Source of the DNA: Gammaproteobacteria bacterium | GTDB lineage: Bacteria; Pseudomonadota; Gammaproteobacteria; JABABF01 | Assembly: GCA_965237805.1 (NCBI GenBank) | Contig: OZ250153.1 | Span: forward strand, 224,001-288,000 | Direction: 5' to 3' | DNA: 64,000 nucleotides | Shown: one piece after another, positions 1 to 64,000 of the stretch | Position numbering within the stretch: position 1 is the stretch's first letter | How the letters are laid out: every line of letters starts with the position of its first letter | The notes under the pieces: generated by a model | What the model was told of the DNA's origin: nothing | The model's database searches: none | The model's input: the letters and a program-made list of their open reading frames with translations, nothing else | Translations under genes and position numbers: made by a program

Positions 1-333
1 TCCACCTGCGAGCATCATCTGTTGGCGTTTTTTGGGCACTGTCATATCGCCTACTTGCCGGATGGCCGGTTGCTGGCGCTGTCTAGGATCCACCGCTTGG
101 TCAAGCTGTATTCACAGCGCTTGCAGCTGCAAGAGCAGCTCACCGCCCAAATCGCCGACGGCCTGATGCAGCTGTGCAGCGCACGGGCGGTGGCAGTGGT
201 GGTGGAGGCGCGCCATCTGTGTATGGAGCTGCGCCACAATGGCAGCTGCGGTGCCACGGCCAAGAGCATCGCACTGCGCGGTGATGAGCACAGTGCGCGA
301 CAACTGCTGGTCTCGCTGTCGGGTGCAGCCTAA
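1..333 (+). CDS. folE: GTP cyclohydrolase I, C-terminal part (5' truncated by the window edge)
   Basis: Frame 1 from base 1 reads STCEHHLLAFFGHCHIAYLP...LSRIHRLV..YSQRLQLQEQLT..IA...EARHLCM, with the CEHH and HxC Zn-ligand motifs of FolE. Confidence 0.85.
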   Translation, partial: STCEHHLLAFFGHCHIAYLPDGRLLALSRIHRLVKLYSQRLQLQEQLTAQIADGLMQLCSARAVAVVVEARHLCMELRHNGSCGATAKSIALRGDEHSARQLLVSLSGAA

Positions 334-357
334 GCTGTTGTCCCGCCGATTGCGAAA

Positions 358-1368
358 CTATTCCAATTCGGGCTCTTGGCCAGCGGGCAAGTTCAGCATA
401 TTGCCGACCACCTCAGCAATGGAATGCCCTTCGTAGAGCAGGGCGTGTAGACCGTTGACAATCGGCATATGCACGCTCAGCTCGCGGGCGCGTAGGCGCA
501 CCGCTTGCAATGTCGGGATACCCTCTATTGTCTGCACCACCTCCCGTTGTGCAGTGGCCAGATCGATACCGGCTCCCAGCGCCAGCCCGAGGCGATAATT
601 GCGGCTGTCTGGCGAATGGCAGCTGGCGAGCAGGTCGCCGAGGCCAGCCAAGCCCAAGAAAGTGGTGGGATTGGCACCGTAGCGGCGGGCGAATCGGCTC
701 ATTTCCAACACCGCCCCAGTATGGATCAGGCTGATCGAATTGTAGCCGACACCACGGGAGGTGGCGATGCCCGAGACGATGGCATAGATATTTTTCAAAG
801 CGCCAGCCAATTCTACTCCGGTGACATCGATGCTTGGATAGACCCGGAAATAGGGGTTGCCGAGCACTCGCCGTCCCCAGCTGCGCAGGGACTCCTCCTC
901 ACTGGCCAACACCGTGCCGGTGATCTCGCGACGGGAGATTTCCAGTGCCAAATTGGGCCCCGACAGCACACCGACAGGCGAGCTGGGCAATAGCTCGCGC
1001 AGCACTTGGCTCATGCGCATAAATCTGGGATGCTCAATGCCCTTGATGGTGCTGATGACATAGCTGCCAGTGGGTAACAAGGGTGCCAGCGTGCCCATCA
1101 CCTCCCGCAGGGTATGGCTTGGCAAGGCCACCAACACGCCGCGCACCCGATCCAAGGCCAGTTGCGGGTCGGTCATCGCCCTCAGGCCGGGATGCAGCTC
1201 GAGCTGGGGCAAATAGCGAGGATTGCGGTGTTGGCGATTGATTTGCTCAGCGCAGTCGCTATCTCGCAACCATAGCCGCACATCGTGGCCGTTGACTGCC
1301 AAGACATTGGCCAGCACGGTGCCAAAGCTGCCGCCACCGAGCACCGCTACTGGGCCATTGGAAAGCAT
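358..1368 (-). CDS. gpsA: NAD(P)H-dependent glycerol-3-phosphate dehydrogenase
   Basis: GGGSFGT Rossmann motif, SGPNLA, GVELAGALKN, GLAGLGDL, SRNYRLG. Confidence 0.95.
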   Translation of the reverse strand: MLSNGPVAVLGGGSFGTVLANVLAVNGHDVRLWLRDSDCAEQINRQHRNPRYLPQLELHPGLRAMTDPQLALDRVRGVLVALPSHTLREVMGTLAPLLPTGSYVISTIKGIEHPRFMRMSQVLRELLPSSPVGVLSGPNLALEISRREITGTVLASEEESLRSWGRRVLGNPYFRVYPSIDVTGVELAGALKNIYAIVSGIATSRGVGYNSISLIHTGAVLEMSRFARRYGANPTTFLGLAGLGDLLASCHSPDSRNYRLGLALGAGIDLATAQREVVQTIEGIPTLQAVRLRARELSVHMPIVNGLHALLYEGHSIAEVVGNMLNLPAGQEPELE

Positions 1369-1407
1369 TACGCAGCTCGAGGGTGGTTTTGCAATGCGCG
1401 CTGGAGC

Positions 1408-2277
1408 CTAGCCGAGCAACTGTAGCATCGCCGATCCGATCTCGGCGATGCTGCGCACCGTGTGTACGCCAGCCGCTTCGAGGGCGCGATACTTTTCGTC
1501 GGCGGTACCTCGGCCGCCAGCGATGATGGCACCAGCATGTCCCATGCGTTTGCCCGGCGGTGCCGTGACGCCGGCGATATAGGCCACCACCGGCTTGCTC
1601 AGCTCATCGCGTATGCACAGGGCGGCCTCTTCCTCCGCCGTGCCGCCGATCTCTCCGATCAAGACGATGGCGTCGGTGTCCGGATCGGCTTCGAACAGCC
1701 GCAGTATTGGACTAAAACCAGTGCCCGGGATGGGGTCGCCGCCGATGCCCACACAGCTGGACTGGCCAAGGCCGGGATCGGTGGTCTGCTGTACCGCCTC
1801 GTAGGTCAGGGTGCCAGAGCGCGAGACGATGCCGACGCGCCCCGGCAGGTGCACAGCGCCGGGCATGATGCCCAGTTTGCAGGCTCCCGGCGTGATCACC
1901 CCGGGACAGTTGGCCCCGATCAGGCGCACTCCCAGCTCCTCGCAGCGTCGCCGGGCAATCAGCATATCCAAGGTTGGGATGCCCTCGGTAATGCAGACCA
2001 CCAAGCCGATACCGGCATTGGCTGCTTCCAAGATGGCATCTTTGCCGAAGGGTGCTGGCACATAGATCACTGAGGCATCGGCAGCGGTCTGCGCCACCGC
2101 TGCGGCCACCGTGTTGAAAACCGGTAATTCCAAGTGGGTGGTGCCGCCCTTGCCGGGCGTGACGCCGCCGACCATGCGGGTGCCATAGTCGATGCTGGCG
2201 CGGCTGTGCATCGTCCCCTGCTGGCCGGTGAAGCCTTGGCAGATGACTTTGGTATCGGCATCGACCAAGATGCTCAT
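1408..2277 (-). CDS. sucD: Succinyl-CoA synthetase alpha subunit
   Basis: [36 protein letters not shown] phospho-His motif. Confidence 0.98.
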
Positions 2278-3458
2278 GGTGTCGCTCCAGCGCTGCTGCG
2301 AGCTTCATCGACCACCCGCTTGGCCGCATCGGCCAAGGCACTGACAGCGATGATATTCAGACCGCTGTCGGCCAGTAGGCGCAGACCATCCTCGGCGCGA
2401 TTGCCTTGCAGGCGCACGATCACAGGCAGCTTGACACCGACATCTCCGACCGCACCGATGATGCCCTCAGCGATCAGATCGCAGCGCACGATACCACCGA
2501 AAATATTGACCAGCACGGCGCGCACGGCCGCACTGGCCAACAGGATGCGAAACGCGGCACTGACGCGCTCGTGCGTGGCACCACCGCCGACATCGAGGAA
2601 ATTGGCCGGTGTGCCGCCGTAGAGCTGGATCATGTCCATCGTGCCCATCGCCAACCCGGCACCGTTGACCATGCAGGCAATATCGCCATCCAAGGCGACA
2701 TAGTTCAGCTCGTGTTGCTCGGCCTTGACCTCGCGCTCGTCGCGCTGACTACTGTCGTCCATCTGCTGCAACTGCCGTTGACGATAGAGCGCGTTGCCGT
2801 CCACATTCAATTTGGCATCTAGGCAGAGCAGCTTGCCGTCGCCAGTCACCACGAGGGGATTGACCTCCAGCAGCGATAGGTCGCGTTCGAGGAACAACCG
2901 TCCCAACTTGAGGAAGATATCGGTGAACTGCCGCGCCTCGGCGGCATCCAAACCCAAGGCAAAGGCCAGCTGGCGGCCTTGGTAGGGCTGCGGGCCACTC
3001 AGCGGGTCGATCGTGGCGCGCAGGATTTTCTCTGGGGTCTCGGTGGCCACGCTCTCGATGTCGACACCACCTTCGGTGGAAGCCATGAAGACCACCCTAG
3101 CGGATGAGCGATCTACGACCGCACCCAGATAGAGCTCGCGGGCGATATCCGGGCAGGCTTGCTCCACCAGCACCCGTCCCACTGGCTGGCCGTCGCTACC
3201 AGTCTGGTGAGTCACCAAGCGTTGACCCAGCCACTGGCGGGAGAAATCTTCGGCCTCAGCGCGCTGCTGCACCACTTTGACCCCGCCCGCCTTGCCGCGA
3301 CCGCCAGCGTGCACCTGCACCTTGACCACATAGGGTGCGCCGCCGATCTGATCACAGGCTGCCGCCACTTCCTTGACTGAACTGATCGCCACTCCCTGAG
3401 GCACCGGCAGCCCGTATTCGGCAAATAGTTGCTTGGCTTGGTATTCGTGCAAATTCAT
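2274..3458 (-). CDS. sucC: Succinyl-CoA synthetase beta subunit
   Basis: [40 protein letters not shown]. Confidence 0.98.
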
Positions 3459-3575
3459 CGGTGGCTACAAGGTGCAAACGAGCTATTTTCCACGCTGTCG
3501 AGGATTGGCGGGATGAGCTCTCGGTTAATCATGCTGCCACCCTCTCGCTACCGCTCGCTCTGGCATTGCCCGGTC

Positions 3576-5030
3576 TTAGCGGCGGCGGTTCAGCGTATGC
3601 AGGGCGCGTCGATCCACCGCCAAAGCGGCTTCATGTACGGCCTCAGATACGGTGGGATGGGAAGTGACGATCAGCGCCAAATCCTCGCTACTGGCACCGA
3701 AGGCCATGGCGATGGCGAGTTGCTGCACCAAGTCTGCTGCACCCGGTCCGACGATGTGGCAGCCGTAGATACGATCGCTTTCGGCATCTGCGGCGATGCG
3801 CACCAGCCCTTCGCCAGCGCCAGCTGCCAGCGCACGACCATTGGCGGCAAAGGGGAAGCTGCCAACCCGACAGGCGATGCCCGCTGCCTTGAGCTCGGCC
3901 TCATGACGACCGACCCAAGCCACTTCGGGGTGGGTATAGACCACGCTGGGGATGATCGTGTAATCGAGGCTGGCCGACTTGCCAGCGATGCGCTCGGCCA
4001 CCATCACGCCCTCTTCTGCACCCTTGTGCGCCAGCATCGGCCCGCGCACCAGATCTCCCACAGCCCAGACACCCGGTAGCACGGTGGCGCAGTGTGCGTC
4101 GACCGGAATGTATCCGCTCTCGTCGCTCGCCACGCCGGCGTCGTCGGCTAACAGGCCCTCACAGCAAGGCCGCCTGCCGACCGCCACCACCAAGCGATCG
4201 AAGCGCTCGTTGTGCGAGACTTCCTCGGCATCGCTGTAGCTGAGCGCAACGCCGTCGGCATCGGACACCGCGCTTTGCAGGCCACAGCCCAAGCGGATGT
4301 CCAGCCCTTGGGCGGCGAAGATTTTGGCCATCTCGCGCACCACTTGGCGGTCGACAGCAGGCAGCAGCTCGGGCAAGGCTTCCAGCAGCACCACCTCTGC
4401 GCCGAGGCGGCTCCAGACGCTACCCAATTCCAAGCCGATGGCACCGGCACCGACGACACCGAGGCGGGTGGGCAGCTCGGTCAATGACAGGGCACCAGTG
4501 GAATCGACGATGCGCTCGCCGTCAAAGGGTGCCGATGCCAACTCGATCGGCTCTGAACCAGATGCCAAGATGATATGCTCGGCGCGCAGTCGTCGCACGG
4601 CACCGTCCGGCGGGCAAAACTCCACCTCGCGCCCGGCCAGCAGCTTGCCCTCCCCGCTCAGCAGCTGCACTTTGTTGCCCTTGAACAAGCCAGCGATGCC
4701 GTGCGTCAGCTGCTGGACCACCTGCTCTTTGCGCGCCATCATCACGCTCAAGTCCAAACTCAGCTCGCCAGTGCACACGCCGTGTGCCGCCAGCGCCCCA
4801 GAGCTGGCCTCCGCAAAGCGTTGCGAGCTGTCGAGCAGAGCCTTGGATGGGATGCAGCCCACATTGAGGCAGCTGCCTCCCAAAACAGCGGCGTCCTGCT
4901 CGCCGCGCACGGTGCCGCGCCGCTCAATACAGGCCACGCTCAGACCCAGCTGGGCGCAACGAATGGCCGCCACATAACCGGCGGGACCAGCACCGATGAC
5001 GATCACATTGTAGGAATCGCTTGCCGTCAT
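3576..5030 (-). CDS. lpdA: Dihydrolipoyl dehydrogenase (E3)
   Basis: GAGPAGY FAD motif, GGSCLNVGCIPSK redox disulfide, HPTVSE; adjacent to sucB. Confidence 0.96.
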   Translation of the reverse strand: MTASDSYNVIVIGAGPAGYVAAIRCAQLGLSVACIERRGTVRGEQDAAVLGGSCLNVGCIPSKALLDSSQRFAEASSGALAAHGVCTGELSLDLSVMMARKEQVVQQLTHGIAGLFKGNKVQLLSGEGKLLAGREVEFCPPDGAVRRLRAEHIILASGSEPIELASAPFDGERIVDSTGALSLTELPTRLGVVGAGAIGLELGSVWSRLGAEVVLLEALPELLPAVDRQVVREMAKIFAAQGLDIRLGCGLQSAVSDADGVALSYSDAEEVSHNERFDRLVVAVGRRPCCEGLLADDAGVASDESGYIPVDAHCATVLPGVWAVGDLVRGPMLAHKGAEEGVMVAERIAGKSASLDYTIIPSVVYTHPEVAWVGRHEAELKAAGIACRVGSFPFAANGRALAAGAGEGLVRIAADAESDRIYGCHIVGPGAADLVQQLAIAMAFGASSEDLALIVTSHPTVSEAVHEAALAVDRRALHTLNRRR

Positions 5031-5099
5031 GGAGCGGGTCGTGGTGCCGAGGGTGTGTACGCGCCGCCTATTCTACTGCGCCGCGCCTCAGAGAGTGCT

Positions 5100-6410
5100 C
5101 TAGAGCCCCAACACTGCCAAGCCGGGTTGCTCCACCCGCTGGCAGATGGCCTTAAGGAAGCCCAGCGCCTCGCGCCCGTCGACCAAACGATGGTCGTAGG
5201 ACAGCGCCAGATACATCATCGACCGCACCACGATCTGGCCGTCGCGCACCACCGCCCGTTCCTCGATGCGGTGCATGCCCAGTATCGCTGTCTGCGGCGG
5301 GTTGAGAAGCGGGGTCGACAGCAGCGAGCCAAAGGCACCGCCATTGGTGATGGTGAAGGTGCCGCCGGTCAATTCCTCGATGCTGAGTTTGCCAGTCCGA
5401 GCCCGCTCTGCAGCAGTCGTTATCCAGCGCTCTATGTCAGCGCTGTCGAGGCTCTCGGCAGCGCGCATCACCGGCACCACCAAGCCGCGTTCAGTGGCAA
5501 TGGCAACACCGATATCAAAATAGTTGTGATAGACGATATCGTCGCCGTCGATGGAGGCATTGATTTCTGGAAATCGAGCCAGCGCCGCCACCGCGGCGCG
5601 CACAAAGAAAGACATCAAACCCAGACGCACACCGTGATGGCTCTCAAAGGCTTTGCCGTGTTCTCTGCGCAGAGCCAGCACCGCGCCCATATCCACGTCG
5701 TTGAAGGTGGTCAGCGTGGCGGTGTTCTGTTGCACTTGCAGCAGTCGCTCGGCGATGCGTGCACGCAGCCGACTCATCTTCACCCGCTTCTCAGAGCGCC
5801 CCTCAGCGCCGCTCGCCGGACGCTGGCTCGAGCTCAGGGTTGGCGGCGACATCGCCGTTGTGGCAGGCTTCGCGGCAGCTGTCGCGGTTCCCGTGGCCGT
5901 GGCGGCCAGTGCCTCGATGTGGCGCAACACATCTTCTTTGAGCAGACGCCCGCCCCGACCACTGGCCGTGATGGCCGCCGGGTTCAAGGCCCGCTCTTCG
6001 ATCAGGCGACGAGCGGCGGGGCTGATGCGCTGGTCGGTGGCAGTCGCCGCCGGCGACTCCGCAGGCGGCGTCGACTCGGCAGCTGGCTGCGCTGTTCGCT
6101 GGCTACCCAGCTCCGCTGCTGGCGGCACGGTATCCGCCTCAGCCGCTGTCAGGCGTGCCAGCAATTGGCAACCGACCATGAGCTCGCCTTCGGGCACCAA
6201 GATCTCGCTCAGCCGACCGTCTACCGGTGCTGTGATTTCCAGCATCACTTTGTCGGTTTCCACTTCGGCCAGCAATTCATCGCGGCGCACCGCATCACCG
6301 ACTTGCTTGTGCCATTTGGCGAGGCTACCATCGGCCACCGATTCGGGCAGCTCCGGCGCGAGGATTTCCACCACGTCACCCGACCCGGATTTTGTCTCTA
6401 GCTCAGCCAT
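5100..6410 (-). CDS. sucB: 2-oxoglutarate dehydrogenase E2 (dihydrolipoyllysine succinyltransferase)
   Basis: Lipoyl motif ETDKV, SPAARRL E3-binding domain, SYDHRLVDG catalytic motif. Confidence 0.97.
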   Translation of the reverse strand: MAELETKSGSGDVVEILAPELPESVADGSLAKWHKQVGDAVRRDELLAEVETDKVMLEITAPVDGRLSEILVPEGELMVGCQLLARLTAAEADTVPPAAELGSQRTAQPAAESTPPAESPAATATDQRISPAARRLIEERALNPAAITASGRGGRLLKEDVLRHIEALAATATGTATAAAKPATTAMSPPTLSSSQRPASGAEGRSEKRVKMSRLRARIAERLLQVQQNTATLTTFNDVDMGAVLALRREHGKAFESHHGVRLGLMSFFVRAAVAALARFPEINASIDGDDIVYHNYFDIGVAIATERGLVVPVMRAAESLDSADIERWITTAAERARTGKLSIEELTGGTFTITNGGAFGSLLSTPLLNPPQTAILGMHRIEERAVVRDGQIVVRSMMYLALSYDHRLVDGREALGFLKAICQRVEQPGLAVLGL

Positions 6411-6470
6411 GATTCCTCACTCCCCTAGTTCCCTTGGCACCAGCGCTGGTCAAAGACAGCGCCCACAGCC

Positions 6471-9338
6471 CTAGCCCCCCACCGCCTCGCGCACCAACTG
6501 CTGCTGTTGCACGCGGTGCTCCACAGCATAACCGGCAGCGGTGGCGGCAGAGTTCTCGCGCCCCACATATTCCAATTGCAGATCAATACCGAGCTGGCTT
6601 TGTAGCAGGCGGTCGAGCTGGTGCTGTATGCCGTTGCGCCACATCCCTTGGTTGCGCGGCTCTTCTTGGCACCAGATGATGCGCTCCAATGCGCTGCGTC
6701 GGTAGGGGCGCAGCGCCGTATCCAAGGCCGCTCGCGGTAATGGATAGAGCCGCTCGAGACGCAGCAACAGCAGATCTTGGCGGCCGCTCTCCAGCCGCTG
6801 GGCATCGAGATCGTAGTAGACCTTGCCAGAACACAGCACCACCCGGCGCACGTCGGCGGGTGGCGGGGCCTTGGGATCACTCAGCACAGGCTGGAAAGAG
6901 CCCGCCTGTAGATCTTCCAGCGAGGACACTGCCGCACGGTGACGCAACAGGCTTTTGGGCGACATCACGATCAGCGGTCGCCGTGCCGGGTGGGCCAGCT
7001 GCAAGCGCAACAGATGGAATATCTGGGCTGGCGTCGTCGGCGCACAGACCTGCATATTGTTTTCCGCGCACAGCTGTAGATAGCGTTCCAAGCGTGCCGA
7101 GGAATGCTCAGCTCCCTGCCCTTCGTAGCCGTGCGGCAACAGCATGGTCAGGCCGCACAGACGCCCCCATTTGTGTTGGCCGCTACTGATGAACTGGTCG
7201 ATGACGATTTGGGCACCATTGGCGAAGTCGCCAAACTGTGCTTCCCAAACCACCAGCGTCGAGGGCGAGGTGACGGAGTAGCCGTACTCGAAGCCGAGCA
7301 CGGCCAATTCGGATAACAGTGAGTCATAGACATCAAAACGGCTGCCGTTGTCGCATTCCTGTGCTATTTCGTCCAGCTGATCGTAGACGGCACCGCTTTT
7401 TTGGTCGTGCACAACGGCGTGGCGGTGGGAAAAAGTGCCGCGGCGCGTGTCCTGACCGACCAAGCGCACCGCATAGCCTTCTGCGAGTAGCGATGCATAG
7501 GCCAAGTTTTCGGCAAAGCCCCAATTCAGCAGCTGTTCGCCACTCCCCATGCGCTGGCGCAAATCAAATAATTTGGCCACTGAGCGGCGCGCTGTAAAGC
7601 CCGGTGGCAGCTGTGCCAGACGCTTGGCCAGTGGTATCAGGCGATCTGCTGGCACCGAGCTATCGAAGTGATCGTCGCAATGGCGGCCGATGTGAGGAGA
7701 CCAGTCAACAAATAGTCGCTTGTCGGGCGAGAGCACCAAACCTTCGGCAACATGGTCGCCGTGTTCGATTTGGCGCCGATACTCCTGCGCCAGCTGCTGC
7801 GCTTCATCTTGACGCAACAGGCCATTGCTCTCCAGCTCGGCGGCGTAGTGTTCGCAGACGGTAGGCAATACAGCGATGCGGTGGTACATTTCCGGTTGCG
7901 TCAAAAAAGGGTCGTCGGCCTCGTTGTGCCCCCGTCGCCGGTAGCAGAGCAAGTCGATGACCACATCGCGGCCAAAGCGCATGCGGTAATCAAAAGCCAT
8001 CTGCGCCACCGCCAGCGCTGCTTCGGGGTCGTCGCTATTGACATGGAAGATCGGCACATCGAGCATCTTCGCCACATCGGTCGCATATTCGCTAGAGCGG
8101 GCATCGCGCTCATCGCTAGTGGTAAAGCCGATTTGGTTGTTGATCACCAAATGCACCGTGCCACCGACCCCAAAAGCGCGGGTGCCCGCCATCTGAAGCG
8201 ACTCCATCACCACCCCTTGTCCGGCAAAGGCGGCGTCACCGTGCAAGACGATCGGCAACACCAAGTGGCCATCTTTATCGCCACGGCGGTCTTGGCGTGC
8301 GCGCACCGAGCCCTGTACCACTGGGGTGACGATTTCCAAATGCGATGGATTGAAGGTCAAGGCCAAGTGGAGTTCCCGGTTGCCGACGCGCACATTGGAG
8401 GAAAAGCCCTTGTGGTATTTGACATCACCAGAGTTAGAGTGGGTGCCGACACGCCCTTCAAATTCTCCAAACAAATCTTCCGGATTTTTTCCTAAAGTAT
8501 TGACCAGAAGATTTAATCTTCCTCTATGTGGCATGCCGATAACCGTTTCCAAGATGCCGTCATTGCCAGCGCACCAGAGGATCTTTTCCACCATCGGCAC
8601 CATGGTTTCGGCACCCTCCAGCCCAAAGCGTTTGGTGCCTTGGTAGCGCCGGCCAAGATATTGCTCCAGCTGTTCGGCCGCCGTCAGGCGACTCAATAAA
8701 TGCCGCCGTTCCCGCTCGCTGAAATTGCGGTGTACGGTGGCAGCGACGACACGTTCGGCCACCCAGTTGCGCATCTCCACATCGCTTAGGTGCATGAACT
8801 GCGTACCGATGGTGCCGCACCAGCTGGCCTCCAACGCAGCGATGATCTCGGCCAGCGGAGCACGGTCGGCATCGCCACACAAGTTGCCAGCACGACATTG
8901 TCGTGCCATGTCCTCAACACAGATGCCAAATTGCGCCGGCTGTAAAGCCCTGAGTACCGCGCGCGGCTTCAGCCCGAGTGGATCCAAGTCCGCGCGGCGA
9001 TGTCCGATGTGTTGGTAGGCATCGATCAGCCGCTCTAAGCGCAGCTGCAACACCGAGTCGGCGGTGGCAGTGGAGCGCTCGGCTCGGCTGAGAGGCTGCT
9101 GCTGCTCAAACTCGCGCCGCAGGGTGCTGTGCCGCGGCTCGCCAGCTCCTGTGGGCGCACCATTCACTGGCGGCAGTGCATCAAAATAGCGTTGCCACGT
9201 TTCTGCCAGCTCTGTGGGCGCATCCAGATAGCCCTCGTAGAGTTGTTCCAGCCAAGCGCTGCCAACGGCCAGCTGAGAGCTGTCACGCCAAGATTGCAAA
9301 CTATTTGCCACCCCGCTTGGTCGCCGTTTGAGTGCCAT
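6471..9338 (-). CDS. sucA: 2-oxoglutarate dehydrogenase E1
   Basis: GMPHRGRLN, GDVKYH, HGDAAFAGQG ThDP motif, WEAQFGDFANGAQ, HSSARLER. Confidence 0.98.
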   Translation of the reverse strand: MALKRRPSGVANSLQSWRDSSQLAVGSAWLEQLYEGYLDAPTELAETWQRYFDALPPVNGAPTGAGEPRHSTLRREFEQQQPLSRAERSTATADSVLQLRLERLIDAYQHIGHRRADLDPLGLKPRAVLRALQPAQFGICVEDMARQCRAGNLCGDADRAPLAEIIAALEASWCGTIGTQFMHLSDVEMRNWVAERVVAATVHRNFSERERRHLLSRLTAAEQLEQYLGRRYQGTKRFGLEGAETMVPMVEKILWCAGNDGILETVIGMPHRGRLNLLVNTLGKNPEDLFGEFEGRVGTHSNSGDVKYHKGFSSNVRVGNRELHLALTFNPSHLEIVTPVVQGSVRARQDRRGDKDGHLVLPIVLHGDAAFAGQGVVMESLQMAGTRAFGVGGTVHLVINNQIGFTTSDERDARSSEYATDVAKMLDVPIFHVNSDDPEAALAVAQMAFDYRMRFGRDVVIDLLCYRRRGHNEADDPFLTQPEMYHRIAVLPTVCEHYAAELESNGLLRQDEAQQLAQEYRRQIEHGDHVAEGLVLSPDKRLFVDWSPHIGRHCDDHFDSSVPADRLIPLAKRLAQLPPGFTARRSVAKLFDLRQRMGSGEQLLNWGFAENLAYASLLAEGYAVRLVGQDTRRGTFSHRHAVVHDQKSGAVYDQLDEIAQECDNGSRFDVYDSLLSELAVLGFEYGYSVTSPSTLVVWEAQFGDFANGAQIVIDQFISSGQHKWGRLCGLTMLLPHGYEGQGAEHSSARLERYLQLCAENNMQVCAPTTPAQIFHLLRLQLAHPARRPLIVMSPKSLLRHRAAVSSLEDLQAGSFQPVLSDPKAPPPADVRRVVLCSGKVYYDLDAQRLESGRQDLLLLRLERLYPLPRAALDTALRPYRRSALERIIWCQEEPRNQGMWRNGIQHQLDRLLQSQLGIDLQLEYVGRENSAATAAGYAVEHRVQQQQLVREAVGG

Positions 9339-9357
9339 CCTGAATGACTTCTATCGC

Positions 9358-10062
9358 CTACATGGCGCGCTTGAGCAAGCGAGTGCGCAGCTGGCCGATA
9401 GCGCGGGTCGGGTTGAGTTTTTTGGGACAGGATGCGACGCAGTTCTGGATGCCATGGCAACGGAACAGGCTGAAGGCATCCTCCAGTCGCGCCAGACGCT
9501 CTTCGTCAGCGGTATCGCGGCTGTCGGCCAAGAAACGCCATGCCTGCAACAGCCCAGCCGGACCGACAAAGCGCTGTGGATTCCACCAAAAAGATGGGCA
9601 GCTGGTGGAGCAGCAGGCACAGAGAATGCATTCGTAGAGCCCGTCGAGCTGGGCGCGCTCCTGCGGCGATTGCAGGCGCTCAATCGCGGGCGGTGCTTCG
9701 TCGTTGATCAGATAGGGCTTGATGCTCTCGTACTGACGATAGAACATTTCCATGTCGACAACCAAATCGCGCACCACTGGCAGGCCGGGGAGCGGTCGCA
9801 ACAGCAACCGTCCCTTCGGCGCTGCTTCCGACAGCGGGGTGATACAGGCCAAGCCATTGCTCCCGCCGATGTTCATGCCATCGGAGCCGCATACCCCCTC
9901 GCGACAGGAGCGTCTGTAGCTCAGCGATGGATCCTGTTCGCGCAGACCTTCAAGCACATCGAGCACCATCAGGTCGCGGCCTTTGGTGTCATATTCAAAA
10001 TGCTGCATCCGCGGTGCTTCATCGCGCTCCGGATGGTAACGGTAGATACTGACTGCGAGCAT
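9358..10062 (-). CDS. sdhB: Succinate dehydrogenase iron-sulfur subunit
   Basis: SCREGVCGSDG, CILCACCSTSCP, CHGIQNCVASCP; start placed at ATG 10062 after a GAGGAG RBS. Confidence 0.97.
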   Translation of the reverse strand: MLAVSIYRYHPERDEAPRMQHFEYDTKGRDLMVLDVLEGLREQDPSLSYRRSCREGVCGSDGMNIGGSNGLACITPLSEAAPKGRLLLRPLPGLPVVRDLVVDMEMFYRQYESIKPYLINDEAPPAIERLQSPQERAQLDGLYECILCACCSTSCPSFWWNPQRFVGPAGLLQAWRFLADSRDTADEERLARLEDAFSLFRCHGIQNCVASCPKKLNPTRAIGQLRTRLLKRAM

Positions 10063-10084
10063 GGTTTGATTGTTCTCCTCGGGC

Positions 10085-11866
10085 TCAGTAGCTGCGAACG
10101 GTGGGCTGGAAAGCGTCCATGTCCTTGGGTGTGCAGTTGACCTCGCGGCGCGCATAGCGGTTGCCCTTGCTCCAGTAGAGCGAATGGCATAGCCAATTCT
10201 CGTCGTCGCGTTCCGGGTAATCTTCGCGGGCATGGGCACCGCGACTCTCGGTGCGCCACTCGGCGGCGAAAGCAGTGGCTTCGGCCACTTCGTAGAGGTT
10301 TTGCAGCTCGAGGATCTCAATGCGCTCGGTGTTGAAAGCAGCACTGTGATCGCTGAGCGTCAAGGCTTCGATACGCGGGCGCAGAGCCTGCAGCTCAGCG
10401 CGTCCCTCGCGCATCAGATCGCCATGGCGGAAGACACCGAAACAGCGTTGCATCACCGCCTGCATCGCACGCCGTAAGCCCGCCGGGGTGTCACCGCTAC
10501 CATCGCCCGCCGCCTCGATACGTCTCAGGCGCACCATCGCCCGCTCCAAGTCATCGCCAGTCGATGCTGGCTGAGCGCTGCCTGCGCTCAGGACATCGGC
10601 GACGAACAGGCCAGTGGCGCGGCCAAAGACGACCAGATCTAATAGCGAGTTGCCGCCGAGGCGGTTGGCACCGTGCACCGACACGCAGGCCACTTCGCCA
10701 CAGGCGTAGAGCCCCGGCACTGCCTCATCGCTGCCGCTGTCGCTGCGCCGCAAAACTTGGCCGTTGATGTTGACTGGCAAGCCTCCCATCATGTAGTGGC
10801 ATGTGGGCAGCACCGGGATCGGATCGCGTATCGGGTCGATATGGGCAAAAGTGCGCGAGAGTTCGCAGATGCCAGGTAAGCGGCTGTTGATCACTGCTGC
10901 GCCCAAGTGATCCAGCTTGAGCAACACATGGTCGCGTGCCTCGCCGCAGCCGCGATTCTCTTGCAGCTCCAACATCATCGAGCGGGCGACCACATCGCGA
11001 CCTGCGAGATCTTTGGCATTGGGTGCGTAACGCTCCATGAAACGCTCGCCATCGCGGTTGATCAGGTAGCCCCCCTCGCCCCGGCAGCCCTCGGTGATCA
11101 AGACGCCAGCACCGTGGATGCCGGTGGGATGGAATTGCCACATCTCCATATCCTGCACCGGCACATCGGCGCGCAGCGCCATGGCGATACCATCGCCAGT
11201 ATTGATATGAGCATTGGTGGTAGAGGCGTAGATGCGCCCGGCTCCGCCAGTGGCGAGCACGATGGCCTGCGCCTGTAGCCAGAGCTGCTCGCCGTCCTCA
11301 ATATTGATGGCGACGACGCCGGTCACCGAGCCGTCGGCGTTGGTCACCAAATCGACGACAAACCACTCATTGAGGAACACCACCTGCTGACGCAAGTTGT
11401 TCTGATAGAGCGTGTGCAGCAGTGCATGGCCGGTGCGGTCGGCGGCAGCGCAGGTGCGCGCCGCCTGCCCGCCTTTGCCATATTCCCGCGACTGGCCGCC
11501 AAAGGGGCGCTGGTAGATGCGACCGTTTTCAGTGCGCGAAAAGGGCAATCCCATATGCTCGAGTTCGAATACTGCTTCGGGGCCGGTGCGGCACATATAT
11601 TCGATGGCATCTTGGTCGCCGATGTAGTCGGCACCTTTGACAGTGTCGTACATATGCCAGCGCCAGTCGTCTTCGGGGTCGGCGCTGGCGATGGCGCAGG
11701 TGATGCCACCTTGGGCGGAAACAGTGTGCGAACGCGTCGGGAAAACCTTGGACAGCACCGCCGTGCGGTGAGCGGAGCCGGCCAGCTGCAGAGCGGCGCG
11801 CAGACCGGCACCGCCACCGCCGATGATCAGCGCATCGAAACTCATGCTGCGCAGCTGTTCAGCCAT
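10085..11866 (-). CDS. sdhA: Succinate dehydrogenase flavoprotein subunit
   Basis: [16 protein letters not shown] covalent-FAD His, [17 protein letters not shown]; real start MAEQLRS at 11866 (the 763-aa ORF is extended by frameshifted sdhD). Confidence 0.97.
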
Positions 11867-11883
11867 TGATCCGCCCACCTCCG

Positions 11884-12274
11884 CTAGTGGAACACTGCCA
11901 GTGCGCCAATGCCCAGATAGAGGCAGATGAGCAGTAGCACGGCAGCCTGAGCCAACAGGCGCAAAGCCCTGCTCTTGGCACCCATCATATGTGGTACAAA
12001 GTAGTCGTTGATCACCGCCCACAGCCCGATCCAGGCGTGGCCAGCTGGCAGCCAGCGCCAGCACACTGAACGCTCGGAAGAGCGTGCTGGCGAAGAGCTG
12101 GTGCCACTCGGTATAACCCAGCTTCGGATGGCACAGGAAAAAGATCACCATAAACAGGCCGTAGGCCAGCAATACAAGGGCACCGGCGCGCTGCACGAGC
12201 CAGTCTTGTACGCCATTGCGCCCGAGGCTGCTCAGGGCGACATCCCGTTCACTACTCGCTGTATCCGATGTCAT
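11884..12274 (-). CDS. sdhD: Succinate dehydrogenase hydrophobic membrane anchor, with an apparent frameshift near 12045
   Basis: N half ([19 protein letters not shown]) is in the sdhA frame; C half ([13 protein letters not shown]) is in another frame ending at TAG 11884. Confidence 0.85.
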
Positions 12275-12284
12275 CGCGAGCCTC

Positions 12285-12671
12285 TCAGCACAGCCAGTAA
12301 GCGGCGAGAGCGGCGAGCAACGCCGCAGAGCCCAGCACCAGCCAAGCACCGAGTACGCCGCTATGCAGTTCCTCACCCCAGCCCATGTCCATCAGCAGAT
12401 GGCGCACGCCAGCGCAGCTGTGGTATGCCAGTGCCGACAGCACCAGCCACAGCAACAGGCAACCGACTGGCTCCTCAAACAAGAGTTGGCGCACGGTGTT
12501 GTAGCTGGCCGCTGAGTCCAGTGAGAAATAGAGCGCCAGCAACAATGGGGCACTGCCTAAAAAGAGCACGACACCAGAGATGCGGTGCAGGATCGACACC
12601 AATGCTGGGACTGGCAGTTTGATGGTGAGGATGGCCAAATTGACCGGTCGCCGATCTTCCATCAATTTCAC
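12285..12671 (-). CDS. sdhC: Succinate dehydrogenase cytochrome b556 subunit
   Basis: [25 protein letters not shown]; start may be ATG 12662. Confidence 0.95.
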
Positions 12672-12798
12672 TTGCTACACATGTTGAGCATACGGCGAGG
12701 CACACACCGAAGTTGTCAAATTGTAGCAGAGTCGCACCATGCCGAGCGGCGGCTACGCCGCGCCAGCGCCCGCTTAGGAAGTGTCTCAGCGCAGCGAG

Positions 12799-13512
12799 CT
12801 AGCCGGTGCCGCGATCAGCGCTGCCACTCGTTTCAGCGCCGCTCGGCGCTGCTGTGGCACAGCGCAATTCGCGCAGCTGATGCCATAGCACTGCCTTCCG
12901 CGCCGGCTGCGCAAGACAATGGCGCAGGCTCTCGCAACGCAGCACTTGCGTCGGCATAGCTGGCTCGTTCTCAACAGGCAGCTGCTGAGCGGTGTCTGCT
13001 CCCATCAACAGCATCCAACTCGCGCCATCGGCCAGTCCTGCGATGAAGCCCAGTGCCGCGCCGCGCCCGGCCTCAGCGCCGCCGTCACCGGCGGGCGGCG
13101 GCCAGCGCAACTGCTGGCAATGAGGAGACTGTGTCGACAGGCCACAGGCAGCGAGCAAATTACCGAGTAGCGCGAGCCATTGTGGGGACGCTTGGCGCTC
13201 CGCCACCGCCAGCTGATCCACCACCAACACATCGCCGACGCGCGCCGCCACCAAGTGGTAGCTGAGCTCCGCCGTCTGGCGGGATGCTCGCTGCCTCAGC
13301 GCAGAGTCGCCTCGCTGGCGTCGCCCGGCAGCCTGCGCCGTGGCAGCTGGCACTGTCGTAGGGGTGGCTGCGGCGGCTGGCAGAGGTGGTGGCTCGAACA
13401 GCGGATGCGCCGCCGCCCCCGGCAGCTGCCGCCGAGGCGCGAAGCATTCGATGTCCAAACGGCCCGCCATCCGGCGGCGGGCGGCGGGCGATGACAGCGA
13501 CTCAGATGCCAT
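12799..13512 (-). CDS. Hypothetical protein, coupled to leuA
   Basis: Overlaps the leuA stop; PRRQLPGAA N-terminus and KAVLWHQL C-terminus resemble the conserved hypothetical often found between leuA and rimI in gammaproteobacteria. Confidence 0.6.
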   Translation of the reverse strand: MASESLSSPAARRRMAGRLDIECFAPRRQLPGAAAHPLFEPPPLPAAAATPTTVPAATAQAAGRRQRGDSALRQRASRQTAELSYHLVAARVGDVLVVDQLAVAERQASPQWLALLGNLLAACGLSTQSPHCQQLRWPPPAGDGGAEAGRGAALGFIAGLADGASWMLLMGADTAQQLPVENEPAMPTQVLRCESLRHCLAQPARKAVLWHQLRELRCATAAPSGAETSGSADRGTG

Positions 13513-15052
13513 CGAGCTGTGGGTGCCGCTGCACCGTGCGGCCGAGGCGGCGTTGCGCGTCGAGCCAAGCGCGCGCCGAGGCGCTCACCACATCCTCGTC
13601 GATGCCGGTGCCGTTGGCGGTCTGGTTGCCGTGCGCCAGCTGTACCGCAGCTCTGCCCCGCGCCGCAGCGTTGCCGTGCGGAGCCGAATTGAGCGAATAG
13701 AGCAGCAGTCGAGCCTCGCTGTTGGTGGCTGCAGCCAATGCGCTGAAGACGGCATCGATCGGGCCGGTGCCCACGCTCTCGGCGCGCCGCTCGACACCAT
13801 CGATACACAACAGCACTTCGGCAGTGGCACCGTTGGCTAGGGAGCGATAGCTGATCTCGCGCAGCTGAGTGTCGTCGTCCTCGCTTGAGGGCAACTCACC
13901 GAGCAGGGTTGGCAGATCCTCATCAAAGACCTCGTGCTGGTGCGAGGCCAATTTCTTGAAGCGATCGAAGATATCGCCGAACTGTGGCTCGTCAAAGCAC
14001 AGCCCCAAGTCTTCCATCCGTCGACGCAAAGCGGCACGTCCGGAATGTTTGCCGAGCACCAGCTGGTTGGAGTACCAGCCCACATCCTCGGCATTCATGA
14101 TCTCGTAGGTCTGGCGGTGTTTGAGCACGCCATCTTGGTGGATGCCAGCCTCGTGTGCGAAGGCGTTGCGTCCGACGATGGCTTTGTTGGGTTGCACATA
14201 GAAACCGGTGGTCTCCGACACCAGACGCGAGATTGGCACCAAGTGGCGTCGCTCGATACGGGTCTGCAACGCGAAGCGGTCGCTGCGTGTGGCCACCGCC
14301 ATCACCACCTCCTCCAACGATGCGTTGCCAGCGCGCTCACCGATGCCGTTGATGGTGCATTCGACCTGCCGCACACCAGCTCTGATCGCGGCCAAGGAAT
14401 TGGCCACGGCCAAGCCGAGATCGTTGTGGCAGTGTACCGAAAATACGGCACGATCAGCGTTCGGCACCGAAGCCAACAGATCGCCGATCAAGGCGGCAAA
14501 CTCCGCGGGTTCGGCGTAACCGACCGTGTCGGGCAGGTTGATGGTGCCCGCACCGGCATCGATGGCGGCCTCGACGATACGACAGAGGAAGTCCCGCTCG
14601 GAGCGGCTGGCATCTTCGCAGGAGAACTCGACATCATCGCACAGATTACGTGCCCGTCGTACCGCCGCCACCGCCCGCTCGCAGACCTCGTCGGGCGGCA
14701 TCCGCAATTTGTGTGCCATATGCACTGGCGAGGTGGCAATAAAAGTGTGGATACGGGCGTTGCCGCGGGCGATGGCCGGTGCCAAGGCCTGCCCCGCCCG
14801 GTCGATATCCGAGAATAGAGCGCGTGCCAAGCTGCACACGCTGCTTTCTTCTATCTGCTCGGCCACCGCCAGCACCGAGGCGTGGTCATCCTCGCTGGAG
14901 GCGGCGAAACCCGCTTCGATGACATCGACGCGGAGTTTCTCCAGCATATGGGCGATCACGAGCTTCTCCGGGCGCGTCATCGAAGCCCCGGGGCTCTGTT
15001 CGCCGTCGCGCAAAGTGGTGTCAAAAATGCGTAGCAAGGCTTGGGCGCTCAT
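13502..15052 (-). CDS. leuA: 2-isopropylmalate synthase
   Basis: [42 protein letters not shown]-terminal regulatory domain. Confidence 0.97.
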
Positions 15053-15112
15053 GCTGGTCTCCTAGCCTCAACGCCCACCGCAGCGCATGGCTCGGCGGAT
15101 CGATGTGGCACT

Positions 15113-15146
15113 TGAAAATAGAGTGACCCCGACCGGAGCCGGGCGT
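15113..15146 (-). terminator. Candidate attenuator terminator hairpin in the leuA leader
   Basis: Minus strand CCCGGC-TCCG-GTCGGG stem-loop followed by CACTCTATTTT, between the leader peptide and leuA. Confidence 0.4.
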
Positions 15147-15180
15147 GGCATCGAAAGTTGATTGATGTCGTCGAGAGCCC

Positions 15181-15267
15181 CTAGCGGGGCAGCAGAAGGC
15201 TAAGACCCAGCGCACGGCGCAAAAGGCCAGCTGCGGGGCGGATATCGGAGGAGCCAAGAGATTGCAT
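15181..15267 (-). CDS. Putative leu leader peptide (28 aa, MQSLGSSDIRPAAGLLRRALGLSLLLPR)
   Basis: Short ORF directly upstream of leuA with 8 Leu codons, 5 of them in the last 9 residues; starts right after a sigma70 promoter. Confidence 0.65.
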   Translation of the reverse strand: MQSLGSSDIRPAAGLLRRALGLSLLLPR

Positions 15268-15276
15268 AACGATGGA

Positions 15277-15305
15277 ATTATGGCACCGTTGCCGCCCACT
15301 GTCAA
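15277..15305 (-). promoter_or_regulatory. sigma70 promoter of the leuA leader
   Basis: TTGACA-17 nt-CATAAT on the minus strand. Confidence 0.75.
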
Positions 15306-15455
15306 GCCTTTTTAGAGGGGCTGAGAGACCAAGTGTGCAGGCGATGTTCCGCTTGTTATAGAGGGCGGTTTTGGATTAAGGTTTGATGCAAGATAAGGTG
15401 TGACACATTTTCAACATCATGTCTCGCCGCAACCCAGCTGCTAGCCACCCCCTGC

Positions 15456-15926
15456 CTAGTCCGGATCACCCGCTGAGTGGCAGCGCATCATCGAGTTGGT
15501 TGGGAAGCGCAGCGCCACTTCGTCGCGCTGCTTGCGTCGCTCCATCTGGTAGACGATGATGCCGCGGTCTGGCTTGCGCTGTGATCGACGCTTGGAGAGC
15601 GCTTGCCCACACCGACGCATCTGGTCACCGGGAGGCACGGCTCGAGCAGCGCCACCTGGTCCCAGCCGAGCCCGGCCACGGTGGCGCTACGGCGCGGCCA
15701 TCATCCGATCGCGCCCCAAGCGCATCACCAGCACACAAGGGTGCAAGCCCGAAGCACAGAAGCCCAAGGGCCACTCCGGGCCGACATCCGCAGCTAAGTG
15801 GAAGGGCTGTGGATCCCATTGGCGCGCGAATTCGATGATCTCTTCAGCGCTCAGTGCACGCGGCTCGGATTCTTGCCACCGAGCCACTTCGATATCCTCG
15901 TAGTACATCAACTCCATATCGGTCAT
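15456..15926 (-). pseudogene. MaoC-family (hot-dog) dehydratase, split over three frames
   Basis: YYEDIEV...EEIIEFARQWDPQPFH...ASGLH in one frame; AGLGWDQV in a second; PGD...RRSQRKPDRGII in a third. Confidence 0.75.
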
Positions 15927-15930
15927 CGCT

Positions 15931-16539
15931 TCAACGCCTCGCCGTGCGCGCCCGGTCCGGTCGCAGGCGCAGGCCCAACAACAGCGCGAATAGCGCGGCG
16001 TAGATCAGCGGCTCGAGCAGATCTTTGGAGAGCCAATAAAAATGGATGGCGGCCAGCGGCGCAATGATGTAGATCAATCTGTGCAAGCGCTTCCAGCGCC
16101 GCCCGAGGCGGCGTTGTGCGGCGCGATTCGAGGTGGCTCCCAACGGTAGCAGCAGCAGCCAAGCCAGTGCCCCGACCAGCAGCCATGGATGCTCGACGAT
16201 CTCCTCCAGCAGCGCCGTCGCATCCCAACCGAGCAGCAGGCTCAGATAGGCGAGCAGATGCGTGCTGGCATAGCCCAAGCACATCAGCCCCAGCGTGCGT
16301 CGGCAGCGCAGTAGCCCGGCACCACCCAGCCGGAGCAGCCGCCGCAACGGTGTGATCGCCAAGGTGGCGAGCAATAGGCGCAAGGCCCACAGGCCGGCGA
16401 ACAGGACCACTTCCCGCGGCGGGTCGGCCCCCAAATCTCCGCTCAGCCCGCGCCGCACCAACAGTGCCAAGGGCAGCGCACACAACAGCGCCAAAGCACT
16501 TTGCGGCAAGTAGGCGAGCAGCCTAGAAGCGACCGCCAC
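15931..16539 (-). CDS. msrQ: Protein-methionine-sulfoxide reductase heme-binding membrane subunit
   Basis: GLWALRLL..TLAITP, RRTLGL, WKRLHRLIY; downstream of msrP. Confidence 0.93.
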   Translation of the reverse strand: MAVASRLLAYLPQSALALLCALPLALLVRRGLSGDLGADPPREVVLFAGLWALRLLLATLAITPLRRLLRLGGAGLLRCRRTLGLMCLGYASTHLLAYLSLLLGWDATALLEEIVEHPWLLVGALAWLLLLPLGATSNRAAQRRLGRRWKRLHRLIYIIAPLAAIHFYWLSKDLLEPLIYAALFALLLGLRLRPDRARTARR

Positions 16540-16542
16540 GCT

Positions 16543-17592
16543 TCAAAAATGCCGCCGCAAATCCATGCCGTTGTAGAGCTGGGCCACTTGTGGCGCGTAG
16601 CCGTTGAAGGCTTGGGTGGGGATGTAGTTTGGTTGTCGCAGGCCACTCGGCAGGCGGCGCTCTTTGGCCTGACTCCAGCGCGGATGCGAGACCGCCGGAT
16701 TGACATTGGCATAGAAGCCGTACTCGCGCGGCGCACTACGATTCCAACTGGTCGGTGGCTGTTGCTCGACCAAGTGCATGCTAGCGATGGATTTGATGCC
16801 CTTGAAGCCGTATTTCCACGGCACCACCAGACGCAGCGGCGCGCCATTTTGGGGCAGCAGCGCCTGACCGTAGAGGCCGACTGCCAGCAAGCTCAGCGGG
16901 TGCATCGCCTCGTCGATGCGCAAACCCTCGACATAGGGCCATTGCAAGCTGCCGAAGCGGTTGCGATGCGTCGGGATGCGTCCCGGTTCGTGCAGCGTGC
17001 TAAAGGCCACATAGCGGGCCTTGGAAGTCGGCTTTAGCGCACGCAACAGCGCGGCCAGAGGGATGCCGATCCACGGGATGACCATGGACCACGCCTCGAC
17101 GCAGCGCATGCGGTAAATACGCTCTTCCAGCGGGTGGCGCGCCATCAAATCCTCCAACAAATAATCGCCCGGACGATCGATCTCTCCGCCGATACGAAGC
17201 GTCCACGGTGCCACCGGTAACAGCGCCTTGGCATGGCGCGCCGGATCATCTTTGCCAGTGCCGAATTCGTAGAAATTGTTATAGCCAGCGACATATTTCA
17301 ACGGCGTCAGCGCTTCGGCAGTGCGCAGCCCGGCCAACTCGTCGTCGGCAGTGGACGTGCGGTACTCCAACGGGGCCCCCGGTGCGGGCTGCTCGGAGGC
17401 CAGCTCGGCAGCTGTCAGCGGTGCTGCCGGCGTGTCTGCGCCCTCGCCCATGGCGAACAGACGGCTCGGCAGGCTGCCCAGAGCTGCCGCACCGGCACCG
17501 AGCCCGAGCAGCTGGCGGCGGCGCAAGTAGACGCTGTGTGAGCAAATTTCAGAGCTGCGCGGGGCGCAGGGATCGGCGCGGCGAATCAACAT
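16543..17592 (-). CDS. msrP: Protein-methionine-sulfoxide reductase catalytic Mo subunit
   Basis: Tat motif [39 protein letters not shown]; start MLIRR at 17592. Confidence 0.96.
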
Positions 17593-18467
17593 GACTTGGC
17601 AGTGCTCTTGGTGCGGCGCAGAGCTTGCTTCCACAGCCAAGTCAGCGGTCCAGACAGGGCGTAGAGGCTGGATATCAGCAATAGCATCCACGGCGGATTG
17701 AGCGAGACCACCACCAGCATCAGCAGCAAGGTGACGGTGACGCCAAAAGGCACACGGCGGCGCGAGCCTGAGTCTTTGAAACTGCGGTAGGGAACGGTGA
17801 GCAACATCAGGGTGCCAGCCGTCAAGATCGTCGCCGCCACCAGCCATGCCAGCATCGGTGGCACCACACCGCCGCCAGCACCGCCATAGCCGATGTCGCA
17901 CAGCCCCCAGACTAGCGCACTCAGCAACATCGCAGCCAAGGGGCTGGAGAGGCCCTGGAAATAGCGCGGCGCGCGGTCGGCGACTTGGCTGTTGAAGCGC
18001 GACAGGCGCATCGCCGTGCAGGCGGCATAGAAGAAGGCGATGGCCTGGCCGGTATTGCCGAGGGAGTACAGCCCCCAGTGGTAGGCAATCAAGGGCGGGG
18101 CGATGCCGAATGAGACCATGTCGGCAAAGCTGTCGTAATGCAGCCCAAAGGTGCTCTGAGCGTTGATGCGACGCGCCACCTTGCCGTCCAAGCCGTCGAA
18201 TAGCATGGCGATGAACACAGCCATCGCAGCGTATTCATGGCGCCCGCCAGCCGATTGCAAAATCGCCCAAAAACCGGCAAACAACACCACCGTGGTCAGT
18301 AAGTTAGGCCACAGGTAGATGACCGGATAACGTGCGGATGAGGACTGCAGCTCGCCAGTGGCGACCGCATCGTGTTCGGGACTGGGCAAACGCGTGATGT
18401 GGGCTGACTGTGGAGTGTTCGCCATCTCAGCGTTCCGTGCCCGCTCGCTATCAATGGGCAAACTCAT
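17586..18467 (-). CDS. pssA: CDP-diacylglycerol--serine O-phosphatidyltransferase
   Basis: [14 protein letters not shown]...FG..YDSFAD.VSFGIAP CDP-alcohol phosphotransferase motif. Confidence 0.92.
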
Positions 18468-18470
18468 TTT

Positions 18471-19502
18471 TCAAACGCCAATTTCGACCATAATCTTGGC
18501 ACCGTGCTCGGGATCGCTGGCAGCGGTGAAGGCGGCGGCGAAATCGTCCAGCCCGAAGTGTGCACTGATCAGCGGATCGGTATCGAAAGTGGGGTCGGCC
18601 AGCAGCTCCAGCGCGGCGTGAAACTCATCTCCGGGGTAGCCCATCGAACCCTGCAAGCGGAAGTCTTTCATCAGCACCGTGATCAGATCCAGCGGCACCG
18701 GCTCACTGTGCAGACCGGCGATCACCAGCCGCGAGCCCGGCGGCGCGCCACCGACAATGCTCTGTACTACCTGCGCTTTACCGGCAGCGTCAAAGAACAG
18801 CTCAGTGTTGGGAACTTGCTGAGCGAAAAAAGTCTGCTCGCCGTGGTGGTGCCGCAAAGTCTCCCATGGCTCGCCGTCGCCCGGAGCGAGTGCGGCAACA
18901 GCGCCGAGCTGCAGCGCCAGCTCGCGGCGCGCAGCCGAAAAATCCACCGCCACAATATCGCGCACACCGCGCCGGCTCAGCAGCGCGACGATGCCCAAGC
19001 CGATCGGCCCAACGCCGAAAACGGCGGCCCGTTCACCCGCCACCGGCGCGCCGATATTGACGGCGTGCAGCGACACTGCCAGCGGCTCGGTCAGCGCAGC
19101 TCGGTGGAAGGAGACCGCGTCGGGTAAGGGCAGCAGCACGCCGCCCGCAGCGACATTGCGCACCAGCAGATAATCACCAAAGCCCCCCTCGGGGCCACCG
19201 TTGCCGATCATATTGTCCGCCGCCATCGGATTGACGGTCACGCGCATGCCGGGGTGCAACTCCGCCACGCCCTCGCCCACCGCCTCGATCACCGCTGAAA
19301 GTTCGTGTCCCAGCGGCATCGGCTGCGCGGAGGGGCCGAGCAAGCCGCCGCGAGCGACATAGCCGAGGTCGCTACCGCAGATGCCACAGACCATCACCCG
19401 CAACAAAACCTCGCCCGCCGCCGGTGTCGGCACGGGCACACGCTCTAGTTTAAAGTCGTCCGGGCCGTACAGCTTGACCAGCCGCATCTCAGCTGTTGTC
19501 AC
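18471..19502 (-). CDS. Zn-dependent medium-chain alcohol dehydrogenase
   Basis: CGICGSD, LGHE, EPLAV, GVGPIG motifs. Confidence 0.9.
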   Translation of the reverse strand: MTTAEMRLVKLYGPDDFKLERVPVPTPAAGEVLLRVMVCGICGSDLGYVARGGLLGPSAQPMPLGHELSAVIEAVGEGVAELHPGMRVTVNPMAADNMIGNGGPEGGFGDYLLVRNVAAGGVLLPLPDAVSFHRAALTEPLAVSLHAVNIGAPVAGERAAVFGVGPIGLGIVALLSRRGVRDIVAVDFSAARRELALQLGAVAALAPGDGEPWETLRHHHGEQTFFAQQVPNTELFFDAAGKAQVVQSIVGGAPPGSRLVIAGLHSEPVPLDLITVLMKDFRLQGSMGYPGDEFHAALELLADPTFDTDPLISAHFGLDDFAAAFTAASDPEHGAKIMVEIGV

Positions 19503-19655
19503 TATGAGCGATCCCCTCGCAAGCTGCTGGTCATCATGCTTGCCTATTGTATGATGTATGCCATGAACTGGTTGTTTTCTCAGCTGTTGCCGTGCGCCGA
19601 GCTGGCATCCTTAAACGAGATTGGCAACAGAGCTAACTAATCAGAGTCTATCCCT

Positions 19656-20411
19656 ATGTCAAAACTTGAGATCACAGTCAAAAATGCCATCGCTACCGTG
19701 GTGATGGAATACAACAAGGTCAACGCACTGGCCATCGCAGAGGTGCTGGAAGTGGCCGCCACATTGGGCGAGGTGGCCAGCCGCGAAGGCGTGCGTGTGG
19801 TGCTGCTCGGCAACCGTGGCAAGGGCTTCTGCGTCGGTGCCAATGTCAAGGAGCTGAACGCCGACCACACACTGATCACCGAGAGCAACCGCGCTTGGTA
19901 CCGATTGTTCGCCGCCGTCTACGACTGCCCGCTACCGCTGATCGCCGTGGTCGATGGCTACTGTATGGGCGGCGGCATCGGCATTATCGGCGCGGCGGAT
20001 ATGGTCTACGCCTCAGCGCGTTCCAGCTTTAGCTTGCCCGAGGTCAAGGTCGGTGCGTTGGGTGGTGCCACCCACCTGATGCGTCTGGTCGGACCGCAGA
20101 AGACGCGCTCGATGATGTACACCGGAGACGCTGTCAGCGCCGATGAATTCGCCCGCTTCGGCGGCATTGAGGCGGTGTTGCCAGAGGAAGAACTGTGGGA
20201 TGCGGCGCGAGCGATGGCCGCGCGCATCGCCGCCAACGATGCCGACGCCGTGCGCTTGGCCAAGGAATCACTAAACGGCATCGATGTCATAGACATCAAG
20301 AAGAGCTACCGCTTTGAGCAAGGTTTTACGCTGGAACTCTACAGCTCGCCGAGCGCGGCGGCAGCCCGTGCCGCCCAAGTCGAGGGCGGTTTTGGCGGCA
20401 AGCGGAGCTGA
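19656..20411 (+). CDS. Enoyl-CoA hydratase/isomerase (crotonase) family protein
   Basis: GFCVGANVKE, DGYCMGGG, SLPEV; the C-terminus KESLNGID..DIKKSYRFEQGFTLEL resembles EchA20-type hydratases. Confidence 0.9.
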   Translation: MSKLEITVKNAIATVVMEYNKVNALAIAEVLEVAATLGEVASREGVRVVLLGNRGKGFCVGANVKELNADHTLITESNRAWYRLFAAVYDCPLPLIAVVDGYCMGGGIGIIGAADMVYASARSSFSLPEVKVGALGGATHLMRLVGPQKTRSMMYTGDAVSADEFARFGGIEAVLPEEELWDAARAMAARIAANDADAVRLAKESLNGIDVIDIKKSYRFEQGFTLELYSSPSAAAARAAQVEGGFGGKRS

Positions 20412-21172
20412 TGCAGATGAGTAGCGGGCAGATGCGCTGTGATTTCAGCGGCAGTCATGCACTGGTCACCGGTGGCACCCGCGGTATCGGCTTCGCGATC
20501 GCCGAGGCTCTCGCCGCCGCCGGTGCAAGCGTGGCGATCACCGGCACCCGTGCCGCTGCGGCGGATTACGACAACGATCTGTCGGCCTTTGAATACCTGC
20601 GTCTGGATGTGCGCGAACGCGAGGCCATCGCCGCCGTCGCCGCGACGCGTCGACGATTGGACATCTTGGTCAACAACGCCGGCACCGTCTTTCCGGGTGG
20701 ACGCGACGAATACGAGGGCGAGGTGTTCGAAGAATCGCTGCGGCTGAATCTCGCCAGCGCTTTTCATCTGAGCAGCGGCTGCCACCAGCTGCTGGCCGCC
20801 TCTGAGCAACCGGGCGGTGCCTCCATCATCAACATCGCCTCGTTGACCTCGTGGTTCGGCTTGCCGATGATTCCTGGCTACGGTGCAGCCAAAGCTGGCT
20901 TGGCGCAGCTAGGCCGCAGCTTGGCCATCGCGTGGGCCGCCGAGGGGGTGCGTGTCAATGCGGTGGCTGCCGGCCTGACCGTCACCGATATGACGGCACC
21001 GATGGTCGAGGATCCGGCAATGCTGGCCCCCTTCCTCAGCCGCACACCGCTGAATCGCACGGCCGAGCCGAGGGAAATCGCCGATGCGGTGATGTTTCTG
21101 TGCAGCGCGGCCGCTGCCTACATCACCGGTCAGACTTTGGTCGTCGACGGCGGCTTCTCCATCTCCGGCTAG
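20411..21172 (+). CDS. SDR family oxidoreductase
   Basis: TGGTRGIG, NNAG, YGAAK catalytic motif, VDGG. Confidence 0.92.
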   Translation: MQMSSGQMRCDFSGSHALVTGGTRGIGFAIAEALAAAGASVAITGTRAAAADYDNDLSAFEYLRLDVREREAIAAVAATRRRLDILVNNAGTVFPGGRDEYEGEVFEESLRLNLASAFHLSSGCHQLLAASEQPGGASIINIASLTSWFGLPMIPGYGAAKAGLAQLGRSLAIAWAAEGVRVNAVAAGLTVTDMTAPMVEDPAMLAPFLSRTPLNRTAEPREIADAVMFLCSAAAAYITGQTLVVDGGFSISG

Positions 21173-21419
21173 GGATTGTCTGGCGCTTAACCCGCAGACC
21201 CACAAAGCGGTTTTTGATGCGCATCATCGCCGTGCCGCTAGCGTATTTATGCACATGTCGCGTCGATGGCTTCATTAGATTGAGCATTTTCTTTCTGCTC
21301 AATCAAAGCAAGTCATCATAACTATATAATCTGCATTGATTTTGCCGCAAAATTCACTTGGCAGTGCTTCATTTTTTAGCAAGCCATTAGCCAGCACCTT
21401 TCTATGTGGTCGTCAGCGT

Positions 21420-21477
21420 TTATACACCGAGTTATCCACAGCTTTTGTGTAAAATCCGAGCCCCATCTATGGGGCTC
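21420..21477. promoter_or_regulatory. DnaA box(es) plus a perfect palindromic operator-like site
   Basis: TTATCCACA at 21432-21440, near-matches TTATACACC (21420) and TGTGTAAAA (21446), palindrome GAGCCCCAT-CT-ATGGGGCTC at 21458-21477. Confidence 0.45.
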
Positions 21478-21749
21478 TCTAGACCCCTTGGGTGCAACGC
21501 TCAGCGCGAGGGTCTTGCCAACGAGGTGGTAGCGGTTATACTTTTGCCGACACGGGCTTAAGGGTCGACTCGGCTCCGAGGTGGGTGGTACTCGTAACAC
21601 CGCTCGCCATTGTGCCGTCATTGCGAGTGGTGCCACCCGGCGGACACACAATGCGGTATAATGCCTTGGACATTTGGGTTTGGCTTCATCTTCAGAACAA
21701 TCCGACCCGAATCACAAACCGCAATCAATCGTTATATCAGGAGCCAGCA

Positions 21750-22952
21750 ATGAGCATAAATTGGAGCCATTGGAAAAACATTTGGGGACTACCCGCTCTG
21801 GCGTTGCTGTGCGCCCTGGTCGGTACACCTGTCGCCTCACAAGCTGCAGACATCGATCTCATCGGTCGCCTACAGCTCGATTTTGAGGCTTATTCTGGTG
21901 GTTTTGGTGATGGTGCCGAAAAGACCAATCTCGATTTTTTTGATCGCAGATTAAGACTCGGCGCCGAGGGGGAGATCGATGAGAACTGGTCTTTCCGCTT
22001 TGAGATCGATGTCCGGGACAATGGCTCTGAGGATGTACACGAAGCGTATATCACGTACAACGGCCTTGGCGACTTGCTCGGCTTTGGCAATCTCAGCCTC
22101 AGCTTGGGTAAACGGCAAGCGCCTTTCGGTTTGCAGTCGCAGGTTTCCAGCAATGACACACCGGTACTCGAGCGCAGCCCGTCCGCCAATGCTTTCGACA
22201 GTGCGGAGCTTTATGGTTTGCGTATTGATGGTTACGGCAACAACCACAGCTATGCCATAGGCATCTACGAAGGCCCGATCAGCGGCAGTGGCGATTTCAA
22301 CGCCTCCTTCTTCGCGCGCGGTGTCATCACCCCGATCAACTCGGACAACCGCTTGTTGCACCTCGGCTTATCCTACGCCCATCACGAAGCCATCGGCTTG
22401 GCCAATCCCAAGTCGGGACAAATCTATGCTGCCAGAGCCATCGGCAGCAACCTTCTGAACGCCACTGTCGCGGGCTCCTCGCCAGCGAGCACGATCGATG
22501 AGGCGCAGACGGTCAGCGCGGATCAAATCAGCTTGGAAGTAGCCTTTGTGGCCGACAGCCTCTATCTGCAGGGCGAATACTTCCACAGCAAATACGATGG
22601 TTTGGATGGCTACACCGGGCACGATCGCGACGAGGCAAATGCGCTCTATGTGCAGTTCGGTCTGTTCCTGACTGGAGAGACCCGCTCCTATGACAACAAA
22701 ACCGGCATCTTTGGCAGTGTGACACCCAACGGTAGCAACGGTGCGTTGGAAGGGTACATCCAATACAGCCACTTAGATTTGGGCACAGACTTGAAGCAAG
22801 AATACGAAGTCGATACCGTCAGCGCTGGGCTCAACTGGTATGCCAACGAGCGCGTGCGGATCGGCGCAGCCTTTATCATCGGCATCGGCGACAACAAGCA
22901 GCTGGACTATGTCGGTCGTGGCTTCAAGGCTCGTGCGCAGATCGCCTTCTGA
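21750..22952 (+). CDS. OprO/OprP-family (phosphate-selective) porin
   Basis: AGGAG RBS, signal peptide, GRLQLD, RRLRLG, FLTGETRSY, GLNWYAN, terminal Phe. Confidence 0.85.
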   Translation: MSINWSHWKNIWGLPALALLCALVGTPVASQAADIDLIGRLQLDFEAYSGGFGDGAEKTNLDFFDRRLRLGAEGEIDENWSFRFEIDVRDNGSEDVHEAYITYNGLGDLLGFGNLSLSLGKRQAPFGLQSQVSSNDTPVLERSPSANAFDSAELYGLRIDGYGNNHSYAIGIYEGPISGSGDFNASFFARGVITPINSDNRLLHLGLSYAHHEAIGLANPKSGQIYAARAIGSNLLNATVAGSSPASTIDEAQTVSADQISLEVAFVADSLYLQGEYFHSKYDGLDGYTGHDRDEANALYVQFGLFLTGETRSYDNKTGIFGSVTPNGSNGALEGYIQYSHLDLGTDLKQEYEVDTVSAGLNWYANERVRIGAAFIIGIGDNKQLDYVGRGFKARAQIAF

Positions 22953-23047
22953 TTGTCCAACGACACAGTAGTCTCAACAGGCGAGGCGGGCCGCCGAGGC
23001 AATCACGGCAGCCGCCTCGCGTCTTGAAGCGAGAGCGATATGGCTGA

Positions 23048-23084
23048 GGCCCCCGATGCTCCCCAGCGCATCGGGGGCTTTTTT
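23048..23084 (+). terminator. Rho-independent terminator after the porin gene
   Basis: GCCCCCGATGC...GCATCGGGGGC followed by TTTTTT. Confidence 0.8.
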
Positions 23085-23576
23085 GTGGCTCTCCCCGATG
23101 GGTCGAGTCTGTGGGCATTGGCATTACTGCTGAGTGGTGCGCTGGCAGTTCCCAGCGCGATCGTGGCTCAGTCCTCAGCTGAGCGCCAGTCGCTAGTGAG
23201 CAGCGCTGCGAGCCTGCCGCGCAAGCCCTCCCCCGACGGCGCGGCGGTTTATTTGATCTCGCCTCGAGCTGGCGAAGTGGTGGGGCAGACTTTCACGGCA
23301 GTGTTTGGCCTGCGCGGTATGGGGGTGGCACCGGCAGGCAGTCAGCGCCTCGGCACAGGGCACCATCACTTGCTGCTGAACTATCCGGGCACTCCGCTGC
23401 TGACTCAGCCCCTGCCGAGTGGCAAAACGCTGCGCCACTTTGGTGGCGGACAGACGGAGGTCGTGCTGAACTTGCCGCCCGGACGCCACCAGCTGCGTCT
23501 GCTATTTGCCGACGGCATCCATCTGCCGCACGATCCGCCCCTGCTGTCCGCCCCGGTGCATATCACGGTGCGTTGA
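23085..23576 (+). CDS. DUF4399-type secreted protein
   Basis: FGLRGMGVAPAG, GHHHLL, HFGGGQTE, LPPGRHQL; start uncertain (ATG 23040 lies upstream of the terminator, so a later GTG is used). Confidence 0.8.
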   Translation: MALPDGSSLWALALLLSGALAVPSAIVAQSSAERQSLVSSAASLPRKPSPDGAAVYLISPRAGEVVGQTFTAVFGLRGMGVAPAGSQRLGTGHHHLLLNYPGTPLLTQPLPSGKTLRHFGGGQTEVVLNLPPGRHQLRLLFADGIHLPHDPPLLSAPVHITVR

Positions 23577-23656
23577 GCCCCCCCTACCCCAGCCCCCACC
23601 ATGGCCGCTGCTCGAAAATTGTGGTCGATGCGCGCCGCGATGGACACGAGTGCCAG

Positions 23657-24193
23657 CTAAGCCGAGCCCCCTGCACCGTCATCGCCGCGCGCACTACTCC
23701 GATAGAAGCGCAACAGACGCCGCAGCAATTTGTCTTGCTGGCCACCCATCAGTGCCGCCAGCGGACGCGCCATGAAAGCCAGCCACGGACGGCAACGAAA
23801 ATACAGCGTCAGGCGGACGCGGCAACAGCGATCATCGCCATCGCCAGCAGGCAACAGCTGGTAGCGAAACCACAGCGCAGAGCATAGCGCCAGTGGCGAG
23901 CGGCCATCTTCATGAGCCACGCTGAGCAGAAAATCGCTCTGCTCGCGCCACTCGAGCACGGTCTCCACCAGCCAGCGCTGTTCGCGTTGGTAGACACGCC
24001 GACTCGCTCCGAGCCCGCTGCTCGGCTCGCCGAGGATCTCGGTAGCGACCGAGCCGGGCACATAGTGGTGCGAGAGCGACAGATCACGCATCAAAGCCCA
24101 AGCGCGCGGCAGGGACATCGCCAGCTCCGCTTCGCGCACCACCGCCGTGGCAGCAGACAGATCGACTGCTGTGCCAGGTTGCTCAGCTGCCAT
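23657..24193 (-). CDS. SRPBCC (START-like/polyketide cyclase) family protein
   Basis: AWALMRDLSLSHHYVPG...GLGASRRV...ETVLEW pattern; overlaps the end of the synthase gene. Confidence 0.75.
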   Translation of the reverse strand: MAAEQPGTAVDLSAATAVVREAELAMSLPRAWALMRDLSLSHHYVPGSVATEILGEPSSGLGASRRVYQREQRWLVETVLEWREQSDFLLSVAHEDGRSPLALCSALWFRYQLLPAGDGDDRCCRVRLTLYFRCRPWLAFMARPLAALMGGQQDKLLRRLLRFYRSSARGDDGAGGSA

Positions 24194-26099
24194 CACTTGC
24201 TCCTGTGATGGTCTGCGCAGAGCCGCCGTCAGCGCACTCATCCAAATAGGGGTTGGGCACAGTGAGACAGAGCGGCTGCTCCCATCCCGGCACGCGCAAC
24301 TCCCCATCTCTGAGCTGCAGCTCGGCACCCGCCAGCACACCCTCGCCATAGCGATAGCTGGGACGCAGCTCAGCGCGACTGCTGGCCGCATCGTAGTCCG
24401 CCGCCCGCACCGCCACCGCTTCGCGCCGCCGCCGCCATGCCGCCAGCGCCCGCCGACCGTGGCGCGCAGCGAGTAAATCCTCGGTGCGCTGTGGCGACAG
24501 CAGCACTGCACTGGCGTTGTTACCGCCGAAGCCCTTGGCATTGATCAGAGCCACCGAAGCCTGTTCCGGTGCCAGCTCGGTGTGCTCGGTCGCCAGCTGC
24601 AGCTGCTTGTGGCTGACATCTTCGGCCAGCGCGGAGATCGTCGAGATGCCGGGCAGCAGCCCCTCACTCCACACGCCGAGCGCGGCCATCAGCTGATCTC
24701 CGCCAGCGGCACCGATGGAATGGCCGAGATAGCATTTGACCGCCGCCACAGGCCAGTCCTTGATCCCGAAGTGCTGCGCCGCCCAGTCCAAGACCTGCGA
24801 CTCGGTCACGCGGTTCTGTGGTGTGCCAGTGCCGTGCGCCATCACGAATGAGCCGTGCCGCAGCGCCCGCTCGCCGACCACGGCCCGCGCCAGCCCCAAG
24901 GCTCGCGCCATGCTGAGATAATTGCCCGCGCCGGGTGCGGAGATGGATTGCTTGGGGCCATCGGCATTGACGCAGACACCGGCCACTGCGCCGTGCGCTA
25001 CCGCCCCGGTCTGCAAGGCCAACTCGCTGTCGAAGAGGATCAAGAACTGCGCCGACTCGGCGATGGTAAAACCACAGTTGTCACCGAATGGACGACAGGC
25101 GCGCACATAATCGGGAGCCTGATCGGCGGGGATCCCGTCCAAGGCGCGCAGCTGGTCGTCGGTGCCCAAGGCACCCATCGCCGCGTAGCCAGCGATCACC
25201 TCTGGCACCACTGGCGCTTCGCTACAACCGACGATCGCGACACGTGCTTGGCCGGATTGGATGTCCGACACCGCGCAGCGCAGGTTGTAGAGGAACGAGG
25301 CGCAAGCGCCGAGCATCGCACCGCTCTGGCCCATGCTGCCGAGCAAATAGGCATTGATAAAATCGGCGGGCATCTCGCCAAAGCTGAAAGGACATTGGCG
25401 TGCGGAATGGCGCTGGCCGTGCAGATTGGCTCTCAGCATGCCGCCGCAACCCTCATCGTCCAGCTGACCCATGCCGCTGCCAGCGTAGACCGAGACGGCA
25501 TCGGGCGGCACCATGCGGCGCAACAGCTCCCAGTCCAAGCCGAGGAAGCCAAGGGCATCCGAAGCGCCGTAGATGGTCATCTGCAGACCTCGGGGATGAC
25601 CCCGCGACGGGTAGAGTGCAGCCGGGTCGAAGCCCGATGGAAGTTGCCCGGCGGCCTGCACTGCGCCCGCTTGAGTGCCCGGCAACAGACAACCGGTCGC
25701 ACTGTCGATACGCACGCTGGAATGGCTGTCATCGCCGTGCTCGACGAGCTGCCAGTGGGGTGGCAAGGGCGTGGGCAGCCGCGCTGTGGGCAGGCGGAAC
25801 AGGTTGCCAGCCGCCGACTCCAGCGGGCGTTGCAGCGGCAGCGCCATCGGGTCATAGCGCTCAATACGCCGTACCAAGCTGTGCGCCGCCAGCCATCGAT
25901 GCTGCTCCGGAGTGTCGGCCTCGCGCCCACACAGCGCCCCCAAGCTGCGCCAAGTTGCAGCTGCCGACGCGGCGGACAGGGCATCGATCACCAAGCGGCG
26001 GTAGCCGTGATGAGCAGAACTGCGTCCGGCGGGACTGATCCCGCCAAAACTGACAACCACCGGCAAATTCAACACGGCAACGCCACTTCGTTCTCGCAA
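24183..26099 (-). CDS. fabY: Beta-ketoacyl synthase, FabY type
   Basis: LPVVVSFGGISPAGRSS.HH.YRR, HPRGLQ, GACASFLYNL catalytic Cys, HGTGT, GHS, KGFGGNN; start may be ~20 nt downstream. Confidence 0.85.
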   Translation of the reverse strand: MRERSGVAVLNLPVVVSFGGISPAGRSSAHHGYRRLVIDALSAASAAATWRSLGALCGREADTPEQHRWLAAHSLVRRIERYDPMALPLQRPLESAAGNLFRLPTARLPTPLPPHWQLVEHGDDSHSSVRIDSATGCLLPGTQAGAVQAAGQLPSGFDPAALYPSRGHPRGLQMTIYGASDALGFLGLDWELLRRMVPPDAVSVYAGSGMGQLDDEGCGGMLRANLHGQRHSARQCPFSFGEMPADFINAYLLGSMGQSGAMLGACASFLYNLRCAVSDIQSGQARVAIVGCSEAPVVPEVIAGYAAMGALGTDDQLRALDGIPADQAPDYVRACRPFGDNCGFTIAESAQFLILFDSELALQTGAVAHGAVAGVCVNADGPKQSISAPGAGNYLSMARALGLARAVVGERALRHGSFVMAHGTGTPQNRVTESQVLDWAAQHFGIKDWPVAAVKCYLGHSIGAAGGDQLMAALGVWSEGLLPGISTISALAEDVSHKQLQLATEHTELAPEQASVALINAKGFGGNNASAVLLSPQRTEDLLAARHGRRALAAWRRRREAVAVRAADYDAASSRAELRPSYRYGEGVLAGAELQLRDGELRVPGWEQPLCLTVPNPYLDECADGGSAQTITGASDGS

Positions 26100-26192
26100 T
26101 CCTGTGCCATGGCAGAGATTCTAAGCGACACCCACAGCAATCAGCGCTATTTTTTCATCATATACAGACAAAACATTATATAATCACGACAT

Positions 26193-27236
26193 ATGCAAAT
26201 AGCCTTTCTGCTACTCGAGCGCATGCTATGCTCTGGCTGCTGGCTGCCGGCGGAGATCTTCAACGCCGCCGCGCAGCACCACCGCTCGCGACCGGGGCAT
26301 CGCCGCGAGCTGGCGCCGCAGCTGCTATTCGCATCCGTGGACGGCGAGGCCGTCAATACGGCCAGCGGGATGCCGCTGGCGGCGAACTGCAAGTTCTCAG
26401 AACTACGCCAACCAGACATTTTGCTATTGCCAGCGCTATGGCGCGACCCGATACCGGTGCTGCGCAACCATGCTGAGATCATCGCCGCAACACTACAGCG
26501 CATCGGCAATGGGCCGACACTGCTGATCGCTGTCGGTGCCGGTAGTTTTTTGCTGGCCGAGTCCGGCCTGTTGGACGGTCTGCCAGCCACCACCCACTGG
26601 CACCACTTCGACGCTTTCGAGAAGCGCTATCCGAAGGTGCAGCTGCGGCGGCGCTATCTGCTGACCCAAGCCCGGCAGATGTACTGCGCTGGCAGCATCA
26701 ACGCGGTGGCCGATCTCAGCGTCCACTTGGCAAAGCAGCACTACGGCCAGCGCAGCGGCCAGTTTGCCGAGCGCCATTTTTCACCGGAGAGCAGACGCTC
26801 CTTCGATAGCCAGGCCTATCTCTACGAGAGCCATGACAGTCACCATGACGAGGATATTGCCCAAGTCCAAGATTGGCTGGGTCGCGACCCGGGCCGCCAC
26901 TGGCAGATGGCGCAATTGGCGCAAGGCACCGGGCTGGGAGTGCGGCAATTCCAGCGCCGTTTCCAGCAAGCCACCGGCACCACGCCGCACCGTTATCTGT
27001 GGCACCAGCGCCTTGAGTTGAGTTGCGAGTTGCTGCGCGAGAGCAACTATTCGATGCGCGAGATCGCCAGCCGTTGTGGCTGCGCCAGTGCGGCTCATTT
27101 CAACCGCCGCTTCCGGCTCGCCAAGGGCTTGCCGCCAGCGAGCTACCGCCGCCTCATGCGCGGCAAATTATTCTCTGCCAAGCCCGCTGCATCATCCCAA
27201 AGCCAAGCGCCGCGCCGCGCGCGGGCGATGGGCTAG
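26193..27236 (+). CDS. GlxA/AraC-family transcriptional regulator (DJ-1 + HTH)
   Basis: LAESGLLDG..ATTHW; C-terminal AraC HTH (RQFQRRF...P..YRR). Confidence 0.9.
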   Translation: MQIAFLLLERMLCSGCWLPAEIFNAAAQHHRSRPGHRRELAPQLLFASVDGEAVNTASGMPLAANCKFSELRQPDILLLPALWRDPIPVLRNHAEIIAATLQRIGNGPTLLIAVGAGSFLLAESGLLDGLPATTHWHHFDAFEKRYPKVQLRRRYLLTQARQMYCAGSINAVADLSVHLAKQHYGQRSGQFAERHFSPESRRSFDSQAYLYESHDSHHDEDIAQVQDWLGRDPGRHWQMAQLAQGTGLGVRQFQRRFQQATGTTPHRYLWHQRLELSCELLRESNYSMREIASRCGCASAAHFNRRFRLAKGLPPASYRRLMRGKLFSAKPAASSQSQAPRRARAMG

Positions 27237-27250
27237 CGCCACAGCGCCCG

Positions 27251-27685
27251 TTAGATGCCCAGCTGCTGCCAGAGGGCGCGCAGCACCATCACCAACAGGA
27301 CCAAGCAGGACAGCGCATGTAAGGAGAAACGGTGCATGACATTGTTGTAGCTACAGTGCACTGCGCTGTGCGCATAGCGGGCGACGACAAATAGCCAAGC
27401 CAAGCCGACATAGAGACCATCGACCGTCTGCCCCAAATAGAGCATAAAAACCAGCGCGTAGAACAGCACCGGCACTTCCGTCAGATTGAGAAAATTGTCG
27501 CTGACGGCCTGCGTGCGGGTGTCGAGCAAGGGGTCGACCGCCGATCTGACATTCAATTTCGTGCCAGCTGGCGGCGGGTTTTTGCTGATATAGCTGACCC
27601 TCTGTGCCGTCATCATCACATAGACCACCATGCTCAGCACCAGCAAAGCCAGTACCGGTTCCAATATCGCCATCTGTTCCATCAT
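27251..27685 (-). CDS. MAPEG family membrane protein
   Basis: NFLNLTEVPVLFY, AWLFVVARYAHS.VH..YN.V.HRF. Confidence 0.85.
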   Translation of the reverse strand: MMEQMAILEPVLALLVLSMVVYVMMTAQRVSYISKNPPPAGTKLNVRSAVDPLLDTRTQAVSDNFLNLTEVPVLFYALVFMLYLGQTVDGLYVGLAWLFVVARYAHSAVHCSYNNVMHRFSLHALSCLVLLVMVLRALWQQLGI

Positions 27686-27830
27686 TCACTCTCATTTTCG
27701 CTCTGTTTGAGCCAATGGCACCATCCTAGCACAAGCGCCCGACAAGGTCGTCGACCCCCGGCTCACTCCAAGCCTGAGCATCGTCTGACGAGGCGCCAAA
27801 ATCAGCCCGAGCTGCAGCGCCATCGTTGCG

Positions 27831-28260
27831 ATGAGCGGGGCTCCACCTACCGAGACCATGTTGCGCCCCTGCCCGAGCTGCGAGGCCAGCTATGGCCTCG
27901 CAGTCGAAGTCGAGCGCGCCCGCAACGAGGTGCTGGCCAGCCACGGTGATGAGGAGAATCACCGTAGCCGCGGCTATGTCTGCGCCAAATCCCAAGTCTT
28001 GCACCATCTGCAGCGCGCTCGGGAACGCCTGCGCCGACGCGGCAAAAAATGGGAGGAGATTGGCTGGCAAGAAGCCTTTCAGTGGTCGGGCAACGGCGTG
28101 CCGAACTGCGCCAGCAGCACGGCAAGGACAATATCGCGCTCTATGTCGGCAACCCCACCGGGCACGAGGTCGGCGTGCAGCTGTACATGCAAGCGCTCAT
28201 CGGCATGCTCGACACCGAGCAATTTGGAGCTGTCGTCCAACAGCAGTGTGTTGAACGGCG
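27831..28260 (+). pseudogene. Remnant of a molybdopterin oxidoreductase (N-terminal Fe4S4 region)
   Basis: CPSCEASYGL...SRGYVCAK...WEEIGWQEAF, then a frameshift to HGKDNIALYVGNP; truncated, and one Cys ligand appears replaced by Tyr. Confidence 0.7.
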
Positions 28261-28321
28261 CGCGTATCACGGTCACAGCGGCCAGCGGCGCCCGGCCCCG
28301 CCACTTGGGCTTGGGCCCCGC

Positions 28322-28951
28322 TTAGAACAGGCCGAAAAACCAGCGCCGGCGCAATGTGCGACATCCTTGTAGCTGCTGCTGATAGCGGTCGGCGCGCTGT
28401 TGTAGCTTGGTCGAGGTGAGGCGCAACCAGCGCTTGACTTTGCTTTTCCAATGGCCGCGCTCATAGCCTCCCCAACCCTCGTGGTAGGCCAAGTAGAGAC
28501 GGGTGGCATCATTTGGCTGGAGCTTGAGGCGGCGCACACTCTGGTTGTGGTACCAGCCGATGAAATCCACCGAGTCGACGAAGGAACTGCGCGAATTGAG
28601 CAGCCGTGCGTTGCCGCTGTCACGATACATCTGCCAGGTGCCGCTCAGCGCCTGCGAATAACCTAAGGAATCCGACAGGCGGCGACCGGGGAAAATCCAA
28701 AGGATGCGCTTGCCGCGCGGCGGACGCGCCCGCGCCTTGAAAGCCGACTCTTGGTACATGGTGGCCATCAGCACTTCGACGGGGATGCCCCAGCGCCGGG
28801 CACTGCGCTTGGCCACCTTATACCAATGGCGCTTCTCAGTGAAGATGGCACATAAATCGTTGGGATTGGTGGGCGGCGACGGCGTGGCGCAAGCGGTGAT
28901 GCCAGTAGCCAAGCACAACAGTAGCACCAGCGCGCGCAGCTCAGCGGGCAT
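28322..28951 (-). CDS. Transglycosylase SLT-like lipoprotein
   Basis: Lipobox ITAC, MYQESAF..ARPPR, GYSQAL..TW, YLAYHEG. Confidence 0.8.
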   Translation of the reverse strand: MPAELRALVLLLCLATGITACATPSPPTNPNDLCAIFTEKRHWYKVAKRSARRWGIPVEVLMATMYQESAFKARARPPRGKRILWIFPGRRLSDSLGYSQALSGTWQMYRDSGNARLLNSRSSFVDSVDFIGWYHNQSVRRLKLQPNDATRLYLAYHEGWGGYERGHWKSKVKRWLRLTSTKLQQRADRYQQQLQGCRTLRRRWFFGLF

Positions 28952-30989
28952 CGTCGGCAGACTCCAGCAGGGCGAGAAAGCGGGCTTCATCGATCGTCTC
29001 GCAACCCAGCTCCCGCGCCGCATGCAGTTTGGAGCGGGCACCGGGGCCGGCGACAAGCCGCGTGGTCTGAGCGGACAGGGTAGTGCTCACCCGCGCCCCC
29101 AGTGCCTGCGCGCGTCGTTTGGCCTCGGCGCGCGACATCTTCTCCAGCCGGCCACTGAAGACCAGCACTTGCCCGGCCAGCGCCCCGGCCAGCACATCAT
29201 CGGCGGGTGGCGGCAGCAGCGTCAGCTCGGCCAGCAGCTGGTGCAGGGCTGTCTGCTGCGCTGGAGCGGCAAAAAAATCGACGACGGCACCAGCCACTGC
29301 CGGGCCGATAGCGGGCAGCATGCACAGATGCTCGGTATCGGCTGCTGCCAAAGCCTCTGGCGAGGGAAAGTGGCGCACCAGAGTCAGCGCTGTGCCGGAG
29401 CCCACGCCAGCAATGCCCAGCGCATACAAAAATCGATCCAAAGGGCGCTGACGGCTCTCTTCTATGGCTCCCAGCAGCCGCAGAACCGACTGCTGGCCGA
29501 GGCCCGGCAGCGCTGCCAGCTGAGCGCTGTGAGGCGCTAAGCGATAGAGCTGTGCCGCCGTCCGCAGGGGCAGGGCCGACGCTTCGTCAAGACGGGTACG
29601 CATGAGCCATGCGATCAACTCCGGCCCCAGGCCGCGGATATCCATCGCCGGACGCGAGACGAAGTGCAACAGGCTGCGATGCAGCTGTGCAGGGCAGACC
29701 AGCCCCGCCGGACAGCGGCACTCGGGGCTTGGGGCCTCGCTCTGCAAGGGCGTATCGCATTCCGGGCAGCGCTCCGGCAAGCGCACTGGCAATGCACCAG
29801 CGGCGCGCCGCTCGGGGTGCACCGCCACCACTTTGGGAATCACATCGCCAGAGCGACGCAGCGTGACGGTATCGCCGTGGTGCAGATCTAAACGCCGCAG
29901 CTCGGCGGCGTTGTGCAACGTGGCGCGGCGCACTGTGACCCCGGCGATCGACACCGGGCTCAGCTGTGCCACTGGGGTCAGCACCCCGCTCCTAGAGACC
30001 TGAAAGTGCACTTCAAGCAGCTGGCTCAGCTGTTCTTGCCCCTCAAACTTCCGTGCGATGGCCCAGCACGGTGCCCGCCCCGTCGCCTTCACTTGTCGCT
30101 GCTGCTGCAAGCGGTTCAACTTGAGCACCACGCCATCCACCTCCCAAGACAGCTGTTCTCGCTGCGCTTCCAGCTCGGTGCTGTAGGCGATGCAGGCCTC
30201 GATGTCGGCGCATTGCCGTCCCAGTGGCACAGCGGGCAAGCCCAAGGTGCGCAGCCACTCGATCAACTCGCTCTGTCGCGTGGGCGCGGCACCGTCTGAA
30301 ACCGCACCGATGCCGTGGCAGAACAGCCGTAGCCCGCGCTCGGCGCTGCGCGCCGGATCCAGCTGGCGCAGACTACCGGCAGCGGCGTTGCGCGGATTGG
30401 CGAAGGGCTGGCGTCCCGCCTCCAACAAGCGCCGGTTCAAGGCTGCGAAGTCCGCGCTGGCGATGCACAGCTCGGCGCGCAGCTCCAGCAGTGGCGGCAC
30501 ATCGCCGCGCAGCCGCAACGGCAGGGCACGCAGTGTGCGCAGATTGGCGCTGACATCCTCGCCGATGCGGCCATCACCCCGCGTCAGGCCGCGCTCAAAT
30601 ACAGCATCGCGGTAGCACAGGCTGACAGCGACGCCGTCCAATTTGGGCTCGCACCAATAGTCCAGTGCAGCCACTTTCAAGCGCTTTTGCAGGCGCTTGT
30701 CAAAGGCGTGCAGCGCTTTGTCATCGAAGGCATTGTCCAAGGAGAGCATCGGCTGCAAATGCGGGTGGCGAATAAAACCCTCGCGCGGCGCACCGCCGAC
30801 GCGTTGGGTTGGCGACTGGGCATCAACGAGCTGTGGGTGCTCGCTCTCGAGCTCGCGCAGGCGGGCGAGCAGGCGATCGTATTCGCTATCCGGCAGGCGC
30901 GGGGCATCGAAGACATAGTAATCGCGGTCGCAGTCTTCGATGGCGGTGCGCAAGCGCTCTGCCTCAGCGCGTAAAGTGTCCTCCGTCAT
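28941..30989 (-). CDS. ligA: NAD-dependent DNA ligase
   Basis: EPKLDG adenylation motif, NPRNAAAGSLRQ, Zn finger, BRCT; start MTEDTL overlaps the smc stop (TGATG). Confidence 0.97.
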   Translation of the reverse strand: MTEDTLRAEAERLRTAIEDCDRDYYVFDAPRLPDSEYDRLLARLRELESEHPQLVDAQSPTQRVGGAPREGFIRHPHLQPMLSLDNAFDDKALHAFDKRLQKRLKVAALDYWCEPKLDGVAVSLCYRDAVFERGLTRGDGRIGEDVSANLRTLRALPLRLRGDVPPLLELRAELCIASADFAALNRRLLEAGRQPFANPRNAAAGSLRQLDPARSAERGLRLFCHGIGAVSDGAAPTRQSELIEWLRTLGLPAVPLGRQCADIEACIAYSTELEAQREQLSWEVDGVVLKLNRLQQQRQVKATGRAPCWAIARKFEGQEQLSQLLEVHFQVSRSGVLTPVAQLSPVSIAGVTVRRATLHNAAELRRLDLHHGDTVTLRRSGDVIPKVVAVHPERRAAGALPVRLPERCPECDTPLQSEAPSPECRCPAGLVCPAQLHRSLLHFVSRPAMDIRGLGPELIAWLMRTRLDEASALPLRTAAQLYRLAPHSAQLAALPGLGQQSVLRLLGAIEESRQRPLDRFLYALGIAGVGSGTALTLVRHFPSPEALAAADTEHLCMLPAIGPAVAGAVVDFFAAPAQQTALHQLLAELTLLPPPADDVLAGALAGQVLVFSGRLEKMSRAEAKRRAQALGARVSTTLSAQTTRLVAGPGARSKLHAARELGCETIDEARFLALLESADDAR

Positions 30990-33900
30990 CAAGTGCCGAG
31001 CTGCGCATCCACGGGCTGGGGGTGGCCAGCGCTGGCCACCGCCTGCTCCACATCGACACTGACCAAGCGCGAAACGCCCGGCTCCGACATGGTGATGCCC
31101 GAGAGCTGCCCCGCCCGCTCCATGACGATACGGTTGTGGGAAATGCAAATCAGCTGCACCTCCTTGGAGATCAGCTGCACCAAGTCGGCGAAGCGGCTCG
31201 CATTGAGATCGTCCAGCTGCGAATCCACTTCGTCGAGCATGCAGAAGGGTGCCGGGTTAAGCCGGAACAGCGCGAAGACCAAGGCCACCGCCGTCAGGCT
31301 TTTCTCGCCGCCGGACAGCTGGCGAATATTGCAATTTTTCTTGCCCGGCGGGCGCGCCAGCACGCACAGACCCGGCTCCCCACCGTCGTCGGGCTCGCTC
31401 TCCAGCTGCAAGACGGCCGTACCGCCACCGAAGAGCTGCGGGAACAGCTCGCCCAAATGCGTATTGACCGCTTGAAAAGCTTCGCGGAAGCGCCGCCGCG
31501 CCTCGCCGTCGATGCGCTGGATGGCACCCTGCAGGCGGCTCACAGCGGCACTGCCCTCCTCGTGCTGGCTGTCCAGATAATCCTTGCGCTCGAGCTGCTC
31601 TGCGTGTTCGGCCTCGGCGGCGAGGTTGACCGGCCCCAAGCGGGCGATACGCCGCTCGACCAAAGCCAGCTGCTGCGCCAAATCCTCGTCCTGTGTCGGC
31701 TCTGGCGGGACGCGCAACAGCGCTTCCAGCTCCAAGTCCAGCGCTGTCAGCTGCTCCGCGCAGGCGGATTGCTCGGCCCCGATTGCGGCCAAGCGCACGC
31801 GCTGCCCCTCGATGCCATCGCGCAACTCCCTCTGCTCGCGCTCGCTCAGCGTGCGGCGTTCGGCATTGCCCCGTTGCGCTTGCTCGACTTCATCCAGCTG
31901 GCGACGGCAGCGGTCGCGCTCTTGTTCAGCGCTGCGCACTGCTCGCAGCTGCTGTTGCAGCTGCGTTTCGAGTTGGGGGTCGTCTCCCTCCAGCTGCTCG
32001 CCCCGGCCACGCAATTCCTCGCGGCGCTCGCCCAAGCGCTCAGCCTGTCGGCGCAGACGCGTGGCGGCCTCAGCCAGCGCTTCGAGGCGGGCGCTACGGG
32101 CGGCCTCGGCCAGCGCTTGCTGGCGCAATACCGCCTCCGCCGCCGATGCTCTGCGCTGCGAGTCGGACAGCGTCTCCCGACTACTCTGACACTGCTCTGC
32201 CAGCTGGTCGCGCGCGCTGGCCTCGGCATCGGCTCGCCTCTGGGCGGCCTCGGCATCGACTTCCAATCGCGCCAGCTGTTCGGCCAATTCCCGCGCCACC
32301 GCTGCATCCCGCTGCCGGCGTGCGTCCAGCTGCTGGTGTTGCTCGGCGATCGCCGCCGCCGCACTCGCCTCACGCAAGGCCTCGGCGCGCGATTCCAAGA
32401 CCGATAGCGCGTCTTGGGCCTTATCGACTTCGCTCAGCGCCGCACTCTCCTCAGTCCGCGCCCGCTCCAGCTCGCGCCCCAGCTGCTCGCCGTGCCGACG
32501 CAGGCGCAGCGGCCCCGCCTCGGTACCCGCGAGCTGTAGCCAGCCCGACCCCAGCCACAAGCCGTCGCGCGAGACCACCGATTGGCCGGGCTTGAGCCGC
32601 GTGGCCAGCTGCCGTGCGGCGGCGGCATCCTCGGCGCAATAAACCCCCCAGAGCACGCTCTCCAAGCCCGCCGGCAGCAGCACTTTACTCAGCAGCATCG
32701 CCTCGTCACAGCCGCTACTCCCCGCCTGCGTCTGCAATTGCAGCAGCTGCACCGGCTGTGACGGTTGCTGCTGCGTCGCCAAGCCCGCTGCCGCGCCCGC
32801 CACATCCGCGACACACAGGGCATGCAGGCGCTCTCCCAAGACTAATTCCAGCGCCAGTTGCCAGCCCTCCTCCACTTCCAGTGAGGCGGCCAGCGGCGGC
32901 TGTCCATCGAGCTGCGCCGCCGCCAGCCAACGGTGCAGCTGCTCGCTGTCCGGCAGCCGTTCGACAGCGGCGCATTGGCCAGCCAGCTCCTCAATGCGAC
33001 AGCGACAGCGATGCAGCTCGGCACTCGCAGAGCGGATGCGCTCGCGCGCCGAGGGCAAGGAGGCCAGCAGCACCGCCAGTGCGGTCTCGCGGTCGTCGAT
33101 GCCAACGGCCTCGGCGCTGCCAGCTGCCGGATCGCTCTCGAGCAGAGCTGGCAACTGGCTCGCTTCGCTCGCCATGCGCTGTAGTTCGGTCGCCAAGCGC
33201 TGGCTCTCGGCCCGCAGTGCCTCTACTCGCGAGACGAGCGCTTGCGCCGCGGTCGCCGCCGCCGCCGCCGAGGCCGCGCTGGCTTCCCAGCGCTGTTGCA
33301 GCTGCCACAGCTGCGTTTCGTCGCGCTGCCGAGCAGCAGCGCCCTCGCCCGCCTCGCGACGGGCATCGGCCAGCTCCTGTGCCGCACCCTGTAGCGCATC
33401 GCGCAGCTGCTGATCCTCATCCTCGTCCACCGCCAGCTGGCGCTCTGCGCTGAGCAAATCCTCGCCCAGCCGCTCAGCTTCCTCGCGCAGTTCGCCCGCT
33501 CTGCGCCGACGCTCTGAGCGCGCCGCCTCCAGTCGCGCCACCTCGGCCCCCAACTCATAGCAGCGCGCTTGGTTGCGCTCCAACTCTGTCGCCAAGTCGC
33601 GCGCGCTATCGACGAGGCGCTCACGCTCCTCGTCGATAGCGCGCAAACTGCTCAACTCGCCGCCGAGCCGATCCTCCACAGTTGCCAACTGCTGGTGCAA
33701 CAGCTCGGACTCGTCACTCAGGGCACGGTAGCGCGAGACGATGCCGCCAGCGCGCAGCCGCCGCTCTTCGCCGCGCAGCTCGGTGTGGCGGCGCGCTTGG
33801 CCGGCTTGGCGCGACAGCTGCTGCAAGCGCTGCGCCAACTCGCCGCGCAGATCATCCAGCCGCGCCAAGTGCTCGCTGGCGCACTGCAGTCGCAGCTCGG

Positions 33901-34441
33901 TCTCGCGCCGTCGCTCGCGGTAGAGGGAAATGCCCGCCGCCTCTTCCAACTGGGCGCGCAGCTCACGCGGGTGCGCCTCGACCAGCTGTGAGATCATGCC
34001 CTGAGCGACGATGGCGTAGCTGCCGCGTGTCCCCAGACCGGTACCGAGGAATAAATCGGCGACATCGCGCCGCCGACAGCGCTCGCCGAACAGCGAATAG
34101 TGCGACTCAGCATCGCGCTCCAGCTCGCGCCGCACAGAGATCTCAGCACGACTGGCATGGGGGCCACCAAAGCTGCCGTCGGCATTGTCGAAGAGCAGTT
34201 CAACCGAGGCCCGTCCGAGTGGCCCGCGGCGATCCGTGCCGCTAAAGATCACATCGTTCATCGCGCTGCCGCGCAGATGCCGCGGCGAACGCTCGCCGAT
34301 GACCCAGCGCACCGCATCGAGGATGTTGGACTTGCCACAACCGTTGGGGCCGACCACCGCCGCGAAAGGGTCGCGGAACTCTACCGATGTGGCCTCGGCA
34401 AAAGATTTGAACCCGCTCAGTCGCACACGCTTCAGGCGCAT
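30989..34441 (-). CDS. smc: Chromosome segregation protein SMC
   Basis: GFKSF, GPNGCGKSN Walker A, long coiled coils, LSGGEK, MLDEVD. Confidence 0.97.
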   Translation of the reverse strand: MRLKRVRLSGFKSFAEATSVEFRDPFAAVVGPNGCGKSNILDAVRWVIGERSPRHLRGSAMNDVIFSGTDRRGPLGRASVELLFDNADGSFGGPHASRAEISVRRELERDAESHYSLFGERCRRRDVADLFLGTGLGTRGSYAIVAQGMISQLVEAHPRELRAQLEEAAGISLYRERRRETELRLQCASEHLARLDDLRGELAQRLQQLSRQAGQARRHTELRGEERRLRAGGIVSRYRALSDESELLHQQLATVEDRLGGELSSLRAIDEERERLVDSARDLATELERNQARCYELGAEVARLEAARSERRRRAGELREEAERLGEDLLSAERQLAVDEDEDQQLRDALQGAAQELADARREAGEGAAARQRDETQLWQLQQRWEASAASAAAAATAAQALVSRVEALRAESQRLATELQRMASEASQLPALLESDPAAGSAEAVGIDDRETALAVLLASLPSARERIRSASAELHRCRCRIEELAGQCAAVERLPDSEQLHRWLAAAQLDGQPPLAASLEVEEGWQLALELVLGERLHALCVADVAGAAAGLATQQQPSQPVQLLQLQTQAGSSGCDEAMLLSKVLLPAGLESVLWGVYCAEDAAAARQLATRLKPGQSVVSRDGLWLGSGWLQLAGTEAGPLRLRRHGEQLGRELERARTEESAALSEVDKAQDALSVLESRAEALREASAAAAIAEQHQQLDARRQRDAAVARELAEQLARLEVDAEAAQRRADAEASARDQLAEQCQSSRETLSDSQRRASAAEAVLRQQALAEAARSARLEALAEAATRLRRQAERLGERREELRGRGEQLEGDDPQLETQLQQQLRAVRSAEQERDRCRRQLDEVEQAQRGNAERRTLSEREQRELRDGIEGQRVRLAAIGAEQSACAEQLTALDLELEALLRVPPEPTQDEDLAQQLALVERRIARLGPVNLAAEAEHAEQLERKDYLDSQHEEGSAAVSRLQGAIQRIDGEARRRFREAFQAVNTHLGELFPQLFGGGTAVLQLESEPDDGGEPGLCVLARPPGKKNCNIRQLSGGEKSLTAVALVFALFRLNPAPFCMLDEVDSQLDDLNASRFADLVQLISKEVQLICISHNRIVMERAGQLSGITMSEPGVSRLVSVDVEQAVASAGHPQPVDAQLGT

Positions 34442-34519
34442 CGGGCAATCGCTATTGGATGTTCCTCAGAATCGCAAAGGCAGCGTCGGCAAGCCGAGCT
34501 GCGCCAACGCTGCTCGAAC

Positions 34520-37500
34520 TCACCACGGGTAGTCGAACCAAGCACGCACCATACTCTCAACATTCAGCAGCTCGTCCACATCGCGTTTGATGACCGCAGC
34601 GCGACCGCAGGCGGTCGGCGAATCCAATGCCAAGCGCACCGCATACAGCACCCGAGCGTCGGCGGTTTCCACCGCACCGATACCCACACGCACCGCGCCC
34701 AATCCCTGCGCGAGCAGCCGCTTGGCGGTGCGCTCGGCACTCTCAATATTGGCATAGGCCGCCACCTGCACATACCAGCCGCGGTTGCCGCGCACTGTGT
34801 CCAAGCAAGCACAAACCGATGCGCTCGGTCGCTTGCAGGGGGATGGTATCGAGGCGGAAACCAGCTGACGGCGCGACGGCGCTGACTGTTCAGTCCGCTC
34901 AGCGCGCTCGACCCGCTGCTCCCGGCGCCGACTCGCCGTCTGCGGGTCGCGGCGCGGCGCTGTCACAGCAGCGCTGGCATCATTGAAGCGATAGCTCAGC
35001 CCGGCACCGGCAAAAGCGGCACCAGCATCGTAGTCTTCGTAGAAGATTTTCAGCGCCAAACCGCGGGCCGGGTTACCAGCCAGATCCAACTCCATGCCCA
35101 GCCCCCAGTAGAGGTCATCGTCGTTCTTGACAGCTACCGCAAACTGTCTGGACTTGGCATCGCCGCTGCGCCAGCCCAGCGCAGCATAGGGCGACCAGCG
35201 GCGATCGCGGCCATAGGGAAACCAATTCACCCCCGCCCCGGCAGCCGTTTGCTCGACGCCGCCGCAGGCGGTCGCATTGCAGACTCTGGACTCGCCCAAA
35301 TCCGCCCAAAAACCTTCCAACCACAGATCTTCCAAGGTGATGACAAAAAGCGGCAGCTTGAATGGCAGCGCGTAGTCGACGCCAACACGGTAGGCAAAAT
35401 CCTCCTGATCATCCAAGCGGAAAGTGTTGCTCTGTAGTGAGGGCTTCAAAAAACTCTGCCCCACCGCTCCGCTGATGCCGAAGTCGAGGGCAGCGGCCGT
35501 CGCAGGCAGGCTCAGGCACAGCGAGAGCAAGGCCGCACCAGCCATCGCAACGCCGCGCCGATGCCACTGGCCGCTGCGGCCAAGGCTCAGGAGCAACATC
35601 AGTGCGAGCAGCGCCAACCAAGGCAGCCCAATCGTGCCGCCACCGCCGCGGAAAACCACCACCTCGCTACCGCTCGTCGCCTGCATTCCTATCGGGCTAA
35701 AGGAGTCGGACGTGCCGCTGACATGCACACAGCCGCCATTGGACAGAGCGCCGACCGCCAGCGACAGCAGCGGGAGATAGGCCGCATCGCCGGGTGCCGG
35801 GCAAGCCCTGCCGTTCGTTCCAGCGACGCTGAGATACGGCGAGAATGTCACCGTATTGACCACGATTACCGTCGCGCTGCTCGTGCCGGGGCCACTGTCG
35901 ATCGTGATCGTGCGCTGGCTGGTATCCACCTCGCACCAACTGGCCGTCGCCGCACTGGGGCAAGTGCTGGAATAGTGATACAACTTGTCAGTGCTGATCG
36001 CTCCATCGACCGAGAACACAAAGTTGATCAAGTCGCCAGCCGAAAAACAGGCTGCGCTATCACCGCAACTGAAGGACACATCGAGTACCAAGTTATCGAC
36101 GAGGCTCACTGGCAGCGGCGCGATGCCCAGTGCGGCAAACTCGCTCAGCGGCACACGGGGCGAGTTTGCCCCCGAGCGCCGCGCCGCGATATCACCCAGA
36201 CGCAGGATGATCCCCGGCGCAACGAGCATAAAGTGCGCGTTGGCTGTGCCGGCGCTGTCGCTGAACGGCAGGGCCGAGTTGATCAATGCCAAGCCGGGCG
36301 CTTCCAGCTCATCCGGAATCAAGTCGCCGTCGCTGTCCAACTGGCCAACGCTAAAGACTCGCTGCAAACTCTCGCCCGCGCTCACGGCCCCAATGCGATA
36401 CACCGCCGCGTTGCTGCCGAAAACACTGCCTGCCACACTGTAAGTGCCAGCCAACGCCACCTCCGGCGTCGCTGGTGTCGAAGAGCCGAGCACGCTGAGT
36501 GTCCAAGTGCGAGTGCCATTCACAACGCTGCCAGACACCGAGAACTCCACCCCCGCCGCAGGATCGGCAATGCTCTGCAACAGCGCGCTGCTCCCGCTCT
36601 GGCGCAGCTGGATCACCGGTGCATAGGCCGCCACCGCACGCAGCGCTGGCTGATAAACAATGCTATAAGTCGTGCTCGCCGAACAGCTGGCAGAAAAAGA
36701 GCACAGCGACACCAGATCGCGAGACGAAAGGTCCAGCTGCACGGTGGCCGCCACCGTCAGGGTCGAGGTGCTCACCGTGTAGCCCACCGCTTGCTCCACA
36801 GCACCCGACAGCGACAGGCTGCTCGCCATCAGCGCCAAACCAGAGCTGCTGAGACTCAGCGCCACTGCCCCGTCACCGTCGGGCTGCGCTCCCAATAACT
36901 GCAATCTCATGCTGCCCGAGCCGCCCGCTATCACCGAGAGATCGCCGCCTACCGACAATATTGGCCGCAGAGCCAAGCGCCAGATCACCGCATCGCTCGC
37001 TGCGCTGCCAGCGGACAGCCAGTGTGTGCCCGACACATAGTTGTGGCTGTCCGCTGCTGGCAGCACCCCACCCTGATAGACACCAGCGCTGATATGCACC
37101 ACCGAGTCCAGCGGCAGGCTCAGCGACGCCGTGCCAGAAGTGAATGAGGCAAAGTCCGTCAGCACACCGCGCGCGTTTTGGCGCGGCAAAACCGTCGCCG
37201 CGCTACTCAACTCGTCGCGACGACCGTAGTACAGCTCCACCACATCTGGCAAGCCGTCGCTATCGGCATCCGTCGCCGCAGAGGCCCCTGTCGTGTCCGA
37301 CAGATCGCTGTTCAGATAGGCTTCCAAACTGTCCGACAGGCCATCGCCGTCCGTGTCACAGCTGCTGGCAGCGCCCGGGCAGGCCACTGTCAAACCGCCA
37401 ACAGGCATGAAATCGTATTCCAAATCGTCCGACAAGCCGTCGTTATCGGCATCTGTCAGCGAGAATGCCGCCGTGTTCAGCAGCACTGGTGCGCTGGTGG

Positions 37501-40177
37501 CCGTACTGCCACCAGCATCCTCCACTACGAGGAAGACGCAATAGGCCGTGCCCTGCGAGAGCGCGTTGAGCTGCCCGCTACCGCCGGTGGCGCTCAAACT
37601 CAGCTGGGAGGACATCGTCGTGATCGAGGCGATGGCGCAAGTCGTGCCAGTGTGGAAGGCCAGCCAATAACTGGCGGCCGTGTCGATGGCCGTCGCCGCC
37701 TCGCTCAGCTGCGCGCGATCGCTGGCCAATTCGCTGAACAGCAGGGTCGCCGAATAAGCCCGCAACTCGGCGCTGTCCACCGATAGACACGGGCTCGCCA
37801 CACTGTCCAAGTCGCCATCGCAGATGCTCGGGGGCACCACCACTCCCAACACCGTGAAACTCGTCGGAATGGGCAGGACGATTTCAGCAGTCGCCGCGAT
37901 CGTTGCCGTGGACATGATTGCCAGCGTCAATGACGTACTCGATAGCCCCGTCGGCAGAGCGGGCAGCATGACGTTCAGCGAAAATTCGATCAGCGGGACG
38001 CTGATGCCACCAATCTGCACTGTATTCGCCGGTGCCGTGAGCGTCACAGCGCCAGCGACGGGCGCGCTGCAAGGAGAAGAGGAAGACTGGCATCCCAAAA
38101 CCCCAGACACCGCGAGCTCAATGGTGGCGGACACATCATCTAAGTCGTAGACATCAAGGGTAGAAGCCGCGTCGAGCCGCAGCTCGGCGACACTTAGATA
38201 ACTGCCCGCAAACACATAGCTGCGGTTGTGCAACAGCATCGCGGGATCGACCACGCTACCACCAAAACTGGCCGAGACCGCATCCCGCGTCGCCAACCGG
38301 CTGCCCGTCACATCCATACTGAGCGTGAGATTGACCGTGTTGCTGCCAGCAGAGCTGGGGGCGGGAATGCTCGCGACCACCGTGCCATGATCCTGCGAAG
38401 AATAATAGCTAATCTCTCTGACATAGCCAAAAGTGCCCGCCTCAGATGACAGCACACAAAAGGTCTCCGCCGGGGTCTCCGCCACGCCGCTGCAATTGGC
38501 AAAGCCTGCGTTGAACCCTGTATTCAGCGCCGAAGAGCTCAGGTCTTGGTTCAGATCGAACTGCAAATTCCTATCTCGAGCGGAGATAGTCAAGCGCAAA
38601 GTATTCCGCTCGATATTGGCACCATCTCGATAGCGATAGGTGGCCGCATACGGCGTGCTAATACCATCACCAGTCAGATCAATGGTGGCAAAGGAAGCAG
38701 TGACAGTCGTGATGGACTCCAAACGCAGCTCGGTGCCCACCACCGCCATGGTGACGCTGCCGACGGTGTTTGTTGCCGTCGCAAAGCGGCTGCTGATGAC
38801 ACCGGCAGGTTGCCCAATCTCTGAGGGGCGCAGCTCCAGCATCAGCCGCGAGCCGTCGACGATATCGTTGATATTCAGAGTGCTGACGACGTCAATCACC
38901 ACCGCAAAGACCCCCAAACGCTCGCTGCCACCGTCGGCGATGACCAGCGGCGTCGCCAACCCTAGGACAACAGTCGCTTGGCTGGAAGCGCGCGCTAGGA
39001 GCCGTAAACCTACTATCCCCGTCGCCAGTGCAGGGCCCACAGCAGCGCCCCCGGCATCGATGCGGAAAAGGTGGTAATTCAGACTTGGCACAGCCCGCTG
39101 GGAGTCAGCGGGGAGGACTAAAGCACTATAAAATGGCGTAATCGCCTCACTGCCCACACTCACACGCAGCGTCACTGTACTGATGCGGGTGACAACACCA
39201 TCACCACCACCATCGGCGATGGCCAGCGCCAATATCGCTGTCAAGCTGCTCGACACGCTGTCGAGCTCGATGCTGGTGCCATAGATCGCGCTCGTGAGAT
39301 CGCTGATCGTCGCCGCATCGTTGGCTGTCGCCACCGTAGCCGTCAGCGTTGAGCCCAATACCGTGAGCACAGCGGTTGACGCACCGCTGGTATAACTGTC
39401 AACAAAGGGATCTAGCAAGTCGGTGCCATCGCCGTCAGGCACCTCGATCGCATGATAGAGCTGGCGTGCGTAGCTGGGCGCAAGCTCCAAATTGACTGCA
39501 CGCAAGCGCAGCGTCAACAAATCCGGGTACGTGCACAACTTGCACTGCAACCTGGAATTAGGATTCGACGGCGCTTTCAGAACCAATGTGTTCTGCCACA
39601 AACTCACCATATCCGTCTCACCACTCGGGGTGATCGTGACCAGCGTCGTCGAGTAGCTCGCCGACGCAAAGATATCCTCAAGCGATCCCTCACCGCTGAG
39701 CGACACGCTGGCATCCGTGCTGAAACTGCGCGCCGTCGTATCCGTCAGCTCGCCTGTGCCCGCAATGATCGCACCGCCTGCGCCCTCCACCACAAAACCA
39801 GCTGCCACACCGTGCCCATCTGCGCCCGGCACCGAATACCACGACAGCGCCATGCCCCAAGTCAGCACACCATTGGGTGTGCCCGCCCCCAATACAGTAT
39901 CACCAGCATCGGTGGAGACATGTTGCAAGCCGATATCGAGCTCAAAAGCACTGTTGTCCAAGACCGAAAAAGTGCTGTCGGTGGCAGTGGTCACCGAATC
40001 TTGGGTCGCCGATGCCCCCAATAGCAACCGATAAGTGGATGCCTCGGCTGTGCCAGACATCAATCCCAAGCACAATGCCAACGCCAACGCCAATGCCCGT
40101 GTCAGCGCCAGTGAAAAAACCGCGGCCTGCGGTGCCAATAAATCGTGGCAGCTGCGCCCTAACTGTTGCAGTTTCAT
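34520..40177 (-). CDS. Giant secreted/surface protein, paralog 1 (~1885 aa): beta-rich passenger, TSP3-like Ca-binding repeats, internal GlyGly-CTERM-like TM segment, OMP beta-barrel, SPOR domain
   Basis: GGAGA RBS before MKLQQ; signal peptide ending AEA; DxDxDGLxD repeats; GGGGTIGLPWLALLALMLLL; barrel ending GAGLSYRF; WYVQVAAY SPOR-like C-terminus. Confidence 0.85.
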   Translation of the reverse strand: MKLQQLGRSCHDLLAPQAAVFSLALTRALALALALCLGLMSGTAEASTYRLLLGASATQDSVTTATDSTFSVLDNSAFELDIGLQHVSTDAGDTVLGAGTPNGVLTWGMALSWYSVPGADGHGVAAGFVVEGAGGAIIAGTGELTDTTARSFSTDASVSLSGEGSLEDIFASASYSTTLVTITPSGETDMVSLWQNTLVLKAPSNPNSRLQCKLCTYPDLLTLRLRAVNLELAPSYARQLYHAIEVPDGDGTDLLDPFVDSYTSGASTAVLTVLGSTLTATVATANDAATISDLTSAIYGTSIELDSVSSSLTAILALAIADGGGDGVVTRISTVTLRVSVGSEAITPFYSALVLPADSQRAVPSLNYHLFRIDAGGAAVGPALATGIVGLRLLARASSQATVVLGLATPLVIADGGSERLGVFAVVIDVVSTLNINDIVDGSRLMLELRPSEIGQPAGVISSRFATATNTVGSVTMAVVGTELRLESITTVTASFATIDLTGDGISTPYAATYRYRDGANIERNTLRLTISARDRNLQFDLNQDLSSSALNTGFNAGFANCSGVAETPAETFCVLSSEAGTFGYVREISYYSSQDHGTVVASIPAPSSAGSNTVNLTLSMDVTGSRLATRDAVSASFGGSVVDPAMLLHNRSYVFAGSYLSVAELRLDAASTLDVYDLDDVSATIELAVSGVLGCQSSSSPCSAPVAGAVTLTAPANTVQIGGISVPLIEFSLNVMLPALPTGLSSTSLTLAIMSTATIAATAEIVLPIPTSFTVLGVVVPPSICDGDLDSVASPCLSVDSAELRAYSATLLFSELASDRAQLSEAATAIDTAASYWLAFHTGTTCAIASITTMSSQLSLSATGGSGQLNALSQGTAYCVFLVVEDAGGSTATSAPVLLNTAAFSLTDADNDGLSDDLEYDFMPVGGLTVACPGAASSCDTDGDGLSDSLEAYLNSDLSDTTGASAATDADSDGLPDVVELYYGRRDELSSAATVLPRQNARGVLTDFASFTSGTASLSLPLDSVVHISAGVYQGGVLPAADSHNYVSGTHWLSAGSAASDAVIWRLALRPILSVGGDLSVIAGGSGSMRLQLLGAQPDGDGAVALSLSSSGLALMASSLSLSGAVEQAVGYTVSTSTLTVAATVQLDLSSRDLVSLCSFSASCSASTTYSIVYQPALRAVAAYAPVIQLRQSGSSALLQSIADPAAGVEFSVSGSVVNGTRTWTLSVLGSSTPATPEVALAGTYSVAGSVFGSNAAVYRIGAVSAGESLQRVFSVGQLDSDGDLIPDELEAPGLALINSALPFSDSAGTANAHFMLVAPGIILRLGDIAARRSGANSPRVPLSEFAALGIAPLPVSLVDNLVLDVSFSCGDSAACFSAGDLINFVFSVDGAISTDKLYHYSSTCPSAATASWCEVDTSQRTITIDSGPGTSSATVIVVNTVTFSPYLSVAGTNGRACPAPGDAAYLPLLSLAVGALSNGGCVHVSGTSDSFSPIGMQATSGSEVVVFRGGGGTIGLPWLALLALMLLLSLGRSGQWHRRGVAMAGAALLSLCLSLPATAAALDFGISGAVGQSFLKPSLQSNTFRLDDQEDFAYRVGVDYALPFKLPLFVITLEDLWLEGFWADLGESRVCNATACGGVEQTAAGAGVNWFPYGRDRRWSPYAALGWRSGDAKSRQFAVAVKNDDDLYWGLGMELDLAGNPARGLALKIFYEDYDAGAAFAGAGLSYRFNDASAAVTAPRRDPQTASRRREQRVERAERTEQSAPSRRQLVSASIPSPCKRPSASVCACLDTVRGNRGWYVQVAAYANIESAERTAKRLLAQGLGAVRVGIGAVETADARVLYAVRLALDSPTACGRAAVIKRDVDELLNVESMVRAWFDYPW

Positions 40178-40367
40178 GGAATGTCTCCAGTGGCTAAACG
40201 CTAGATGGGCTGGCGTGCCTGCAAGAGCGCAACGACGATCACCAGCTCTTGCCAAGCGCCTATTCTAACAAATTCAGTATGCTATTCGCAATACGGCGAT
40301 GCGTAGCAAACGCGATGCTGTGCCAAAGTCGCGATCTGCCTCTGAGCGAGGAGCCTGTAGCGCTCGC

Positions 40368-41627
40368 TCAGAGGCCGGCGCGCTGCTCGATGCGCACGAT
40401 GATATTGAGCTCTTCGTCGATCAGGGCCGGAATGCCAGCCACCACGACACCAGAAAAGGTGCCGTTCTTGATCAAGGTGCGGAAGGACGCCGTAAAGCCC
40501 AGTGTGCGGAACATCATCAAGGCATCCGTTTGGTCGACATCGCCGTCGAGATCAATGTCCAAGACACTGTTGGAGCTGGCCTCAAGAGCCTCAATACGCT
40601 CAATGATATTGAGCTCTTCGTCGATCAGGGCCGGAATGCCAGCCACCACGACACCAGAAAAGGTGCCGTTCTTGATCAAGGTGCGGAAGGACTCCGTAAA
40701 GCCCAGCGTGCGGAACATCATCAAGGCATCCGTTTGGTTGACCGTGTCGCTGAGATCGATATCGAGCTGCAGGAGGTCGAATACCAGCAGTTCGACGGTG
40801 CCGCTCAGCGTGCCATCGCTCACCGTCAACACGATCGTGCTGCCGTCGCTCAGCCCCTCCAGCTGCAGGCTGAGGCTGGTGGAGGATGCCTGCGACAAGG
40901 CGCTCAGAGTCCCCATCGAGATGCTCACTGTCACCGTGTTGGGAAGCACGTAGCCCGAATCCACATTCGCGGCGGCATCGACAGCAAATATCTGCACCGT
41001 CAAGGGCGTCTCTACAAGTACCGGGGACGGCGCTGTCAGGAGCAAGGCGACGGGCAGCACGATCAACATGGTCTGTGCCACCGCGCTCAGCGAGCCGTCG
41101 ACCACTGTCAAGCTCAGCAGCTGGGCGCTAACTGCCCCGCTGAGAGACAAGCTCAGACTGCTGGCCGTGCGCGCGTGCTCCATCAGCGCACCGGATGAGG
41201 GCGTGACCGTCGCCGCGGGCGACAGGCGGTAGTCGCTGTCCTCGTTGTCGTCGTTGTCCACGCCGCGCACGCTCAGCGCAAAAGTACTATGGCCGCTCAC
41301 AGTGGCCGGCAAGCCGAGGCTCAGGCGGCGCGTTTGCACAGTGAACTCTAAGTCTAGCTGCCCCGACAGCACACCGCTGCTGAGGCTGAGGCGCAAGCTG
41401 GTGTTTTCCACCACCCCACCCCCAAGCCGCACCGTCAAGGCATTGCTCGTGCTGGCATCCACCACCCAGCGCACGGGGCCCGGCACCACTTGCGCCAGCG
41501 CTGGCGGGATGGCAGCCAGTGCCAAGGCCAAGCTCAGAGCCGATGCCATGAGCCAGAGGATGCCGTTGCCGTGCGTGGGGCAAGCCCTGCTGGCGCTGCG
41601 GGGCTCAGAGGGGGCGAATCGATGCAA
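40368..41627 (-). CDS. Secreted Ig-like protein with a tandem dockerin/EF-hand-like C-terminal repeat
   Basis: Signal peptide ending ALA-Q, Ser/Thr/Val-rich beta sequence, two copies of LDIDLxxxVxQTDALMMFRTLGF...; start uncertain. Confidence 0.75.
   Translation of the reverse strand: MHRFAPSEPRSASRACPTHGNGILWLMASALSLALALAAIPPALAQVVPGPVRWVVDASTSNALTVRLGGGVVENTSLRLSLSSGVLSGQLDLEFTVQTRRLSLGLPATVSGHSTFALSVRGVDNDDNEDSDYRLSPAATVTPSSGALMEHARTASSLSLSLSGAVSAQLLSLTVVDGSLSAVAQTMLIVLPVALLLTAPSPVLVETPLTVQIFAVDAAANVDSGYVLPNTVTVSISMGTLSALSQASSTSLSLQLEGLSDGSTIVLTVSDGTLSGTVELLVFDLLQLDIDLSDTVNQTDALMMFRTLGFTESFRTLIKNGTFSGVVVAGIPALIDEELNIIERIEALEASSNSVLDIDLDGDVDQTDALMMFRTLGFTASFRTLIKNGTFSGVVVAGIPALIDEELNIIVRIEQRAGL
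40401..40760. repeat. Intragenic tandem repeat with 204-bp period (two copies)
   Basis: gatattgagctcttcgtcgatcagggccggaatgcc... occurs at 40401 and 40605 and stays near-identical for about 130 bp. Confidence 0.9.
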
Positions 41628-41749
41628 TGGCAGCTGCCAGTGGGTGGACGGGGATCATTTTAAGCGATGCGAGCGCTGCGATAGCGGGACTGCGGGCGGC
41701 GCGACTGCGGTGCGATGCGCCGGACACACGACACTCGCTAGGCACGCTG

Positions 41750-42190
41750 CTATGTACTGCTGCTGGTGGCACCGCCGTCGGTGGCGGGCACCAAGCGCAG
41801 GGAGGCAGAGTTGATGCAATAACGCAGGCCAGTGGGTGGCGGGCCATCGTTGAAGACATGCCCCAGATGGGCATCGCAGACCGCGCAACGCAGCTCCTCG
41901 CGCGCCATGCCGTGGCTGGTGTCGCGGTGATTGCTCAGGCGAGCTGCTGGTGCCGGGGAATGGAAGCTGGGCCAACCCGATCCCGAATCAAATTTGCCAG
42001 CCGAGTCGAATAGGGGCGCATCACAACAGCGGCAACGGTAAGCACCGGCTGTCTTAGTCTCCCAATAGCAGCCGCTGAAAGCTGGCTCTGTCCCCCCTTG
42101 ACGGCAGATCCGATAGCTGTTGTCGTCCAGCTGTGAACGCCACTGCTCGTCGCTTAGGGCACGCGGGTCGCCAGCGGGAAAACTCTCCAT
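41750..42190 (-). CDS. msrB: Peptide-methionine (R)-S-oxide reductase
   Basis: [42 protein letters not shown]. Confidence 0.96.
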
Positions 42191-42352
42191 AGGCAGAATT
42201 ATACGCATAAGCACTGCGCCTCTTGCGGCTGCCAGCTGCTCGGCGACACCATACAATAAGCGTGGCTGAGGGCGGCTCGGCAACGGCTCGGGCGTCGCAG
42301 CCAGCCGCAGCGCAGCTCCCCGGCCCCACCACCGCAGAGCGCAAGCCAAACC

Positions 42353-43582
42353 GTGTCCCAACAACAGCCCACAAGCCTGCGCAAATCTTCCCTGCTCGAC
42401 GATATTTGCTACGATCTGCGCGGCCCCCTGTTGCAGTGCGCCAGCTCGATGGAGGAAGAGGGGCACACGATCCTCAAGCTGAACATCGGCAACCCCGGTG
42501 TCTTCGGCCTCGATGCGCCCGATGAGATACTGCGCGATGTCATCGCCAATCTGCGCCAAGCACAGCCCTACAGCGAGTCGCACGGTCTGTTTCCGGCGCG
42601 CAAGGCGATCATGCAGCACTGCCAGCAACAAGGGGTGCAGCAGATCGATGTCGAGGACATCTTCTTGGGCAATGGCGTCAGCGAGTTGATCCAGATGGCG
42701 GTGCAGGCGCTGCTCAACCCGGGCGATGAGTTGCTGATACCATGCCCGGACTACCCGCTGTGGAGCGCCGTCACCAGACTGGCCAATGGGGTGCCACGGT
42801 ATTACCGCTGCGTCGAAGAGGCTGGCTGGCAACCCGATTTGGATCATCTGCGCGCACAGATTTCGCCGCGCACCCGTGGCATCGTCGTGATCAATCCCAA
42901 CAATCCCACCGGCGCAGTCTATTCCGCTGAGCTGCTGAGGGGGATCGTCGAGCTGGCCCGCGAACATGACTTGCCGCTATTCGCCGACGAGATCTACGAC
43001 AAAACCCTCTACGAGGATGCCGAGCATGTGCCGCTGGCCAGACTGGCGGGCGAGCTGTGTTGCCTCAGCTTTAGCGGGCTGTCAAAGAACTACCGCTTGG
43101 CTGGCTTCCGCAGCGGCTGGATGATCGTCAGCGGCGATCGCCGCCGCAATATCGACTACCGAGAGGGGCTGCTACTGTTGGCATCGATGCGCCTATGCGC
43201 CAATGTGCCAGGCCAGCTGGCCGTGCAGACCGCCTTGGGCGGGCACCAGAGCATTGCGGATTTGGTCGCGCCCGGCGGTCGCCTGCGCGAGCAGCGCGAC
43301 CACGCTTGGCGGCGCATCGATGCCATGGAGGGGGTCTCCTGTCACCGGCCACAGGGGGCGATCTACCTGTTTGCGCGCTTTGACAGCGAGTATTTCGGCA
43401 CCGTCGATGACGAGCAGCTGGCGCTGGCTCTGTTGCGTGAGGAGAAGATGCTACTGACCCCAGGCAGCGCTTTCAACTGGCCACATCCCGACCATCTGCG
43501 GCTGACTTTCCTGCCCACCATCGATGTGATGGAGGACGCGATGAACCGCCTTGAGGGCTTCCTCAGCCGACGCGGTGGCTGA
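42353..43582 (+). CDS. alaA: Glutamate-pyruvate (alanine) aminotransferase, class I/II
   Basis: [50 protein letters not shown]. Confidence 0.9.
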
Positions 43583-43790
43583 GGGGGCGAGGCGTCGATC
43601 AAAGCCTGGGCAGCAGCTCACTTAGCCCAAGCTGCGGGGGTTAACGGGGGCTTGACAGTGGCGGAAAAGTGCAATAATTTCAAGAAAATCTCATGATAAA
43701 CGCCCTTCTGACATGGTCGCAGACTAATCCAGCTCCCAGCTGGGCGTTGCTTGCGGTTTTCACAGTGATCGCTACCCGTTTTATTGATCG

Positions 43791-44290
43791 ATGGATCGAT
43801 GGTTTGTTGAGCACAACACCGAGCATCGCGAGCTGGCACAGCTACATAGCAAAATGGTGCCAGCACTAAGCGAGCTCATTGGGTTGGCACCATTGCTAAG
43901 GCGCATTGAAGCACAATTTGTTGCTCGGGATGCCAGCGCGTTTGTCAGCGCGCCCGGCCCCTTGTCTCTTGGCGAAAAAGGGCAGGAAGTCAGCAAGGCG
44001 ATCAAAGCGGACGACTTGGTGGCATGAGCCTCCCCGATTCTGGAAGACTCTGTCAATCTCCCTGAGCCAGCTGCGACAGCCTACGATCTACCAAGCAAAA
44101 GTACGCAGGGCTGGGAGTTGTTTGGTCTGATGGAGGCCGCAGGGAGAGACCAATCAGAGGAATATCAAAAGTATTTTAAACTGCTAAAAGATGTTGCTTA
44201 GAAGAATGGAGCAACGCAAACAAGCATACTCGCGATAGTCGGCATCGCGAGACCGCATTTTGGACGAGCGGGGCATGGACATCATGCAAG
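43791..44290 (+). pseudogene. Decayed hypothetical gene, lower GC than its surroundings
   Basis: Reading frame continues with protein-like sequence through in-frame TGA (44025) and TAG (~44199): PLSLGEKG..SKAIKA..LVA*ASPIL..AYD..LKDVA*KNG..ILAIVGI, then RDRIL in a shifted frame. Confidence 0.5.
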
Positions 44291-44342
44291 CGGATCAAAG
44301 CTTGCCGGCTGACAGCCAGTCAGCAGAATAATTGCTCTGTTG

Positions 44343-44897
44343 GCTGGCTATCACCAAGCACTGCCCGCTCCACCGCCACCCACACCCTCGTCGCTTGCCC
44401 CGTTGCCGCTCGGCCGGTGCAGACTGGCCCCTAGGCTTGGCAACAACAGTCACCCGCTGATTGTCGCTCTATTTGCTTCTGCCAGCTCAGTCCCTCAGCC
44501 ACTCATAGATCATCGTCTTGCCGCTCATGGCGGTAAAGAGCGCATGGGTCTATGGCTGCCAGCGCACAGCACCCAGCATTGAGCCTTGATGCGAACTCAA
44601 TAGCGCCCGCAGTGCTGCTGGCTATCACCAAGCACTGCCCGCTCCACCGCCACCCACACCCTCGCCGCTTGCCCTGTTGCCGCTCGGCCAGTGCAGACTG
44701 GCCCCTAGGCTGGGCAACAACAGTCCCCCGCTGATTTGCCCGCTCTATTTGCTTCTGCCAGCTCAGTCCGTCAGCCCCTCATAGATCATCGTCTTGCCGC
44801 TCGGCGGTAAAGAGCACATGGGTCTATGGCTGCCAGCGCACAACACCCAGCATTGAGCCTTGATGCGAACTCAATATCGCCCGCAGTGCTGCTGGCT
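44343..44897. repeat. Tandem direct repeat, two imperfect copies of a 274-bp non-coding unit
   Basis: gctggctatcaccaagcactgcccgctcc starts at 44343 and 44617; gctggct recurs at 44891. Confidence 0.95.
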
Positions 44898-44938
44898 CCC
44901 GTTGTGGTAGCTGTCGTTGGCAGCGCAGTCATGCCCCT

Positions 44939-46153
44939 CTATTTTGCTGCTGGCAATGACGGTGTCAGTTGCAAAAAGCCAGCGGCGCGCAGCATGCGCT
45001 GGGTGGCGAGGGGCAATGACTGCGCCAGCAGCGGCAACTCGGAGAACTCCAGCCGCGGTGGCGGCGCGGCGCGGGCGGCGGCGAAACCCTGTGCAGTATC
45101 GTCTGGCGTGGCTGCCAGCAGCGTGCGCAACTGGCGATCCAGCTCCTCTAGTGGGCAACAATAGGCGCTGAGCCGCTGCAGCAAAACCGGGAAGTTCTGA
45201 GCATCCTCCGCGCGCAAGCATAGCGGCTCCACTGCGGGGATCACCGGAGCTGGCTCGGCTGCTGTCTGTGCCCCGCTCGCCCCTGCCGAGCTCAGCGCTG
45301 AGGGGTCTGGTGCCCCTAAATGCTGGCAAGCGGCCTCGTAGAGTAGCGCCAGCGCACGGCGGCGGGCACTGGCGGTGTGGCCAGCGATGTGGGGGGTCGC
45401 CAGATGGACGCAGGCCAGCAAATCTGAGTCGATGGCCGGTTCGCCCTCCCAGGTGTCCAGCGCCAATCGCGGTGCGCCAGGGGCAGCTGAGCGCCGGAGC
45501 AGTGCCTCGCTGTCGATCAGCGCGCCGCGGGCGCTGTTGATCAGCAGCGCCCCAGAACGCAGCTGCGCCAAGGCCTCAGCCCCGATCAGATGGCGATTGC
45601 CATCGCTTAGCGGCAAATGCAGGCTGATCGCATCCGCGGCGGCCAGCAGCTCCGCCAAGGGCCTGCTGGGTAGCTCGGCGGCGCGCAGTGGGTCGCAGAT
45701 CAGGCAGCGCAACCCCAATGCCTCAAGGCGACGGCGCAGGCGGTCGCCGCTGTGGCCGCAGCCGACGATGCCCACCGTCAGTTGCGGCGGCGCCGATGGA
45801 AATCCCGGCAGCTGGTGGCACAGCACCGACAGCACATAATCCACCACCGCTTCGGCATTGCAGCCCGGAGCCGCCGCCCAAGCGATGCCGCGCTGGCGCA
45901 GACAGCGCACGTCGATGTGCTCGACCCCGCTGGTCGCGCTACCGACAAAACGCAGGCCCGTCGCCCCGTCCAGCAAGGCATCGTCGACCCGTGTGACCGA
46001 GCGCAGGATCAACAGTCTCAGCGAGGGCGGCAAGGGGGCGACGATGGCCGCCGCCGGGCGGGGCTCTACCGGGCCAAAGGCTGCGAAGCGCTGTGCTGCG
46101 CCCGGCAAAGCCTCATCGACCACCACCCGCGGGCCCGCGCCGTCGGCGCTCAA
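44939..46153 (-). CDS. pdxB: Erythronate-4-phosphate dehydrogenase
   Basis: RSVTRVD, GSATSGVEHID, APGCNA..V.DY, SLHLPL, INSARG, DTWEGEP, TPHIAGH. Confidence 0.92.
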   Translation of the reverse strand: MSADGAGPRVVVDEALPGAAQRFAAFGPVEPRPAAAIVAPLPPSLRLLILRSVTRVDDALLDGATGLRFVGSATSGVEHIDVRCLRQRGIAWAAAPGCNAEAVVDYVLSVLCHQLPGFPSAPPQLTVGIVGCGHSGDRLRRRLEALGLRCLICDPLRAAELPSRPLAELLAAADAISLHLPLSDGNRHLIGAEALAQLRSGALLINSARGALIDSEALLRRSAAPGAPRLALDTWEGEPAIDSDLLACVHLATPHIAGHTASARRRALALLYEAACQHLGAPDPSALSSAGASGAQTAAEPAPVIPAVEPLCLRAEDAQNFPVLLQRLSAYCCPLEELDRQLRTLLAATPDDTAQGFAAARAAPPPRLEFSELPLLAQSLPLATQRMLRAAGFLQLTPSLPAAK

Positions 46154-46174
46154 GGTGGCGGCAAAGCCATGGCT

Positions 46175-46480
46175 TCAGCTGTGCGACGCTGCGGGGCCGC
46201 CCTTGCGGATCAAAAAATACAGCTTGCGGTCGCGCTGTTGCGAGGGCTGCGAGGCGCTGAGCAATTGATGCCCCAAATGGTGGCAAAATCTCTCCACATC
46301 GCGCTGGGTCGAGGGATCGGTGGCACAGAGCCGCAACAGCTCGCCGCGACGCAGGCGACGGATCTCGCGGTGCAATAGCATCAGTGGCTCGGGGCAGGAC
46401 AGACCGCAGACATTGAGCTGGTGCACCGCCTGCGCCGTTCCATCGCTGCTGTCGGACTGTTTGTTGGCTGCGCTACTCAT
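46175..46480 (-). CDS. tusA: Sulfurtransferase TusA
   Basis: GLSCPEPLMLLH, ATDPSTQRD..FC. Confidence 0.93.
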   Translation of the reverse strand: MSSAANKQSDSSDGTAQAVHQLNVCGLSCPEPLMLLHREIRRLRRGELLRLCATDPSTQRDVERFCHHLGHQLLSASQPSQQRDRKLYFLIRKGGPAASHS

Positions 46481-46560
46481 TGACTGTAGCTCGCCAAAAG
46501 TGCGGCGTCGAGCTGGCGCAAGCCCCGCCACAGACCACAGATTTTAGTGGCTACTCGAAC

Positions 46561-49500
46561 TCACCACGGGTAGTCGAACCAAGCACGCACCACACTCTCA
46601 ACATTCAGCAGCTCGTCCACATCGCGTTTGATGACCGCAGCGCGACCGCAGGCGGCCGGCGAATCCAATGCCAAGCGCACCGCATACAGCACGCTACCAT
46701 TATCCCTGTCCACCGCGCCGATGCCGACCCGCACCGCGCCGAAGCCCTGTGCCAAGAGCTTCTGGGCGGTACGCTCGGCGGCCAAGACATTGGCATAGGC
46801 CGCCACCTGCACATACCAGCCTTGATGGCCGCGCACTGTGTCCAAGCAAGCACAAACCGATGCGCCCGGTCGTGTGCAAGGAGAGCTCAGCGCCGAGATA
46901 TAGCTGGGCCGCTGGCTGGTGGGCTCGGGCCGCGTGCGCTCTGGGCGACGGGGGAGCTCCTCCCGACGGCGTGCGCTCGCCTGTGGGCGGCGGCTGGGCG
47001 CGGCATCCTCGGCAGCGCCATTGAAGCGATAGCTCAGCCCGGCACCGGCAAAAGCGGTGCCGAGGTCGTAATCTTCGTAGAAAATTTTCAGCGCCAAACC
47101 GCGGGCCGGGTTACCAGCCAGATCCAACTCCATGCCCAGCCCCCAGTAGAGGCCATCGTCGTTCTTGACAGCTACCCGCCACTGTCTGGACTTGGCATCG
47201 CCGCTGCGCCAGCCCAGCGAAGCATAGGGTGACCAGCGGCGATCGCGGCCATAGGGAAACCAATTCACCCCCGCCCCGGCAGCCGTTTGCTCGACGCCGC
47301 CGCAGGCGGTCGCATTGCAGACTCTGGACTCGCCCAAATCCGCCCAAAAGCCTTCCAACCACAGATCTTCCAAGGTGATGACAAAGAGCGGCAGCTTGAA
47401 TGGCAGCGCGTAGTCGACGCCAACACGGTAGGCAAAATCTTCCTGATCATCCAAGCGGAAAGTGCTGCTCTGTAGTGAGGGCTTCAAAAAACTCTGCCCC
47501 ACCGCTCCGCTGATGCCGAAGTCGAGGGCAGCGGCCGTCGCAGGCAGGCTCAGGCACAGCGAGAGCAAGGCCGCACCAGCCATCGCAACGCCGCGCCGAT
47601 GCCACTGGCCGCTGCGGCCAAGGCTCAGGAGCATCATCAGTGCGAGCAGCGCCAACCAAGGCAGCCCAACCGTGCCGCCACCGCCGTGGAAAACCACCAC
47701 CTCGCTACCGCTCGTCGCCTGCAATGCCAGCGGGCTCAAGGAGTCGGACGTAGCGCTGACATGCACACAGCCGCCATTGGACAGAGCGCCCGCCACCAGC
47801 GACAGCAGCGGGAGATAGGCCGCATCGCCGGGTGCCGGGCAAGCCCTGCCGCTCGTTCCAGCGACGCTGAGATACGGCGAGAATGTCACCGTATTGGCCA
47901 CGATTACCGTCGCGCTGCTCATGCCGGGGCCACTGTCGATCGTGATCGTGCGCTGGCTGGTATCCACCTCGCACCAACTGGCCGTCGCCGCACTGGGGCA
48001 AGTGCTGGAATAGTGATACAACTTGTCAGTGCTGATCGCTCCATCGACCGAGAACACAAAGTCGAGCAAGTCGCCAGCCGAAAAACAGGCTGCGCTATCA
48101 CCGCAACTGAAGGACACATCGAGTACCAAGTTATCGACGACGCTCACTGGCAGCGGCGCGATGCCCAGTGCGGCAAACTCGCTCAGCGGCACACGGGGCG
48201 AATTTGCCACCGGGCGCTGCGCCGCGATATCACCCAGACGCAGGATGATCCCCGGCGCAACGAGCATAAAGTGCGCGTTGGCTGTGCCGGCGCTGTCGCC
48301 GTACGGCAGGGCCGAGTTGACCAATACCAAGCCGGGCACTTCCAGCGTATCTGGAATCAAGTCGCCGTCGCTGTCCAACTGGCCAACGCTAAAGACTCGC
48401 TGCAAACTCTCGCCCGTGCTCTCGGCCCCAATGCGATACACCGCCGCGTTGCTGCCGAAAACACTGCCTGCCACACTGTAAGTACCAGCCAACGCCACCG
48501 ACGGCGTCGCTGGTGTCGAAGAGCCGAGCACGCTGAGTGTCCAAGTGCGAGTGCTATTCACAACGCTGCCAGACACCGAGAACTCCACCCCCGCCGCAGG
48601 ATCGGCAATGCTCTGCAACAGCGCGCTGCTCCCGCTCTGGCGCAGCTGGATCACCGGTGCATAGGCCGCCACCGCACGCAGCGCTGGCTGATAAACAATG
48701 CTATAAGTCGTGCTCGACGAACAGCTGGCAGAAAAAGAGCACAGCGACACCAGATCGAGAGACGCATTGTCCAGCTGCACGGTGGCCATCACCGTCAGGG
48801 TCGAGGTGCTCACCGTGTAGCCCACCGCTTGCTCCACAGCACCCGACAGCGACAGGCTGCTCGCCATCAGCGCCAAACCAGAGCTGCTGAGACTCAGCGC
48901 CACTGCCCCGTCACCGTCGGGCTGCGCTCCCAATAACTGCAATCTCATGCTGCCCGAGCCGCCCGCTATCACCGAGAGATCGCCGCCTACCGACAATACT
49001 GGCCGCAGCTCCAAGCGCCGGATCACCGCATCGCTCGCTGCGCTGCCAGAGGACAGCCAGTGTGTGCCCGACACATAGTTGTGGCTGTCCGCTGCTGGCA
49101 GCACCCCACCCTGATAGACACCAGCGCTGATATGCACCACCGAGTCCAGCGGCAGGCTCAGCGACGCCGTGCCAGAACTGTTGGTGAATGAGGCAAAGTC
49201 CGTCAGCACACCGCGCGCGTTTTGGCGCGGCAAAACCGTTGCCGCGCTACTCAACTCGTCGCGACGACCGTAGTACAGCTCCACCACATCTGGCAAGCCG
49301 TCGCTATCGGCATCCGTCGCCGCAGAGGCCCCTGTCGTGTTCGACAGATCGCTGTTCAGATAGGCTTCCAAACTGTCCGACAGGCCATCGCCGTCCGTGT
49401 CACAAGCAGCGTCCGGGCACACTGTCAAACCGCCAACAGGCATGAAATCGTATTCCAAATCATCCGACAGGCCGTCGTTATCGGCATCGGTCAGCGAGAA

Positions 49501-52500
49501 TGCCGCCGTGTTCAGCATCACCGGGGCGCTGTACACCGTACTGCCACCGGCATCGCGCACTGCGAGGAAGACGCAATAGGCCGTGCCCTGCGAGAGCGCG
49601 TTGAGCTGCCCGCTACCGCCGGTGGCGCTCAAACTCAGCTGGGAGGACATCGCCGTGATCGAGGCGATGGCGCAAGTCGTGCCAGTGTGGAAGGCCAGCC
49701 AATAACTGGCGGCCGTGTTGATGGGCGTCGCCGCCTCGCTCAGCTGCGCGCGATCGCTGGCCAATTCGCTGAACAGCAGGGTCGCCGAATAAGCCCGCAA
49801 CTCGGCGCTGTCCACCGATAGACACGCGTTCGCCACACTGTCCAAGTCGCCATCGCAGATGGTCGGGGGAACCAGATCGGCGCTGAGGGTGAATTCGCTC
49901 GGCGCGGGGATGCTGCTGTAGGCGCTCCCAGACTGGAGGGCGATCGTCAAACTCAGGGTGCTGCTGAGCAGCCCGCTCGGCAACTGCGCAAAAGCAAAAC
50001 CTCCACTGGAGGGTGCCGTGAAACTGATCACGCCGCGCTCAGCAGCAGCAGCCACCGTCACCATCGCTGTCGTCGTCGCACTCAGCGGAGAGAGCGGCGT
50101 ACAGCCGCCGCCATCGCTGGTGCAGGATAGCTGCGGTGTCACTGTCAGCGATAGTCCGGATGGATCGCGATCGTAGACCTTGGCCGTGGAATCGTTGAAA
50201 GCGGGGCTAGTGCCGCTCAAATCAACGTTCAGAAAAGCGTGATAAGTGCCACTAAAGCTGTAACTGGCGTCGTGGATCAGCGAGCTGCCCGCCACCGCGA
50301 TGCCCGTGCTGCTGTTCCGCGCCGTCACCGCCGCCAAGGTCTCCAAACTGTCGGCGCTAACATTCATGGTGACCGTCACTTGGTTCTCAGCAGTCGTGAA
50401 CACCCTTTGACGACCATCAATCGGGGAGAAATACAGATTCCGGACATGGCCAGATGACAGGATCTCCTCCTGGTGCTCCACATCCGTATCACCGCTCACA
50501 ACGAGAGCCTGCGCAGACAGATCCGCGTTCAGATCAAGCTGCCCGCTGGCATCTCGGCTACGCAGGTTCAACACAACAACATTGGCAGTCGACGCCGCGC
50601 CGCTGCCGGCGCGGAAGTCGGTTTGCACCGCAAAACCTGCAGCGGTGCTGCCAGTGACGCTGGGGGCACTGCCAACACTGACGCTGTCGATCGCCACCGT
50701 CGTGCCAATCACCTCCATGCTGAGCCTGTTCTCCAGCGTGCCGCCACTGAAAGCGCCACTGCCGAAGACGCCAGCAGTTGCCGGTGATACCCGCAGCCGC
50801 AGCTGCCCTGCATCCACCGCATCGCTACTGAGCAATGCGCTGTGGTTGGCCACCGCAGCCGTCAACAGCAGCTGGGCCGTGCCGCCCTCGGCAATGCTCA
50901 GCGGCGTGCCGAGCGTCAGGCGAATCATCTGCTCGCCAGAGGACACGCGCGCCAAGGCCGTGACTGTCGCCGCCAGCACTGCCCCCGTGGCGTTGCCAGC
51001 GGCATCCGCCGCATACAGATTCAAAGTCAGCGCCGGCACCACACCGCGCGTCAAAGCGCTGTCGATGCCAGCAACGATGGGTGCAATGCCGCTGTCTTCA
51101 GCCAACAGACTCAATAACACGGAACTGATCGCGACACCCATACTGTCCCCCGCACCCTCGGCAAAACTCAGCGCCATCACCCGCTGCTCTGTGCTCCCCA
51201 AGACATTGCTCAGCGTCGCCTGGCCGATGTCGATCAAACTCACCGTCGTGGGCACCACTCCCAACACCGTGAAACTCGTCGGAGTAGGCACTGTCAGGGC
51301 GATGCCACCAGTCGCCGTGGACATGATTGCCAGCGTCAATGGCGTGTCCAATAGCCCCATCGGCAGAGTGGGCAGAGTGATGGCCAGCGAAAATTCGATC
51401 AGCGGGACGTCGATGCCGTCAATCTGCACTGTATTCGCCGGTGCCGTGAGCGTCACAGCGCCAGCGACGGGCGCGCTGCAAGAAGAATCTAACTCGCATC
51501 CCAAAACCCCAGACACCGCGAGCTCAATGGTGGCGGACACATCATCTAAGTCGTAGACAGGAAGGATAGTAGCCGGGCCGGTCTGCAGCTCGGCGAAACT
51601 CAGATAACTGCCCTCAAACATATAGCTGCGGTCGTGCAACAGCATCGCGGGCTCGACCGCGCCACCACCAAAACTGGCCGAGACCGCATCATGCGTCTCC
51701 AACCGGCCGCCCGTCACATCCATACTGAGAGTGAGATTGACCGTGTTCTCGAAGACAACATGGGGGGAGGGAATGCTCGCGACCACCGTGCCATGATCCT
51801 GCAAAGAATAATAGCTAATCTCTCTGACATAGCCAAAAGTGCCCGCCTGCAATGACACCGCACAACGGGTCTGCCCCCCGCCGCCGCTACAACCGGAAAA
51901 ACCTGTGTTGAACCCTGCATTCAGCGCCGAAGAGCTCAGGTCGCTGTCCAGATCGAGCTGCCCTTTACTATCTCGACTGACCACAGTCAAGCGCAAAATA
52001 TTCTGCGCGACAGTGACACCACCATCTCGGTAGCGATAGGTGGCCGCATACGGCGTGCCAATACCATCACCAGTCACATCAATGGTGGCAGAGGAAGGGA
52101 CAGTCGGCATGGAGTTCAAACGCAGCACGGTGCCCACCACCGCCATGGTGACGCTGCCGACGGTGTTTGTTGCCGTCGAAAAGCGGCTGCTGATGACACC
52201 GGCAGGCTGCACAATCTCTGAGGGGCGCAGCTCCAGCATCAGCTGCGAGCCGTCGACGATATCCGCTCTACTCTGCAGCCCATCCAAGGAATCCGGAAAC
52301 GCAAAGAGCCCCAAACGCTCGCTGCCACCGTCGGCGATGACCAGCGGCGACACCAACGTGACAACAAGCGATTGGGTGGGTCTGCGCACACTGAGCGAGT
52401 CAGCAGTCAGCGTCGCCAGTGCAGCACCCACAGCAGTGCCCCCGGCATCGATGCGGTGAAGGTTGAAATCCAGACTTGGCACAGCATGCTGGGAATTTTC

Positions 52501-53559
52501 GGGGAGGGCTAAAGCACTATAAAGTGGCGTGACCACCGCACTGCCCACACCCACACGCAGCGTCATTGAACTGATGTGGGTGTCAATGCCATCACCACCA
52601 CCATCGGCGATGGCCAGCGCCCATATCGGTGTCGCGCTACTCGACGCGGTGTCGAACTCGATGCTGGGGCCATAGATCTCGCTCGTGATATCGCTGATCG
52701 TCGCCGCATCGTTGATCGTCGCCACCGCAGCCGTCAGCGTTGAGCTCAATCTCGTGAGCGTAGCAGCTGACACATTGTTGGTATAACTGTCAACAGAGGC
52801 AACCAGCAAGTCTGAGCCATCGCCGTCAGGCACCCTGACCGCATGATAGAGCTTGCGTGCGTAGCTGGGCGCAGACTCCAGATTGACTGCACGCAAGCGC
52901 AGCGTCAACAAATCCGGGTGCCTGCAAAACTTGCACTGCAACATGGAAGTAGCATTTTGCGCTGCCAGAACCAATGTGTGCTGCCACAAACTCACCATAT
53001 CCGTCTCACCACTCGGGGTGATTGTGACCAGCGTCGTCGAGTAGAGCACAAAAGGAAAGATATCCTCAATCGATCCCCCACCGCTGAGCGACACGCTGGC
53101 ATCCGTGCTGAAACTGCGCGCCGTCGTGGACGTCAGGAATACTGTGCCCGCAATGATCGCACCGCCTGCGCCCTCCACCACAAAACCAGCTGCCACACCG
53201 TGCCCACCAGTGCCCGGCACCGAATACCACGACAGCGCCATGCCCCAAGTTGTCACAAGATTTTCGTCACTCGCCCCCAATGCAAAGTCACCAGCATCGG
53301 TGGAGACATGTTGCAGACCGATATCAAGCTCAAAAGCACTGTTGTCCAAGACCGAAAAAGTGCTGTCGGTGGCAGTGGTCACCGAATCTTGGGTCGCCGA
53401 TACCCCCAATAGCAACCTATAAGTGGATGCCTCGGCTGTGCCAGACATCAATCCCAAGCACAATGCCAACGCCAATGCCCGTGTCAGAGCCAGTGAAAAA
53501 ACCGCGGCCTGCGGTGCCAATAAATCGTGGCAGCTGCGCCCTAACTGTTGCAATTTCAT
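46561..53559 (-). CDS. Giant secreted/surface protein, paralog 2 (2332 aa); same architecture as 34520-40177 plus an extra internal module
   Basis: Long stretches near-identical to paralog 1; about 1.4 kb extra at ~49861-51250. Confidence 0.88.
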   Translation of the reverse strand: MKLQQLGRSCHDLLAPQAAVFSLALTRALALALCLGLMSGTAEASTYRLLLGVSATQDSVTTATDSTFSVLDNSAFELDIGLQHVSTDAGDFALGASDENLVTTWGMALSWYSVPGTGGHGVAAGFVVEGAGGAIIAGTVFLTSTTARSFSTDASVSLSGGGSIEDIFPFVLYSTTLVTITPSGETDMVSLWQHTLVLAAQNATSMLQCKFCRHPDLLTLRLRAVNLESAPSYARKLYHAVRVPDGDGSDLLVASVDSYTNNVSAATLTRLSSTLTAAVATINDAATISDITSEIYGPSIEFDTASSSATPIWALAIADGGGDGIDTHISSMTLRVGVGSAVVTPLYSALALPENSQHAVPSLDFNLHRIDAGGTAVGAALATLTADSLSVRRPTQSLVVTLVSPLVIADGGSERLGLFAFPDSLDGLQSRADIVDGSQLMLELRPSEIVQPAGVISSRFSTATNTVGSVTMAVVGTVLRLNSMPTVPSSATIDVTGDGIGTPYAATYRYRDGGVTVAQNILRLTVVSRDSKGQLDLDSDLSSSALNAGFNTGFSGCSGGGGQTRCAVSLQAGTFGYVREISYYSLQDHGTVVASIPSPHVVFENTVNLTLSMDVTGGRLETHDAVSASFGGGAVEPAMLLHDRSYMFEGSYLSFAELQTGPATILPVYDLDDVSATIELAVSGVLGCELDSSCSAPVAGAVTLTAPANTVQIDGIDVPLIEFSLAITLPTLPMGLLDTPLTLAIMSTATGGIALTVPTPTSFTVLGVVPTTVSLIDIGQATLSNVLGSTEQRVMALSFAEGAGDSMGVAISSVLLSLLAEDSGIAPIVAGIDSALTRGVVPALTLNLYAADAAGNATGAVLAATVTALARVSSGEQMIRLTLGTPLSIAEGGTAQLLLTAAVANHSALLSSDAVDAGQLRLRVSPATAGVFGSGAFSGGTLENRLSMEVIGTTVAIDSVSVGSAPSVTGSTAAGFAVQTDFRAGSGAASTANVVVLNLRSRDASGQLDLNADLSAQALVVSGDTDVEHQEEILSSGHVRNLYFSPIDGRQRVFTTAENQVTVTMNVSADSLETLAAVTARNSSTGIAVAGSSLIHDASYSFSGTYHAFLNVDLSGTSPAFNDSTAKVYDRDPSGLSLTVTPQLSCTSDGGGCTPLSPLSATTTAMVTVAAAAERGVISFTAPSSGGFAFAQLPSGLLSSTLSLTIALQSGSAYSSIPAPSEFTLSADLVPPTICDGDLDSVANACLSVDSAELRAYSATLLFSELASDRAQLSEAATPINTAASYWLAFHTGTTCAIASITAMSSQLSLSATGGSGQLNALSQGTAYCVFLAVRDAGGSTVYSAPVMLNTAAFSLTDADNDGLSDDLEYDFMPVGGLTVCPDAACDTDGDGLSDSLEAYLNSDLSNTTGASAATDADSDGLPDVVELYYGRRDELSSAATVLPRQNARGVLTDFASFTNSSGTASLSLPLDSVVHISAGVYQGGVLPAADSHNYVSGTHWLSSGSAASDAVIRRLELRPVLSVGGDLSVIAGGSGSMRLQLLGAQPDGDGAVALSLSSSGLALMASSLSLSGAVEQAVGYTVSTSTLTVMATVQLDNASLDLVSLCSFSASCSSSTTYSIVYQPALRAVAAYAPVIQLRQSGSSALLQSIADPAAGVEFSVSGSVVNSTRTWTLSVLGSSTPATPSVALAGTYSVAGSVFGSNAAVYRIGAESTGESLQRVFSVGQLDSDGDLIPDTLEVPGLVLVNSALPYGDSAGTANAHFMLVAPGIILRLGDIAAQRPVANSPRVPLSEFAALGIAPLPVSVVDNLVLDVSFSCGDSAACFSAGDLLDFVFSVDGAISTDKLYHYSSTCPSAATASWCEVDTSQRTITIDSGPGMSSATVIVANTVTFSPYLSVAGTSGRACPAPGDAAYLPLLSLVAGALSNGGCVHVSATSDSLSPLALQATSGSEVVVFHGGGGTVGLPWLALLALMMLLSLGRSGQWHRRGVAMAGAALLSLCLSLPATAAALDFGISGAVGQSFLKPSLQSSTFRLDDQEDFAYRVGVDYALPFKLPLFVITLEDLWLEGFWADLGESRVCNATACGGVEQTAAGAGVNWFPYGRDRRWSPYASLGWRSGDAKSRQWRVAVKNDDGLYWGLGMELDLAGNPARGLALKIFYEDYDLGTAFAGAGLSYRFNGAAEDAAPSRRPQASARRREELPRRPERTRPEPTSQRPSYISALSSPCTRPGASVCACLDTVRGHQGWYVQVAAYANVLAAERTAQKLLAQGFGAVRVGIGAVDRDNGSVLYAVRLALDSPAACGRAAVIKRDVDELLNVESVVRAWFDYPW

Positions 53560-53747
53560 GGGATGTCTCCAGTGGGTTTTGATGTGTATTGGCTTTGAAT
53601 ATCAACGATGCAACTAGCGCATATGTTCGCACTGCAACACATTGGATTGCTGACAGCCATATGAAATCATAACATCCCAGCCGCTGGCTGTCCATCTCGG
53701 CTTGCCGCGACACCATGATCGCCAGCGCCAGACAGCTGCTCGATTAA

Positions 53748-53785
53748 GCGCCTGATGCCCCCCGCAGACAGAGGGGCATCAGCGC
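53748..53785. terminator. GC-rich stem-loop between the partner gene and giant paralog 2
   Basis: CTGATGCCCC...GGGGCATCAG inverted repeat; no clear U-tract. Confidence 0.4.
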
Positions 53786-53786
53786 A

Positions 53787-54700
53787 TCAATAGATCGCTT
53801 CCAAATACGGGGTGTAGCTGCTACGCGTGGATAGCTGTACCACTGCGGCCACAAAGCGTTCCGCCACCACATCGATTTCCGGGCCAACGATGCTCGCCGC
53901 CTCAAGGGACAGGGCAGCTACCGACACCATCAGGGTTGAAGCTGCTGTGGTCGCTCTGCGGCCAGTAGCGCAGCGACAGTGTGGCGATGTGATTGGCACT
54001 CGAAGTGCTGGACAGCAGCGGTGCCACCACGCGCCCGAGATCAGTATTGATCGTCAGCAGATCCCCCAGATCGCTGAAGTCGACATCGCTGTCCACAACG
54101 CCCGCGTCATTCTCGCCCTGCAGCGTATCAGTCAATGCTGCGCCGCCGTCCGCGCTGCGTGCCACCACCGTGGTCGAGGAGAAGTTTGCCCGCAAGGCTA
54201 GGCGCGTGGCCACCACATCCACACTGAGCTCCAGACTGCCAGAGCGCGAGCCGTCCATCACTGTCAGCAGCACTGACTCACCGTCGCTGAGCCCGCTCAG
54301 GCTCAGCGTGATCGTGTTTGCTGTCCGTGCGGCGAGCTCGTTGAGCGTCCCCACCGAGGACAGCACGGTCGCCGAGGCAGGCAGGACATAGTTGCTATCC
54401 AGCTCGCCAATATTGGTCTCGCCCGGCACCGTCAACACGAAGCTCTCGCCCGCCACCACCGTGCTCTTCAGCGAAAAGCTGCTGTTCTCGGCCACTTGGT
54501 AGCTGGCAGTGGTGCCGCTGGGCAGGCATTGGAAGTCTGGCCAATGAGCCCTCCGCTCCCTCGAAGGACAGCGTATCCGCATAGGGCAGCACCACGCCTT
54601 GATAGGCCGCGGTCGTCGTGGCATCGGCGATGGGCGATGCCGCCAGTGCGACGGCTGTGGCCAACGCTGTCAACAAGCCACCGAAAAGCGAGCCCCGCAC
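53787..54700 (-). pseudogene. Frameshifted secreted Ig-like protein related to 40368-41627
   Basis: Signal peptide in the 54395-54700 frame; SNYVLP..VGTL..LSLSGLSDG..LTVMDGSRSG in the 53902-54624 frame matches SGYVLP..MGTL..LQLEGLSDG..LTVSDGTLSG of the partner at 40.8-41.0 kb; tail in a third frame. Confidence 0.65.
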
Positions 54701-55081
54701 AGGTCATTGCAAGGGCGCACCCGATGTGGCGAGCGCAGACTGCCCGGAGCGACATCGCCATCGTCCAGGGTTCCGGATTGTCACCGGGGCTGATCAATTT
54801 GCTGCGTTTATGTGATGGCGGGTGTCGCTACAAAACATCGTGTGGATGATCGCCATCGCCAGGATCGCTCCGCGACAACTAGGATGGTCAATGTTGCACC
54901 AAGTCCGAACCCGGCAAAAAGCCGAGTAAAAACCCAAATGAATGTCAGCATGATCAACGGCCAACTGCCACTATTTGGGAAAAATCCACACGCAAGGCAA
55001 CCGGTCTAGCGCCACTCCAGCTCGAGTGGCTAAATTGGCGCGAAAACACGCTGCTGGGATGCTCCCGCCCAGCCGCAAGGC

Positions 55082-55600
55082 TCAACCGACCCGTTGGCGC
55101 TCGCGAATTTCGGCCTCAGATTTGCAGTCGATGCAGAGAGTGGCCGTGAGGCGAGCCTCCAGCCGCTCCAAGCCGATCTCCTCACCGCAATCGGTGCAAT
55201 AGCCGTATGCACCGCGCTCCAACAACTCTAATGACAACTCGATTTTGCGGTTCAATTTGCGCTCGCGGTCGCGCGCACGCAACTCGACGCTCAGCTCTTC
55301 CTCGCGAGTCGCTCGATCGGCATCGTCGGGACAGTTGCGGGTCTCGTGCTGAATGCGACGCATGGTGGTCGCGGCTTGGTCATCCAAACGATCACTCCAT
55401 GCCAACAGGGCATTGCGGAAATAGCGGCGCTGTGGTGCGCCCATATATCTGCCCGCAGGCGGAGTGCGGGCAATGGACGGCTGCCGCACCGCCTTGACCT
55501 TGGCGGCTTTGACGCTGGTAGTGCTGGCGACGCGCGCATTGCCGGATGCTTTTGTTGTACCCGTCACCTTCGCTGTTACCTTGGCCGCTATCTTCGACAT
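55082..55600 (-). CDS. dksA: RNA polymerase-binding transcription factor DksA
   Basis: PDDADRA..EE..ELRARDRERKL, CTDC...ERLEAR.TATLCIDCK; start MSKIAAK or later. Confidence 0.95.
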   Translation of the reverse strand: MSKIAAKVTAKVTGTTKASGNARVASTTSVKAAKVKAVRQPSIARTPPAGRYMGAPQRRYFRNALLAWSDRLDDQAATTMRRIQHETRNCPDDADRATREEELSVELRARDRERKLNRKIELSLELLERGAYGYCTDCGEEIGLERLEARLTATLCIDCKSEAEIRERQRVG

Positions 55601-55647
55601 TTGCCACCACGCACCGAGGCGCGCCGCCGTTTTGCTGAGGAGGGGAA

Positions 55648-56004
55648 TTATCGCCATATCGCCGTGCAAGTCAATGCGCCGCCGCTGGCGGCGTGGTCCA
55701 CAGTAGCTCGTCGCGCCGAGTGCAGAGCCACGACTGGAGTCCCCAGCGCAGGGGCCGAAGACGCAGTGGCCGTCGTCGATGCGAAAGCGAGCCCATCGTG
55801 CCCCTTGCACTGCAGGAAAGCGCCAGCAGCATCGAGCAAGCCGTCTGGCACCCAGTTCAGCGGGCCGCCGGTATGGCGGCAACGATTCAGATCGAGATGA
55901 AGCGCCCCGTCACCGCGCACAGCGAGCAACCGCTCAGCAGCCAAGCCGCGCGCCGAGCGCAAGGGCAGCGCATCGAGACGACACAGGGCAAACTCGACGG
56001 GCAT
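55648..56004 (-). pseudogene. Rieske (2Fe-2S) ferredoxin with an apparent frameshift near 55795
   Basis: NRCRH..PLNW and QCKGH in one frame; the continuation ARFRIDDGHCVFGPCAG is in another. Confidence 0.7.
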
Positions 56005-56013
56005 GGCACCGGA

Positions 56014-58002
56014 TCAGAGCAACGGCGCAATGACTAGGCTGACGATGGCCATCACATTGATCAGGATATTCATTGAGGGGCCGCAGGTGTCCTTGAAGGG
56101 ATCGCCCACCGTATCGCCGACGACGGCGGCTGTGTGGGCATCGGAACCCTTACCGCCGAGATTGCCTTTCTCGATGAACTTCTTGGCATTATCCCAAGCG
56201 CCACCAGCGTTGGCCATCATCAGCGCCAACAGCACACAGGTCAACAATGCGCCGCCCAGCATACCGCCCAGCGCCTCGGCGCCGAGGCCGAAGCCGACCA
56301 GCGGCGGCGCGATGATGGCAATGGCGCCGGGAAGCAACATGCGCTGCAGAGCCGCCGTGGTGGCGATGTCCACGCAGCGATCGGTGTCCGGCTCGGCCTC
56401 GCCCTCAAGCAGGCCTTTGATCTCCCTGAACTGGCGGCGGATCTCGTGGATCATCTCAAAGGCAGCGTCGCCGACTGCCGTCAGCGTGATCGATGTAATC
56501 AAGCAGGGAATGGCGCCGCCGATGAACAGGCCGAGCAAGACCAAGGGATCGGATAGCGACAGCACGAAGTGCTGATAAGGCACTGTCTCGGCGAAAGCGG
56601 CGATGATCGCCAGCGCTGCCAGCGCCGCCGCACCGATGGCAAAGCCTTTGCCGATGGCGGCAGTGGTGTTGCCGAGTTCGTCCAAAGAATCAGTAATCTC
56701 GCGGACATCTTCACCCATAGCAGCCATTTCGGCGATGCCGCCAGCATTGTCGGCCACCGGACCATAGGCGTCGATGGCCATCGTGATACCGACCGTGGAC
56801 AGCATGCCGACGGCGGCGATACCAACACCGTAGAGGTCGGCCTGACGGGTGGCGACATAAATGATGACGCAGATCATCAACACTGGCAGCACCACCGATT
56901 GCATGCCCACGGCCAAGCCGGAAATCATCACCGTCGCCGGCCCGGTTTCGCCCGCTTGGGCGATTTTTTGCACCGGCGCGCCACCGGTGTAGTACTCCGT
57001 CACCAAGCCGATCACCATGCCACCCAATGAGCCCACCAAGACCGCCACCCACAGATCGGCGAAGAGCCCCAGCGTCCATAGCAAAACCCCAGCGACGACA
57101 ATGAAGAGTATGGGGGCGCCGAGGGTGCCGATACGCATCGCCTTGGCAGGCTGGGTGTGGGCCCATCGACGCACCAAGGCAATGCCGACTAGCGAACACA
57201 GCAAGCCCCCCGCAGCCAACAGCAGCGGCACCAACATCAGCGCTGCCTGTCGCTCATCGCCGTACAGGGTCGAGGCAATGGCCAGCGTGGCGATCATCGC
57301 ACCGCAGTAGGATTCGAAAATGTCCGAACCCATGCCCGCCACATCGCCGACATTGTCGCCAACATTGTCGGCGATGACACCGGGGTTGCGCGGATCATCT
57401 TCGGGGATGCCAGCCTCAATTTTGCCCACCAAATCGGCAGCAATATCGGCGCTCTTGGTGAAAATACCGCCGCCGACACGCGCAAATAACGCCACGGTGG
57501 AAGCCCCCATACCAAAGCCGTGAATGGCGTGGGCAGTGGCCGGATCACCACCGAACAGCAGATAGAGGATGCCGAGGCCGATCAGCCCCAAAGAGGCCAC
57601 GCACAAGCCCATGACGGAACCGCCGAAAAAAGCCACGGACAGTGCCTCCGGGGCACCGTGCTCGCGGGCGGCAACGGCGGTTCGCACATTGGCGCGGGTG
57701 GCCGCCATCATACCGAGCCAGCCAGCAGCGGCCGAGCACAGCGCACCGACCACAAAAGCCAGAGCCGTGCCAAAGCCCAGTGGCGAGATCAATATCAAGA
57801 ACAGCAGGACAGCTGAGAAAATCGCCAGCAGCTTGTATTCACGCCGCATAAAAACCATCGCGCCGCTGTGGATGCGCTCGCCGATTTTGCGCTCCAAATC
57901 TTGGCCTTCAGGATAGCGGAGAATGAGCTGATACAGCCACCAAGCACAGCCCAAACCAACCAGACCCAGCAACAATGGAATATAACTCAGGGGGTGCAAC
58001 AT
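56014..58002 (-). CDS. hppA: Membrane-bound cation-translocating pyrophosphatase, K+-dependent type
   Basis: [33 protein letters not shown] (Ala marks K+ dependence), [10 protein letters not shown]. Confidence 0.96.
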
Positions 58003-58102
58003 CGCAATTTTCTCCTGCTTTTTTCTGTCAAGAACGCATTATTTTAGCCCGCTGCAGATGTTGCAGTCAAAAGTACTCGCAGCAACGGCGGCGACTGTCG
58101 CT

Positions 58103-59359
58103 CTAAGCGACCCACGGCGGCAGTTTGCGGCGCACGCGGCGCAGCCGCAGCTCAGCGTGCAACGGCAGACCGTGACGGAACGGGGACAAGGCCTCACCTT
58201 GGATCAGCGGTGCCAAGTAGCTGCGCGCACGGGCAGTGATGCCGAAACCGTCGTTGCGTATGTAGGAACGCGGCAGCTGGCGCTCGGTATTGGCCACCGA
58301 GGACAGCGGCACCGCAGCCACCTCCCAGCGGTAGACTCGCCCCGGCAGGCGGCGGATAACCGGCATCGCCAAGTGCTGTCCGGCAAGGGCGAAGTTCACT
58401 GCCGCACGGCCCATCTCGGCGGCCTGCTCCAAATCCACTGCCGAGGCCAAGTGGCGCGCCGAGCGCTGCAGGTAGTCGGCCACTGCAAAGTGGCATTTGA
58501 AGCCCAGCTGCGAGTTGACCAGCTGCGCCAAGCGCGGCGCGACCCCGCCCAACTGGCTGTGGCCAAAGGCGTCACGTGTGCGGGCGGCGCTGAACAGACT
58601 GCCGTCAGCGTTGCGCAGGCCCTCTGAGGCGACGATCACGCAGTGGCCGCGACGCGCCACCGAATCGCCAACTGCGGCGAGGAAGCGCTCCGGCGCAAAT
58701 GGTCGCTCAGGGAATAGGATCAGCTGCGGCGCGTCGCCGCGTCGCTTGGCGGCGAGGCCGCCAGCCGCCGCAATCCAGCCGCTGTGACGACCCATCACCT
58801 CAAGTAAGAAGACCTGAGTCGATGTGGCGCACATCGAGGCCACATCCAGCGCCGCCTCGCGCACCGACACAGCAACATATTTGGCCACCGAGCCAAAGCC
58901 GGGACAGCTATCGGTGCCCGGCAAGTCGTTGTCGATGGTCTTGGGGATGCCGATGCAACACAGTGGATAGCCGATGCGGTCGAAATGACAGGCAACTTTC
59001 TCAGTGGTGTCCTGAGAGTCGCCGCCACCGTTGTAGAAAAAATAACCGATGTTGTGGGCTGCGAATACCTCCGCCAAGCGCTCGTAGACTGCTGCGCCGG
59101 ACACGGGCGCAGGCAGCTGGTAACGGCAGGAGCCAAAAGCTCCCCCCGGTGTGTGGTGCAGCGCCGCGATGGCACTGCGGCTCTCTGCACTGGTGTCGAA
59201 TAGCTCTTCGCGCAGGGCACCGAGAATGCCATTGTGGCCAGCGTAGACCCGGCCGATGCGCCGCGTCTTGCGGGCGGCTTCGATCAAGGCAGCGGCAGTG
59301 GCATTGATGACCGCCGTGACGCCGCCGGACTGGGCGTAGAAAGCATTGCGGGCAGACAC
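58103..59359 (-). CDS. pfp: 6-phosphofructokinase, probably pyrophosphate-dependent
   Basis: YAQSGGVTAVIN, FGSCRY, YNGGGDS, PKTIDND, EVMGR; adjacent to hppA. Confidence 0.88.
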   Translation of the reverse strand: MSARNAFYAQSGGVTAVINATAAALIEAARKTRRIGRVYAGHNGILGALREELFDTSAESRSAIAALHHTPGGAFGSCRYQLPAPVSGAAVYERLAEVFAAHNIGYFFYNGGGDSQDTTEKVACHFDRIGYPLCCIGIPKTIDNDLPGTDSCPGFGSVAKYVAVSVREAALDVASMCATSTQVFLLEVMGRHSGWIAAAGGLAAKRRGDAPQLILFPERPFAPERFLAAVGDSVARRGHCVIVASEGLRNADGSLFSAARTRDAFGHSQLGGVAPRLAQLVNSQLGFKCHFAVADYLQRSARHLASAVDLEQAAEMGRAAVNFALAGQHLAMPVIRRLPGRVYRWEVAAVPLSSVANTERQLPRSYIRNDGFGITARARSYLAPLIQGEALSPFRHGLPLHAELRLRRVRRKLPPWVA

Positions 59360-59433
59360 GATGGCGAGTGCTCTTTGACGGCGCAAGCGGTGTGCATTAT
59401 AAAGGGCGGCCATAGACCACTTGGCAAGTTGCC

Positions 59434-60819
59434 ATGCGGATCCACATCTTGGGCGTCTGCGGCACTTTTATGGCTGGCATCGCCCTGCTCGCCCGTGAGG
59501 CCCAACACGAGGTCAGCGGCTCGGACCTACACTTCCACCCACCGATGGGCGAGCTGTTGCGCGAGGCCGATGTGAGATTGCATGAGGGCTACGACACCGC
59601 CGCGCTGCGCCCGGCACCCGATTTGGTGCTGATCGGCAATGCCCTCTCGCGCGGCAATCCGGCGGTGGAATACACCTTGGCTCAAGGCATCGCCTACTGT
59701 TCCGGGGCAGAATACTTGGCGCGCGAGCACTTGGCCGGACGCTGGGTCATCGCCATCGCCGGCACGCACGGCAAGACCAGCACCGCTGCCATGCTGAGCC
59801 AAATGCTGGATCGCGCAGGGCTGTCTCCGGGTTTTTTGATCGGCGGCCTGCCACTGGGCTTCGGGGTCTCGGCACGGCACGGCCAAGGGCCGTTCTTCGT
59901 CGTCGAGGCCGACGAATACGACACCGCTTTCTTCGACAAGCGTCCCAAATTTATCCACTACCGACCGCTGAGCCTGATCCTCAATAACCTCGAGCACGAT
60001 CATGCCGACATCTACCCAGATCTAGACGCAATCGAGTTGCAATTCCACTACTTGGTGCGCACCGTGCCACCCACTGGACGCATCTTCACACCGAGCGGCG
60101 ACAGCGCCTTGGAACGTGTCATGGCACGCGGTTGTTGGAGTGAGCACGAGCACTTTGCGCCACCCGGCCATCGCGATGCCGAGGCCCGGTGGCGAGCCGA
60201 TGGCTTGGTGCCAGACTATTCGCGCTTTTTGTTGACGCCACCAAAGGCACTGGGCTCAGCGGTGGATATCAGCTGGCCGCTGTGCGGCCAATACAATGTG
60301 CACAATGCGCTGGCGGCCGCAACCGCGGCGGCGGCAGCCGGAGTGGCGCTGGACGATATCGTCGCCACCCTCGGCAGCTGGCCCGGGGTGCGTCGCAGAA
60401 TGGAGTGTATCGGCGATGTGCGCGGTGTTTTGATCTACGACGATTTCGCCCACCATCCGACGGCAATGCGCAGTGCCACCGAGGCACTCAGCAGCCGCTT
60501 GGCTGGCAAGGGTCGCTTGCTGGCCGCCATCGACCCCGTCTCGGCTTCGATGCGCCGAGGCGTACACCGCGAGCAATTGGCCGAGGCACTGGCCGCCGCC
60601 GATCATGTCTGGTGGCACCAAGCGGCGACGCTGGAATGGGAGCTGGCCGCATCGATAGATAGCACAAAGACGAGCGTGTGCCGCAATATCGACGAGATTG
60701 TCGACGGCATTTGTGCCGTGGCACAACCGGGGGACAGTGTGCTGATGATGAGTTGCGGGACTTTCGGGGCGCTGGGATCGCGCCTGTTGCACGCCTTGGG
60801 CAAAGTTTCCGGGCACTGA
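59434..60819 (+). CDS. mpl: Murein peptide ligase (UDP-MurNAc:L-Ala-gamma-D-Glu-mDAP ligase)
   Basis: MRIHILGVCGTFMAG, GTHGKTST, EADEYDTAFFDKR.KF.HY, DDFAHHPTA. Confidence 0.96.
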   Translation: MRIHILGVCGTFMAGIALLAREAQHEVSGSDLHFHPPMGELLREADVRLHEGYDTAALRPAPDLVLIGNALSRGNPAVEYTLAQGIAYCSGAEYLAREHLAGRWVIAIAGTHGKTSTAAMLSQMLDRAGLSPGFLIGGLPLGFGVSARHGQGPFFVVEADEYDTAFFDKRPKFIHYRPLSLILNNLEHDHADIYPDLDAIELQFHYLVRTVPPTGRIFTPSGDSALERVMARGCWSEHEHFAPPGHRDAEARWRADGLVPDYSRFLLTPPKALGSAVDISWPLCGQYNVHNALAAATAAAAAGVALDDIVATLGSWPGVRRRMECIGDVRGVLIYDDFAHHPTAMRSATEALSSRLAGKGRLLAAIDPVSASMRRGVHREQLAEALAAADHVWWHQAATLEWELAASIDSTKTSVCRNIDEIVDGICAVAQPGDSVLMMSCGTFGALGSRLLHALGKVSGH

Positions 60820-60828
60820 ACGGAACCG

Positions 60829-63354
60829 GTGATGCTGCGCACGCTGACTCGGAGCTTGTTGCAGGGCTACGATGCCCTGACGCTAAGGCGACCGCGGTGG
60901 ACTCTGGTACTGCTGGCACTGGCGCTGGTGCTGTCAGTGTTGCGCTTTGGCGAGCTGTACATCGACACTTCCAGCGACAGCTTGGCGCTGGAGAACGACG
61001 AGGCGGTTCACTTCTTCCAAGCGCTACAGAGCCGCTACCCGTCGGGCGGCGATGAGCTCTATGTCAGCTACCGCCCACTTGCGGGTGGCTTGCTGGAGCA
61101 GCAAAACCTCGACGGCTTGGCCGCGCTGGCGACGGAGTTGCGCGCCTTGCCCGGGATCGCATCGGTACTGAACCTGCTCGATGTGCCGCTGTTGTTCAGC
61201 CCGCCGCGCTCGGTGGGCGATCTCCTCTCCGGACGCCTGAAGACGTTGCGCGACGCCGACACCGATTTGGCCTTGGCGAGCGACGAGCTGCGCGACAGCC
61301 CGCTCTACAGCGAACTGCTCAGCGACCGGCAGCTGAGTGTCGCCATGATGCTGGTGCAGCTGGTCCCCGACACCACACTCGAGGCGCTGAGCACAGAGCA
61401 CAGCCAACTGGCCGATGCCACCGGAGCAGGCAAGCAACGCACCCAAGCTGCGCTGAACCGTGAGCGCCGCCAGCTGCAGCGCGCAGCAGACCAGCGGCGC
61501 TCGCAGCAGGTAAGCGATGTGCGTGCCACGCTTGAGCGGCACCGAAACCGCGCCGAGATCTTCCTCGGCGGCGTGCCGATGATCACCGCCGACATGGTCA
61601 GTTTCGTCGAGAGCGACTTGCGGGTCTTCGGCACTGTGATCGCACTGTTGATCCTGATCCTGCTGGGGCTGATTTTCCGCCACCCGTTCTGGGTGCTGTT
61701 GCCACTGCTGAACTGCACTGCCACCGTGCTGTCGGCGGTCGGGCTGTTCGCCTGGATAGGCTGGCCCCTCAGCGTTGTCTCAGCCAATTTCATCGCCCTG
61801 CTGCTGATCCTGACGCTGTCGCTAACGATGCACCTATTGGTACGCTACCGCGAGCTGTTGGTGCGAGCACCCGATATCCACCGCATCGAGCGTGTGCGGC
61901 AGCTGGTGCGCTTCATGTCGCGCCCCTGCCTGTGCATGACACTGACGACAGTGGCCTCCTTCTGTTCACTGGCCTTCAGCAATGTGCGTCCGGTGATTGA
62001 TTTTGGCTGGATGATGGCCAGCGGCTCAGCGCTGGCCTTCCTGTGGTCTTTCTCCCTACTGCCCGCCCTGCTGGTGCTGTTTTCGGCACCACAGCCGCCA
62101 GCCTCAGCTGCCGACCCCGGTACCGCCAATACCCGACACTTCGCCATGGCGGTCGAGCGTCACGGCAAGGCGATCGCCGTGCTCACCCTCGCCGGATTGG
62201 CCTTTGGACTCAGCGGCCTGCCACGTATCAGCGTTGAAAATCGCTTCATCGACTACTTCAAGCCACACACCGAAATCCATCGCGGCATGGCGTTGATCGA
62301 CAGCCAGCTGGGCGGCACCATCCCGCTGGAGCTGTTGCTACAACTGCCCGAGGCCCCAGCCATCGTGCGCGACGCGGAGAGCGACGGGGAAGCGCTGGAC
62401 GACTTCGACGACTTCGGCGACTTCGACACCGGGGCTGAGAGCGGTGGGGCAAGTGAAGACGAGGGCTGGTTTAGCAGCGTGGGCTTGGCGCGCTTAGAGC
62501 GCGTGCACGACATGCTCAATGCCTATCCGGAGACCGGCAAGGTGCTCTCGCTGGCCACCATCTTCAAACTGAGCCGCAAAGTGTTGGGACACACGCCGAG
62601 TGCGTTGGAGCTGGAGCTGGTGCGACGTGAGCTGCCAGAGGAGCTGCGCGACTTGCTGCTGCGTCCTTATCTGTCGGCGGACGGGCGCGAGGCGCGCATC
62701 GTCATCCGCGTGCGCGAGGCGCGCCGGGAGCTGCGCCGCGATGCATTCCTGCAACAGGTGGCGGGGGACATGCAGGAGCAACAGGGTTTTAAGCCGGGGC
62801 AAGTGCACTTATCCGGCCTCTTGGTGTTGTACAACAAGCTCCTGCAAAGCCTCTATCAATCGCAGTTGAAGACGCTGGGGGCGGTGCTCGCCGCCATCCT
62901 AGTGATGTTTTTGGTGCTGTTCCGCTCACTGTCGCTGTCACTGCTGGGGCTGGCTCCCAACTTGGTGGCGACGCTGGTGGTACTCGGCGGCATGGGCTGG
63001 TTCGGCTTGCCATTAGATCTGATGAATGTGACGATGGCGGCCATCGTGCTCGGCATCGGCGTCGACAACACCATCCACTACATCTGGCGCTTCAGGGTGG
63101 AATTTGCCCATGACCACGACTACAGCGCCGCCATCCGGCGCAGCCACGGCAGCATCGGCCGCGCCATGTACTACACCTCGACCACCATCATCATCGGCTT
63201 TGCAGTCTTGGGGTTGTCGAACTTCCTCCCCAGCGTCTGGTTCGGCGTGCTGACGGCGCTGGCGATGCTGCTCGCCCTGCTCGGCGCACTGCTGTTGCTA
63301 CCGCTATTGCTACGCACCCTGCGCCCGCTGGGCGCGGACGCAGGGAGTCGGTGA
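60829..63354 (+). CDS. MMPL/RND-family membrane transporter
   Basis: Two TM clusters with large loops, GGVPMI.ADM, GIGVDNTIH. Confidence 0.9.
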   Translation: MMLRTLTRSLLQGYDALTLRRPRWTLVLLALALVLSVLRFGELYIDTSSDSLALENDEAVHFFQALQSRYPSGGDELYVSYRPLAGGLLEQQNLDGLAALATELRALPGIASVLNLLDVPLLFSPPRSVGDLLSGRLKTLRDADTDLALASDELRDSPLYSELLSDRQLSVAMMLVQLVPDTTLEALSTEHSQLADATGAGKQRTQAALNRERRQLQRAADQRRSQQVSDVRATLERHRNRAEIFLGGVPMITADMVSFVESDLRVFGTVIALLILILLGLIFRHPFWVLLPLLNCTATVLSAVGLFAWIGWPLSVVSANFIALLLILTLSLTMHLLVRYRELLVRAPDIHRIERVRQLVRFMSRPCLCMTLTTVASFCSLAFSNVRPVIDFGWMMASGSALAFLWSFSLLPALLVLFSAPQPPASAADPGTANTRHFAMAVERHGKAIAVLTLAGLAFGLSGLPRISVENRFIDYFKPHTEIHRGMALIDSQLGGTIPLELLLQLPEAPAIVRDAESDGEALDDFDDFGDFDTGAESGGASEDEGWFSSVGLARLERVHDMLNAYPETGKVLSLATIFKLSRKVLGHTPSALELELVRRELPEELRDLLLRPYLSADGREARIVIRVREARRELRRDAFLQQVAGDMQEQQGFKPGQVHLSGLLVLYNKLLQSLYQSQLKTLGAVLAAILVMFLVLFRSLSLSLLGLAPNLVATLVVLGGMGWFGLPLDLMNVTMAAIVLGIGVDNTIHYIWRFRVEFAHDHDYSAAIRRSHGSIGRAMYYTSTTIIIGFAVLGLSNFLPSVWFGVLTALAMLLALLGALLLLPLLLRTLRPLGADAGSR

Positions 63355-63989
63355 GCGCGGCAGCAACGGCACCCGGAGCAGAGCGCATGGCGCTGTTCCC
63401 CTTGGGTGCTGTGCTGATGCCCCACGCACGCCTGCGCCTGCGGCTGTTCGAGCCGCGCTATCTGCGTTTGGTGCGAGATTGCCTGCGCGAGCAGAAGCTG
63501 TTCGGCGTGGTGCGCATCCGCCGCGGCTCGGAGACGCTGCGCGAGCCGCACGACCGCCTGCGGCCACCCGATTTGGAGGCGCTCGGCGTCACCGCGCAGA
63601 TCGTCGACTGGGACGCGGTGCCCGGTGCCGAGGGGCAGCTGCAGATCGTGGTCGAGGGGGGACTGAAATTCCACCACAACGGGGCGCACTTTGCGCGCAA
63701 CATGATTGTCACGGCAGCTGCCGACTACCTGCCCGCCGAGCAGCAGGGTGCCGAGCACAGCGAATTGGCGCAGTTACGGGCACTGCTTAGCTCGCTGCCA
63801 AAACCGCGCTTGGCAACGCCGGCGACGGACAGCCCGCAGCCCGTGCCAGCACTACAATTGGGCTACCAGCTGGCACAATACCTGCCGTTGCCCGAAGCGG
63901 AGCGCTACCGACTGCTCGAGCTGGACTGCACGGCGGCGCGGCTGGCCGCCATCAAGCGGCTACTGCTCGATGCTGGTGCCATCAGCTGA
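63351..63989 (+). CDS. LON peptidase substrate-binding (N-terminal) domain protein
   Basis: LFPLGAVLMP...LRLFEPRY..LVRDCL...FGVV. Confidence 0.88.
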   Translation: MSAAATAPGAERMALFPLGAVLMPHARLRLRLFEPRYLRLVRDCLREQKLFGVVRIRRGSETLREPHDRLRPPDLEALGVTAQIVDWDAVPGAEGQLQIVVEGGLKFHHNGAHFARNMIVTAAADYLPAEQQGAEHSELAQLRALLSSLPKPRLATPATDSPQPVPALQLGYQLAQYLPLPEAERYRLLELDCTAARLAAIKRLLLDAGAIS

Positions 63990-64000
63990 GCCCGGTCGCA

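Follow-up and report, generated by a model that had tools for sequence, protein, structure and literature searches.

Two giant gammaproteobacterial genes that join an adhesin-like passenger, an internal membrane hairpin and an OmpA-like SPOR anchor in one reading frame

The nearest printed counterpart of the genes described here is MXAN_5598 of Myxococcus xanthus, in which an adhesin is followed by an internal MYXO-CTERM tag, an outer-membrane barrel and an OmpA domain, and for which a fusion and N-terminal processing have been proposed (PMC11980579). The passage of that paper dealing with the gene is a bioinformatic remark on a single protein. A literature search on internal signal peptides in bacterial outer-membrane polyproteins, and on GlyGly-CTERM together with OmpA, found the family otherwise undescribed. 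A related theme is found in the outer-membrane exchange proteins TraA and TraB of Myxococcus, whose ORFs overlap by 4 bases and whose mutants have the same phenotype; in the account given in the relevant part of PMC3325183, a C-terminally tagged surface receptor immediately precedes a partner that combines an outer-membrane part with a domain binding peptidoglycan.

In the tag of the GlyGly-CTERM/rhombosortase system (VesB/RssP of Vibrio cholerae) a Gly-rich motif is followed by a single membrane helix and then by a basic tail (PMC3237569, PMC13393428), and rhombosortase is placed as cutting after the double glycine in the pertinent text of PMC13393428. Neither of these two papers uses the terms 'internal', 'fusion' or 'OmpA'. 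The hepatitis C virus core-E1 polyprotein goes through a comparable series of steps: signal peptidase cleaves at an internal signal peptide, after which the product upstream of it is trimmed by an intramembrane protease (PMC5402940); this takes place in the eukaryotic ER and is viral, and is a mechanistic analogy only. Classical (type Va) autotransporters also place a passenger and a C-terminal outer-membrane barrel in one gene, but their barrel has 12 strands, there is neither a hairpin nor a second signal peptide, and the passenger crosses by way of the barrel and BAM. Among bacteria, the cytochrome b/c1 (fbcH) polyprotein of Bradyrhizobium may offer an earlier example of an internal signal peptide, but the argument here does not depend on it.

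The window, meaning the whole stretch of 64,000 nucleotides that was analysed, contains two copies of a giant gene on the minus strand, laid out as follows.

34520..40177, minus strand: copy A, whole gene, 1885 aa from ATG 40177; frame open up to TTG 40255; stop TGA at 34520-34522
40040..40177, minus strand: copy A N-terminal signal peptide, 46 aa, A-E-A end, as read from the sequence
35648..40039, minus strand: copy A passenger, 1464 aa
35552..35647, minus strand: copy A segment resembling a sorting signal, internal to the chain: GGGG motif, then hydrophobic helix 1, then a basic loop containing R-R
35489..35551, minus strand: copy A second hydrophobic segment, 21 aa, A-A-A end; candidate internal signal peptide or reinsertion helix, with a site of signal-peptidase-I type
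34985..35488, minus strand: copy A OmpA-like outer-membrane barrel, 168 aa, 8 strands
34790..34984, minus strand: copy A linker, basic, Pro/Arg-rich, predicted disordered, with a conserved C-x-C motif at its end
34523..34789, minus strand: copy A SPOR domain, 89 aa
46561..53559, minus strand: copy B, whole gene, 2332 aa
53428..53559, minus strand: copy B N-terminal signal peptide, 44 aa
47686..53427, minus strand: copy B passenger, 1914 aa
47590..47685, minus strand: copy B Gly motif, helix 1 and basic loop
47527..47589, minus strand: copy B second hydrophobic segment with A-A-A site
47023..47526, minus strand: copy B OmpA-like barrel
46831..47022, minus strand: copy B basic linker
46564..46830, minus strand: copy B SPOR domain

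Translation of 34520-40255 (minus strand) gives 1911 residues and that of 46561-53559 (minus strand) 2332 residues, with no internal stop in either and with the DNA in frame at the junctions of both copies. Each ORF runs from a signal peptide through the passenger to a Gly-rich motif, a hydrophobic helix and a basic loop, and on to a second hydrophobic segment that ends in A-A-A; thereafter come an 8-stranded OmpA-like barrel and, past a basic linker, a SPOR domain. A preliminary description of this DNA had both ORFs reading without a stop through all of these elements in this order, with junctions at about 35490-35655 (copy A) and 47528-47693 (copy B), and translation bears out the order and recovers the coordinates. 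Copy A most likely starts at ATG 40177 rather than TTG 40255, since the ATG has an SD-like GGAG 8-9 nt upstream in a context identical to that of the copy B start and agrees with a database gene call of 1885 aa. Copy B matches copy A at 87-99% DNA identity, confined to the ORF, and its passenger is about 470 residues longer. As judged from sequence, then, each copy brings into one frame a large part resembling surface proteins, an internal hairpin of membrane-sorting type and a full OmpA-like SPOR anchor. Rfam and tRNA scans of the whole window returned nothing.

Set against MXAN_5598 by description, the layout is much the same: a single ORF begins with an extensive adhesin region, continues through a three-part tag in its interior to an outer-membrane beta-barrel, and closes with a domain that binds peptidoglycan. 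Moreover, according to the passage on that gene, MXAN_5598 adjoins cell-division genes, which echoes the septum-seeking SPOR domain of the window (PMC11980579). The two differ in that the Myxococcus tag is a MYXO-CTERM with an invariant Cys, cut by myxosortase, whereas the window has a Gly motif and no Cys; the wall-binding domain there is OmpA, in another phylum, and here SPOR. The preliminary description would have been refuted had the architecture already been characterised as a known family; this is not the case, with the qualification that the analogous layout has drawn one printed remark (the passage in PMC11980579). TraA and TraB, on the account drawn from PMC3325183, are two separate proteins, of which each of the window's genes would be a fused counterpart. 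The NCBIfam TraB model does not match the window's protein; on two OmpA-type relatives, P0018 and P0025, it scores 120 and 151 bits against a cut-off of 700, at the TSP3/OmpA end only. With the GlyGly-CTERM tag the window shares the three parts and the gammaproteobacterial setting, but the signal is internal, and its basic tail would also serve as n-region for the putative second signal peptide. The OmpA family has the same sequence of 8-stranded barrel, flexible linker and periplasmic wall-binding domain, and the stand-alone relatives of the window's barrel are ordinary OmpA-family precursors; the differences are a SPOR in place of the OmpA C-terminal domain and a signal peptide that lies inside a giant protein. 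Among the papers listed for SPOR domains with outer-membrane barrels, nothing relevant appeared in the titles and abstract openings.

The small outer-membrane barrel and the SPOR-like domain of the preliminary description are both recovered by prediction. SPOR (PF05036) clears its cut-off of 21 bits in both whole proteins (26.4 and 25.1) and in a fragment (28.9). OMP_b-brl (PF13505) reaches 25.7 bits on the window protein, under its cut-off of 28.7, yet the profile is covered from 2 to 175 of 175 positions, and 17 of the 24 relatives scanned pass it with 46.9-69.1 bits. An AlphaFold2 model of the module, built from a 13-row alignment, places helices at residues 15-29 and 38-52, barrel strands at 63-228 and the SPOR fold at 297-377. 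The modelled barrel has 8 strands, with block pLDDT values mostly of 77-91 and two blocks at 63-64, the linker behind it is disordered, and the SPOR domain takes the order beta-alpha-beta-beta-alpha-beta at pLDDT 80-92. Foldseek searches of the PDB rank the OmpA transmembrane domain best for the barrel (TM 0.63-0.66, probability 1.00), with Ail/OmpX, OmpW and NspA among the other top matches, and return the RlpA SPOR domain for the SPOR (TM 0.72-0.75, rmsd 2.6-2.8, 27-28% identity). A PDB sequence search with the whole protein found no match below E=0.02.

The Gly motif and first helix had been described as an internal GlyGly-CTERM, and of this the tripartite shape stands: both copies have a Gly-rich motif, a hydrophobic helix, which also appears in the AlphaFold2 model, and a basic cluster. 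The family assignment fares less well. The curated model TIGR03501 gives the window's 41- and 48-aa fragments no match even at E<=10, and about 350 residues continue in frame beyond the motif, whereas in GlyGly-CTERM proteins the motif lies at the C-terminal end. Among relatives the same model scores 12.3-19.5 bits in eight of ten junction fragments, and in only one of the ten does it exceed its cut-off of 15.5. Among 13 SPOR-type sequences G9, G10, G14, three leucines of the helix, R37 and R38 are invariant, and distant relatives have a Gly-x-Gly-type motif at the equivalent place. The basic loops of the fused relatives are mostly short runs of Arg/Lys, 1-8 residues long, and of the 44 that were correctly parsed 42 contain no Met; some relatives have loops of 24-79 residues, taken as cytoplasmic. 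A scan of 71 ORFs of the window, chosen after 26 overlapping shadow ORFs of at least 140 aa had been set aside, turned up neither rhombosortase nor type II secretion genes, and nor did the flanks of the related loci L001 and L002. An identity with MYXO-CTERM (TIGR03901) was considered and rejected, the motif having no Cys and the score being 8.8-8.9 bits (E about 2) against a 20-bit cut-off.

Alignment with stand-alone OmpA-like precursors points to the second hydrophobic segment as the counterpart of genuine N-terminal signal peptides, in keeping with the second signal peptide that had been claimed for it. These precursors enter the profile at about position 40-48, that is, in the second segment, with their own residues 5-23, and 38 of the 41 rows classed as stand-alone have a Met and a classic signal peptide at their start. 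By eye and by a crude rule of our own, the internal segment has a basic n-region, a hydrophobic h-region and small residues at -3 and -1. A small-x-small site directly after helix 2 occurs in all 44 fused relatives as against 97 of 649 control windows, a count made by a crude home-made rule and not by SignalP. Because only about 2-10 residues lie between helix 2 and the first strand, too few for a tethered barrel to reach the outer membrane, a cut by signal peptidase I would be needed here. The window's internal ATG (35545 / 47583) has no SD-like sequence, both true starts have GGAG, and no promoter-like site was found near the junction.

The fused layout is not peculiar to this locus. Two other gammaproteobacterial MAGs carry it in frame at 31-56% identity: at L001 a 2042-aa protein has the same element order and a module that is 56% identical, and at L002 protein P0004 keeps this order too, with 31% identity across 689 columns. 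All 11 SPOR-type representatives are fused. A profile search returned 98 matches, of which 44 are fused by the criterion of at least 100 residues upstream of the hairpin, and a further 35 of 111 database proteins are fused as well, giving about 79 database clusters in total; most of these relatives have an OmpA peptidoglycan-binding domain where the window has SPOR. A frame kept open across the junction in 4 genes of 3 genomes at 31-56% identity, and in dozens of distant relatives, is far beyond chance, and on this sequence evidence the fused layout is real rather than an artefact, and widespread. On the barrel tree fused and stand-alone barrels interleave, with 24 changes of which at least 11 are forced by well-supported branches, so the barrel part appears to work either way. 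A word-based search for proteins of 187-597 aa with the module found nothing; this is not evidence against stand-alone forms, since the profile search did list P0006, of 372 aa.

P0006 is identical to the P0004 module over the barrel-tree columns and begins just before helix 2; it could be either an incomplete sequence or a gene in its own right. P0004 itself has no obvious N-terminal signal peptide.

The passenger of copy A matches no Pfam family except for weak TSP3 calcium-binding repeats, and the passengers of relatives contain Ig-like, invasin-like and TSP3 domains. Between copies A and B dN/dS is about 0.9-2.3 across most of the passenger, as expected for an exposed surface protein, and 0.33 in the barrel and 0.37 in the SPOR domain, which indicates purifying selection. 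The predicted fold of a 330-aa conserved passenger stretch has a mean pLDDT of 40 and is unusable. A complex prediction of the mature barrel with the last 233 passenger residues scored 0.00; the passenger part's own fold being uncertain, this carries no weight either way.

We give a probability of roughly 0.6 to the reading in which each gene encodes a bacterial polyprotein, its giant adhesin-like passenger linked through a two-helix inner-membrane hairpin to an outer-membrane anchor of its own, and the chain is processed by the following route. The N-terminal signal peptide would take the passenger across the inner membrane via Sec until transfer is halted by helix 1, which lies behind the invariant Gly motif; the short basic loop would remain cytoplasmic, and helix 2 would restart translocation and carry the C-terminal part with it. 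That the loop lies inside follows from the positive-inside rule, which is well established. The likeliest outcome is that one precursor yields two products, through signal peptidase I after helix 2 and probably a rhombosortase-type protease at the Gly motif. Cleavage behind the A-A-A of helix 2 would leave a mature OmpA-like protein, predicted to start with an 8-stranded barrel, which BAM would place in the outer membrane, and to continue through a disordered basic linker into a SPOR domain that would bind peptidoglycan in the periplasm. An intramembrane sorting protease, most likely rhombosortase, would cut at the Gly motif, and the released passenger, probably lipid-modified, would pass to the cell surface in the manner reported for proteins with GlyGly-CTERM and MYXO-CTERM tags, while the residual hairpin peptide would be degraded. 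Fusion would thus secure 1:1 co-production and co-delivery of a surface protein and its wall-tethered partner, and the use of SPOR instead of an OmpA domain suggests a tether to denuded glycan, that is, at septa or poles. Several observations count against this route: TIGR03501 is silent on the window's segment and passes its cut-off in only one junction fragment, the Pfam barrel score falls short of its cut-off, rhombosortase and type II secretion genes were not found in the window ORFs scanned or in the flanks of L001 and L002, P0004 has no obvious signal peptide at its N-terminus, and P0006 may be a separate gene. Type II secretion, moreover, seldom deals with chains as large as these passengers of 1500-3000 residues.

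It is unlikely, though to be taken seriously, that processing goes only halfway, with signal peptidase I freeing the barrel-SPOR part and the Gly helix serving as a mere stop-transfer anchor; no rhombosortase would then be involved, and the passenger would be held in the inner membrane facing the periplasm or be freed by another protease. The silence of TIGR03501 on the window's segment fits such an arrangement, as do the failure to find rhombosortase in the window ORFs or the flanks of L001 and L002 and the non-terminal position of the tag, C-terminal placement being a defining GlyGly-CTERM trait. A plain anchor, however, needs no Gly motif, and this one is invariant in the SPOR-type sequences and of Gly-x-Gly type in distant relatives, with weak GlyGly-CTERM matches in most of the junction fragments; the passenger dN/dS values and the domains of related passengers fit surface exposure, and internal sorting tags are said to work in the part of PMC11980579 that treats them.

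Rather improbable is a bitopic protein that is never cut, one whose hairpin keeps the whole chain in the inner membrane and leaves both passenger and barrel-like/SPOR part on the periplasmic side. Nothing in the sequence proves cleavage, and the SPOR proteins FtsN, DamX and DedD are indeed anchored in the inner membrane. What speaks for the two-product polyprotein instead is that the C-terminal part is homologous to genuine outer-membrane barrels and shares their predicted fold, that stand-alone relatives have cleavable signal peptides at exactly the position of helix 2, that the spacer between helix 2 and the first strand cannot span to the outer membrane, and that the small-x-small site is present in all 44 fused proteins.

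There is very little to be said for a pseudo-fusion, in which adjacent genes have lost the intervening stop through sequencing error or recent mutation and the barrel-SPOR part is made from the internal ATG. The window's second hydrophobic segment does begin with a Met, a Met near the loop is also seen in P0004 and P0005, and the 372-aa gene call exists for a P0004-like module. The frame is nonetheless open in all four genes and the database clusters noted above, and Met is missing from nearly all parsed loops (GTG/TTG starts being invisible in protein sequences); the internal ATG is without the SD-like sequence that the true starts have, there is no promoter-like site near the junction, and even if initiation occurred internally the long chain would be translated through it. 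Least credible of all is autotransporter-like self-export, in which the C-terminal barrel itself takes the passenger across the outer membrane: one ORF with passenger first and barrel last recalls it, but an 8-stranded OmpA/OmpX-type barrel is too narrow for a chain, no autotransporter family (PF03797 included) was matched in Pfam, autotransporter barrels align at TM 0.23-0.25 against 0.63-0.66 for OmpA, and a membrane hairpin with a putative second signal peptide intervenes, with long loops in some relatives that would be cytoplasmic, all of which agrees with the preliminary description that this is not a classical autotransporter.

A wider reading of the polyprotein can be offered more tentatively, at odds a little short of even. 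There may be a widespread, unrecognised pathway in which a Sec precursor is cut at an inner-membrane hairpin by signal peptidase I and a rhombosortase-type enzyme to give a lipid-anchored giant adhesin and its cognate wall-tethered OmpA-like partner in fixed 1:1 ratio; the hairpin-barrel would be a portable anchor cassette used by many unrelated passengers, and the SPOR variant would pin the adhesin to septal or polar peptidoglycan. Should both cuts occur, these genes would be a clear case of bacterial polyprotein processing through an internal signal peptide, would show that C-terminal sorting tags can function in mid-chain, and would amount to a general route for delivering a surface protein together with a wall-tethered outer-membrane partner. 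With the fused family one could also probe, in a simple way, which substrate features rhombosortase-type enzymes require, and its SPOR variant hints that adhesion at the surface may be connected with the division site. Current annotation overlooks the probable two products, since public records give the fused relatives only generic titles ('OmpA family protein', 'Ig-like domain-containing protein', 'choice-of-anchor D domain-containing protein' and 'internalin, putative').

Upstream of each copy, on the same strand, lies a further ORF that is a possible companion.

40368..41627, minus strand: ORF upstream of copy A, 419 aa, secreted-looking, with an internal 204-nt tandem repeat
53902..54624, minus strand: ORF upstream of copy B, 240 aa

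The 240-aa product is 49% identical over 128 aa to that of the ORF upstream of the L001 orthologue.

The stretch from 34.5 to 53.6 kb of the window is dominated by two minus-strand ORFs, copy A (34520-40255) and copy B (46561-53559), neither of which contains an internal stop on translation. The two are paralogues, with DNA identity of 87-99% across the ORF and none outside it, and the passenger of copy B exceeds that of copy A by about 470 residues. Copy A most likely starts at ATG 40177, because an SD-like GGAG and the first residues are found there as in copy B, and because the reading from this codon agrees with a 1885-aa database gene call. Both copies translate through the same parts, in the single-ORF order that the preliminary description had claimed; element coordinates, verified by translation, are given here for copy A.

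Parts of copy A
40040-40177, minus strand: signal peptide
35648-40039, minus strand: passenger, 1464 aa
35552-35647, minus strand: GGGG motif, hydrophobic helix and loop with R-R
35489-35551, minus strand: second hydrophobic segment, ending A-A-A
34985-35488, minus strand: barrel
34790-34984, minus strand: basic linker
34523-34789, minus strand: SPOR

The predicted folds of the C-terminal module (Gly motif through SPOR) agree with this anatomy. The SPOR-like domain that had been proposed scores above the Pfam cut-off (26.4, 25.1 and 28.9 bits against 21), and a Foldseek comparison with the PDB matched it to the RlpA SPOR domain (TM 0.72-0.75, rmsd 2.6-2.8, 27-28% identity). In an AlphaFold2 model built from a 13-row alignment of SPOR-type modules (mean pLDDT 71), two helices occupy module residues 15-29 and 38-52, the eight main strands of the barrel lie within 63-228 (pLDDT by block mostly 77-91), residues 232-283 are disordered, and the SPOR fold covers 297-377 (pLDDT 80-92). 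The suggestion of an outer-membrane-type barrel is favored by this eight-stranded predicted fold, for which the OmpA transmembrane domain is the best PDB match (TM 0.63-0.66), followed by Ail/OmpX, OmpW and NspA, but Pfam OMP_b-brl, which matches end to end from the second hydrophobic segment, reaches only 25.7 bits, below its cut-off of 28.7. With OmpA as the closest structure, the system is not an autotransporter, as had been stated of the classical type. The passenger has no match in Pfam beyond weak TSP3 calcium-binding repeats, and none in the PDB by sequence.

The fusion is real, and it recurs in other genomes. One match to the module, P0004 (1660 aa, encoded on a 2.08-Mb MAG chromosome), has its parts in the identical order, with 31% identity over 689 columns from the passenger end through the C-terminus. 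A scan of genome contigs with the module yielded 3 loci from 66 candidate stretches: the P0004 gene itself (L002), a SPOR-only match (L003), and a 2042-aa ORF from another Gammaproteobacteria MAG (L001) with the parts in the same order and pdxB following the gene, as it does copy B. The cytoplasmic loop between the helices varies in length among the three genomes (about 10, 13 and 44 residues) and the frame is still open. In three SPOR-type relatives (P0014, P0015 and P0016) this loop spans 24 to about 79 residues with repeated basic units, so it can evidently lengthen without a frame break.

A search of the module profile against 1.84 billion representative proteins (E<=0.001) gave 98 matches, classed by match position as 44 fused (with 100 or more residues ahead of the hairpin), 41 stand-alone-looking, 6 with a short upstream part and 7 SPOR only. 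Every one of the 11 representatives whose match spans the full module, SPOR included, is fused, as are all 35 proteins matched by a hairpin and barrel HMM among the 111 new ones found from one OmpA-type relative; in about 13 of the 44 fused proteins, the chain stops just past the barrel. Among 24 long relatives, 17 pass the OMP_b-brl cut-off, and Pfam places an OmpA peptidoglycan-binding domain at the end of 18 and SPOR at the end of 3. Their passengers are diverse (VesB/HYDIN-like Ig, invasin D3, Big_1, choice-of-anchor D, TSP3). Members of the family have generic public names. When the barrel columns of 129 rows were placed on a FastTree tree, the SPOR-type proteins fell into a single group (15 rows, support 95), and fused and stand-alone barrels were intermixed, requiring 24 parsimony changes, at least 11 of them forced by well-supported branches, with the proviso that truncated gene calls may account for some of the "stand-alone" rows.

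The junction itself is well conserved. The 13 SPOR-type sequences share invariant G9, G10 and G14 in the Gly motif, three helix leucines and two loop arginines, and loops across the family mostly hold 1-8 Arg/Lys residues. Comparison with the stand-alone relatives, which are OmpA-family precursors, indicates that the second hydrophobic segment corresponds to a real signal peptide, as had been proposed. Their alignment to the profile begins at about position 40-48, with residues 5-23 of the relatives themselves; 38 of the 41 open with Met and a signal peptide of classic type, and the remaining 3, which are fragments, retain part of a hairpin. By a self-made rule, a few of whose picks are off by some residues, a small-x-small site after an uncharged hydrophobic stretch is present behind the second segment in all 44 fused proteins, versus 97 of 649 control windows drawn from passengers; the -1 residue is Ala in 35 of the 44. 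Met is absent from 42 of 44 loops split correctly by a crude parser, a count that omits Met at the helix edge (as in the window and P0004) and in which GTG/TTG starts are invisible. No SD-like sequence was found upstream of the internal ATG (35545 in copy A, 47583 in copy B), and no promoter-like site near the junction. The claim of an internal GlyGly-CTERM fares less evenly: the Gly motif, helix, basic loop and invariant residues speak for it, but the curated model (TIGR03501) gives the window segment no score, matches 8 of 10 junction fragments weakly and exceeds its cut-off in one, which makes the segment a candidate tag of this type.

The simplest reading of the sequence is a membrane hairpin that would be cut twice. 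The first helix would halt the passenger during its export through Sec, with the basic loop remaining inside, and the second helix would restart export; signal peptidase I would then cut after the second helix, freeing an OmpA-like protein with SPOR as its wall-binding domain. Without this cut the barrel could not reach the outer membrane, since only a few residues lie between the second helix and the first strand. The conserved Gly motif before the first helix argues that the helix is more than an anchor; together they are shaped like a GlyGly-CTERM signal, and rhombosortase may cut there. In GlyGly-CTERM proteins, rhombosortase cleaves after the double glycine (PMC13393428), and the cleaved protein is proposed to carry a lipid and to reach the surface through type II secretion (PMC13393428; PMC11980579). 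We infer both cleavages, the lipid link, surface exposure and any binding between the two products.

Several observations count against this mechanism, beginning with the GlyGly-CTERM model scores. P0004 lacks an evident N-terminal signal peptide in both gene calls; its gene (L002:6020-11053, plus strand) lies just downstream of a 303-aa family-less ORF (4911-5822), and may thus be disrupted or have its true start elsewhere. P0006, a 372-aa gene call and possible fragment, starts just before the second helix; across the barrel columns used for the tree it does not differ from the P0004 module. No rhombosortase or type II secretion genes were found in 71 window ORFs (26 overlapping shadow ORFs of at least 140 aa excluded) or in the L001 and L002 flanks. 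The observation first made, of this layout in one ORF, is confirmed; its interpretation, that one gene yields two exported products, is partly supported, with a strong case from the anatomy, the topology logic and the conservation, but with processing that is still hypothetical.

The closest case in print is one Discussion paragraph on MXAN_5598, in which an internal MYXO-CTERM separates a large adhesin region from an outer-membrane barrel that bears an OmpA domain; it was likened to TraA and TraB combined, a possible gene fusion, and processing was proposed (PMC11980579). TraA (MYXO-CTERM) and TraB (OmpA-like) are described as acting together from ORFs that overlap by four bases (PMC3325183). 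The present family, mostly gammaproteobacterial as judged from source names, is the Gly-motif counterpart, far larger than that single case, with a SPOR variant in the window in place of the OmpA domain. The words "internal", "fusion" and "OmpA" are absent from the founding GlyGly-CTERM paper (PMC3237569) and from the 2026 motif paper (PMC13393428). The fused family is widespread and easy to test.

Selection on the two copies fits the hairpin-processing reading. Between A and B, dN/dS is 0.33 in the barrel and 0.37 in SPOR, but 0.93, 1.78, 0.56 and 2.30 in passenger regions; dS forms a mosaic of 0.018-0.88 by region (34523-40177 versus 46564-53559), a range that points to gene conversion. The pattern suggests gene conversion combined with diversifying or relaxed selection acting on the passenger. 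Judged by eye, the extra residues of copy B (751-1229, about 49870-51310) could stem from internal duplication of the passenger unit that precedes them.

A same-strand, secreted-looking ORF of no family lies upstream of each giant gene (40368-41627 and 53902-54624, both minus strand; L001:12-1217), possibly as a conserved partner of the system. The ORFs before copy B and the L001 orthologue share 49% identity over 128 aa; the ORF preceding copy A contains a tandem repeat of 204 nt (40386-40559 and 40590-40763, 91%) and a dockerin-like calcium motif at 22.5 bits, just below the Pfam cut-off of 22.9. In L002 the fused gene is followed directly by another giant ORF (11272-21048, plus strand), 3259 aa or longer, which has FG-GAP repeats and runs off the locus.

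The surrounding window (G+C about 62%) belongs to a chromosome of ordinary gammaproteobacterial type, with TCA-cycle genes, leuA, ligA, smc, msrB, pdxB and dksA, as well as a membrane pyrophosphatase and a PPi-dependent phosphofructokinase; no Rfam families or tRNAs were found across its whole length. Many gammaproteobacteria have the order smc-zipA-ligA; here smc is followed directly by ligA, with zipA absent between them (28941-34441, minus strand), and the SPOR-bearing copy A lies immediately upstream of smc. Between an aminotransferase gene and pdxB, about 1.3 kb (43600-44930) has no convincing ORF and contains direct repeats at 44343-44462 and 44617-44736 (96%).

Follow-up and report, generated by a model that had tools for sequence, protein, structure and literature searches.

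In Treponema, TprC and TprD are porin-like barrels of ~600 amino acids; their variable regions, which differ among many strains, fall in the predicted external loops (PMC3656149). WSP of Wolbachia, a bacterium not exposed to vertebrate adaptive immunity, changes by point mutation and recombination and is under diversifying selection (PMC2843615 and PMC4534519); import of segments by recombination has been proposed for the wsp hypervariable regions. The surface-exposed hypervariable regions of Neisseria Opa proteins are reshuffled by recombination between copies (PMC4534519).

Here, two copies of a giant gene (A and B) were compared in a window of 64,000 nucleotides, the whole stretch of DNA analysed, from a small uncultured gammaproteobacterial family with genomes of 1.7–2.1 Mb. 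An earlier note on this DNA had described short variable patches on a shared scaffold.

Gene copies and alignment

Copies A and B were aligned globally as proteins and as DNA, starting from the ATGs at 40177 and 53559. Patches were defined by at least 5 of 7 residues being different, which gave 11 patches of 7–16 codons each (Table 1); the patch comparison is one of two paralogs in one genome. The open frame of copy A extends past the shared ATG to a TTG at 40255. Homology begins 17 nt before the copy A ATG (RBS GGAGA) and stops 13 nt past the stop codon. Copy B is syntenic with the single copy of a same-genus relative (G001). Further paralogs, for which the earlier note had advised a search, were not returned by tblastn of the genome, which gave only copies A and B. 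The giant paralogs of a further genome, G002, are ~42% identical to each other and form no comparable replicate pair. No Rfam family was found between 33000 and 56000.

The proteins are predicted to begin with a signal peptide, followed by an N-terminal region that is orphan and mostly β, and by TSP3-like repeats that bind Ca. Next would come an internal segment resembling GlyGly-CTERM, then a putative small outer-membrane barrel and, last, a peptidoglycan-binding SPOR domain. The one repeat that differs between the copies does so by an in-frame unit of 6 nt within the signal peptide, and neither has a frame-shifting repeat. Copy B carries an extra module that the earlier note had overlooked; it is missing from copy A and from G001, and both of its junctions are visible as loose unitig ends. 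The segment of patch 7 is missing from module 2 of copy B and from G001.

Table 1. Features of copies A and B, with positions in the window
Feature	Copy A position	Strand	Copy A residues	Copy B position	Copy B residues	Remarks
Copy A	34520..40177	minus				1885 aa from ATG shared with copy B
Copy B		minus		46561..53559		2332 aa, ATG at 53559
N-terminal variable region, copy A	37835..40177	minus	aa 1-781			Orphan sequence
N-terminal variable region, copy B		minus		51250..53559	aa 1-770	Partner of copy A 37835..40177
Extra module, copy B		minus		49873..51249	aa 771-1229	~450 aa, ~31% identical to preceding module
Patch 0	39863..39883	minus	GTPNGVL	53251-53271	SDENLVT	13/21 nt differ
Patch 1	39551..39577	minus	KAPSNPNSR	52942-52965	AA-QNATSM
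Patch 2	39368..39388	minus	SGASTAV	52759-52779	NNVSAAT
Patch 3	38972..39019	minus	GIVGLRLLARASSQAT	52366-52410	LTADSLSVRRPTQSL	23/45 nt differ
Patch 4	38867..38911	minus	VFAVVIDVVSTLNIN	52264-52308	LFAFPDSLDGLQSRA	25/45 nt differ
Patch 5	38600..38620	minus	A-NIERNT	51997-52020	GVTVAQNI
Patch 6	38564..38587	minus	ISARDRNL	51961-51984	VVSRDSKG
Patch 7	38441..38485	minus	VAETPAETFCVLSSE	51847-51882	GG---GQTRCAVSLQ	Cys-bounded
Patch 8	38342..38362	minus	APSSAGS	51748-51768	SPHVVFE
Patch 9	38153..38179	minus	RLDAASTLD	51559-51585	QTGPATILP	9 replacement, 0 silent differences
Patch 10	37868..37900	minus	IAATAEIVLPI	51283-51309	--GGIALTVPT
GGGG motif, hydrophobic helix, basic cluster, second signal-peptide-like helix ending PATAAA	35489..35647	minus		47527-47685		GlyGly-CTERM-like but internal
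β-Strand region, putative outer-membrane barrel	34985..35488	minus	...LSYRF (end)			~170 aa; strands at pLDDT 56-71
Diverged Arg-rich linker and most of SPOR domain	34607..34969	minus		46648-47010

Divergence between the copies

The first ~770 codons of the two copies are 76% identical (582/768 amino acids), with 22/104 residues identical in the patches (21%) and 560/664 in the remaining N-terminal framework (84%). Identity is 694/744 in the C-terminal passenger, 199/208 in the TM + β region and 104/149 in the linker + SPOR tail. Both open reading frames are intact, and their backbone is 84–96% identical. All seven peptide pairs quoted in the earlier note lie where it had placed them (37900–40050, residues 43–759 of A; 51300–53430, residues 44–753 of B), and the alternation of framework and short differing patches that it described is real. 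Its wording was too strong in three respects: the scaffold called near-identical is 84% identical, the patches called fully different retain 21% amino-acid and ~53% nucleotide identity, and the term hypervariable was applied to a comparison of two sequences. It also overlooked that the linker + SPOR tail is the part most diverged at silent sites.

The differences are strongly clustered rather than evenly spread. Among the 290 mismatches in 2292 aligned nucleotides of the N-terminal region, 95 adjacent-mismatch pairs were counted, whereas 2000 shuffles gave 36.5 ± 5.2 (maximum 54). The index of dispersion was 2.26 against 0.87 ± 0.10 (maximum 1.24) and the longest run of differing residues was 12 against 4.4 ± 0.9 (maximum 9); none of the 2000 shuffles attained the observed clustering. 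Adjacent mismatches are in excess in the barrel and tail too. Silent third-position changes are commoner in replaced codons (10/33 versus 1/15 in patches, 6/33 versus 15/335 in the framework and 3/20 versus 10/417 in the C-terminal passenger). Given these two observations, the differences between A and B may include a multi-nucleotide mutational or micro-recombination component.

Replacement and silent change

The differences are not mostly silent. For the N-terminal region, ω was 1.63 by maximum likelihood (GY94, F3x4; likelihood-ratio test against ω = 1, p = 0.0014) and 1.43 by Nei–Gojobori counting (NG86; bootstrap 1.13–1.85, with 0.25% of bootstraps at or below 1), compared with 0.37 for TM + barrel and 0.36 for linker + SPOR. 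These values support the diversification that the earlier note had proposed, by amino-acid replacement. The ω of 3.9 for the patches is inflated because patches were chosen by amino-acid difference; the six ungapped patches by themselves gave 3.4. Within patches, the per-position difference was 0.50, 0.58 and 0.33 at codon positions 1, 2 and 3, respectively. Replacement of the patches by unrelated DNA was rejected: pS was 0.28 (pN 0.54), below the 0.70 ± 0.05 (minimum 0.54) of random codon pairs, and the patches are thus still homologous DNA.

Both frames have been kept open. Neither contains a stop codon, against 10.0 ± 3.0 expected had the 520 substitutions been random (stop-free trials, 0/2000), and all 16 internal indels between A and B are multiples of three. 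Polarized with G001 as the outgroup, the changes in A and B numbered 10 versus 10 in patches and 10 versus 13 in the framework, most sites being unpolarizable (G001 matches neither copy at 58 of the 78 patch sites). Evolution of one copy alone was rejected on the symmetry of the polarizable changes.

Silent divergence is itself uneven, at 3–6% in the backbone versus 35% in the linker/SPOR tail (about tenfold). Strictly silent fourfold differences numbered 23/65 in the tail, 13/437 in the C-terminal passenger (p = 5.5e-14 versus the tail) and 18/315 in the N-terminal framework. This unevenness indicates that recombination or gene conversion has acted on the pair at least once, in agreement with the gene conversion that the earlier note had considered.

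Origin of the patches

With modest confidence, we favour the reading that ordinary point substitutions, along with small indels that keep the frame, were fixed by positive (diversifying) selection in the N-terminal region of two functional paralogs of a giant envelope protein of restricted lineage, the rest being kept alike and no dedicated mutator or cassette system being involved. Most of the pair would have stayed alike through gene conversion between the copies, or through recent duplication followed by one recombination. The selected changes would gather in about eleven short segments, and through this concentration the local surfaces that the two copies display on their common framework would have come to differ. 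Presumably, the patches serve in recognition and are exposed to solvent, and the N-terminal part extends to the cell surface.

A rather unlikely alternative dispenses with positive selection: the patches would be unconstrained, mutation-tolerant segments, with gene conversion erasing differences elsewhere while over-diverged segments block conversion and drift. Since ω differs from 1 neither in the framework (1.25, p = 0.24) nor in the C-terminal passenger (1.10, p = 0.74), relaxed constraint would give the same values there. The differing positions are also those least conserved in distant modules, and silent fourfold divergence is raised in the patches (11/48 versus 18/315 in the N-terminal framework, p = 0.0004) to a level not different from that of the old tail (p = 0.21), which would suit unconverted islands. 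Pure neutrality, however, could not yield an ω significantly above 1 over the whole N-terminal region. Patch codons that keep their amino acid are undiverged (1/22 versus 19/76 in the tail), and flanks within five codons of patches have the framework silent rate (3/53). Simulations of such a neutral mosaic under the same patch rule failed to give pN 0.54 together with pS 0.28: the observed pN/pS was attained in 0/300 runs at tP = 3, in 0/300 at tP = 5 and in 1% at tP = 2, while at tP = 1 it appeared in 44% of runs but with a pN of just 0.39 and half the number of called codons. Less probable again is that the patches did not evolve in place but are alternative short segments that circulate in the population and are imported by recombination from other strains. 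Their sharp borders would fit this, as would the restriction of raised silent differences to replaced codons and the tail, where foreign or old sequence sits between near-identical flanks. A 230-nt unitig of run X2 over patches 5–6 (38531–38760; depth 31, 36 mismatches, no gaps) agrees with neither copy and combines letters of the two, but linkage is not readable from Logan unitigs. The ~53% nucleotide identity and the pS of the patches, well under the random-pair value, speak against import, as do the searches for other alleles: no relative, other allele or fragment of the N-terminal region was found in 1.84 billion representatives, in a collection of 5.8 billion proteins at near or shorter lengths or in metagenome contigs, and the ESM Atlas gave just scores of 0.81, the chance level.

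Diversity-generating retroelements produce dense substitutions limited to short parts of ligand-binding-type proteins, and only the outward appearance of the patches, short and dense within a conserved frame, recalls programmed diversification here, be it by such an element, by silent-cassette gene conversion, by invertible segments or by compensated frameshifts; we regard it as scarcely credible. The reverse transcriptase family PF00078 had 0 matches in this 97.4%-complete genome (the control was positive in 3/14 genomes), no third gene copy is present as a template repeat, and mismatches are about equal over all four bases with no adenine bias or specificity, and a retroelement was accordingly rejected. 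Donor cassettes and template switching were discarded since no non-self patch match exceeded 19 nt anywhere in the genome, small inversions since the reverse-complement identity of the patches was at chance (0.24–0.38), and compensated frameshifts since translations in other frames matched nothing (best local score at most 3 out of 7–16 residues). An assembly artefact, in which alleles from two strains, or a collapsed repeat, were assembled as separate loci, or in which the consensus is a chimera, is very improbable. The source does resemble a mixed sample, with 1.0 million unitigs in run X1 and 9.1 million in run X2, and the X2 unitig represents a third local variant. Against this, A and B have unrelated flanks within one contig of 1.73 Mb, their promoters are unrelated too, and their differences are in frame and codon-structured. 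The Logan unitigs of both runs carry both versions at comparable depth and the copy B junctions, including those of the extra module, and join the 5′ end of copy B to its own flank; the collapse or chimera that the earlier note had named as a possible refutation is thus not borne out. No unitig of run X3, which comes from a different study under the same species label, matched the region.

Structure and C-terminal architecture

The earlier note had pictured the patches as exposed, CDR-like loops on a fixed β-sandwich, which the structural data do not support. The AlphaFold model of residues 311–782 of A, built from a four-row alignment, has a mean pLDDT of 41; the coil share of patches is 0.67 versus 0.53 (p = 0.09), their coincidence with indel sites has p = 0.21 and their residue composition equals that of the framework.

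A classical autotransporter has a 12-strand translocator barrel at the very C-terminal end of the protein. The terms passenger and barrel, used in this sense in the earlier note, found no counterpart among Pfam autotransporter domains (no match at E ≤ 0.1). A classical Type V autotransporter is not supported, as the β region is followed by the linker and SPOR domain and the fold match to the AIDA-I transport unit is at chance level (prob 0.06). The model of the β region has ~10 strands, matches the outer-membrane folds OmpA, OprG and Tsx weakly (prob 0.16–0.30) and has no Pfam match. The SPOR domain (PF05036) scored 26.4 and 25.1 bits (cut-off 21) and matches the fold of the RlpA SPOR domain (TM-score 0.80, prob 1.00). 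A PDB profile search with the C-terminal part gave just SPOR matches (E ~0.01) and spurious M4 peptidase matches.

A Gly-rich motif, a hydrophobic helix and basic residues are present in all five family members, and the structure model shows two helices in the GGGG/PATAAA segment. In copy B this segment is the second-best match of the genome to the GlyGly-CTERM HMM TIGR03501 (10.4 bits, under the cut-off of 15.5), and GlyGly-CTERM is not among the matches listed in the NCBIfam scan. About 370 residues (second helix, β region and SPOR domain) follow the motif, which is therefore not at the extreme C-terminus. The genome encodes a rhombosortase (118.8 bits, cut-off 84); over this cut-off, rhombosortases occur in 11 of 41 genomes, namely 4/4 with the giant family and 7/37 without it. 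It is conceivable, although improbable, that the proteins represent an undescribed envelope system that is split after export: rhombosortase would cut the internal GlyGly-CTERM-like signal and signal peptidase the next helix, freeing a surface-displayed, lipid-anchored giant N-terminal part from the OmpA-like/SPOR anchor of the same polypeptide, with the eleven patches as specificity determinants for different partners (host, phage) of the two paralogs.

The organism gives ~13 kb to these two orphan giant envelope protein copies. This expense, the frames kept open and the excess of replacement over silent change in the N-terminal regions make the giant proteins the most likely interface with the interaction partner of the bacterium, and the patches are the residues to test first for interaction.

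Comparison with known systems

The GlyGly-CTERM/rhombosortase system (PMC3237569 and PMC6219818) resembles A and B in its Gly-rich motif, hydrophobic helix and basic residues and in the rhombosortase of the genome. It differs in that its signal is defined at the extreme C-terminus (PMC3237569), whereas the motif of A and B is internal and scores under the HMM cut-off. Neisseria Opa likewise comprises several complete paralogs per genome, but these number ~11, are small barrels and carry two hypervariable regions along with a phase-variable CTCTT repeat (PMC4534519). WSP shares the alternation of conserved framework and hypervariable regions, but is a single small eight-strand barrel with four loops that varies among 515 alleles rather than between two paralogs in one genome (PMC2843615 and PMC4534519). 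TprC and TprD (PMC3656149) are near-identical full-length envelope paralogs with non-random, mostly amino-acid-altering variation in several short discrete regions, as are A and B; A and B are larger (1900–2300 amino acids), their variable part is an orphan N-terminal region and they are known here from one genome.

As in the TprC/D and Opa types, A and B are complete, similar paralogs whose differences are clustered and mostly non-synonymous (ω 1.4–1.6). The closest analogues of their patches are the discrete variable regions of TprC/D and the hypervariable regions of Wolbachia WSP. The evolutionary pattern of A and B is one already known from the Tpr, Opa and WSP surface proteins of host-associated bacteria, so that the interest of the locus lies in a new protein family with an odd C-terminal architecture rather than in the mechanism of variation.

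Copies A and B and their surroundings

The two giant paralogs, copies A and B, were the only family copies detected by tblastn in the 1.73 Mb single-contig source genome. Their DNA homology, which takes in the GGAGA ribosome-binding site, extends from 17 nt before the ATG to 13 nt past the stop codon, and beyond it the flanking sequences are unrelated. Both frames are open, and each of the 16 internal indels has a length divisible by three. Placing 520 substitutions at random is expected to create 10.0 ± 3.0 stop codons, and zero stops were obtained in none of 2000 trials. One in-frame 6 nt repeat unit of GCGTTG type distinguishes the two signal peptides (ALALALAL versus ALALAL), a length change that is unable to switch the frame. 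The G+C content of the N-terminal regions is 0.58–0.59, below the 0.62–0.67 of the rest of the genes.

The 419-residue ORF directly upstream of copy A may encode another Ca-binding envelope protein; its dockerin match is under threshold (22.5 bits, cut-off 22.9). The gene upstream of copy B matches residues 1–167 of a 402-residue neighbour in G001, a same-genus relative, in two frames abutting at about 53934, and from its sequence looks like a frameshifted remnant. No Rfam match was found for the tandem repeat between the two copies.

Features of copies A and B and associated loci (window positions unless a genome is named: G000, source genome; G002, sister-genus genome)
Feature	Position	Strand	Description
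Copy A	34520–40255 (ORF)	minus	1885 aa from ATG at 40177 (start common to B)
Copy B	46561–53559	minus	2332 aa
Extra module of B	aa 771–1229		~450 aa; ~31% identity with module preceding it
N-terminal region, A	37835–40177		
N-terminal region, B	51250–53559		
Signal-peptide repeat, A	40076–40099		
Internal GlyGly-CTERM-like signal, A	35489–35647		GGGG, helix, basic residues; in all five family members
Internal GlyGly-CTERM-like signal, B	47527–47685		As for A
Rhombosortase	G000:C1:1038004–1038459		118.8 bits, cut-off 84
Unitig of run X2	38531–38760		230 nt, over patches 5–6
ORF upstream of A	40368–41627	minus	419 aa
Direct repeat in that ORF	40386–40763		204 nt, 91% alike
Tandem repeat	44343–44897		274 nt unit, 2.0 copies, 94% alike; spacer between pdxB-like dehydrogenase and aminotransferase genes
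Gene upstream of B	53817–54312	minus	
Fuller paralog of that gene	G000:C1:1014230–1015009		
Stretches with two giant ORFs (L026, L027)	G002:C1:10000–29999 and 1975000–1994999		5111 aa and >2860 aa within fetched stretch

Clustering of the differences

In a global alignment, A and B are identical at 582/768 residues of the N-terminal region, 694/744 of the C-terminal passenger, 199/208 of the TM plus β region and 104/149 of the linker plus SPOR tail. Every peptide pair quoted in the earlier note was recovered. Using a fixed rule (at least five of seven residues different), 11 patches of 7–16 codons were called in the N-terminal region. The differences cluster far above chance: there are 95 adjacent-mismatch pairs (36.5 ± 5.2 in shuffles) and the index of dispersion is 2.26 (0.87 ± 0.10 in shuffles), neither value being reached in 2000 shuffles. 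The patchiness described in the earlier note is thus real, but its wording of 'fully different' patches in a 'near-identical' scaffold was too strong, as 22/104 patch residues are still identical and the framework is identical at 560/664. Two sequences are insufficient to call the patches 'hypervariable'.

Replacement and silent change

The N-terminal differences are mostly replacements. Nei–Gojobori counting (NG86) gave pS = 0.105 and pN = 0.146 (bootstrap interval of ω, 1.13–1.85), and a pairwise likelihood fit (GY94/F3x4) gave ω = 1.63, rejecting ω = 1 (p = 0.0014). The differences are neither evenly spread nor mostly synonymous, and diversifying selection, as the earlier note had proposed, is supported. 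In the same genes ω is 0.37 for the TM plus barrel and 0.36 for the linker plus SPOR, indicating normal purifying selection in those parts. Differences at codon positions 1/2/3 are 0.50/0.58/0.33 in the patches versus 0.23/0.17/0.33 in the tail. The patch ω is 3.9 by maximum likelihood and 3.4 when restricted to the six ungapped patches; it is biased upwards because patches were picked by amino-acid difference. Outside the patches ω is about 1.1–1.25, not different from 1. Neutral-mosaic simulations with the same calling rule show this bias: at low patch divergence they gave pN/pS of about 2, but pN was then no higher than 0.39 and the number of codons called was halved. The observed combination of pN = 0.54 and pS = 0.28 occurred in 0/300 neutral runs at patch divergence settings (tP) of 3 and of 5, and in 1% at tP = 2. 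Random codon pairs have a pS of 0.70 ± 0.05, so the patches are diverged homologous DNA and not unrelated replacements.

Origin of the pair and of the patches

Silent differences were counted at strictly silent third positions in fourfold codon boxes: 13/437 in the C passenger, 18/315 in the N-terminal framework, 3/53 within five codons of a patch, 11/48 inside patches and 23/65 in the linker plus SPOR tail (tail versus C passenger, p = 5.5 × 10−14). The diverged tail is flanked by near-identical sequence, with one difference in the last 28 codons. This unevenness rules out a single duplication with uniform ageing, and at least one recombination event is therefore needed, in support of the recombination part of the earlier note's interpretation. 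Either the duplication is old and the backbone was homogenised by gene conversion, or it is recent and the tail was then replaced; the old duplication fits the absence from A of B's old extra module and the single, one-module copy of G001 at a locus syntenic with B, but either reading may hold. The patches are not simple unconverted old islands, since codons for the same amino acid differ at 1/22 inside them versus 19/76 in the tail. Silent changes sit on replaced codons in the patches (10/33 versus 1/15) and elsewhere (framework, 6/33 versus 15/335; C passenger, 3/20 versus 10/417), and adjacent mismatches are in excess in all regions, the barrel included. Multi-nucleotide mutations, micro-recombination and a few fast codons being hit more than once may therefore all have contributed.

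Programmed mechanisms were also considered. A DGR is ruled out, as the genome (97.4% complete) yielded no reverse transcriptase and the mismatches no adenine bias. Cassettes and template switching are ruled out by the lack in the genome of further gene copies or fragments and of any non-self match to a patch longer than 19 nt. Inversions are rejected by chance-level reverse-complement identity of the patches, and compensated frameshifts by the lack of other-frame matches. An assembly collapse or chimera is likewise unsupported: A-type and B-type unitigs occur at comparable depth in two runs of one sample, probably the source sample, together with unitigs that link B's 5′ end to its own flank and that carry the two junctions of its extra module. 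In a third run, labelled as the same species, no unitig matched the region. One X2 unitig of depth 31, with 36 mismatches and no gaps relative to A, corresponds to neither copy, having A's letters at 38565–38567 and B's at 38585–38677. Recombination or strain variation may account for it.

Structural context of the patches

The AlphaFold model of A residues 311–782, built from the only four modules that could be aligned, has a mean pLDDT of 41. On this low-confidence model 67% of patch residues are coil versus 53% of the framework (circular-shift p = 0.09). In alignments to distant modules 7/8 patches touch an indel site, such sites being common (p = 0.21), and patch composition equals that of the framework (loop-forming residues 0.34 in both). 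The proposal of CDR-like exposed loops on a β-sandwich is accordingly unsupported. One patch is a Cys-bounded insertion missing from distant modules, which by its sequence resembles a disulfide loop.

Protein family and internal GlyGly-CTERM-like signal

Pfam identified only SPOR (above cut-off) and a weak TSP3 repeat, and the NCBIfam scan gave no matches. No relatives of the N-terminal 790 residues were found among 1.84 billion representatives, in a 5.8-billion-protein collection (near or shorter lengths), in metagenome contigs or in the ESM Atlas. The family is present in 4/41 related genomes searched, all from one family of uncultured gammaproteobacterial MAGs. In all members the C-terminal part follows one order: GGGG motif, hydrophobic helix, basic residues, second signal-peptide-like helix, β region of ~170 residues closing with an aromatic residue, linker rich in Arg and Lys, SPOR domain. 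The C-terminal model (pLDDT 58.6) contains two helices and some ten strands; its linker is disordered, its SPOR fold aligns with that of RlpA (TM 0.80) and its β region matches outer-membrane barrels weakly. The earlier note's passenger and barrel, taken in the autotransporter sense, are not supported, and the protein does not belong to the classical autotransporters. The two sister-genus giant ORFs have C-passenger domains in common with the family, many internal repeats and ~42% identity to each other.

GlyGly-CTERM by definition sits at the extreme C-terminus (PMC3237569), so the internal GGGG signal is not a member. B's GGGG motif is the second-best match of the GlyGly_CTERM model in the genome, under the cut-off, and no canonical GlyGly-CTERM protein exceeds that cut-off there. 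Rhombosortase is above cut-off in 11/41 genomes (4/4 with the giant family, 7/37 without it); in the source genome no target gene lies beside it. We hypothesize that rhombosortase processes the internal signal in this family.

Relation to known systems

The protein family is new; the pattern of variation is already known. TprC/D were described as near-identical paralogs with short, discrete variable regions that differ mostly non-synonymously (PMC3656149), the same pattern as in A and B. It also resembles the WSP hypervariable regions (PMC2843615) and Opa (PMC4534519).
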